A stretch of 54,998 nucleotides of DNA, filler included, from Catajapyx aquilonaris (taxonomy: Eukaryota): the NCBI GenBank assembly GCA_000934665.2. It is 2 parts of 2 records of this genome, joined end to end, with 100 filler letters (N's around TTAATTAATTAA, not from the genome) between each part and the next. Parts side by side here need not be neighbours in the genome. Positions count along the whole stretch, not along the records: positions 1 to 27,449 come from JYFJ02005056.1; 1 more part is not named here. One strand, given 5' to 3'. This document shows, piece after piece, positions 1 through 54,998 of this stretch. The notes under the pieces are model-generated. The model was not told the DNA's origin. It saw only the letters and a program-made list of their open reading frames with translations, and ran no database searches. Position 1 is the first letter of the stretch, and each line of letters starts with the position of its first letter. The position numbers were made by a program, and so were the translations under genes.

Positions 1-184
1 ACCCTATTTATGTGCAATTAATTTATATTTCGTCATTTCCATATTCTCAACTGGGAAATATCAGGGTGAGCGAATTATTCTGGGTTTGGGCAAGTATATA
101 GATTATGCTTCAAAAGATAGTGTACATCAGAACTGATTGTGGACATTTAAATATGTGAACAGAGGCTGTGAAGTGTAGGGTTCA

Positions 185-225
185 AAAACCTGGGGGGAGG
201 GGCGTGAAACTTTCTGTCCACCCTA
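185..225 (+). mobile_element. Remnant right terminal inverted repeat of a Tc1-like element (same family as 11270-11814)
   Basis: aaaacctggggg...gaaactttctgtccaccct matches aaaacctgcgggg..gaaactttccgtccaccctgta at about 11776-11814. Confidence 0.5.
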
Positions 226-278
226 TTATTATGGTGCATCGTGGAGGGTGGCGTTCGTGAGTCAAATCTCAGACAGCG

Positions 279-2063
279 ATGTCCGTTTCAACAGGTGGTA
301 CTGCTAGGCTTCCTGCAGCCTCTTTTGAGGATCTCAGTGCCAGAACAAAGCGACGGAGAACTGCTGACCTCCGATCCGCTGCAGGAGCACCTGAACTTGT
401 GCATGCTGCAGCAGCTAGTCTTCATGCAGGTGGACAGCGTCAGAGCTCGAAGCTTATGCTTGAAGTCTTCGCCGGGAGTCCAACACGACCGCAGAAGGTA
501 AAGAGAGCGTTGGAAGCGAGCAAATCAGGCGCCAACGTGGTTCGCCCTTATTCACCGGAGATGGCTTTAAACCTTATTGTGCAAGCGAAGCTCACAAAGG
601 CTCAATATTTGATTTTGCGAAGCAGTGCCCAGGGACAGAATGCAGAGGATATGTACCCTAACTATCATAAAATCGGAGATGCTAAAAGAGAGTGCTATCC
701 CCCTGAATCAGCTGTAACTGTCACAGAATCTGCAGCTGAAATTGAGCTGCAGGCACTCATGGACCTCACGGTAGCTCGTCTGGTGCAGGTGCTGGAGTCC
801 GTCCTAGAGACCATATCTCCCGACCAACTGCAAGAAGTAATTCTCGTCTCAAAATGGGGGTCAGATGGAAGCTCTGGCTTCTCTATGCACAAGCAAGTGG
901 CCAAAAATGCTGAGTTTTGCGAGAGCACTGTGTATGCCACATCAGTTGTTCCCCTTCAATTATTCACCACGGATGTGAGTGGCAAGAAAATCATAGTGTG
1001 GCAGAACCCTAGGACATCCTCTCCGCGGTATTGTCGTCCGCTGAAGTTGCAATTTGCAAAAGAAACAACGGCTCTTATTGTCAATGAAGCGAAGTTAGTG
1101 GAAGATGACATTTCCAAATTAGCCTCTTCTACAGCACTGTTGAGTTCAGGGCAACAAATCAAGGTCAGTCATGAAATGCACATGACTATGGTGGATGGCA
1201 AACTGTGCAATGCCCTGACCGGCACAAAGTCTACACAGTCGTGCTACATCTGTGGAGCTAAACCGTCCCAAATGAACAAACTGGATGACTTGGAGAAGCT
1301 ACCCGTAGATGAGAGTGCCTTGAAGTACAGATTATCGGTGCTCCATTCTTGGATCCGTACATTTGAATATTTGTTGCACATTGCATACAAGATCAAGATC
1401 AAGAGTTTGAGATGCAGAACGCAAAAAGAGAAAGAAATTGTAGAGAGCTCCAAAAAGGACATCAAGGAAAGATTCAAGAAGGAGCTAGGTTTAATTGTGG
1501 ATATGCCCAAACAAGGATTTGGATCCTCAAATGATGGCAACACGGCCAGAGCATTTTTTAGGAATTCAGAAGGGTCTTCTTCCATCACCAATGTTGACAT
1601 AGATCTCATTCAAAGATTCTGCAGCATTTTGGAGGCACTCTCTAGTGCATATGAGATCAACATAGAGGAATACAAGATTTATGCAAGGGAAACATTCCAA
1701 AAGTGCATCGACCTCTACCCTTGGTATGATATGCCTCCAAGTGTGCACCGAATACTTGTACATGGGGCATCTATTATTCAGGCCGCACCCCTCCCTATCG
1801 GGATGTTTTCAGAAGAAGCCCAGGAATCAAGGCACAAAGACCTAAAACATTTCCGGGTCTTCAACACCCGAAAGGCGTCTAGGGTGGACTGTAATACAGA
1901 CCTTCTCCATATGTGCCTGATTACATCCGACCCTCTAATTACATCCCTGAGGAAGCTACCAGCCAAAAAAATGGGCAGTTTATCAAAGGAAACTCTGCGT
2001 CTTCTGAAGGAACCACAACTTTTGACTCCACTGGAAGTGGAAGAGTCAAGTGATGAAGAATAG
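279..2063 (+). CDS. Transib transposase (RAG1-core homologue), uninterrupted 594-aa ORF
   Basis: Motifs SFEDLSARTKRRR, YPNY, KWGSDGSSG (D1), NPRTSSPRYCRP, MVDGK (D2), CYICGA, LHSWIR, NDGNTAR, HRILVHG, SEEAQES (E), TSDP; no stops or frameshifts; no introns; no TIRs found. Confidence 0.93.
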   Translation: MSVSTGGTARLPAASFEDLSARTKRRRTADLRSAAGAPELVHAAAASLHAGGQRQSSKLMLEVFAGSPTRPQKVKRALEASKSGANVVRPYSPEMALNLIVQAKLTKAQYLILRSSAQGQNAEDMYPNYHKIGDAKRECYPPESAVTVTESAAEIELQALMDLTVARLVQVLESVLETISPDQLQEVILVSKWGSDGSSGFSMHKQVAKNAEFCESTVYATSVVPLQLFTTDVSGKKIIVWQNPRTSSPRYCRPLKLQFAKETTALIVNEAKLVEDDISKLASSTALLSSGQQIKVSHEMHMTMVDGKLCNALTGTKSTQSCYICGAKPSQMNKLDDLEKLPVDESALKYRLSVLHSWIRTFEYLLHIAYKIKIKSLRCRTQKEKEIVESSKKDIKERFKKELGLIVDMPKQGFGSSNDGNTARAFFRNSEGSSSITNVDIDLIQRFCSILEALSSAYEINIEEYKIYARETFQKCIDLYPWYDMPPSVHRILVHGASIIQAAPLPIGMFSEEAQESRHKDLKHFRVFNTRKASRVDCNTDLLHMCLITSDPLITSLRKLPAKKMGSLSKETLRLLKEPQLLTPLEVEESSDEE

Positions 2064-2150
2064 GTAAATGCTACTATTCTTCACTTCCAATGGAGTCAAA
2101 AGTTGTTCCTTCAAAAATACGCAGAAGAATAGGTAGCATTTACCTATTCT
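1994..2150. repeat. Inverted duplication of the Transib CDS 3' end (nested hairpins)
   Basis: 1994-2039 is the near reverse complement of 2082-2125; 2057-2074 pairs with 2133-2150; 2054-2063 pairs with 2074-2083. Confidence 0.85.
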
Positions 2151-2705
2151 GATTTGTTTGTACATTTATAGATTTGATTTTCTGATTTGATTGTAATTAA
2201 ATTTGGATGTAATTATAAGGTCGGATGTATAATATAATTAGACACATGGAGATTTGATTTGAGATTCAGATGTGATTGCATATTGGTGTTTTTGATTCGA
2301 TATTATGATTTGATTGTACATTTATGTTTTTGATTTAAGATTACCATTTAATTTTACGATTTGATTGTGCATTGATGGATTCGATTTAATTTTTTATTTG
2401 ATTGTAATTAAATTCGGATATAATTTTATGGTCAGATGTGTATAATTAGGCACAGATGGAGATTTGATTTAAGATTCCCATTTTATTGTACAGTACATTG
2501 ATGTATTTGATTTAATATTATGATTTGATTGTAATTAAATTCGGATGTAATTAGAAGGTCGGATGTAATTAGGCACATATGGCGATTTAAATTGATACTC
2601 TGATTGTTTGTACATTGATGGATTTTATATACTCTGATTGGTGGTACATTGATGGATTTTATACTCTAATTGTTTTTACATTGATGGATTTTACTTGATA
2701 TGATG
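2151..2705. repeat. AT-rich degenerate tandem repeat array downstream of Transib
   Basis: Recurrent units gatttgattgtaattaaattcggatgtaatt and ttgtacattgatggattt; AATAAA at about 2726. Confidence 0.8.
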
Positions 2706-2915
2706 TACAGTACAGTATTTCTTTCAATAAAGAATTTATTGCTGTTTATTGCATCGCAATACAAGGAATATGTAGTATGGTGTTATTCTCCGGTAAACAG
2801 GTTGGAATGTCCGACCACTAAATGCTAAATGCACTTGTTTTGTTGCATTTAGGCTACATGAAGTACATCCATATGCTAATTCTAACCTTCTCTTAGCTCA
2901 ATTTGCACACGCCAG

Positions 2916-4065
2916 TTGTTAATTTCCAAGGAAATCAACGTTACGAATCATGTCCGCCTAAATGCGCTTCCCGGCCCACTGTGCGGCGCCTCGTCGGCGG
3001 CCAGGGGCCAACACCGTGGCCGCGGTCGCCGCAGCCGCCCTGGGTCCGCCCGTGGTGGGACGCCCCGCCCACCCGCGTCGGGTCCCGTGAGGTGCTCCAG
3101 GGACACACAGTTTCCGGCCCCCGTGTTCGCCCCGGAGGTGGACAGGGGTTCGCCGGGGGGCCACATTCACCACGTCGACCACCCCTGGCAGCCCTGGCCG
3201 CTGCGGTTCTGCCCAGGACCACCCCAGGCCGAGGTCGCTCTTCACCGCGGCCCTGCTGCTGCTGCTGCCGTTGCTGCTGCTGCCGTTGCTGCTGCTGCGG
3301 CCGCGGCTGCTGCGCCGGTGGGAGAAGATGGGGCCGCCCTGGGTGCGGCTGGAGGCGAGGGTGCGCCGGCAGTTGACGACGAAGTGGCTGCTGGTGGGGA
3401 GGCCCCCATGGAGGAGGTAGACGACGCCGAAGAGGAGGACCTGCTGCTGTAGACTTGATGCCCATTGTTACAAGCTCCCCCCCCCCCCTTTTTTTTGTTG
3501 GTGTTTTGAATTTCTTGTGTGGGCTTTTGGGGAGGTTGCAGAGCAGGCCTGGTGGGAGGCACCATTGTGGTGTATGCTCATTTAAGCCATTGTTGTGGCA
3601 GGGGGTTTCTTTGTTTTGTTTTGGGGTTTAATTTTTTTCTGGTGATGGGTTTATTGTTGTTTTATTTTTTTTAGTTTTTTGGTCGCTCTCTTTTATTTAT
3701 TTTTTATTTTTTTGGGTTGCTCGTTGTCAAGTTTCTTACGGTCGCAGGGTAGTGCCGGGGGGTGGGGTGGTCGTTCCCCCTGGTCACTGAGCTGGTGTCC
3801 GGGGTGTTTGTGGCGGGCAGTTTTGGGCTGCCCGCCCCGGTTGGTACTCCTGGTCGGCCGTCCTACTTGGGGAGCCGCTGTTGGCACCCTGGGGGTAGGA
3901 GGGCGCGGCCAGGAGGGGGGAGTAGAGAGGAGAGAGAGCGAGGGAAGAGTGGAAGAGAGAAGTGGACTGTAAGAGCTCTCGAGCAATAAAGAACGAGGAG
4001 TCTGCGGAACGGTGAGTGTTGTTGTCCTTTAGCGCATGCGAGGTCCTGAAGAGGACCGAGGTGAC
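2916..4065 (+). other. GC-rich Ala/acidic ORF (2916-3452) followed by T-rich and purine tracts and AATAAA; possible retroelement 3' end or LTR-like segment
   Basis: (GCT)n-type runs at 3255-3312, ORF ends EEVDDAEEEDLLL, purine tract 3912-3962, AATAAA at 3985; no recognisable domain. Confidence 0.3.
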
Positions 4066-4715
4066 CCAATAATCGCGAAAATGGGTTCTTTTCATGGAAC
4101 CAGGTCTTCTTGTACCCTTCACAACTCCTGACTAAGGCACTTTTCACGGACATCGATGCTACCAAACTGTCGGGCTGGTTGCGAACTATCAGGATATATG
4201 TTCAACTCAATTTCCGACATTTCATGACATAGGCTGTTTTTGTGGGGAACGCCTCAATTTTAGGAGTTCTGGAAAGTGGACTACAGTTTAAAAGGTAGAC
4301 TAGTGGTTGGAGACAGTGACATGGGCAATATATTATCTGTATAAAGTAGACCATATGTTAGAGTCAGTTATATGGCCATATCAATTATTAGTGAATGCGA
4401 AAATCCAGGTTTGAAATTATATTGCTACTTTCATTCTGTCATGGCCCTTTCACAGGGCTTTTAAAAGTAATTTAATTTGCAAGCAAAAATTAGTGACAGT
4501 TAGTCGGATTTTTACATATCTCAAAACTTGTGAAAAAATTTTATCGCTGGAAAATGTTTATTATATCTTCATTTAGGAATTAAATTCGCCTCGCATTTCT
4601 CAGACGGTATTTATTTACCCTGCTCTAGTGTGACTTGGCAATTTCAGCGTAGGCCTAAATACGGAGATGTTGAAATTTTACCATGTGGTTAAGGGGTCAA
4701 ACCGGTTATTAGACA

Positions 4716-5832
4716 ATGTTGACCGTAGTAAATGAGTACTGTGAGATACGTGACAAGAATGTTTTAAGTATAGACCTTTCAAAGAACAAGTACCTATTCT
4801 TAAGAGAGACAGCAAGGAACCACAGTCACGATCTATATCCATCTTACAAGCAGATTTTTGAAGCAAAACAAACCTGCTACCCCGACCAGAGCGCAATAAC
4901 CTGTTCGGAACTGAAGTGCGAAATCGAGGTCCAGGCCCTTCTGGACCATACCTGCAAGAGGATCTTTGAGGTAGTCCCTCCACCCAGCGATGATTCCAGC
5001 AGCTTCACACTATTTTGTAAATGGGGATTTGATGGCAGTTCTGGACACTCCCTTTACAAGCAGAAATGGGGAACAGAAAATGTTTCGGATTCTAGTCTCC
5101 TTACAACTTCAGTAGTTCCCCTTCAGTTAAGAAATGAGCATACTGGAGAAACCCAAGGCCATCCTCGACGCGGTTTTGTAGGCCAGTACGCCTGCAGTGG
5201 CTACAGGAGACGTCAGAGGTGGCCAAAGCAGAAGAGGAGTATATTGGTGGCCAAGTCATTAATTTGCGTCCATACCAACAGGGTCAACTGTAACATACCA
5301 TCTACTGTTAACAATGGTTGATGGAAAGGTGAGTAATTGTTGATTTGCTGTTCATTTATCAGCCTCGATTATTATTTAGGATTTTCTTAAAATTTACAGA
5401 TTTGTAATGCACTGTCTAAGGTGTCTTCAATGAGGTGCTACATTTGCGGGGCAACATCAGCGCAGTTAAATAATTTAGCTGAAGTAGCAGACAAACCAGA
5501 GGACATGTCTGCGTTCAGATTTGGCCCGTCCACTCTCCATGCGCACATCAGATTTCTATAATGTCTCTTGCATGTTGCTTACCGACTGGATTTCCAGAAA
5601 TGGAAGGTACGGTACATGGGGATGGCTTAGAAAGACTTGGTGTATGTCAAAAAATCTAGTTTGTTGTCACATTATTTACACTATATTTCAGCAAAGTGAA
5701 AAAGAAGGCACCAAGAAGATGGCAAAAGAAAGAAAAGAACAAATCCAGGCAGATTTTCGGACACAATTGGGAATTCTTGTCGATTATCCTAAGCAAGGTT
5801 TGGGAAACAGCAACGATGGGAATACTGCTAGG
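4716..5832 (+). pseudogene. Second, divergent Transib transposase; intron-containing, disrupted and 3'-truncated
   Basis: YPSY, KWGFDGSSG, NPRPSSTRFCRP, MVDGK | intron 5329-5399 (GT..AG) | ICNAL..CYICGA, STLHAHIR, in-frame TAA at 5559, intron 5607-5691, GNSNDGNTAR; frameshifts near 5190 and 5285. Confidence 0.88.
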
Positions 5833-6075
5833 GTATCAATATTGGATCCGCCATTTTGAATGTTGTAGTTTTAGAAATAGCTATGAAATCATCTGCCTGA
5901 AAAAACCCCAAATCCCAATTTTAGGTTCAATAGGAGCAATTTTACTCTCGGATGTCGGCCATATTGGATCCGCCATTTTGAATTTTGTATTTTTAGCGAC
6001 AGATTTGAATTCCTCGGCCATGAAAACCCCCGAGTCATTAATTTTGTCAAGAAAATACCACTTCTTAAACTTTTG
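5833..6075 (+). repeat. Interspersed non-autonomous repeat (GGATCCGCCATTTTGAA family), related to 29000-29330
   Basis: Two atattggatccgccattttgaa motifs; aatcccaattt...cgccatattggatccgccat...agatttgaattc...tgaaaaccc is collinear with 29150-29290. Confidence 0.65.
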
Positions 6076-6109
6076 ACCGGCTTTTTTCGATTTGGTCCTA
6101 CTGTGCGGC

Positions 6110-6508
6110 GGAGTGGCCAGCATGGATACAAAGGTTTGGACGGTATCGCACCGTGTCACGTTCGTGCGCCAGGCCTCAAGATGAGCAAGTGAGTGCACTA
6201 GTTTACGCCATGGGACTGAAGGGGGAGGAGATCTTGGCATCGTTCCACCTAATAGGCGACGAAGCTTACACGGTGGTCAAGGCCAAACTTGAAGCTCATT
6301 TTGTGGGACGACGGAATCGGACATACGAGAGGGCACGATTCAACAGTCGGTCGCAGGGTCCAGGTGAGAGCGTAGATGATTTTGTAACCCTCACTATCCC
6401 AGAAGCAACGGCATGGCTGAAGCAGGCGTGAAGGTGGTGAAGGCAGCCATGATGAAATCTGTAGACCCATACCTAGCTCTCCTCGCATACCGCTCCACTC
6501 CTCTAGAG
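6110..6508 (+). mobile_element. Gypsy (Mag/K02A2.6-like) remnant: gag piece joined directly to integrase core piece
   Basis: gag-like QVSALVYAMG..YERARFNSRSQGPGESVDDFVT, then at about 6390 HYPRSNGMAEAGVK..DPYLALLAYRSTPL (integrase E motif). Confidence 0.85.
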
Positions 6509-6540
6509 CAATGGTTCCCAAACTATGGGCCGCGAGGTTT
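6509..6540 (+). mobile_element. Left end of a hAT-type MITE
   Basis: ctctagag|caatggttcccaaact resembles the CAGTGGTTCCCAAAC hAT TIR at a typical NNCTAGNN target; partner TIR not found. Confidence 0.45.
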
Positions 6541-7855
6541 ACATTTTTTTGTAAACTATAAAATAATGATCTTGCGAAATGAGGAGCAAGTGCACAGTAC
6601 GTCAAAAAAAACAACTGTCAAAATCATATCTATCGGTAACTGTCTTTCGTATTTTAGAAATTATTGTAAAAAAATAATGAGCTGATTGGCGGTGGTTGTG
6701 AAACTCCGAGCCTGATGAAAATGACTCATTTAGCTGTATGCTTGGATATGGCTGCAAATTATTATTTCGACCTAAAGTACATTTACTTTTTGTTGTGGCT
6801 GTTGAGATCCTGTAATAGCCTATTGTAGTGCCTCACGATGAGGCGTAAGAGACACCACAAAATATCCCAGGAAAACACACCGGGGGAAAGGGTAAAAACC
6901 ACCACTGTGGACTCTATTCAGGACCAAAGGTACAACACATCCGTCCAGGTCCACGAGGACGATAGAACAAGAACTCTCCTTACAATTCAATCAACAACGA
7001 CAGTGTCCAGGCAACCAGGGCCACAGACAACGACCTGGTTGCCAGGACACTACACTATTCTATTGTTACAGTACAAGTCGTTAATATAAAAATGTGTTTT
7101 TTTAAACCAACAGGTGCAGTCACTCAGAACAGAATGAGCAGTTCTGTGTGATGAGAACGTAGGACAAGAATTGGGTTTCAAAGGCTACTGAATATGGATC
7201 TCTGGCTTAAAACTGGGACGCTGAAGCGTAAATCGGACAGCATTTGTGACGACGTTAATACTGGAAAGGTGCAATATGTGGGTAACAATGAGAGCAACGT
7301 TGTGTGCAATCCACATCGTGGTGAAGACTGCAATAGTTCATCAGCTCCTGTCCTCCTGTCCGAAAGTCCCTGACCCTGTCTTTGGTTTATTTTCCTCTCT
7401 CTGTGGGGTCAGTCTCTCTCTTTTCCCCATTCATCCCTTCGTGGGCCTTTTCCAGAATCCTCCCCCACCATAAAACTATCCCAAGTCCCAGCTGTGCAAA
7501 AAGACGCTACCCCACGGAGTCAACCCGTCCTTTATTGCTGGCATTCTCTTTCTCCTATTAAACCAGCACAACCTTCCAATGTCTTGGGTCCTCAAATGGC
7601 TTGAGGTACAGTATATATTGCTAAATGTTCTGCTCAAGAAGTTGCGTAAGCGAATAATATGAGTAGGCCTATGCCACTATTCGTGTTTGATAGCATGGGA
7701 ACATTCATTTCAAGAGAGGTCAATATTTGCGTATAATTACTACAATGCTGAATTGAGTACAAATCTTTACACTGTTTTCTTACACCATTAAGTGCACTCT
7801 ATTACGAACAAAGCGTGTGTAAAGGCAGCAAGACACCCACCCATCGCCCCGACAC

Positions 7856-7959
7856 ACAATGGACCCTTTTCATTCTCTCTTTTACAACACTGACTCTCCC
7901 AGCTCGCGCGAGCTGGGAGGGTCAGTGTTGTAAAAGAGAGAAAGAAAAAGATCCATTGT
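7856..7959. repeat. 104-bp near-perfect palindrome with no loop
   Basis: 52-bp arms centred on agctcgc|gcgagct (7907/7908), 4 mismatches. Confidence 0.9.
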
Positions 7960-8700
7960 TAGCCTTCCTGGAAATGCACAACAATGGACCAATGTTTGAT
8001 TTCTTGTGTGCCAGNNNNNNNNGGGGGGGGGGGGGGGTTTATCGTTTATTTTTTCCCCACTCCCTCGCGTGATTATTGGTCCATCTCTATACCTCACAAA
8101 GCGACATCGTACACCCTGTAGCTCTATGTTCAAAATAACTTGAAAATCGAAATCAGCGACCCTGAAAACATTGGGAGACATGTATTTTGCGTAGTTGGAG
8201 CTATCATTTTCGTTCGTGTTTTTTTCTGATATTGACCACTATGTGTGGCGCTGGGTGGGACACACCGACGAACCTTCAGCTTTTTTATCACAGATGCAAA
8301 TACAACTACTGTAAATGGTCCAAGAAAAATTTATTTTGGACATCATCTGTAACAATTATTTTCATGGGGAACCACAGTATGGGAATGGCGGCCTTACAAA
8401 ATCCATGCCAAATTTGATGCTTGTATCACCATTTGAACGATTTTTCTCAATTTTGCAATTATGCACAAGAGCTGTCCAGGACCTCCCTCGATGAAAAGCC
8501 CTCTCACAGGGCTGCCTCTCATGTCTGTCGCTCTCTTAAATTTGCGACACCGGCCACCTGCTTTGCTTCCTGCTTCTGGCTCATTGGGTGGGTGGCGGAA
8601 TAGCTGACTTTTTCGCGCCTTTTTCTCTTTCTTTATTCTTTTCTGGAGAGAGAGGGAGGGAGAGAGAGGGAGGAGGGGGGAGAGAGAGAGAGAGAGAGAG

Positions 8701-10697
8701 ATGGTCATTGACCCTATTCCCTCATCCAATGGTGTTTCCTCTCTTAATGAGATCGGGTCCTCAAAAAAGATCTGTTCTTCCGATGAAGGTAGCATCCAAT
8801 TTCGAGAGTTTAATGTCGAGGCTAACGCAGACAGCGTTCACATTCATCGCGATTCCGGACCAACCAACAGTGACTCGGAGCTGCGTGACGCTCTGGCAGC
8901 CTGGACAGTAAACAACAATGTGACGCATAAAGTTTGCTCCAGCCTTTTGAATGTTCTACGAATGCACGGCCTTGACAACTTGCCAAAAGATTCCAGGACG
9001 TTAAGAGGCACTCCTCGTAGTGTGAATAAAAGAAAAGTAGTGAAAATAGAACCCGGATCATACCGTCACTTTGGTCTAAAGGAGGGGCTAATGGATTGTC
9101 TGCGGTTGGTTACTAGAATTCCGGAAACGGTAGGACTATACATAGGAATTGATGGCATCCCTTTCGTTAAGAGCAACAATAGCAATTTCTGGCCAATCTT
9201 GGGTCTTCTGGATCTTCCAACGGCATCCCCGTTTGTCACTGGAATATGGCATGGGGAAAGTCACAAACCCGATTCTGTCAATGAATATCTGCGGCGGTTT
9301 GTGGACGAGATGAAGGACGTAATGGAACGTGGCGTGACTGCTCTGAATAAAACAGGTGCAATGGCAGTCCATGTTGATTTGAAGGCTTTTATATGCGACG
9401 CTCCGGCCAGAGCTTTCGTAACTGGAATTAAAGGACATAGAGGATACTCATGCTGTGGAAAATGTACGCTACCAGGGGTATACCTTCGTGAGAACAATCA
9501 TGGCATGGCATATCCATACAAAGATGCGGCGCCAAGAACGAAGGACAGCTTCCGCCGAAAAGAAGACCCAGACCACCATGTGGGGGCGTCAATCGTTGAA
9601 GAACTCCGGATTGACATGGCTAAATGTTTTCCCTTCGAGTACATGCATCTGGTATGCCTGGGCATAACTAAAAATCTGATCTTGTTATGGATGACAGGGA
9701 GAGTGACCAAAGGAAAAAAACTGCATGGAAACAGGACAGCCAAAACGTTTCCGCCTGCAAAGTTCTAAAGTTGATAGTATTTCTGCGAAATTGAAGTTCC
9801 TGCGGAAATATATTCCAGGTGACTTTTCCAGGAAGCCAAGATCACTTAGGGAAATTGCAATGTGGAAAGCCACGGAACTTCGCCAATTCCTGCTATATAC
9901 AGGCCCATTAGTTCTCAAATCTGACCTTCCGGCGGAATATTACAGCCACTTCCTCCTGCTGCACTGTGCAATAACCATCTTGATAACCCCCAACTTGTGT
10001 AACAGTGCCAATGATTACGCTAAGGGGCTTCTGAGGCATTTTGTTGCCAATTTTGAGGCCTTGTATGGGATCGAGAACATGTCATACAATGTTCATGGGC
10101 TTCTACATCTCGCCGACGATGTGACAGAATTAGGACACTTTGTCTGCAAGTGATTCTCAAAAGGAAATGCACTAAACTTGTCTATCAAAAACTTACTACA
10201 CAAAGGAAGCAGACCGCTGGAGCAATAGGCTCGTAGAGAAGAGGATCCTCGCCACCAAATTAAACCAGCCACAAATGGTGGTTACAGAGCCGCAAGATGC
10301 AATAACACTGTCGCGTCCACACGAAGCAGGGCCATTAGTTCCAGCACTTGGCAACCCGCAGTTTTCTCATGCAAATTTTGTGACATTTGCCTTGAAACTT
10401 AAGCCATCAGATAACTGCTGCCAACTTCGGGACGGAAGTGTCGTTATCGTGAAAATTTTTGCCATAAGTGAAGGAGTAAAGCATATCATTGGACACAAAG
10501 TTTCACAGCTGGATTCTTTGTACTCGTCGCCCATTACATCTGCACTTCTGGGCATTTACAAAACTGGGACATGTTCTCCGCTGAAGTCTTGGCCAGCTGG
10601 ATTAGTGGAGAGAAAATTAGTAAAACTGCCCATACATCCTACGTCGACCTCCTTTGCGGTCCTGCCAAGAAGAAGCGGATTTGGAAGAGACATGTAA
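8701..10697 (+). pseudogene. EnSpm/CACTA-like (CMC) DDE transposase, disrupted
   Basis: LPKDSRTL, IGIDGIPF..FWPILG, FICDAPARA, CGKC, YMHLVCLG, WKATELRQFLLY, YNVHGLLHL, DNCCQL; frameshift near 9720 and stops near 10151 and 10226. Confidence 0.85.
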
Positions 10698-10776
10698 GTC
10701 ATAAGCAGATCGCACTAATTCTGATGAATAATATAAAAACTTTCGTGGCCCTCATTCCAGCATCACCAGAGCCAAG

Positions 10777-11265
10777 ATGTGGACCCCAAGAGAATTTGCT
10801 GTGGCCATCCTGGGCTTTGTGGTGGGCTGGATAGCAAAACGGGCACTGACGCTGAACACCGTCCAAAAGGAGACGAGGGAGGTGGGCGTCCAGGTAGACC
10901 CGCACGAGCTGCTGCCGGACGATCCGGAGGTCGAGTTGGAGGAACCTCAGATGCCTCGGCCGGTGGCAATTGTGCTTCCAATCATGGCAAATGAACTGGA
11001 AGGAGCGGTCGGCCATGATGAGGATGAGGACCCCTGGGACGACGACACCAGCAACGTGTCCTTCGGAGAGGAGTCCTGGCCGGAGCCCCTATTCCTCCAA
11101 GACGAGTTTTGGGAGTTACACAACTACCACCTAACCAGGGAAGACGGAGGGGGAGAGCGTCATGTGCAGCAACACATGGACGGGGTTTTCAGAGGCCTGG
11201 GCGAACTGATACTCTTCGAACAGTATTGTGTCATGACAGGGTGTCCAGGGCAGCGCTACCTCTGA
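10777..11265 (+). CDS. Unknown 162-aa protein: N-terminal TM helix, LC8-like VGVQVD motif, acidic linker, C-terminal HxxxH..CxxxxC domain
   Basis: Intact intronless ORF; C-terminal 34 aa share 16 identities with the ORF at 18043-18144. Confidence 0.6.
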   Translation: MWTPREFAVAILGFVVGWIAKRALTLNTVQKETREVGVQVDPHELLPDDPEVELEEPQMPRPVAIVLPIMANELEGAVGHDEDEDPWDDDTSNVSFGEESWPEPLFLQDEFWELHNYHLTREDGGGERHVQQHMDGVFRGLGELILFEQYCVMTGCPGQRYL

Positions 11266-11269
11266 CCCA

Positions 11270-11814
11270 AGATGCTCGGACCGGCCAATGGGAGAGTGGC
11301 CGCATACTAAGAAGGAAAAAAAAACCCTTTGTCGCGGCCTGGAAAAAAATTATAGTGAAAATGTAGAGACAAGATCTGGCTGTCCTAATGCAAGACGGAG
11401 CCAAATCTCACACTGCGGGAGATTCAATCGCCAGGATCAAGGAGACAGCAGGAAAGGTCTGGGAAGATTGGCCTGGGAACTCCCCAGATTTGAATCCTGT
11501 CGAGCATGTATGGGCCAAACTGCAGGAGTCAGTTTTTAAGGAACCTCGACCACGCACACGGGAACAACTGCTCGCCCCCGAGTGAAAGAAGAGTGGCGGT
11601 CCCTGAGCCAGGATTCACTTTTCAAGCTAACAGATAGCTTTGGGCGCAGGCTAGAGCAGTGCTTGAAAAATAAGGGAAAATATACTAAATATTGAAGGGC
11701 AATCTGTTACCTGTCAAATAAAAGTGGTTCTGAAATGATATCTCGTTTCATGTAGTTTTTATAACGTTTAAAAGCAAAACCTGCGGGGTTCCGAAACTTT
11801 CCGTCCACCCTGTA
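11270..11814 (+). mobile_element. Tc1-like transposon 3' fragment with right TIR
   Basis: QDGAKSH..WPGNSPDLNPVEHVW (35 residues between D and E); frameshift near 11578; ends ccgtccaccctg+TA at 11812-11814. Confidence 0.88.
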
Positions 11815-11924
11815 TTAATGACTAAAGCTTCAAACTAGACATATTGCAACTTGTGTGGGTCTATAATACGTGTCATCAAATATGAAATATGTGGTTCAAA
11901 TAAAGGTACCATCTTGTCAAATGC

Positions 11925-12766
11925 AAGGTATCAAAGGGTCAGCAATCCACATCGGGGAGGATTATTCCCGGGAGGCCAGAAGGGAGCTGATGCCCTTTCT
12001 CAAGGACTTTAAACAAAAAAACAAAAAAAAAAACTACAAAGCCCAGTTGCGTGTTGATACTTTGGTGGTCGATAATGTGCCTTATCGTTTGAAGGATGGG
12101 AAATTGGTTAAGTGCAGTTCATACCAGCACTCCTATGCAGGGGCGGTTTCCAACGTTGCCGCAGGAGGTCAGCCAGGGAATCCTGGGCCATCGAAGCGGC
12201 AGTCTTCCGTTTCCCCGGCGTCATATGCTGCTGCAGCGAAACACCAGAAGTCGGTAAATGGAGCTATCCAAGATGAGAACGAGGAGCATGAAGTAGAAAT
12301 CACCGAGGGGGGACTGGGTGATGAAGCAAGAAAACAACCTGCGTGGAACTGATGTGAGGATGGGGAGCAGTGCAGTCGGTGGTGCCGTTGCACGCCGACT
12401 TTGGTCAGCTCATGGTTAGGGTTAGGATTGCAAACGAGGCGCAAGCGCATAACTCAGGGTCCCTGTCCTATCCATTGTCGGAGGTTACCGCTCGGGATGA
12501 GAAATTAAATTTGAAAGGAAGAAAGCACTTAGCCTTTTTAGAGAGGTGGAATCTGCCTATTTTAAATGGTTCTCGCCCTTCGGATTCTCCCAGTGGTTTT
12601 ACATTTGTGGGGGCGCAAGGGCAAAGCGGGCAAAGCACCATTGACTACAATATATGTTTGTCTCCCAGGAAATGCTGAATAGTTGCTTGGATTTTGTAGT
12701 CTATCCCTCCATAGTTTCGGACCATCTTCCTATTTACGCAACTTTCCAAAAGTGTTCACAGCCGGT
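11925..12766 (+). mobile_element. Non-LTR retrotransposon fragment: ORF1 C-terminus plus APE endonuclease piece (L2/CR1-like group)
   Basis: IGEDYSREARREL..AQLRVDTLVVDN; RDEKLNLKG..ILNG..FTFVG..STIDY; SDHLPI at about 12717. Confidence 0.75.
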
Positions 12767-13474
12767 TGTAACCATAAGTGACTAGTTGGGATTTCGCTCA
12801 CGACACATGACTAGGGGGATGGTAACCTGACAAGCCCAAGCTAGTCAGCCTACTAGCCCTAGGACCTGACTAGTTCTCGCGCCTCGTCAGCTGACCAACG
12901 GCACTAGTCTCTCGACTCTCTTGTCTTGAATGGGGTATGAGCTCTGTCAGAGCACGACGGTGCAGTTTCGGACATAAGAATGTGACTCCGATTAGGATGA
13001 ATGAACGCGTGAGAGGGAGGATTTTTTGAGGCCGTTGGACTGTTGTCTTCTCTTAGTGGGCAATTCCTGTTGTGGTGATCATCACATCAAGTCAGAAACG
13101 CACTAGAGTACGTTACCGTGTGTATTCATTTCACACGTCAACATTTGTTTGAACTAGTGGTCCTTGTGTGTGCGGATCTTACTTTGCATTCGTATTTTCA
13201 GCCAGATCCTGCAGCACTGGAGGCTGTGCCAGTAACTGTTTCATGTTTACAGTAATGGACGGACGCAGTGTCTCCAGTAATCCGCAGAATATACAGCAGA
13301 TATACCTGTGCAGCTCCTACTTTTAGTGGCTAATGTACTGTATGCTTATTCTGCCTTGCCAATGGAGCTTTGCCGGATATCTTGTATTGCTGGGCATTGT
13401 TATGACGGATAATGCAAATTAGCTGAAAATAAACCTTATTTCATTAGCACTTGAGGTACCACATATCATTTACA
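12767..13474 (+). mobile_element. Putative solo LTR
   Basis: TGTAA...TTACA ends, AATAAA at 13428, flanks ccggt/cgggt (4 of 5 TSD match); related motifs recur at 13597-13630 and 13930-13975. Confidence 0.5.
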
Positions 13475-15919
13475 CGGGTTAAATGTTCGTTCGTCTGCTC
13501 TGTACCCGTCTCCAGTCTTGTTTTTCAACTGATTTCCCTCCGATTGTCGACTGATTCCAGTTCAGGGCTGGTATGCTGATCCATTGTGCTCACCAGAAAT
13601 ATACCGGTGCAGCAGATATACCTGTGCAGGTGGTATCCAGTCTTTTATGATGGTTGATTAAAGTGGCAGCGTCTCTGGATTCCTTAATTTCAATGACTGA
13701 CTCTTCTTGGTGGTTGGGAAAGTGTACTTTTCCTTATTGACAGTCGCGATGCTGCTATGCCTCACTTCCAAGGTGGCCTCTCACCATTGCCGTTGGCCCA
13801 GCACGGTCAGGTTTAGCCCATATACTCTATAGCTGTCTATAGTCTATCTATACTATCATGTCACCCGGCGTTGCCCGGGTGTACTGTGGTATATTGTGGT
13901 CTGATTGTGGTGCAAGTGGTTGTGGTGCATCAATAAGTTGTAAGATTCTGCTTATTGAGAGTGAAGTACCACATCCTCTGTAGCATCCTTGTGCACAGAT
14001 ACAGTACAGAGGGCTGATAAGTAGTTATCGGCCACATATTGTAATTTTATCAAGGGTGTCACTAAAAATTCTTACGAGTCTCCATGGGAGTTATCTTCAG
14101 ATTTACTCAGGAGAGGTTGTTAGCTAGTATATGAGCCATTTTGTTGCAAACCGATATTCCACCTCTATCCACTGCCACTTCTGGTACTATATTCTGCCAA
14201 TTCCAAGTACCGGAATTCCGTTTCACCTGTGACCCGGTGCGAATGGGCCAGGATACGTCCATCTGTAGTTCTGTGATGCCTGATGGAGCCACGCTACCAG
14301 TATCCGTGGCCGTCAATGGCACTTTCCTCTCTGTCACTAGCTCGGCACTGATATTCGCCATCTCCCAGCCAAATGGCGTGCAGTGTACGCGTTTTGACTT
14401 CAGATATGGATGGTACACACCGTAACTAGCGTAACAAAGACACTGGGCGTCACTGGGCGTCCTACGAAGATATTACAGGAACAGCGTCATACTGTCAGAG
14501 TTTTGGCAATTTTTATGACCCATAAAAATGGAAGAAGAGGATTCAGTGAAATACCTCTCAGCTATGCTACTGGCATCGTCCGTCGTGCCGTCGTCGCGGT
14601 TGTAATGATGTTATCTGGTGTCACCCTGGCGGTACATTGTGGTCCACACGGGTGAGTCAAGTGTATGACGCCTGTTCGGTTGTTCCTTACCAATGTAATA
14701 TTGCTAGGCCTAGCCAAGGGCCTACTATTGCAACGTCACAGCCACACCTCATCTTTTTGGCCTGTTTATCGTAATATTATTTTACAGGTCCTAACAACAA
14801 GGTCAGATGTACTTGCTGTTAGCGACAGTGCAGTCACTTTACTTATAAAATGTAACACATGGAAGCAAGCCATGGCACTTGATAAGCAAATGATGTATTG
14901 GAATAACACTGTATTATTTATTAATGATAGCTGTTGAGAGAAAGAGGTTCATTAAAACTAACAGTCATAAAGATGTTGCTGCCTCTCAGCAAATGTATAC
15001 ATGTCCGTTCGGGTAGCAAGTGGCAATTAATATGCCACAGTAACACTAACAGCAGAAGATGAAGGAACCCGTGCATTACACAAGCAAGAAGGTTCATTAC
15101 TGGTTTGCCAACCAACACAGTTTGACTTCGGTTGCACACACACATGAACCGCAAGATGCCTATTGTATTCATATTGACAGTGTGTTGTATAGTGCAACAG
15201 CTGCTGAACCGTACACCGGTGCAGCGGACAGGACCATATTGGGCCAACTGCGTTATCCCAGCGATGATCATCCGGTGGCCCCAGTCACAATCCGATCAGC
15301 GTATAGCGAAAATTACTGCAACATCACAACACCGATGGATTGGGATGGACGAGACAAGACCGCCATATAAGACAGCATGCCATCTGCCGTTTCATTTCGT
15401 TTAGTGAGTTTCAAGCATTCCATGACTATGTGTATACACAAACTGCCCAGGTAGGCGCTGTGCTAATGACATAAGAATACAACCAAATTGTCAAATAGAA
15501 AGCACAAGTGCGCGGTAATAAGCTTCGAGTACTGCTAATATCACGTATTTTGTGTGTATGTACCCGACAGATGTAGTGCGTATAACTTGTTAGTGGCATG
15601 ATTACTATAACCACGAAGATAGTGACATCCATAAACGTTTGAACTGTTTTCGTCATGTCATGCCCGCGACCTATGCTACTCCATCCCAACAATCCCATCA
15701 TCGAGCAATAAATTAAGATGTCTCAGATGCCCCCTCCCCCTTCGCCACAAGACCCCCTTAGGTCGGTTCCAGCCCGGGACCTACCCCCAGACCGCCCCTA
15801 ATCCATCGGAAGAGGGTGTCACAATTGCATGCAACATATCGAAATCACGACCCTCAGTAGCTCTTAAAGCTGGGTATAATTCAAGAGTATGAGCAGATCT
15901 TGACCGTCTTGTTAGTGGC

Positions 15920-16610
15920 ATGGCAGTAGTAGTGTGGCAGACAAAAGGACCAACTATGAAGAAGACTGGGTCTGATAACTTGACAGCAGGATTCCGAAAA
16001 GCCGGAATATATCCGTTAAACCCAGGTGAGGTGAAATCCCTCCTTCCAAATGCTGCTGCTGTTGGAGATGACGTGGCTAAATCGGTTGGGGTTACATTTT
16101 TGGAGCACCTGCAGAAGTACCGGAGCGAAATTACCAAGATCAAGTCAAGGAAACGCAAGCGCTTAGAAGTCTCACCAGGTCGGAGTATCAGCAGAGATGA
16201 TATACTGGTACCTGTTGCAGGACCTAGTTCACTTCCACAGCCAAAACAAGGCAGGAAGAAGAAGCGGGAAAAGAATACTTAGATTTCTTCAGAAGACGAC
16301 AGCACAGATAATGAGTCGCAGCATGAAAAAATCCCGTATGCCAGTGACACAGAGTCAGAAAAGATGAAGCCGGCATCGGTATACCCGTTGACAATCAGAG
16401 AAGCAACGACGTTGCCGAAGACGATCTGGAGTCAGATGGCGATATTGGTAGGGTACACTTGCAGGTGAATTTTCGAAACAGTGCTTTCTCTGTATCAGTA
16501 GGAAACTTCATACAATTTTCTTCTTTCAGTTAACGGCAGAAGATGATGGGGCCTATGTCAGTGTGATGAGAAGCGGAAGGAATTGGAAATGGCCGAAGGA
16601 AAATGTTGAA
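15920..16610 (+). mobile_element. pogo/Tigger-like transposase C-terminal fragment
   Basis: NLTAGFRKAGIYPLNP motif, basic and acidic tail, NWKWPKE motif near 16580. Confidence 0.7.
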
Positions 16611-16933
16611 TTATTTTTTGTGTGTGTGAGAACTGCACAGGGCATTGCCAGTTTGCTGGAATCTGAGGCATCTAGTAAGCTATGTATAGGACAATAGGGA
16701 GAACTTTTTTTTGCCTTATAAGGGTGTGTTATGCAGTGTAGGGAAGGGTGACGACGTCATAGACGATAGAAAAGAGGTGGTCACCAGAAGCCAGGAACAC
16801 ATCCAGATCAGACTCCGAAGAAACAAGATGTGGCCTTCCCATACCCTAGCAATCGAGAAGGGACCCTTGATGAGGGGGTCACTGGTGGTCTTGGGATTGG
16901 CTCTCCACCTGGCCACCAGGAAGAAAAAGATAA

Positions 16934-17732
16934 GGAGCATTTACACGAGCGATCTTTGGCCAGGAAGTTTCCTGGCCAAAGGTCGCCAAGACCGTTCACA
17001 CGCTAGTGGCCAGGTTCGGCCAGGAAGGGAAGGTCGCCACCCGAGTCAGGAAAAGCTGGCTGGGCCGGCCATGCTCCGGAAGATGGCCAGCCACATGCGC
17101 AGTTGGGGCCCTCCCCAAACCCCAACTCCGTCTACCCTCCCTTCCACAGTTCCACTCGAGCCGGGGAAAAATGGCGGCGGCCGCAGGTTCGAGGGTAGCC
17201 ATGAACTCCTGGAGTAGGGACGAGACCCTGGCCCTCCTGGACATCTGGGGGCAGCCCCAGTGTCAGGAGGCGCTGAAAAACGCCGCCCGAAATAAGGTGG
17301 TGTTTGGGCGCATCGCAGAGGACCTAAAGGCAACGTGCGGTAGCGGCCGAACTGCGGTGCAGTGCCGCGAGAAGGTCCGAAAGCTTGTAAGAAAATACTA
17401 CGTCAAAAAGGCGAGGTCCACGTCCGCGTCGGGGAGGGTGGAATGGGAACATTTCGATTTCATTCACGGGGTGTTGGGTGGGAGACCATCTGAGAGGCCT
17501 GCATTCCTGTTGGAGTCGACGCCAGCTGCAGCGCTAGCCCAAGCAGCACAAATCCTGGCTGGACAGCCTGTAACCCAAGGTAGGTGCCTGTTTTACCCGT
17601 GAACCCAGGGGAAAACCAAGCAACTAAATTATTCCGGGTATTGTAACATTTACCTCATTACAGAAGCACCCTGCTCTGACGATGAGAATGTCAGCCAGCT
17701 GTGGAGTGAGGACCCGCTGGTGGTACAGAGAG
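16934..17732 (+). mobile_element. PIF/Harbinger 5' end with Myb/SANT-like (trihelix) DNA-binding gene, ATG 17171
   Basis: TAA|GGAGCATTTACAC terminus; WSRDETLALLDIW..RNKVVFGRIA..RTAVQCREKVRKL..WEHFDFIHGVLG; intron 17580-17663; no nuclease ORF present. Confidence 0.75.
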
Positions 17733-17889
17733 GTACGGTCATCACACAATTCACTCTCTTTGCTAGTTGCACAAGTGATATGTTTTAACCCTGGATCCAT
17801 GACATAATGCCATGTATGCTCCAAGCATATTCAGTGGCAAGGCATGGTCTGAAGGCTTGTGCAAGGGCTTACAAAGACAGACCAGAGCA

Positions 17890-18193
17890 TGGCAGTGTTC
17901 AAAGTGATCCTCCAGTCCAAAATTGGAACGACGCGACGACTCCTCGGAAGAGGAGGCCTGGCCTGACCCAGTGGATATGGAGCAGTCTTTTTTTTTTTTT
18001 TTTGGAACTGTATGTTGCAAGGTACAACCCTCGCTGGTTGGAGCACGTAAGGAAACATCTGGACAGGACATTCACCAGTTTGGAGGAGTACTGTGCATTT
18101 AAGACCTTCTGTAACATGACCGATTGTCCGGGCAACCAGTATCTGTCACCCCTGATGGTGGGGCCGGGAAACGGGCGTGTTGCGGAGTATTAG
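17890..18193 (+). pseudogene. Second copy of the unknown HxxxH..CxxxxC family, frameshifted
   Basis: SVQSDP, then EEEAWPDP in another frame (cf. EESWPEP), T16 run at 17988-18003, then HVRKHLD..FCNMTDCPGNQYL. Confidence 0.6.
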
Positions 18194-18329
18194 TGTCACA
18201 AAAAGGAGAAGAACAGTATACGGATGAAGTTACAAAGTATCGGAAATAGTCCAAAAATAAATAAATAAATAAATAGTTATATATAATAAGGGTATTAATT
18301 TTTGTAAATGTATTACAATGAGGGTTTCG

Positions 18330-18862
18330 TTGAGGCAAGCAAGTAATGGTTTCCTTAGAGGAACGCTTCGATCTACTTAAGGCCCACAATTAAACATGGA
18401 GTTTTCTGTACGAATTGCAGAACCTTCCCGACAAGGACACTTTAAGAAGACACTGCATGCATCTGCATAGTGCTTTGACTGATGGCGGCAATAATATATT
18501 GTGACATTAATGGGGCCGAACTGTACAACGAGTTGTGCCATTTTCCTGCAGAACTGCTGACTCAAGAGGCTTAACCGATGGCAGTGTTAAACTTCATGCA
18601 CGCGAAAGGTCTTTGCGATGTCTTTTCAAATTTGTGGGTAGCGCTGCGCATTTCGATGACAATCCCTGTGACTGTGGCAAGTGGGGAGAGAACTTTTTCG
18701 AAGCTGAAGCTGATCAAAACTTTTTTGCGTTCCCAGCTGAGTGACAAGAAACTGACTTCTCTCGCCATTCTCTCTACAGAAAATGATGTAGCGAAGTCAC
18801 TAGATTTTAGTGATATGATATCCGACTTCGCCAATGTGAAAGCCAGAAGAAAACCTTTCTGA
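18330..18862 (+). mobile_element. hAT (ZMYM1-like) transposase C-terminal dimerisation domain fragment
   Basis: TIPVTVASGERTFSKLKLIKTFLRSQLSDKKLTSLAILSTE..FANVKARR. Confidence 0.9.
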
Positions 18863-19267
18863 GCTGCATTGTCACTCTGAGCCATATTACCTCTCATATT
18901 GCGGCAGGGTGGTATAAAATTTTTGGCCAAATTTTTTGGAATGCTTCTGGTATACTATAAAATAATGTTACAATGAAAATGGGCGAGTGTACATGCATTT
19001 AAAAAGTGTAGAGTGTATGACCAATCCATCATCAGCCTGCTTTGAGAGGGGAACCCCCTACTCTAACATACTGTTTAAATAGAGATTATTGCCAAACACT
19101 TCGATTGAAAACAATATACTGGTATGGTACAGGTATACACTATTTGGAAAATGTGCCTTTTCGATAGCCTTTACGTGAATGCCGATTTTCAGGCAAATGT
19201 CAAGTTCAGAAAGGATAATGTAACATGTGAAAACCTCGCCTTATACCGGCATGCCCGTATAGCCATA

Positions 19268-20277
19268 TACCTCCAAAAAATGCGTTTTGTTGCCTCTGCG
19301 GTTTTATTGCCAAAAAGTATATGACCTTTGTACATGGATGTAGCACTTGTGAAAAGATTGTGAAGAGTGACCATCAAAGTGACCCAGGCACAATTGTCAT
19401 AGCACATAGGCAGTTCAGCCATTGCTCCCTCACCTATCCCAAAGCAGAGTTGTCCACATTCTTGCTACAGTGTGAAAAGATTTATGTGCAGTCATTCTCC
19501 ATTTTCGGCCATGAACATGATGTGAAAAAATATTTGGCTCTGATTAAACAATCAACATACATACGTACTTGTAGTAAGCATGACTTTGACAGATTGGTAG
19601 ATTTCTACATACGAGTGAGAATATACTTTTCTTTGCATGACTCGAATAATAAGCTAACCTCGAATCAGATAAGCTGCCTCTGCCTGACTGCCGCTCTCAA
19701 TGTTACGCCAAGGCTGTAGTTATGTCCGGTCATTTATCTGGGGTGCAACAAAGAATTTTGCATCGGAATCCCAAAGCTTTGTTTATGAATAATTGCTACA
19801 ACCACAGCCTAAATTGGGTCGGAATGCTTGCTGCTGGAAGTGAAATTGTGGCTGTCACCTTCTTTGGAACTGTGGACGCATTATATGTATTCTTCTCTCA
19901 GTCAACAATTCGGTGGCATCTATTAGCTGGTGCTGGTGTGTCTGTCAAAAGAGAGTCAGAAACTCGTTGGAGTGCCTGAGAAGCTGCTGTTACATCCTTG
20001 GAGAAGATGGTGAGATTGTGGAAAGTCAGATGTCCACGGGTAACACAGGGTACCAAGTCATCATTGCAACCTCATTATTGTGAGTAGACCTGCCACAAAA
20101 TTTGCACTGGAACGGAATCCAAAGGACTTTGGACCCTGTCCTTATTGTCTTGGATTCTACCTGAAATCTGATATCCGGCGACATGGAAACACCTGTTCTC
20201 AGAGAAGACACAAGGAGGGCGATGAAAGTGAAACAAATGTGAAAAAGCCAGTTCCTCTTTGAAAGATACAAGGCAAA
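19268..20277 (+). repeat. About 1-kb chimeric cassette, copy 1: P/THAP9 C-terminus + hAT core piece + PCPYCLGF-containing piece
   Basis: LCGFIAKK..CSTC..LTYPK..FYIRVRIYF; MSGHLSGVQQRI..KRESETRWSA; GPCPYCLGFYLKSDIRRH; near-identical to 25327-26338. Confidence 0.85.
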
Positions 20278-20329
20278 AGCCAACAATATTTGATATCTCA
20301 ATACCTTCGGGAAATGAGGCGACTGCTCA

Positions 20330-21560
20330 AGAAACTGGCTAAGGATCACAGCACAACGAATTGAATGGTTGGCTATTTCACCCCAGTATGGAGTGTATCA
20401 AAGATCAACAGAGTGATCACTTCCATACAATCATGTAACTAAAATGTTGCCCCCAGACCCTCTTCATGACCTATTCGAGGGAACTGTTCCAACAGTGACG
20501 AAACTAGTTGTAGAGGAGGCCACCCAAAAGAAATACTTCCGTGCGAGTTTGCATTCAATTTCCATGGACAATTTTAGGGAGGCTGTGGTCGACAATCTCA
20601 GACATTCTCTTTCCGAGGCACAAAGACAAACTTTGGAAGGTGTACTGAACATGCCTGATCCTTTGGAGAAGTTAAAAACGCTCTCCAAACAAAGCGTTGA
20701 ACAGGTCATTGAGAGACACTTTCATTTTGTAGTTCCTCCAAAAACCATTTATCTGCCTGAAACTACCAATATGTCTCCATTATTCAAGTTCTGAAATGTT
20801 ACTTAGATATGAAAGATATTTTACATGAAGTTGTACGTGGTCATCAGAGTAAGAAAGGACTCTACAGGGATTATTGTGATGGGGAACTGTACAATAAGAA
20901 CAGTTTCTTTCAAGAAAACCCATCTGTTCTGCAAATTGTGCTATACTTTGATGAATTTCAGTGTGCAAATCCTTTGCGTAAGTAGGTCAATTGATTACAA
21001 GCTCGCTGCTGTCTATTTCACTTTGGGCAACATTGATCCAAAATATCGTTCCAAGCTAAAGATGATAAACCTTCTAGTCCTCTGTCAAAGTATATATCTG
21101 AAGAAAGTCGGCATGAGTGTTATTTTAGAGCCATTGCTTGAAGAACTGAAATTGTTGGAGACAATTGGTATTGATGTTTGTGTTCAAGGACAAAATAAAA
21201 ACTTCAAAGGAACAGTTACTGCAGTCTTGTCAGACAACTTAGGCGCCCACATGATTGGTGGGTTTGTAGAGAGTTTTAATTCATTGCGGGTTTGCCGGTT
21301 CTGCATGACGACGCGAGAAGAGGCACAGCAGTATTGCAATATGGATAGATTTACATTACGAACTCACCATACATATGATTACCATGCACGTCTAGCACAG
21401 GAAGACAGCACTTTGGGAAAAGTGTATGGAATCAAAAGTGCCTCAGTCTTTTCTTTGCTAAAACATAATCATATTATATAATGTTGCCTCCTGACCCATT
21501 GCACGATTTATTGGAAGGGGTGGTACCCACTGTCATGACACATATTATCAAAGACGCGCA
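20330..21560 (+). pseudogene. Second EnSpm/CMC-like transposase family, two fragments
   Basis: LQIVLYFDEF..ANPL, YKLAAVYFTLGNIDPKYRSKL, VLSDNLGAHMIGGFVESF..CRFC; LPPDPLHDL(F/L)EG occurs twice (20444, 21481). Confidence 0.75.
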
Positions 21561-22954
21561 GCAGAAAAAACTCTTTAACTGCCTTAGTCTGCCCTGGGCT
21601 TGGTTGGGTGTCCAGCTCAGATAGCAAAAAGGGGCAAAACTATATATTTTTTTTGCTTCTTCTTCCATCGTTATACTAACAAGAGAGTAACAAGTATTAC
21701 ACATTTGTGACCGTCAGTGGACAGTCGGCTGCAGTGTAAGGTGGGCCTGAGGTGTAGCTATAAGCACAAGAGTCCGTCTGTCTTCATGGAGATTTATTAT
21801 GTGAGTACACACTAATAACTAATAAGTAATAATTGAAGGTGGCGTCGTTTGATCTTATCATTAATAATGTTTCCCATTTCGTTCAGATGTTCTGCGTGAT
21901 TTTGGTGTCCGGCCCCTGCATGTTGGGCATTCTTTCCGGGCTCAATATGTGTGTGGACGTTTTGTTTGCTGACATACCCGCCGTACGAGCGTTCGTGCGA
22001 GGATTCTTGGGGATCCACGGCTTGGGAAGTTGTAAGTTATACAGTTGATGTTTTTGCATTCCCAAAAAGTTAATAATTTACTTCTCTGCCATTTTAAGCC
22101 TGTATTCTCTTTGCGCTGATTGCCACGTGTGTTGGCATCATTTGGGTGTTTGTATCTACGTGCTGGCTTTGCTTCATGTATACAAGATGGTATATGGTTT
22201 GGTAAAAAAAAAAAAAAAACAGAAGGAAAATGTGCTGGCAAGTTTTACCGTTGTTTTCTTGTTTTTTTAAGACTACGATGGCCCTCACTCTGTCTGCTGT
22301 TCAGACATAGTGGAATACACAATTGGTTTGGCAAATTCCGACCATTTTCTATTCGGCTGTTTTGTTCTGGCTCGACCCGACGTGCATTGATGGATTTGAA
22401 TTTAGGATTCTATGGGTGACGCTTTTATACGCAACAATAACCACTTTCAGCATTTATTACATGATGACGGACTAGCACCGTTTGGACCAGGTACGTGTAT
22501 GACAAAGCTTTACGCGTATATGGGTTTATGACAAAATGGCGTTAAGTTTATCGCATTCTTTTTCCCTAGATTCCCGACCAGGACGCTGACGGCGGACCTG
22601 ATGTGAACGACGATGGAAATGACTCGGACACCAATTTTGATACCGTCAGCTCTGACGGTGACGATGACGGTGTGCCAATTTTACAACATTGGCGGTATAT
22701 TCCTGCAGTACATGAAGGCGTGGAGGTGGAAAGACTGATGTTGATTGAAAAATAGTGATCAGGTAATTTTCTATGCTGTATGATACACTGTGTTTCGGGA
22801 TAAGTTCTCTGAATTAGCATTCACCATGAACCTGTCTTCAACTTCAAGCGACTGGGAGTTCCTGGCTCCCTCTGACCCACTGAAGCTGGGGGGAGGAGAG
22901 GAAAGAAGCGACCGACATCCCCCTTCCCTGGGCCGTCCCCACCTTAGCCCCACG

Positions 22955-23321
22955 ACCGCACATCGGGCGAACGCGACGCAGGAGTTTCTTCGTGACAACA
23001 ACTTGGAAGTGATTCCTCATGCTCCCTACTCACCTGACCTGGCTCCTAGCGACTTTTGGCTGTTTCCAACGATGAAAGACACTCTTCGTGGTCGCACATT
23101 CACTAGCCGTGCCTCTATTGCATCAGCGAGTTTCCAGTGGTCAAAGCAGACTCCTAAAGAAGCGTTCGCAGCGGCCATGGAATCATGGCGTCGACGTTGC
23201 GAAAAATGTGTACGGCTGCAGGGAGATTACGTCGACAAGTGACACAAGTTTCACTGTTTTCGTGTGATTAGTTTGTGAGAAAAAAAAAATCGGAGGTGTT
23301 ATAACTTGAACGCACCTCGTA
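22955..23321 (+). mobile_element. mariner transposon 3' fragment with right TIR
   Basis: HAPYSPDLAPSDFWLFP..RCEKCVRLQGDYVDK*; ends gaacgcacctcg+TA at 23319-23321. Confidence 0.92.
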
Positions 23322-24451
23322 TGTCTAAAAAATTATATTCAATGTAGTTGCCAAAAGTTGTTTTTAGACCTAATTTTCATTCAGTGGTGTGGATGACTTG
23401 TGAGCGTGGTTGTGAGTGGTAAAAATAAAAAAAACGGCCGCAACCCATGCTGTCACATCTTCCCAGCCCAGTAGATGGAGTTAGTGGTTACCATTGCGGA
23501 GTGAATACGTCTATATTTCTTCATACCATTTTCTCACAACTGTCTTTTAATAAAACTTTAATTAGAGGTATGGATTATTTTTATTTACCCTTTTTTCCTT
23601 CCCCCCCCCCCCCNCTATTTTAGAAAAGTACCGAGGGTAGGGGCGTGGAGAACCCGCCGCAGGCGAAAAAATTTTAGTACCATAATTTTTGTGAAGTACC
23701 ATCCTTATGGAGCTTTGGTACCATAAGTTCGACTTTAGGGTCTGGCAACACTGATTGGATCGCATTGGATCAGGATCAGTGTTTCTCTAAGCATATCTGC
23801 AGGTACTTTATTGCATGTATTGTCTGAGGTTTACCAAGCTCCCACCCGTAGAAGGACTGACTTCATTTCGGCTATTTATGCCAAAGTTTATTCTCGTACC
23901 CCATAAAATAAAATAATTTTGAAGAAACTGAGTGCACCATATGATGTCAATTGGATAGGAGTCTCATACATTTCTTTTACAAAAAAAATCGACGACCATG
24001 ACCTGACACAATTTTTCCAATATGGTCGATCTGAGATGGAACCAGCCCGCAATAGGACTGCAGCCTCCCTCAGATAAGTTGACGCAATGAGCCTTAAACG
24101 GACAATAATATTCTGTATGTTGTTCCAAGGTTAAATTCTTGCAGTCAAGTACAATCATTTCTTTCAGCATCAATTGTCCAGGTCTATCATCGCAATTGGA
24201 TAATCATCAGTGAACCTCCTGAACGATATCAGAAGTCAAAACTTTTAGAAGTAATCCTGCTCTACAACAGCCATGAAGGTAAGAGCATAATAAAATTCTA
24301 CTGCAGGCTATTACCATATTCCAATACCTCAACTCGTTACACTTACTACGGTTACTAGTCACCATTTATGCTCTTCCCCAGGTTTCCTGTATAATTTTCA
24401 TGATATTGCTACTGGCGCACACTGCTACTGCCCCTCTCATACCTACCAGCA

Positions 24452-24679
24452 ATGCAAGTCGGGGGAGATCATACCCGGGATGAGTTAATTGCTGCATATT
24501 TTGGGAAAGGGTACACATACGCAGACATTTTAAATTTTCTGTTATTTTGCCACAACATGTCGTTGTCTATGTCTCGTCTGAAACAGATACTAAGGTTGAT
24601 GGGATTGAAAAGGAAGGGGTATGTGGAGTCTCCTCTGGAATCTATATGTGCAGCAATTATCCAAGAACTTGACTCTTGA
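24452..24679 (+). mobile_element. N-terminal HTH fragment of an integrase-core (IS3EU-like) transposase
   Basis: YFGKGYTYADILNFLLFCHNMSLSMSRLKQILRLMGLKRK pattern; family name is inferred from memory. Confidence 0.5.
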
Positions 24680-24710
24680 CACTGATTGTTTGACCTCAAA
24701 ATCGTCCCCC

Positions 24711-25125
24711 ATGGCGGCCCACAATGGTGCAGCAGCGCCCGGGAACGATGGTGAGTTATGGAAAGCACAAAACGGCTATCAAACCGCGATAGATCACTAT
24801 CAGAGAGTGACACGGAGGATCCCCTCCAACAGATCGCCCCCAAAAAGGTATGCCACGCCACAGAGGGGTAAGAACGGTGGTAACAAGCCCCGTAACAAGG
24901 AGGACAGCTACGGGCGAACAAACCCGAACCTCCTGGCACGATCGATTGGCCAATACAACGTGAAGCCCATTCAGTTGTGGATCCTGAAGTCGGGCGATCT
25001 CCGGGTCAAAGTGGCCACGGAGGAAGAAGCGGAGAAACTCTCCGCAGTAAGGGAGATTAGCGGCATCCCTTGCAGCGCGACCGCTAGCTCCCAGACGATG
25101 CGCTTCCGGGGCCTAGTCAAGGTTC
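24711..25125 (+). mobile_element. LINE (I-group-like) ORF1/gag N-terminal fragment, in frame with the following P/THAP9 piece
   Basis: NPNLLARSI..ILKSGDLRVKV..EAEKL..ISGIP..RGLV; sharp GC drop near 25130. Confidence 0.55.
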
Positions 25126-25326
25126 AGGGAGCGAGCACGGATGCACCTGGTGCAAACTGTGCTAGTGATGGTGATACAATTGCAGTTTTCTTAAGTACTT
25201 TTGTGGGAGAAATGTCCCGTGCCATGAAGAAAACAACACCTAGAGAAGTACAAGGCAGAAGTGAAAATGCGCATGGGCTGCATCTCTCAACCCAGCATGT
25301 GCCGTTGAAAGGAGGCATCCCTGATT

Positions 25327-26338
25327 TACCTGCAGAAAATGCGTTTTGTTACCTCTGCGGTTTTATTGCCAAAAAGTATGTGACCTTTGTACATGGATGT
25401 CGCACTTGTGAAAAGATTGTGAAGAGTAACCATCAAAGTGACCCAGGCACAATTGTCATAGCACATAGGCAGTTCAGCCATTGCTCCCTCACCTATCCCA
25501 AAGCAGAGTTGTCCACATTCTTGCAACAGTGTGAAAAGATTTATGTGCAAGTCATTCTCCATTTTCGGCCCTGAACATTATGTGAAAAAATATTTGGCTC
25601 TGATTAAACCATCAACATACATACGTACTTGTAGTAAGCATGACTTTGACAGATTGGTAGATTTCTACATACGAGTGAGGATATACTTTTCTTTGCATGG
25701 CTCGAATAATAAGCTTACCTAGAATCAGATAAGCTGCCTCTGCCTGACTGCCGCTCTCAATGTTACGACAAGTTATGTCCGGTCATTTATCTGGGGTGCA
25801 ACAAAGAATTTTACATCGGAATCCCAAAGCTTTGTTTATGAATAATTGTGACAACCACCGCCTAAATTGGGTCGGAATGCATGCTGCTGGAGGTGAAATT
25901 GTGGCTGTCACCTTCTTTGGAACTGTGGACGCAATATATGTATTCTTCTCTCAATCAACAATATATTCGGTGGCATCTATTAGCTGGTGCTGGTGTGTCT
26001 GTCAAAAGAGAGTCAGAAACTCGTTGGAGTGCCTGAGAAGCTGCTGCTACAGTTCTCCTTGGAGAAGATGGTGAGATTGTGGAAAGTCAAATGTCCATGG
26101 GTAACACAGGGTACCAAGTCATCATTGCAACCTCATTATTGTGAGGAGACCTGCCACAAAATTTGCACTGGAACGGAACCCAAAGGACTTTGGACCCTGT
26201 CCTTATTGTCTTGGATTCTACCTGAAACCTGATATCCGGCGACATGGAAACACCTGTTCTCAGAGAAGACACAAGGAGGGCGATGAAAGTGAAACAAATG
26301 TGAAAAACCCCGTTCCTCTTTGAAAGATACACGGCAAA
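25327..26338 (+). repeat. About 1-kb chimeric cassette, copy 2 (P/THAP9 sequence extends upstream to about 25130)
   Basis: Collinear, near-identical to 19268-20277 with scattered substitutions and small indels. Confidence 0.85.
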
Positions 26339-26884
26339 TTCAGTCCTTGTTGTATAGTAGTAATATTAGGAAAGGTGGAATACATATTATATAATACACC
26401 GTATACTTGGCCTGATCGTATGAAGACTTAATCGATTTTTATTTAATTTTTCCAGCACCAAGGACCTGTATTTGTCTACATCTGGCTGGGAGTAGAAATG
26501 ACATACCTTGGGACCCATTTAGTAGTGGCTGGAGCGGAGGATGTCGTCGCCCTGATAATTAATGTCGCAAAGATCCTTACAGCCATGCACGCGGTGGTGG
26601 TGTTGGCGATTTACTGTACTAAGGTAGGCTGGGCTACTCGTAAATGTCTATTGGCTCGTTTTTTATTTTATTGCGGTAATGAAGAAAAGAGGGCCAGCCG
26701 GAAGGACTCTCGTGCAAGAAACAGAGGTCTAAGCAAGTCTCACAAGCGCAGCGGTGTCGAATTGTGCGGGGAAAAAGTAAAATACACTTAAACCGATTCG
26801 ATCAATTAAGCACCTGCGGGATGGAATAATTTCGTATGCTTCGGGCCAGGGAACAGCACAGCATCTTCTCAAGTGGGGGCTTGC

Positions 26885-27020
26885 TTCCGGACCAATGCCA
26901 CTGAAGTTATCACGTGGCCGCAACTGAAACTCCTGGAGGACGCATTCACTGCGAACCACTACCCAACGGAGGATGACCTGGAGCGCCTTCGCTTCACAGT
27001 CGGTCTCAAAAAAGAACGAA
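26885..27020 (+). pseudogene. Homeodomain fragment (helices 1-2, recognition helix absent)
   Basis: VITWPQLKLLEDAFTANHYPTEDDLERLRFTVGLKKER; no WFQN after it. Confidence 0.6.
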
Positions 27021-27449
27021 TGGACTGTGGTGTGGCATCTGGCGTGATATGGCGATTGAACAAACTCTAATAAAGTCAATGTAGACAAGCGGTGGCCTCA
27101 CTCATGGCAGTGGAGTAACTGCAGGCGTTGTGACAAGATGGACACAAGGGATGACAGCACTGCATAATGTGTGCCAAGAGATTGAGCACTTTACGGGAGT
27201 GGAACTCGCAACGTCAGAACAACACGTTGCAAAAGCGAGACAACACTGACGCACATAAGTTGCCGAATTGGTTCCACAAATCCTCCTTTCCCAGAGACCA
27301 CTGACCTAATGTCACTAACAGTACAGGTGTTGTCGCAAATGAGAAGATCAACTCGCGGGCTCAGAAAGACAAGGTTCTATCTGACATTTTCGTAAATATT
27401 GACTTATTGGTATACAGGGGTTCTATGTGACATAATCTTTCAGTGATAA

Positions 27450-27549
27450 NNNNNNNNNNNNNNNNNNNNNNNNNNNNNNNNNNNNNNNNNNNNTTAATTA
27501 ATTAANNNNNNNNNNNNNNNNNNNNNNNNNNNNNNNNNNNNNNNNNNNN
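27450..27549. other. Assembly gap with artificial TTAATTAATTAA linker
   Basis: N runs flank a 12-mer that places stop codons in all six frames. Confidence 0.9.
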
Positions 27550-27798
27550 AAAGGGCTATCGTTCTCAAGGTAGGAACTCTTCAACATGATGAAAAATGCG
27601 GTGTAAATTGAAAAATCACGCAACAGCGTAATGCAATAGCAAATGATGGGGTGGGGTGAGGTAAATATTTATTTATCTCACATTAGGGCACTTTCGAGCA
27701 GTCAATTTCAACAACATCTGAAAGTTTAAAGGCAGGCCTTTCATGTGCAAGTGATATCTCAAGTTGAAACAGCTTGACGCCTCTTTTTCGCCCTGAAA

Positions 27799-28663
27799 CA
27801 GGGTTCGAAATTAACCGGTCGCCAGTCGCATTTCGCGACTTTAGGTTATCCATTGGCGACTGAATAAAGATGGCTAGTCGCCACTTTGGCGACTAGCTTT
27901 ATTCCCTCCCAAAATTGTATTTCTGCCTCGTATTTTCAATTTCGTTCCTGCAGTTCTGATTCTGTTGGTGGCTCATTATCATGAAGCGCGCCTGGTATTT
28001 ATTGGGGTCCTCACTCCGGGGGTCAAGTTCAAGTTCCAAGTTGGGGTAAATATGATGGTTGCAGGATAGCAGGAAGGACTCGGCTACGCGGGGTCACAGC
28101 CAGATGTAGAGGAGGGGAAAGGGGAAAGCGGGACAGGCGACAGAATGGGCATATATGGAGGGGGGGACAGGGGAGAGAGAGAAGTTTCGAAATAGTCTTA
28201 GATAGTCTTTCGACTGATTTCGAGTCGCAGTCGGCAAGAGAGGCGGATCGGACTCGAGAAGTGCTCTCCCGAGGAAAATGGCAAACGCAAGATTTCGGAT
28301 TTTTTTGTGGGCAGTAGCATTTCCAAAGTCAGCAAACCAGCTGACGAGGAAGAAGAGGAGTCTGCCAGCATAAAATCAACACCGAGGAACAAAGTGAATA
28401 CATCATTGATGCGATTTGCATAGGCTATTATTGCAGTTCCGTGTCTAAAAAGAAGCAGTTGGTAAAATACTAAAATATTATGCTTCTGAATTGTGAAGCA
28501 TATTAATGCTGTACACTATAACTATAGGCGATTTTATGCTGTGGCACAGTAATGATATATAATAAAATAAAATAATGGCGACTAGACATACAGTTTTGGC
28601 GACCATGCTATACATATCAGGTGCCACTGGCGACCTGCCTACGTATCCCAATTTCGAACACTG
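27799..28663 (+). mobile_element. Non-autonomous hAT element
   Basis: TIRs cagggttcgaaatt / aatttcgaacactg; 8-bp TSD ccctgaaa/ccccgaaa; subterminal ggcgac motifs; KRKISDFF remnant near 28285. Confidence 0.85.
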
Positions 28664-28999
28664 CCCCGAAATGCATTTTTTTGATGCTAGTGGCCTTCAT
28701 AGCCTATCGCCGGGAAGTTGAACTGGCTGGTTCTGAGCTAATAGCATATGCCTCGCCTCGTGGTCTTGAGGCATTGTTTTCTTCTCGCGATTTGGATGTT
28801 ACAGCTACTTTGTTACACATAATTAATATCTTCGATTATGAAAGATACAATTAGGCCTATTATTTTATGCAGAATAATCGAAATTCCTTCAATGTAGATT
28901 TCCATCTTGGATCAATCACTTTAATCTTTCATTTTTGACATCGCATTCGGATTTCGAGTCTCAATAAACCCCCTTACGACTGTTTTTGTTCAGAGGAAG

Positions 29000-29330
29000 G
29001 ATTTATTTATAGATTTTTGGCCATGTCATGCTATTAGTCCTGCTGTGCTACAGTGCTTACAAGTATATTCGCCTCCGTATTGAATTCGCCATATAGAAAA
29101 TTATATATTTTATCAACAGATTTCAACTGCGCGTGACTGCGAGTCTAGGAAAACCCCTACATCCCAATTTTCAGTGAAATGTGATCAGTTTTATGTTATG
29201 CGTCCGCCATATTGGATCCGCCATATTGGATTATGTATTTTTTGCAACAGATTTGAATTCCCAGTCTATGAAAACCCATGAATCCTCATTTTTGTTGTCC
29301 TCAAGTAATTTTATCATGTTATGGCTACCT
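29000..29330 (+). repeat. Interspersed repeat, same family as 5833-6075
   Basis: cgccatattggatccgccatattg and agatttgaattc..atgaaaaccc shared. Confidence 0.6.
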
Positions 29331-29641
29331 TTTTCCGATTCTGTCCTACTGTGCACTGGCATGGAAAAATATTTATCACCCATACACACCATCAAGGCAA
29401 CGAGAGTCCCAAATTTCAGCCTTTTGCCTTATAAGGAATTCCGAGAAAAACTTTGGACAAACTGACAGAAGATAACAGACATCACATGTCTACATTGGAT
29501 AATGCCATGTTTCAACTCATCACACTAATCAGTAATAAGGATCATCCAGTAAGTCATTCCCATGTATCAAGCACCTTCACTGAATTGTCACCTGAGGCCT
29601 GACTTGCAACATTGTGATCCCTGTGATTTACGTCCATAATA

Positions 29642-30059
29642 CACTACTCCCAATTATCCATGTTGTGGTTTATCCGTGCACAGCCAAAAAATAATAATTT
29701 CAAATTAAAGAATGAAAAAATGGGTCGACTTTTCGCCCCAATGCTAGATACTGCTACCTTAGCATTACCAGTGCAAATTAAGTTAGCAGTAACTAGCAGT
29801 GGGACGAAAATTTGACCTACTGTCAATATGTCTCACCAACGAAGAAATGTAACATTTTTTCTAGAAGACAAAGTAAAAATCTATGGTAAGTTTTCTTATT
29901 TTGATGAAATCCAGCAGCATGCACTCTGTGCAGTAGAACATTAAAAACCTGTGAATAGCTAATTTTTACGGTTTCTATGACCATTTTCCCGATTATCTGC
30001 GTTTTTCGATTATGTGGCGACACCCATGCAGCCATTAGCCTGGATAATTGGGAGTAGTG
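29642..30059. mobile_element. MITE (Tc1/mariner-pogo type) with TA TSD
   Basis: Perfect 19-bp TIR cactactcccaattatcca / tggataattgggagtagtg flanked by TA. Confidence 0.85.
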
Positions 30060-30541
30060 TAAAACTCAATCCACTTCTGTAAATTACTGCTTCAATGAAT
30101 CCAAAATCACTACATTCAACTAGGGTAATATCGACTTAAATATTATCAAGCAGCCAAAATCCATGAGAAAGTGAGCCTACCCTGTCAACAAGTGTAATTA
30201 TTGTACATTGAACCAATGCAGCATCTTCCAATCCTTACTGGACACAGCAATATGAGCCCATTTATTCTTTTTCAGAAGAAAAAATTAACCAAGTGGCCTA
30301 GTCAAATGGTTAGGTGTTCAAGCTATCATTTGGGAAAGTTATGGATTCACTTCCCCCCTCCTGGCTTCCTTTGAGAATGACCATGGCCACTTCCATCCCT
30401 CCCTGCCTCCTTTATGACATCATACACAAATCTGACCAATTCCTTTCCTTCTTCCAAGTACTTGGTAATGGTGAGAAAATACGCTTTGCAGCCAAAATAC
30501 CTGTTCCCTATGAACCAAGCATGTTGTGTGACCCAACTGAC

Positions 30542-36707
<6,166 letters not shown>

Positions 36708-37701
36708 TCGAACGGGTCGGAGGCTGCTCACAGCCAGCCGGCGAATGGAAGCGGTCGCGGGCCGATTTGGGAGTAGCAAAGATGCTGCTTGGGCCTAGCA
36801 GCTACGGTGCGCATAAGCCCGCCGAGACCAAGGCTTTACAGCACACGGCGCAGGGAGGGAACACGGGTGCACTGCATGCTGATTGGAGAGGAATGGTGGG
36901 AGAGACCAATCATGGAGAGATGTTGATGCCCATGTTGAAGCGTGTTAGTACCCAAAATGGGGCTGAGGTTTACACGATCCTGGTGGTGTCTCAATGCGCG
37001 TGCGCTGGAAGGTCTGGCATGTCGTGATTGGTGGACTGGCAGTACGACTTCAGCACTGGCGGGTGTAAATGGTAAGCGCGCGCAATAATCAAAAGGGGAA
37101 CAATTGGATCAATGCTTAGAAGGCCATTTGAGAAAGAATAGTAGAAAAATTAACCATTATCGCTGTAGATTAAGATGAAACATGCCAATATCAACTAATC
37201 TATGTAACTATATTCAGAGCTACAATTCCTGATCACTCGGACTCTCTATACCCGGATCCAAACAAACACCTGCTCTGACTGGAAAATGTGAAAATTTTAA
37301 ATGTAAAATCGTCTGCAGTCCACTTCCAGATTACATGCCGCATCCAAGGATTTTTGCACACTAATTAGTAGCAACCCGTCAGATCCCCAAAGTAAACTAA
37401 ACTAACGCAAATGTAATTTGGCATGACTATAAAAACGTCGTTATCATGGCTGAAACAAAATTGTAACTATACACTGCAGGTCGCTCACCACAAACCCAAA
37501 GAGCTCTTAGCACAAACCTTAACACTGCACCACTGATGCAAATTTATTTCACCCATTGTCGCACACTGATGGTCGCACACTCTCGGCTAAATGATGCGTC
37601 TTTATTGTCAGGGAAACGCTGTTGACAGGTGGTATTAATTGTCAAGAAATTTCAAAGATATTCCTGGTCTTCGCCAGAAACTGTAAAATTGTCATTTATA
37701 A

Positions 37702-39893
37702 ATGCAGATGCTGTGCACTTTATCCATTGCTCTGCTTTTGCTAGGATCGTCATGCGCGGCACTGGTCAGGTACAACCACTCAGGTGGTCAAAAGCAGTGC
37801 TGAGTTCTTATTGTCAGGCATTGATTTGTTTCTCTCCAGACTTCGTCTCATGCAATTCAAGCCGGGACCAGAAGTCACTGTTAGAAATGGCAGCTCCCTT
37901 AGTAAGCAGCAAGGTGGGTTACCGACAGACCTCCTCAGAAATTACCAGGATGTGAGTTGACAATGCAGAAATTTTATTGGAACGTGTGTCAATAATGCTG
38001 CAAGAATAACCTTAATCCTATATTACCAGTCCCAGTATTACGGCTTCATAACCATCGGTCATCCACCGCAAGTTTTCAGAGTGATTTTTGACATGGAATC
38101 ATCCGACCTCTGGGTCTACTCAGAACTCTGCCCTTGGTCTGAAAATGCATGCTGTAAGAACCCCCAACATTTTTGGCCCTCATTTTGATTCGAATCACAG
38201 GCCATTCCTAAATGCTTACAGCCAATCGCAGGAAGTATGACGGAATCAAGTCTTCCACGTACATTTCGGATGGCCGATCAGTGCAGATCAGATTCACCCG
38301 AGGATACACCGCAGTACTTGTCAGCGGATATCTCTCCAAAGATGACGTTCACGTTAGTATACACTGTAGGCTATATTCCCCGAATCCCATTGTGCTCACA
38401 GTCCCCTCGTGCAGTAGACATTAAAAAGTTCTGGAGGAACATGTGAAGCAGGGACAGGTAAGAGGGCTATATTTATTTCAGTAAAGTAAACAAAAATGAG
38501 ACGAAGTAAGTTATGGTTGACTTTTGCAATAATACAGGGTGATTCCACTTGCTGTAGTGCTCTCTTTTTTTGCGAAAATATCTCAGGCGAGTGTAAAGAG
38601 TAAAATCACTATGCAGATATTGTCCAAAAACAGGTCTGCTCAGCGAGTGCTGGATGACTATAGCCACAACTTGTACTAATGAATCCAACTCGCATTTTTC
38701 CAGTTGGCGAACGTGACTGTAAAAGGTCACACCTTTGCTGAGATAACCCACTCTGAGGATCACCCTCCCTCGACGAAGAGGAAGATTTTTGATGGGTATT
38801 TGGGACTGGGATACCCGTCCCTCTCGACCTCCCAAGTCCCCGTGCTCTTCGCCATGATGGAGCTGAAAGTGATCGAGAGGCCCATCTTCACTTTTTTTCT
38901 AGACAGGTGCCCCCCTCTTGGCGCGAATTCTCATTTCATTGATCAGAAGGGGGGGGAGGTAATGGCTTGACCATAATAAATTATCTCCAAATGTTTCAAT
39001 GCAGGGACGATCCCCCATACTGCGAGCTGACCCTGGGCGGATTGAACCCAGATTTCTACGTGGGCAACTTCACATGGTTTCCGGTCAGCAGGCAGGGCAT
39101 GTGGCAGTTCCACCTTGACGCGATGCACGTGGAGGGAGAGTCGATCGCCTGCAGGGGAGGATGCGAGGTCGCATTGGACTCTGGAGTCCATCTCATCCTG
39201 GGACCGCACAGTGAAGTACGCGAAATACACCGACTCATAGGTGTCCAATACAACTACCACTACAAGGTCTTCACGGTGAGTTAGTTGTGTGTGGTCACAT
39301 CACTTGTATTGTGAACACAGCCACATTAATAACCATATATGGATCTCTCAGGTTGACTGCAATGAAGTTGAGTCGCTGCCACGACTGAGCTTAGTCTTCG
39401 GAAAGACCACCATCCACCTGAACGGCAGGGATTACATCTGGAAGGTTAGTGAAAAGGGTCGTGCATTTATCACGTACCATAATGCGAGAGTGGGAATCGC
39501 ACAGGGTGACGAATTTTCACTATTATAGGGAAAGTCTGAAAAATCACATGTGGACGACCCTGCTTCGGAAGTGTGACAATAATAACCGATACTTCTTCAT
39601 CTCCGTCTTCTATCTTTCCTCTGCAGGTGAGCGATTTGTGCGTGTCCGGTTTCGGAGGGAAGGGCTACTCCCTGGACGAACCGGACTGGATATTCGGCGA
39701 CGTGTTCGTCAGCTCGTATTATTGCGCGTTCGACATGGGCAATCACATGATTGGAGTCGCCCAGGTGGACCGAAGCTTGGGCGATTACGACGGGGTCCAA
39801 TCAGATGCCGGTACCAATGTGGCGTCTGGTCCCAACTCAATTCAACTTGCTTTCGGAATACCACTAATAATTATAATATACATTTTGATGTAA
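37702..39893 (+). CDS. Pepsin/cathepsin D-family (A1) aspartic protease-like protein, 422 aa; exons 37702-37769, 37840-37951, 38030-38153, 38222-38352, 38704-38906, 39005-39275, 39352-39444, 39627-39893
   Basis: Signal peptide MQMLCTLSIALLLLGSSCA; NYQD|SQYYGFITIGHPPQVFRVIFD, SSTY, FDGYLGLGY, WQF, LDSG, VDC..LP, WIFGDVF, FDMGN; splice phases sum to an open frame; hydrophobic C-terminus. Confidence 0.92.
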
Positions 39894-41251
39894 ATATTAT
39901 TTGAGTTTTATTAATGAGCATCCCTCAAATTGTTATCAGGATGCGTGTAGCCTAATGAAAATGATTAAGAATGATACGGTATTAATCGGACTAAATCACT
40001 TGAAATGCCTTAATAATCTAAATAACCCGGTTATCTCTTTCTTCTTATCGTACGGAAATCTTCCCATCTCCAAGCATCCTGTAACGTAGCTGCCACATTC
40101 ATATAAGGTTGTGTGTTGGCTCTCGTACGCAACAGAAAGAACATGACAACCCACTGTCAACACATTTGTACAAGAGATAACTTAAATACATAATCGTAAG
40201 TCATGCCCAAGAAAAGGCTGCGTGTTGCGGTTCGTCATCAGGTGCCCCATGTATATCCTGGCAACCTGGCATCCTGCATAACAAGAGAGGCACTTGGGTT
40301 GCCCTAAATAGTCAGGATATCTAGCCCACTAGACTAGCCCTCCCAAAGGATCACCGGGGTGACGAGCTGTGTGTCAAGCAGGGATGAGGGTTCCACACTC
40401 CAGTTGAGTCTTTAGCTACCGATTCTTTTATTTGGGAACAGTTGCATTTTTAGGCTACGGATTATTTACAAAAATACAGAGGCTAAAAATGGACCTGAAT
40501 TGCAATGAAGGTTCCAAAAATAAATTATCTTGACGAAAGGCAGAGTAGCATGGAAGGTAAGTTCAAAAATATGTCCAGATCCATCCACGCACCTATAGGT
40601 CAGAGGTCATATTTTTGACCTCCATAAGAAATTGGCAGTTGAAATTTAATTTCGGCTAATTTTAAAGCGCATTCTCCTAATAATTTGGGCACAATATGCA
40701 GGCTGTAGGAAGCAAAAATATTGCAGAGTTTAGTTATGAGCCGATGAGTAGCGCGTGATGTTTTCCGACTGTTGAATTTGTATCATGGCGTCATCATTTG
40801 AATCATTGAACCATTGGAATTTCAGACGACTGAAAAAAAAAATCCCACGAACTTTTCTGGCAGCGCCGACGAGGCCCACATGTCAGTCCAGTTAAATTTT
40901 GCATGGTCTTTGCAGAATCTGACGCGATAACCGCCAGCCATTTAAAAAAATAACTTCGGTTAGCAGCTACTTGCACTATTAGCTACTTTATTGCTGATCA
41001 TTCTTCTTTCTTTGTTTGCTTCAGTTGTTCGAATTTTAAATGAATCCTTACATTTTTATTTCGTTATTAAAATGGCATTGATTGTGGAAGTATGTTTGGT
41101 TATACGTTGTTTTTTTTTTCGTTCTGCGTTGCCCCTCGACCGGGGCCTCGACCAACCATTTTTCCGTTCCATTTCCGCCATCTTTCTTTTCCGTTCGGAC
41201 ACTTGGGCTCGTCGGACCTGAGACGCCAGACGGGGATAGGCCGGCTATTGC

Positions 41252-42925
41252 ATGCCCGGTGACGGGTCGTCCGATCAGAGAAGAAGAAGGCAGCAGGCCC
41301 AGCCGAGGAGCCAGCACTGGACATACAGCTACATCCATAATACCATAATGGTGATTGTACAATGGGGCTGGGGGGGACATAAAATGAGGGGAATAATCCC
41401 TCTCTGCAAGCTGATGGTTCATCATGTTCTGTTCTGTGCGCGTTTCAGTCCAATCTTCTGGGAGGTTGTAGGCCAGCAAAGCAGGAGAGCGGGAGGCAGG
41501 AGGCCCCTGCCAGACCCACCAGGAGGGAACGCCGGCTGTGCTTCGACACTGAAGAAGACCGGCAGCCGTATGGGGCAGAGGCGTCAGGAGGATATGAGCA
41601 GTCGTGTGCAGGAGGATATGACAACCTGCAGCAGGCACATGCCTGTATCTCACCCCAGCAAGTGATACCAGTGAGTGGGTCTTCTCACAGTTCTTTTTGT
41701 ACTATTACACCTGGTACGCTGATCATGTCTTTCTTGTGTGTGTTCCAGTCCAACAGTCCAGAAGGCAAGCCAGAAGGCCAAAAGGTGCAAGGCAGCGGCA
41801 CAGGGAATGCCAGTCCCAGCCCCACCGTGGCACAGCTTATTCCTCTTCTGGCAAATGTGCAGTTAGGTGAAGATGAACCTGATCCTGAAGAAGCTCCTAA
41901 CATGCACGTGCTGCCTATGCAACGCAGGGGGCTGCGAGTCCAAGTTGTGAAAGCGGTTAGTGCATTGTGTGATTCATGTCACAATACTTGCTGCCATTAC
42001 ATCCATCCATAGACAAGTACTGTTGCAGATGAACAATGCATAGAAATCTAGTTGCACATATTCACCCCTACAAGCTGCAGTAATTGTGTATATTTTATTT
42101 ATAGGGACATCGCGACCTACCATAATATTCAAGTGTCATTGTTAGCATTCATCTCATCTGTAAACTTTAAAGAGTTGGTCAGTGCCACACATTTTCCCCA
42201 CTATTGCTTACATTCGCTTGGCTTGTTTTATTGCAATCATTAAATTCCTCAGTCTGTTCCTAACATAACTGATACAACATTCTGTCACACTCTCTGCTGT
42301 TCTTTCCACCACCTGTATGTACATTCCATTTCAAGGGCATTTTGTTGTGTGTTCTGTACACACCATTAATGGCATATGTGCAACTTGCTTGTCATTGTAG
42401 CCAAACCCTCAAGTGTTCCTGCACAGGGGTATGACTCGGAAAGAGCCTCAACTGGTCAACCAGCCTGCTGAGGAGGAGGAGGAGGGTGCAACATATTGTT
42501 TCATCGAAGAGGTGTGTACCATAAATATAATGTGCTTCTGTATATTTTTTTTCTCTATGATGTACACTTTAAGTTCAAGTGTGAGTGAACATGGCTCATG
42601 TTTTTTCACACATCCTATTCATTTTTGGGCTTTCCAGTCCTGCGTCTACCGAGGCCCTGAGCTCAACACCCCAGAGATCAACAATATGGTGGCCCGTCTG
42701 TTCAACCAGCTCAAGCACAAGCCGGAAGGGATGACCGTGCCAGAAGCCCTTGAGCACCTGCACTCCTATCCACACATGCTCAAGAAATTCCCCCTCCCTC
42801 CGCACCTGAATAATGAGGGCATGCTCATCTACTACTTGCAGCGAACCAATTTTCAGCTGCTGACAGTGGGGGAAGATTCCAGGATCCGCACCAAGACGCA
42901 GCATAGGGCCTACTTCAAGCTGTGA
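41252..42925 (+). CDS. Unassigned 308-aa protein with C-terminal winged-helix-like domain (gene B1); exons 41252-41350, 41449-41670, 41749-41955, 42401-42511, 42638-42925
   Basis: Four phase-0 GT-AG introns give one open frame; exons 3-5 are homologous to the minus-strand paralogue B2; first exon least certain. Confidence 0.7.
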
Positions 42926-44087
42926 CTGTTTGGCTGGCATGTTGTTGCTTTTAAAAATCAGTTTCTTCCTTAAGTTAATCCTAATTTGAACATGATTTCA
43001 TAATGTTTTTTTATGTGTTTTTGATGCTGGTAGGTATCCAGATAATTTTTCAAGGAAAGCTGATTTCATTGTGCAGCTCACATTTTCTCTTATTTATATT
43101 TTTCAACTTAAATTGATATTGTTGATAGATTGTAATTCTGTGTGACTTTTTAATTATGTACTGCTCACCAAATAAATGCTAGTCACCAGATGGTTTTGAA
43201 ATCATTTCCCTCAACAGCTAGATGATCTAGAAAAAAAACCAAAAGTATATAACCATTCAAATGGAGCCAATGTTCTACAACAAGTAATGATACATGAGCT
43301 ATCTGGCAGCAGTGGCCTTTTTAGCCTAATTTACATACACAACCTTACACAGTCGCATGATCCCACTGAACAAACCTTAATGATCAGAATGGTGTGATAA
43401 AAATTATGAATACCACAATTATTTCATTTCATTCACAATATAAACCCACATGTAAACGCACCTTTAGACCCAATTAGACCTCCCTCTCCGTGAACTCAGG
43501 AGCTCGTTCATCCCTTGTTTTGATCTCTGATTCTTGTACTGGAAAAACAAACACAGGATGCATGAGAGTGACAAAACTTGGAAACCTTCGAGATCCCCGC
43601 ACTATTGAATGAAGAAATACTGAATAAGTTCATTTACACCAATCCCAAGCCTCGGGTTTGCATCCTTTCATCTCATGAGTGTGTTGGGTTACTTTCTCTA
43701 AACTCCAAGTTCAACAACTCGAAATATATGATTGGTGTAGAACTTGATGTAGAGTGGAGCTAGTGAAGTTCTAAGGTCATTTCAATTGAGAAGGATGAGA
43801 CTGAATTGTACATTTTGAAATGTAATGATTGTCAGAGGCATGGTGAAATTGAAGGATGGTACACAAGTCTTCCAGACACAAGTTTGGCAACAGTCCACTC
43901 TTGAATATTCTGTTATGTCTTGTAATCAATTATTGGGAGCCAGTGTGTCTCCCAGGTAGCACTGCATTAATTACATTGTCAACAATAAGGCTAGATAGAT
44001 AGTGAGGAGAATCAACAGGTCAGCAAACCTGTTCCTAAATGCTCTTGAACATCCCACTATCCAGCCAGTGCATAAGTTTCCCCAACC

Positions 44088-44630
44088 ATGTCAAGTGGTG
44101 AGGAGCAGGCTTGTGTCACGACAAGTGCTGATGAAGGCCATAGCAATGAGCCCAGCAGAGAGGCCCACCCACCAATCATCTGGCGTAAGCTGTACTGCTG
44201 CTGCACGTTCGTGTGCATCTCAACACTGATTTTTCAACTACGTACGTAATTCTCTCATCCCCCCCAGGTGGCATAGACTTGTCCTCATTGCTCTTACCAG
44301 AAGAAGATGCAAAGTTCCACCTTAAGACGGATGAGAAACTGATCTGTGTGCAGCAGGCCTGTCTGCAGCAGTTGAAAGAGCAGGTGCGTGTCATCAAGCA
44401 AGGCCTGAGGGCTTATCGGGAAAACCCTTCAAGGGAACAAGGTATGCCAAATGAGCTACACACCTAAACACTCACTGTATGTCTGTGACTTGCCAATATG
44501 ACTGTACTCTTCCATAGGAAAGAGCGTAGATGAGCTCTGCCAGGACTTGCAGGATTTCTCAGCATACATGAGAGAATCTCAGGCAACATTTAAGGAGAAC
44601 CTTGCCAAATTGGCTCAACACACTGAATGA
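44088..44630 (+). CDS. Unassigned 127-aa protein with predicted helical/coiled-coil C-half (gene A1); exons 44088-44184, 44268-44441, 44518-44630
   Basis: Open frame after splicing; same exon structure and phases as paralogue A2 (MSSGEEQA..TSADEG..NEPS / GIDLSSLL.PE / ELCQDLQD). Confidence 0.78.
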
Positions 44631-45441
44631 TGGGGCATATGACCAATGGTTCAAGCTCTTGCCTCACCACTCTCTTCATTGATTTATTCCAGCTCTCATC
44701 TGCTGGAGTACTGCTGATTTAAAATATTTTCAGGCTTGCTTGTTTTAATGGAAGTCAGGTAATTCATTACCGCTACAGCCTTTGCAAAATTATATCTAGG
44801 TGATGCGGTGGATGATGTCTGCAGTTGGATAGCAGCAGCACTGTGTACTGTTCAATGAAACTGACATTAAATCAAATGGACTATTACTGCAATGATTCTA
44901 CCACCAAAAATTATGCTAATCCCACTCCCAATATCAGGGTAATTGTTGCATTGTTAGGGTGACCACATGTCAGAAACTCTATTGTTCACTAAAAAGTTGT
45001 TCAAAGACTGTTTAATCTGCTGCTTTCTGGAAAAATTTATTTTCAACTTGACCAAGTTTTGTATACAAGGTGTTCCAATTGCTCTACAATGTCCATTTTA
45101 CAAATGTGACACTTAAGCTGCTTATTGCTTCATGGATTTACTATTGAGTAGTTACTTTTAACACATCAAAAGCATTCGTTGGTAACATTATGTTCCATGG
45201 GCATATCCTTTATGAAGACTGCAATATTTTCTTCTGTCACGGACATTGTATGCCAAATGCAATTGCAAATGATTATTAATAGGCCTACTGTACCAGTTAC
45301 ACATTAACATTGGTCAATCATACAATAACAAAATAAACTACAAATACAAACTTTGTCCATATACTACAAGTCATGTGCTACCAGCTCATGACCATTACAA
45401 AATAAAAGGTCACAGCTTCATTCATAGGAAGAACCAACAGC

Positions 45442-48400
45442 TCACTTCTGAAAGAGAGCCTTGTGGTGCGGCATGGTCCGGATCCTCCCGTCCTGGCCCA
45501 CTGCCAGAATCTGGAACGTGGTTCTCTGGACGTAGTAAAAGAGCATGGTCTCATCCAAATTTGGGGGAAGGGGGACCCGCACACATTTTGCTGGAGTGAA
45601 CAGGAACTGAAGGGCTTCCTGCACTGTCATCCCTTCTGGCTTGTCCAGTAGCTTCACATACAGACGAGACACCATGTAGGTTACCTCTCGGGTGTTTAGC
45701 TCAGGGCCTCTGTAAATACAGCCCTGGAAACCCCAAGTGCATAAAATTGAAAAAAATATATGAGCCATGGTCCATCACACGACTTGTTTATTTTTTTAAA
45801 TTTTAATACGCTCTCACTAAAAAAGGCAAGGTCATTGGTAAACAGTACAATGAGGTGGAAGCCACAGGGAGAGGGATGAAATTAATGACCTGACCATGCA
45901 ATTACTGTATGTGTCTATCAATATTCTGTACCATTTCAAGACTCGCAAGGTGGCATCCCACGCATGGTGGGCTTGGCATCATGCTCTAGTCACTCACTGC
46001 CACCTTGTCCTCCTCCTGCCTTTGCAAGACCCTTAGAACTCAGGATCTATTGGGCAAAAACCCAAGGCTGCAGTTACACTTTGCTAGCATCCGTCACGGA
46101 CATGTGCCTTGCTTGCCTACCCTTATCTTGCCTTGCATATTACATTTGTTGCTGAGAGCAACAACATATACAGGATTAAATAGCAATATATTTGTTAATG
46201 ACTTCTGAGGGCCAACTACCAAAGACCTAATCCACCCTTTCAATGTTAACAAGATTAGGCAAACAAGAAAGATGTTGACATGGCACTCACCTCTACCAGG
46301 TAACGAAACTTGGCACCCTCCTCCTTGTCAGCAGGTTGCATGGGATGATATGGGTATGCAGAAGACACGTGGGCAACAGGATGCTGCTGCTTGGTACTGT
46401 GTTTGACCAGTCGCTTTCTAGAAACACTTTTCAGGACGTCTCGAGTTTTTGGCTACAATGACAAGCAAAATGGCACATGTCATTATTGGGATAGGGAACA
46501 TGGATGCCAAATGTACCAGAATTATGGTATAAGCAGTAAGCTGTCAGAAATAAACTGATAAATCAGCAAGGGGGCCTTATCAGATTGGAAGGAAACATAA
46601 GCAGACTGAATATAGGCAGTTAAGAAATAGAGACTATTGCAATTGCACAAGCACACCAAATGTAAAGCAAATAAGTGTCAAGACTAGGGAAGTAGCATGT
46701 TAACATGACACTTGGTGGAGATAGGTCAATATGAGCACAATGAAAATGCATCGCCGCATTAAACTATTTGCATTTGAGAAAAGCGAACGTGTGTGAAGGT
46801 AGCAAGAGCTCTTGCAGGTGACATGGGAATGGAGGCAAACAGGTTGGAAATGCATAATGCTACACAGGGTGTTTCTAAAGTCAATGGACAAATTCATAGG
46901 GGTAATAGTGGGGGACAAGGCAAGTATCTTTCACATAGAAAATTGTGCCTAGAACAGTGGTTTCCAACTGGGGGGTTGCGAGCCTTTGTTCAACTTTTTT
47001 TTGCAATTTCTGTGTAAATGGAACCATTTCTGTGGCCGTACAGAGTGTATGTTTTCTGGAAATGGATCAGTTGTAGTAGGGGCCCGGGGGGGTCGCACAT
47101 TTATGGAAACATGTTTAGGGGGGTCGCAGTTGGTAAAAGGTTGGAAACCACTGGTCTAGAAGTTCCACCTGATGCAGGTGCATCTGTACATGAAATGAAG
47201 TAGGCGAGCAGGCTGTTCAGTTGCTAGGGGCACACCTCTAGCAAACAACAGTGTGATGCTCCCGGGAGAGTTCAAATCATCTCATGGATCAATTGTCGTT
47301 CACTTTACAGTAGTTGCTCTTTCATCTACCACGTTACCTTTACTCTATACCCATAATGCCAATGCATGGTTCCCTTCTTTTATGAGACCCATGTTACATG
47401 CAACGACCACAACTTTCACTGCACATAAGGAAATACCAAGTAGCAACCTCAAGAAGCCAGTGCACATGTTCATGCAGAAACGCCACCTGATGCGCCTTAC
47501 AGTGGGTCAAAGGTGAGGTACTGTACAAGTGGCTGGAAGTAGGTAGCCCCCCTGAAGCAGGAATAATACAAAACAAAGACGGATAAGGGCATTTGAATGG
47601 TTCACCATGTCCCTTGCATCCACTCTTCTGCCAGGCTTTTATTATTAACATTGTTCAAAATTGCTTCCTGCTGCTTGAATGCATGCAGTGCATTGGCACG
47701 CAATGGACAGTTTCACCCATTGGAAAACTCCAGGCATTGTGCAGACAGTGTCAGCAGCTGACAGAATACGTCCAACCAGTTCCTCTGGGAGTGTTTGGAA
47801 TCACCGTACACCAAGGTTCTTGGCTGACCCCCACACAAAAAAATATATGGGGGTCAGATCTGAGTATATAATACAATACACCAACGATCGCCAAATGTGA
47901 CGTCCAGATGTTGGTTAACCTCTATGCCAAAGTGGTTGTGTTCCATCATGTTGGAATCACACACAGCACCTGTGTGCACCAGAACATCTTCCACGAGTTC
48001 TGTACATCTTGCAGGAACAGTCCATCAGTGGTGGCATCAAGTTGCTGGGGAAGCATGAATCACCCCCGTCAATAATAATCGACAATTTGTGTCCACATGT
48101 TCACTGCAAATTTATCTCGGTTATGCTTGGATATGCTCTTCAACCTGATGAATGGGGTGAACCACAGCACAGCTTGCAGGGATGCAAATGTACACCAATA
48201 TCCTGTCGTTGCTCACTGCTAACCTGAACTACTAAATGGCTAACAAACTGACCGGTATCACTAGTTGGACTCGCAGGTACCTAGGAGCCACAACCTGCAG
48301 GTTGCTGTCGCCTTCTGGAGCACAAAGAGGCTCTTCCCTGCTTGATGGCACCGCAGCCACACCATGAAGAAGCTGTTCGTTGCTGATAGTCATCTTAAGA

Positions 48401-48780
48401 GAACCTGGATCACTCTGCAAGGCACAAACCACTTATGACCAACCTGAGTTTGCAAAAGGAAGCAGGGCCACATTTGACTGAGTCTAGGCCAGGTTCAGCT
48501 TAGCACCGCCCAGCACTACAAAAAAGCGGCATGTGAAATTCAAGGGTCACTCTTGACCTTATAAACTAATGTGTGACCATATGAAAGAAGCATTGCAACA
48601 GCTGACCAGTGACACATGCCGGACTGGCAGGCACCTGTCGTCTGCTCCAAACAAAGCACGACTGGTCTCCTTCATTGTCGGCTGCGTTGTTGCAGCAGGA
48701 TGATTCTTGAGGACCTCCTCATGAAGAATGCTCCTCGTCCTCGGCTGCTTTGGCTTGTGGTCGTCCGGACTGTTTTTCTG
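45442..48780 (-). CDS. Paralogue of B1 (gene B2); exons 45723-45442, 46452-46291, 48414-48253 and probably one at about 48780-48600; 5' end unresolved
   Basis: YRGPELNT..KPEGMTV.EAL..PLPP..ML.YY.QRT.FQ; QPA..EEGA; LRVQ(L/V)V; acceptor ttgcttgtcattgtag|cca identical to B1. Confidence 0.72.
46955..47153. mobile_element. hAT MITE, 199 bp
   Basis: 14-bp TIR cagtggtttccaac / gttggaaaccactg; 8-bp TSD gcctagaa/gtctagaa. Confidence 0.9.
47660..48200 (-). mobile_element. Decayed Tc1/mariner-superfamily transposase within a B2 intron
   Basis: Minus-strand pieces FAVNMW, FQHDG, SDLTP..WG..KNL, EELVGRILSAA across frameshifts; cagggtgttt at about 46865 may be its terminus. Confidence 0.6.
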
Positions 48781-49019
48781 CAACAGACAATGTGTGAACC
48801 ACCTTGCATGTACATAAGAGAGGGAAAAACCATCTGATATTCACCATGATGATGTGCCGAATGCAGTTCATGGTCCAGTGGGGCATCGCTGTTGGCACCA
48901 GGGGCGGCCCTTGGGTTCAAACACGAGGAGAGAGGCAAGGAAGCAGCCGACACGAGGACTGACTTGAACTAGTGCTCTCTGGAGACAAAGGAGTTCGAAA
49001 CAAGGTCGATTCAGCTAAT

Positions 49020-49400
49020 ATAGCCAAGATGCAATGTAGCTAATGTATTAGTCGGCCACATGGCCACGGCACCAGGATTTAAATCGGCACGTAACAGAGG
49101 CAGGTGTACATTTTTAGTAAAAAGTTTTTGGACCACGTGGGTTTACAAATTCATTAGCCGTTTTGGCCCCAAATCTAAGAAGAGTTGGCAACAGCGCTGG
49201 ATCAACATGGCAACGTTGTCTCAAGGCGCGCAATTTGACATTATGTTGATGGCGCAAATCGCGTTACTTATTTTCAAGTGCTACCTTTGAAGTGGAAAAA
49301 AAACTGCTTCCACGGTGGGTTTGTCACCTTTTATTTGTTGTTGAGAAGCAGGAGGTCTGTTGTCCGCATGAGCTAATCCGGATTATCTGGAATCCAATGT
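49020..49400. promoter_or_regulatory. Candidate bidirectional promoter between divergent genes B2 and A2
   Basis: Positional inference only, plus CpG-containing motifs (caacatggc, gatggcgc). Confidence 0.3.
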
Positions 49401-49747
49401 TCACCCTTGAGCCTTGAGCACACTTTGTGCTTGGGGCTCTCGAACTCTCCAACCGATTTAGACAGGGAAAGTCCAAGATGTGTCGAAGTGACATACTGTA
49501 TGGTAAACATGGAGATTCTGGCACCATGATTGGGATGATGCGCGGCGGCACCTGGGCGACACATGCCTTCCAGAAACAGGTTTGGGAGTGATCAACACCT
49601 ATTGGCGTCAATTGGCAGCCTGCTTGTCTCCCAGGTTGCACTACAAAGAGTGTAAACAATAAGGCTGGACAGACACACTTTGTTCTACATTCCTGCATAC
49701 CCTGAACGTCAAACTTTCTCCAGCCATTGCATAAGCTTTTGTTAACC

Positions 49748-50293
49748 ATGTCAAGTGATGATGTCCAGGCTGCTGTCCCGACAAGTGCTGACGAGGGCAG
49801 TGGTAATGAGCCCAGCGGAGAGGCCAACGTACCAAGCATCTTGCGTAAGTTGGACTGCTGCTGCATTCCAACAATGATTTTGCGTTTTGCAACCAAGTCT
49901 CACAATTTCTGTCTGATCCCACCCAGGTGGCATCGCCTTGTCCTCATTGCTCTTCCCAGAAGATGCAGCAAAGCTTCTCCTTGTAGGTGAGGCGGACGAG
50001 AAACTGGTCTCGACGCAGCGAGCCTGCGTGGAGCAGTTGTGTGTCATCCAGGAATCCCTGAGGGAGTACCAGGGAAACCCATTCAAGCAACAAGGTTTGC
50101 CAAATCAGCTACACACCTGGAACACTCATTGTTTGTTTCTGTGACTTGCCAACATTGACACGTGTACTCTTCCACAGATAGGAGCCTAGGTGAGCTGCAC
50201 CAGGGCTTGCAGGATATCACAGCAAGCTTGAGAGCAGCTAAGGCAGAATTCACACAGACCCTTGCCAACTTGAATGCTCAACAGACTGAATGA
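49748..50293 (+). CDS. Paralogue of A1, 126 aa (gene A2); exons 49748-49844, 49927-50094, 50178-50293
   Basis: Open frame after splicing; introns and 3' flank (to about 50800) are also homologous to the A1 region. Confidence 0.78.
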
Positions 50294-51399
50294 TGGGACA
50301 CGTGATCAATTGCCTCAGCAAGATCTTCATATTTTGCTATCCAATAAGTTATCTGTGAATGATGAGAACTCACTAGCAAGAGGAATACACCTCAAGCTGT
50401 CGTGTATATTTGCCCTATTATACCAACCAAATGCATTCATTTTCACATTGTGCCTTTCATTCATTCATTTTGGTCCAGCTGGTACTCAAGCAACTACTGG
50501 CCTGCAAATATTGGCATGCTTGCTTGTTGTTATGAAAAGCTGGGCGTAATTTGCATTAACTACACTTACAAAGCCTACATATTAATTCAAATATTTCTAA
50601 GGCATAGTGGATGAGGAATACAGGCTTCAAGTTATATCATTGGGTTTATAGTTCAACTGATCAAATTTTGAGCGCGTATCTGCAATGATTCTATATATAC
50701 AGTACTACCATAACTGCTAATTCTACTCCCAACATCAGGGTAGCTAATATTGTTGCACATTATTAGGGTGACCCGGTGACCTCATGTCAGAAGGCGGACT
50801 ATATTTTGGTTTCTAAAAAAAAGTCAGTGTACTGTATACAATAATGGTCCCAATGTTTGGTCCCCAATATATTCCAAAATTCTCTCTCAAAAAAAAATCC
50901 ATCCAATAGTTTCCCATAGTAACGCCGATGGATAAACAAACTCGTTGCCTTCATAAAAAAAAAGAACGGCTGTTGTTATGATCGGACATGGTTGCCAACA
51001 GCAAAAAAAAAAAGAAAAGGCGCGTTTGTTTACAATCGCTCTCGTTTCCTTGGTTACGGGTGTTCCAAACGAGGCGAATTCGACCCGTTGTCATGGTTTC
51101 GACGTGTAGTTGTTTGTTCCAAAGGCGAGCTTCTCCCATCACTTGCACTCCAGCTGTCGGTCTGGACGGGTGTGCCAGAACTTGTGTCCTCATTCTCGAC
51201 CGGGACCATCCTGCAGAAGGTCCCAGTCGAGTGTCAGCATGTCGAATATTGGGCTCTTACTGCAGCTGTATGACACACAGTCTATTACTATTAGTGCAAT
51301 GTGTCAGGGGAAAGGTTTCTTGATGTATGGTTATCATCTGTTCTTGAATAATTTTGAACCCTCGTATCGAGTCGTCTCTTAATTCGGCGGCGGGCCTGA

Positions 51400-54300
51400 A
51401 CACCCGCAATAGTGCTTCAATCAGGTAATTTGTTCACTGATGTATTTTTGTTATTCGAAATGGATGTATAAGAAGTGTCTCCTCCCGATGATGGGTTAGG
51501 AACAGTGCTGCCTGCAAACACACTGTTGATGATCTGAATTAATGTCGATCACACGGTCATAATTATGTATATTCTTATAGCAACTAAATGTAAGCTGTAA
51601 CTTACGGTTAGTGTCTCTCTAAAATATGAGAAACTGGTTTATCACGAGAAGATGGGCCCCTGCCTTTTTATTACTCCTGTCTTCCCCATTCAGGGGGGAG
51701 AAAAATGGTATTTTGGAACACTCCATCATTCCTAATTTCGGAATTGGATCGGAGCTGTGATGGGTGGTATTTTTTTGGGTCTCCATCATGTCTCAACACC
51801 AAAGGTTCGTGCTAGGGCGGACCGTGGTTGTGATAACTATACTACTGTTATTCTGCTTCTGGAAAATGCATGTCGTGGTGGGTGTGCCTCTGAATGGTTG
51901 TCATGATGTGTCCTCAACTCGGTGTGTTATCTTCGGTATGCCAGCAGTCACTGCACTGTAAGGGTTATGGCATCATGCATGGCAGGAGGTCGTATGTAAA
52001 GCGCGAAAGTCCATTCAGTTCCAATAAATTAGTCCTGTAATGGATGCCGGATCATGGTGTCTATACCTTAAATATCTCTGCTTATATATAGGGTCGGTTA
52101 AAATAATAAGTCGCAAGTATCTTTTCGAGTTGGGTCGCGGGTATAAGAGCAATGATGCATGTTGCATCCGCTGCATTCTCTTACCACAGAGTTCGATTAC
52201 GCATCATAGGATACACAGTCTTACTCTATATTACTTGGAGGCCAGCTATACACTTATTTGTTAGTGTTTGAGTGTTTATGTATACTTGTGTGTTGAAACA
52301 ATGGTTATGCTTTCCAAATCAGGCAGCCCAAGCTGCTTCGGTTGATGTAGGCGGGTCATATATGCATAATACGTGGTACTGAAGATATGGAGAATGTATG
52401 GTACTACATAATTATCATGTAGATACTGTAGAAGGTACCAGATGTTCAGCTATATTCGTGCAGAATGTGGCCCGCCTCTTCACACGAGAATTTATGCAAG
52501 AGGTTGGGGCACAATATTTGCCTAATATGGGGATGTCGTCTGACAAAAACGTATCACAGCGGCCGGAGCAGTAGTGTACATACTGTACAATAATAACAAA
52601 TTCCATTGATATTTTAAATACTAATATGATGGCAAGGTATCTACCATCTTAAGGGTGTTTGTATTGTTTAGGAAAAGTGCGCTGCATATAGACCCATCCA
52701 CTTGCAATCCGTATTTATTATGATCGTACTTTCCCTCAAATTGCCTATAATCGCAGTGCTCTATGCACTGCATATTGCTATCCGTGCAGTCATATAAACC
52801 CGAAATGGAGCAATATCGTCCCTATTCCCTCTATTGGATGAGTGTTTTTCGTTTCAGGCGACCCAGAGGCAAGACAGCTTCATGCGCCTTGATATGTTAG
52901 ACTCAATAATACCTTTCCTCTCACCTGTCTGAGTGGATTGGTATAATATCCATCAAAATTGCCTGTCAACAAGACAACAACCGTATAACTCTGCATGCCA
53001 TCACATGAAATAATGCCTTAGCATGATATCGGTGAGGTTTTCATTCTGCTGGAGAATTGGAGACGATTGTTCTTGCCCTGTGTCTAGTAACGCAGGATCT
53101 TCCTTCCTTTGACACATCAGACGCTCAATAACGTAGCAGTCTTCCACCGGGTTAGTCATATAGGCCTATACCCCCATTTGAAGTACAATAATATTCCGGT
53201 AAGACTATGCATATAGTCTTTACCCCAATCCGAATGTGCTTCCTATATTCTCTTATATGATGATCGATTGTCAATGTCCTAGCCTGTACACAGCACAAGT
53301 TGAATAACATAAAGAGAAGAGATAATACTCTATATTTAACAATAATAAAAAATATATCTGCAGAAATCCCCCACGCCACGTGGAATTTGGGAATATCTAT
53401 AGCCAAGAGTGTAAGGGCAGTTGTTTCCGATTATGAGAGTACCATTATTTGCCTTTCAGGGTCACTGGCACGACTCTATATTACCAGATATTACATATTA
53501 TTACACATGTAAGTTATGCCTTCCACCCCATCAGGTGGTGTTAGTTCTGGTGGCCTTGCATGGCTAGTAGCCTATACATTCGCCATCAAAAATGTGTATG
53601 ATTATTTCCACTAACTGCATGGAAAGGAGTGTATTGGCCCATGATTGTTATGGAACCCGCTTCTTCTTGACATACAAGCATTCCCTCAGCTTGGAGTAGA
53701 TCGAGCAGCAACTTTTTGGCCTGTCCTCTGCCCAGCCTCTGCCTACACGTGCCTTTGGAGGGAAAAGATGCGCACTTTGCTCTTCGAGGGTGGACTTCCT
53801 TGCTATAATGGCCTCCCGGATGTAGTTAGGCCAGGTACGTTGTAGGTATGGTGTATAATACCGTTGATCCGTTCTGTCAAGCATAAGTTGATTCTTTTTG
53901 GGTCGGGCCCCACATTTTTTTGGTCCCGATATTGGGCCTGTCATCTTGTTACAGTATAATTATACTGGACCTGTACTGGACACAGTGGACAGTCGGGCAG
54001 CGACCTCACTTCCAGGCGGCAAGCAGGCGGTAAGTGTCCGAGTGACGTTTCACTTTGGATTCGAAAGATCCATACCGGTCTTATCATCTGTGTGGCAACT
54101 TTTAGAAGGCAGGAATAACCCCTTCTTGTCGATATTACGTAAATATGCGTGGGGTTCACAGCGCCCATTATTCAGATTCAGACGGACATGTTTATCTTAA
54201 TATATGCTTCTTACAAGGTACTGTATAGGTATACCACAACCATTCACGTGCATCATCGGTCAGTAGTGTGTCGCAGAGGTCAGTATGTTGTTGGTATTTA

Positions 54301-54570
54301 TTTAGGGCACCTGCACACGTAGAATATGATTGTGTATGGGCAGAATCGGCAGATATTTCGAGTGGCTCCTTTTGGTTTTCCAGTATTCTGATAGTGTTTT
54401 GGGATGGCGATCTTCATCTAGCGTCTTCTGAGACACTTCTATATAATATATTATAGCTTCGAGAGACGAGTAGCTTTTTGTGTTGCTGCTGGTTCTCACT
54501 GGATGCTCTACGACAGGAACCTGTCGCTTCGAATCACGTCCGTTTTCTGGCTGGTGCTTCTGTGACGTAC
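51400..54570 (-). pseudogene. Heavily decayed coding-like tract, possibly a Gypsy-type LTR element
   Basis: Only weak motifs on the minus strand (LLTDDAREWLW gag-like, ALIPATQLEKIL integrase-N-like); many stops. Confidence 0.25.
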
Positions 54571-54577
54571 CTGGCAC

Positions 54578-54669
<92 letters not shown>

Positions 54670-54720
54670 AGTATAGTAGTAGTATAGTAGTAATATAGTG
54701 ATGATGATGATGATGATTGA
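54578..54720. repeat. (AAT)n microsatellite followed by GTA and GAT triplet runs
   Basis: About 30 AAT units at 54578-54667, then tagtag and gatgat runs. Confidence 0.97.
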
Positions 54721-54998
54721 TATGGTTATGATTAAAGATTATTATAATAGAATATGAGAAATAAATTCGCTCCCATTCCCACGATTGCTAATACAGTCAC
54801 TTACACTTACACATAGGCCTACACATATCTTTATGCGGGATTCTATATAATAATATTATCCCCTTGCTACAAAATAATATACGAGGATTTCCAACTTGGA
54901 AGATCCCTTACCAAAATTTAACATAGCCGCGAGCTTGCCGCTAGGTCGCCAGAAGCTGGCGAGCTCGCCTCAGGATAGCCGCCACGTCGCGGGACCTC

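What the first reader, a model, noticed from the sequence alone, without database searches (positions are those of the whole stretch)
1..27449. About 20 unrelated transposon fragments all on one strand: candidate uni-strand piRNA cluster built mainly from DNA transposons
Seen: Transib x2, Gypsy, EnSpm x2, Tc1, LINE x2, solo LTR, pogo, Harbinger, hAT x2, P/THAP9, mariner, an IS3EU-like piece, two unknown ORFs and a homeobox piece all read on +. I recognised no minus-strand TE coding piece and no intact host gene in 27 kb. With 18 independent insertions the chance of one orientation is 2x0.5^18, about 1e-5. Known: uni-strand piRNA clusters such as Drosophila flamenco hold TE fragments antisense to one long precursor. 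Inference: this locus is transcribed on the - strand as an antisense library. Unlike LTR-dominated flamenco, it samples many DNA-transposon superfamilies once or twice each. A possibly reversed LTR-like stretch at about 6825-7050 may be an exception.
Basis: partly seen in the sequence, partly recalled or inferred. Interest (0 to 1): 0.88.

Follow-up and report, generated by a model that had tools for sequence, protein, structure and literature searches.

The report
One-strand transposon graveyard, piRNA role untested
In this 27-kb stretch of an arthropod genome every broken transposon gene that could be recognised points the same way, which is the layout of a one-strand piRNA source locus, but no RNA data could be reached to show that it works as one.

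Summary
Searches run alike on both strands (Pfam on all ORFs, read-through frames, solved structures) found nine plus-strand transposon-type pieces. These are Transib x2, Transposase_21/EnSpm-like x2 (weak), Tc1-like x2, mariner, hAT and a Myb/SANT domain. No minus-strand piece was found (two-sided p about 0.004). A database-free test agrees: the longest ORFs favour plus in 23 of 27 one-kb blocks, against 14 of 28 in the other half of the window. The claimed Gypsy, LINE x2, solo LTR, pogo, P/THAP9, second hAT and IS3EU pieces could not be verified. The window is two 27,449-base pieces joined by an artificial 100-base spacer. The KDM1A gene in the right piece therefore cannot be taken as the neighbour or host of this array. 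No RNA run was listed, so minus-strand transcription and piRNAs remain untested. Poly(A)-signal counts and G+T composition give no support for minus-strand transcription. My best reading is a polarised transposon trap feeding the piRNA pathway (about 0.37). An ordinary long transcription unit is nearly as likely. The scan has flagged the same pattern in at least six other windows of this genome.

The parts
1..27449 (.). Left piece of the composite window: a gene-poor transposon graveyard with plus-strand polarity. Both ends are cut by the piece edges.
   Evidence: Spacer at 27450-27549.
261..2060 (+). Near-intact Transib transposase ORF (600 aa).
   Evidence: Pfam RAG1, E 2.1e-7. HzTransib 6pqn, E 2.7e-124, over nt 549-2030.
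4713..5856 (+). Second, broken Transib transposase piece (about 41% identical to the first).
   Evidence: BLASTP E 2e-29; tblastx; 6pqn E 2.4e-4 at 5665-5835.
8608..9765 (+). Transposase_21 (tnp2, CACTA/EnSpm-type) piece. Weak match, below Pfam's cut-off.
   Evidence: Transposase_21 E 2.7e-4, 20.6 bits against a cut-off of 28.6; Plavaka E 0.0085.
10732..11582 (+). Tc1-type transposase piece. The DDE_3 match spans 11172-11570 when stops are read through.
   Evidence: DDE_3 E 6e-10 and 2.6e-9. SB100X 5cr4 E 2.7e-4.
16934..17599 (+). ORF with a Myb/SANT-like DNA-binding domain 4 (17204-17467). It is transposon-associated or host-derived; Harbinger origin is not shown.
   Evidence: Myb_DNA-bind_4 E 9.8e-16.
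17789..18190 (+). Second piece related to the stretch just upstream of the Tc1 DDE_3 domain.
   Evidence: BLASTP E 4e-11 against 10732-11262; tblastx 54% over 54 aa.
18575..18859 (+). C-terminal dimerisation domain of a hAT transposase.
   Evidence: Dimer_Tnp_hAT E 2.6e-9.
19265..20277 (+). First copy of a 1-kb direct repeat (95% identical to 25324-26338) carrying an unidentified Cys-rich ORF.
   Evidence: blastn. No Pfam hit. No usable Atlas hit.
25324..26338 (+). Second copy of the same repeat, in direct orientation.
20417..21478 (+). Second Transposase_21-like piece (lead level).
   Evidence: Atlas score 0.96, with 16 of 30 hits in Transposase_21 clusters. Pfam Transposase_21 E 0.049.
22784..23239 (+). 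C-terminal catalytic piece of a mariner transposase (22955-23233).
   Evidence: Mos1 4mda E 6.2e-11; SETMAR 1.8e-8.
26810..27067 (+). Partial homeodomain (helices 1-2 only, 26909-27019). Not a transposon.
   Evidence: Homeodomain E 7.9e-5, 22.8 bits against a cut-off of 22.9.
6069..6682 (+). Not verified by any search.
   Evidence: 0 Pfam families at E<=1; no solved-structure hit. The integrase-like and gag-like look is from recall only.
11867..12675 (+). Not verified.
   Evidence: 0 Pfam families at E<=1.
15893..16279 (+). Not verified. The 165-aa minus ORF over it (15784-16278) has no homologue either.
24609..25571 (+). Longest unidentified plus ORF (321 aa). It is overlapped by the longest minus ORF of normal composition (24472-25005, 178 aa).
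   Evidence: No homologue for the plus ORF. The minus ORF has only a spurious repeat-cytochrome hit.
27450..27549 (.). Artificial spacer: 44 N, TTAATTAATTAA, 44 N. It sits exactly between two 27,449-base pieces.

Best explanation
The left piece is a strand-polarised transposon trap. Many unrelated, mostly cut-and-paste transposons landed here and decayed, and only copies in one orientation were kept. The most likely reason is that the locus is transcribed through on the minus strand as one long RNA that carries the transposon remnants in antisense. That RNA would then be cut into piRNAs that can pair with transposon mRNAs, as at flamenco-type one-strand clusters.

Shown: the polarity, the transposon content and the lack of host genes.

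Inferred: minus-strand transcription, processing into piRNAs, and selection for antisense copies.
For: - Tally: 9 of 9 database- or BLASTP-supported transposon-type pieces lie on plus, and 0 on minus, in searches run alike on both strands.
- ORF openness: it favours plus in 23 of 27 kb-blocks, against 14 of 28 in the right piece. Total stop trinucleotides are equal on the two strands, 1158 against 1138. The asymmetry is therefore one of reading frames, not of base composition.
- Related pairs: 3 of 3 related protein-level pairs within the piece are direct (Transib 1/2, Tc1-like 1/2 and the 1-kb repeat). The only inverted match of 80 bp or more is a 104-bp palindrome.
- Type of element: the supported pieces are DNA transposons. 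In human and mouse transcribed regions these are the least orientation-biased class (PMC1391917, passages), so ordinary intron selection is a poorer fit.
- Precedents: flam-like clusters are defined by same-strand transposon enrichment (PMC10643416, passages). Antisense transposon sequence in an exported transcript is enough to trigger piRNAs in the fly ovarian soma (PMC13226689, abstract and passages).
- Other windows: at least six in the same genome were flagged with the same layout (not tested here).
Against: - No RNA evidence of any kind is available.
- Poly(A) signals: hexamers are not depleted on the proposed sense (minus) strand. AATAAA occurs 28 times on minus and 18 on plus; with ATTAAA the totals are 39 and 31.
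- Composition: G+T is 51.0% on plus (17 of 27 blocks above 50%). GC skew is positive on plus even outside long ORFs, in 10 of the 11 kb-blocks that hold enough non-ORF sequence. Introns 1-3 of KDM1A in the right piece carry that signature on their sense strand (G+T 52.7%). Read in the same way, it would point to plus-strand, not minus-strand, transcription. However, it may simply be the transposons' own composition.
- Content: no Gypsy, LTR or retrovirus domain was found, so the content differs from every described flam-like cluster.
- Rhodnius: one-strand clusters there are mostly not polarised (PMC11614815, passages).
- Limits: only 9 pieces are supported, two of them weakly. Negative searches have low power, since the longest unidentified plus ORF also found no homologue. 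The promoter end lies outside the piece.
Confidence: 0.37

Rival explanations
1. Ordinary long transcription unit. The piece lies in a giant intron or a long non-coding transcript read on the minus strand. Transposons inserted in the sense orientation were purged because their poly(A) and splice signals break the host RNA. The polarity is then a by-product and no piRNAs are made.
For: - Antisense bias of transposons inside transcribed regions is well documented (PMC1391917 and PMC3088655, passages; PMC3517506 and PMC1794541, listing abstracts only).
- This genome has giant introns. The right piece holds KDM1A exons 1-4 on the minus strand, ending in a good AG|GTCAGT donor. The C-terminal ~440 aa are absent from the window.
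- If the two pieces were really adjacent, the array would sit in that intron, antisense to KDM1A.
Against: - Adjacency is not established. The two pieces are of exactly equal length and are joined by an N44-TTAATTAATTAA-N44 spacer. The LSD1 note is filed under another piece than this finding.
- No host exon was found in 1-27449.
- In mammals the bias is weakest for DNA transposons (PMC1391917), yet all supported pieces here are DNA transposons and the bias is complete.
- Poly(A)-signal counts and G+T composition do not mark the minus strand as the sense strand.
Confidence: 0.3
2. Weaker bias inflated by chance and by limited detection. Minus-strand remnants exist but are too decayed, or belong to families that Pfam and the structure bank do not cover. 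The window was picked from hundreds because it looked extreme.
For:
- Searches for unidentified ORFs failed on both strands.
- Four kb-blocks favour minus.
Against: - Every test run alike on both strands gave 0 on minus.
- The database-free ORF test gives 23 of 27 (p 3e-4), with a balanced control.
- The two longest minus ORFs of normal composition have no real homologue. Their translations look like the antisense shadows of plus ORFs.
Confidence: 0.15
3. Another polarising process: plus-strand transcription with the transposons in sense, or a composite unit that was built once and copied.
For: - GC skew is positive on plus in 22 of 27 blocks, and also outside long ORFs.
- There are fewer poly(A) hexamers on plus.
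- One 1-kb direct duplication lies inside the piece.
Against: - The skew can be the transposons' own sense-strand composition (PMC1391917 warns that the composition method does not apply to repeats).
- No look-alike stretch was found in other scanned windows.
- Apart from one pair, the fragments are unrelated families.
Confidence: 0.1

Closest known systems
flamenco and flam-like one-strand piRNA clusters of Drosophila (PMC10643416, passages read)
   Same: A gene-poor array of transposon remnants from many insertions, strongly enriched on one strand.
   Different: - flam-like loci span hundreds of kb and are enriched in Gypsy-family retroviruses, and their strand bias is driven only by Gypsy.
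- Here at least 27 kb is seen, no LTR or retroviral domain was found, and the supported pieces are DNA transposons.
- piRNA output and a promoter are shown for flam and are untested here.
One-strand piRNA clusters of the hemimetabolous bug Rhodnius prolixus (PMC11614815, passages read)
   Same: A non-dipteran insect; the clusters hold mariner-like DNA transposons as well as LINEs and Ty3 elements.
   Different: The transposons there lie on both strands (not polarised). The few polarised clusters are small and hold few elements.
Mosquito core clusters fed by read-through from an upstream gene (bioRxiv 10.1101/2022.08.22.504762, passages read), and antisense Tirant insertions in host 3' UTRs (PMC13226689, abstract and passages read)
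   Same: A host-gene transcript that carries antisense mobile-element sequence becomes a one-strand piRNA source. This would link the two main readings.
   Different: Those sources lie downstream of genes or in 3' UTRs, so they end up in exported RNA. No host gene could be tied to this piece.
Antisense orientation bias of repeats inside transcribed regions (ROAST footprint; PMC1391917, passages read)
   Same: Same-strand excess of repeats relative to a transcription unit.
   Different: That bias is partial and is strongest for LTR elements and L1, and weakest for DNA transposons. Here it is complete and is seen in DNA transposons. The companion footprints (G+T excess, poly(A)-signal depletion) do not agree with it here.

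Membership tests
One-strand (flamenco-type) piRNA cluster | Gene-poor locus dense in remnants of many transposon families | tested here: met
   Nine supported pieces from at least 5 superfamilies in 27 kb, and no intact host gene. The right piece has 0 transposon domains.
One-strand (flamenco-type) piRNA cluster | Transposon remnants predominantly in one orientation | tested here: met
   9 plus against 0 minus; ORF test 23 of 27 blocks.
One-strand (flamenco-type) piRNA cluster | 24-31 nt, 1U-biased, phased small RNAs from one strand, antisense to the transposons | not testable with these tools
   No RNA run was listed; read laying was not used.
One-strand (flamenco-type) piRNA cluster | One upstream Pol II promoter and a long precursor transcript | not testable with these tools
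   The upstream (right-hand) end is cut by the piece edge at 27449. Poly(A) hexamers are not depleted on minus.
One-strand (flamenco-type) piRNA cluster | Size of tens to hundreds of kb | tested here: inconclusive
   At least 27.4 kb; both ends are cut.
flam-like cluster in the strict Drosophila sense | Enrichment of Gypsy-family or env-bearing LTR elements that drive the strand bias | tested here: not met
No RVT, rve, gag or env family on either strand at E<=1.
Transposon array in a host intron with antisense bias | Lies inside an identifiable transcription unit on the opposite strand | tested here: inconclusive
   No host exon in the piece. KDM1A is on minus in the right piece, but a spacer separates the pieces.
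Transposon array in a host intron with antisense bias | Companion footprints on the transcribed sense strand: G+T excess and fewer poly(A) signals | tested here: not met
   Minus strand: G+T 49.0% and 39 hexamers. Plus strand: 51.0% and 31. KDM1A introns 1-3 do show G+T 52.7% on their sense strand.
Dual-strand piRNA cluster | Transposon remnants on both strands | tested here: not met
   0 minus-strand pieces.

The most novel reading that the evidence does not exclude
This arthropod genome keeps a set of polarised, flamenco-style one-strand piRNA traps. This locus and at least six others flagged by the scan would belong to it. Their content is mainly cut-and-paste DNA transposons rather than retroviruses. 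That would show that selection for antisense capture is not special to Gypsy control in fly follicle cells.
Probability: 0.3. Interest if true: 0.55.

Novelty: new member of a known kind. Interest (0 to 1): 0.35.

Why it matters
Polarised transposon arrays are the signature of the somatic flamenco-type branch of piRNA defence. That branch has so far been described in detail only for Gypsy retroviruses in Drosophila. In Rhodnius, the one hemimetabolous insect paper I read, one-strand clusters are not polarised. A polarised array dominated by DNA transposons in another arthropod would widen the range of that mechanism. It would also give a sequence-only way to find such loci. If the polarity comes instead from ordinary through-transcription, the locus is routine. 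It would still show an unusually strong orientation filter on DNA transposons.

Tried and rejected
- RNA evidence: the look-up of sequencing runs on 8100-18000 listed no RNA holder ('none was listed', not 'none exists').
- Whole genome: none is held, so the genome-wide background of transposon orientation could not be measured.
- Read-through Pfam on 4600-aa frames added nothing and lost the Transposase_21 hit.
- Short ORFs of 38-59 aa and relaxed E<=1 scans added only the second Transposase_21 hit.
- Homology searches:
  - The minus ORF 15784-16278 found nothing.
  - The plus ORF 24609-25571 also found nothing, so these blanks are weak evidence.
  - The representative search with the minus ORF 24472-25005 gave one hit. 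It is a bacterial four-repeat cytochrome c, which I judge spurious.
  - The Atlas gave no usable hit for 19231-19716.
- 'The array lies in KDM1A intron 4': I considered this after finding exons 1-4 on minus with no later exons in the window. I then downgraded it when the junction proved to be an artificial spacer between two equal pieces.
- Poly(A)/poly(T) runs as a polarity marker for retroelements: 3 against 1 at 10 nt or more, which is uninformative.
- Look-alike stretches in other scanned windows: none.

Full report
**What the window is.**
The 54,998-base window is not one continuous stretch. It consists of two pieces of exactly 27,449 bases each (1-27449 and 27550-54998). They are joined by a 100-base spacer of 44 N, TTAATTAATTAA and 44 N. 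The inner 12 bases put a stop in all six frames. I read this as an artificial joint, so the two pieces cannot be taken as neighbours. The finding covers the whole left piece. No whole genome is held for the window.

**Checking the observation on both strands.**
I ran four database searches.
- **Pfam on all ORFs of 60 aa or more.** There are 350 in the window, and the 182 in the left piece were repeated at E<=1. Plus-strand hits were RAG1 (261-2060), Transposase_21 (8608-9765 at E 2.7e-4; 20813-21478 at E 0.049), DDE_3 (11367-11582), Myb_DNA-bind_4 (16934-17599), Dimer_Tnp_hAT (18575-18859) and a partial Homeodomain (26810-27067). The minus strand gave only chance-level, non-transposon lines.
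- **Pfam on short ORFs.** 220 ORFs of 38-59 aa (102 plus, 118 minus) gave no transposon family on either strand.
- **Pfam on read-through frames.** All six frames of each half, with stops read as X, gave the same plus hits and nothing in 6 of 6 minus frames.
- **Solved structures.** 6 of 6 minus frames gave no hit. Of the 4 of 6 plus frames searched, 3 hit: HzTransib at E 2.7e-124 (a near-intact 600-aa Transib ORF), a second Transib piece, Sleeping Beauty, and Mos1/SETMAR.

Pairwise BLASTP confirmed the second Transib (E 2e-29) and a second Tc1-like piece (E 4e-11). The protein Atlas placed 20813-21478 with Transposase_21 clusters (score 0.96, 16 of 30 hits; a lead only).

The tally is nine supported plus-strand pieces and none on minus (two-sided p 0.004). 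Two of the nine are weak, and one (the Myb domain) may not be from a transposon.

**A test without databases.**
- In each 1-kb block I compared the mean length of the longest ORF covering each base on the two strands. Plus wins in 23 of 27 blocks of the left piece (p 3e-4) and in 14 of 28 of the right piece.
- ORFs of 150 aa or more cover 9142 bp on plus against 1713 bp on minus in the left piece. In the right piece the figures are 3009 and 2757.
- ORFs of 100 aa or more cover 14,469 bp (plus) and 8,423 bp (minus), against 2,597 ± 771 bp in locally shuffled sequence.
- Stop trinucleotides are equally common on both strands (1158 against 1138), so the asymmetry lies in the reading frames.
- The minus-strand excess over shuffles is what antisense shadows of real coding sequence give, and the minus translations look like that.

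**What was not verified.**
- Some of these carry motifs that I recall from such proteins, but that is recall, not a test.
- Negative searches have low power here. The longest unidentified plus ORF (24609-25571) found no homologue, and neither did the minus ORF 15784-16278.
- The minus ORF 24472-25005 matched only a four-repeat bacterial cytochrome, which I judge spurious.

**Internal structure.**
The pieces are mostly unrelated to each other. The only long DNA repeat is a 1-kb direct pair at 95% identity (19265-20277 and 25324-26338). All three related protein-level pairs are direct. The only inverted match of 80 bp or more is a 104-bp palindrome.

**Surroundings.**
The right piece holds two host genes.
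- The 5' half of KDM1A/LSD1 lies on the minus strand, as four exons between 34877 and 30539. It is up to 85% identical to insect proteins, and exon 4 ends in an AG|GTCAGT donor.
- A pepsin-like aspartyl protease lies on the plus strand.

The C-terminal ~440 aa of KDM1A are nowhere in the window. I first took this to mean that the array sits in that intron, antisense to KDM1A. The spacer, and the filing of that note under another piece, make this unsafe. I keep it only as a possibility.

**How it most likely works.**
A complete same-strand bias across unrelated families needs a polarising force. Two are known.
- **Selection in a one-strand piRNA source.** Copies that are antisense to the precursor are kept. 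This holds at flamenco and the flam-like loci (PMC10643416, passages). Antisense fragments in exported host transcripts are enough to trigger piRNAs (PMC13226689, abstract and passages). Mosquito clusters are fed by read-through from upstream genes (10.1101/2022.08.22.504762, passages).
- **Purging inside any long transcription unit.** Sense-oriented insertions are removed (PMC1391917, PMC3088655, passages).

In favour of the first: in mammals DNA transposons are the least orientation-biased class in transcripts (PMC1391917), yet here they carry a complete bias.

Against the first:
- There is no RNA evidence.
- There is no retroviral content.
- Rhodnius one-strand clusters are mostly not polarised (PMC11614815, passages).
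- Poly(A) hexamers are not depleted on minus (39 against 31).
- G+T (51.0% on plus) and GC skew (positive in 22 of 27 blocks, and also outside long ORFs) lean the other way. This may only reflect the transposons' own sense-strand composition.

I put the piRNA-trap reading at about 0.37, a plain transcription unit at 0.30, chance plus under-detection at 0.15, and other causes at 0.10.

**Novelty and verdict.**
At best this is a new member of a known kind. The scan has already flagged the same layout in at least six other windows of this genome, also without RNA data. Interest is modest until small-RNA or stranded RNA data, or a genome-wide orientation background, are brought to bear.

Noticed in passing
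window 27450-27549: The window is two equal 27,449-base pieces joined by N44-TTAATTAATTAA-N44, a six-frame stop spacer. Features of the two halves should not be read as neighbours.
   Followed up: partly
window 30539-34877 (minus strand): The 5' half of KDM1A/LSD1 (SWIRM domain plus the start of the amine oxidase domain) lies in four exons. Exon 4 ends in a canonical donor, and the remaining ~440 aa lie beyond the piece edge.
   Followed up: yes
window 37961-39890 (plus strand): A pepsin- or cathepsin-D-like aspartyl protease gene, seen as five exon-like ORFs that cover Pfam Asp positions 1-315.
   Followed up: no
window 35149-35766: A 652-bp near-perfect palindrome (78% identity between the arms) just upstream of KDM1A exon 1. 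It may be a foldback element in the promoter region.
   Followed up: no
window 261-2060, with 2253-2699: A Transib transposase ORF that is open for 600 aa and aligns to nearly the whole HzTransib core (418 bits), so it is a young copy. It is followed at once by short tandem repeats with periods of 32-127 bp.
   Followed up: partly
window 2886-3630: A GC-rich, low-complexity block that is open in all six frames and contains a CTG/CAG run. Its nature is unknown.
   Followed up: no
window 26909-27019 (plus strand): A partial homeodomain (helices 1-2 only) that stops where many homeobox genes have an intron. It could be a stray host exon or a pseudogene inside the array.
   Followed up: no
window 30776-34544 versus 1-27449: KDM1A introns 1-3 carry G+T 52.7% on their sense strand. 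The left piece carries a positive GC skew on plus in 22 of 27 kb-blocks, and also outside long ORFs. Whether that reflects plus-strand transcription or the transposons' own composition is unexplained.
   Followed up: partly
window 5884-6145 and 29132-29393; 42579-42909 and 45458-45780; 44060-44647 and 49719-50310: Non-coding repeat families are shared between and within the two pieces (70-78% identity). Their type is unknown.
   Followed up: no
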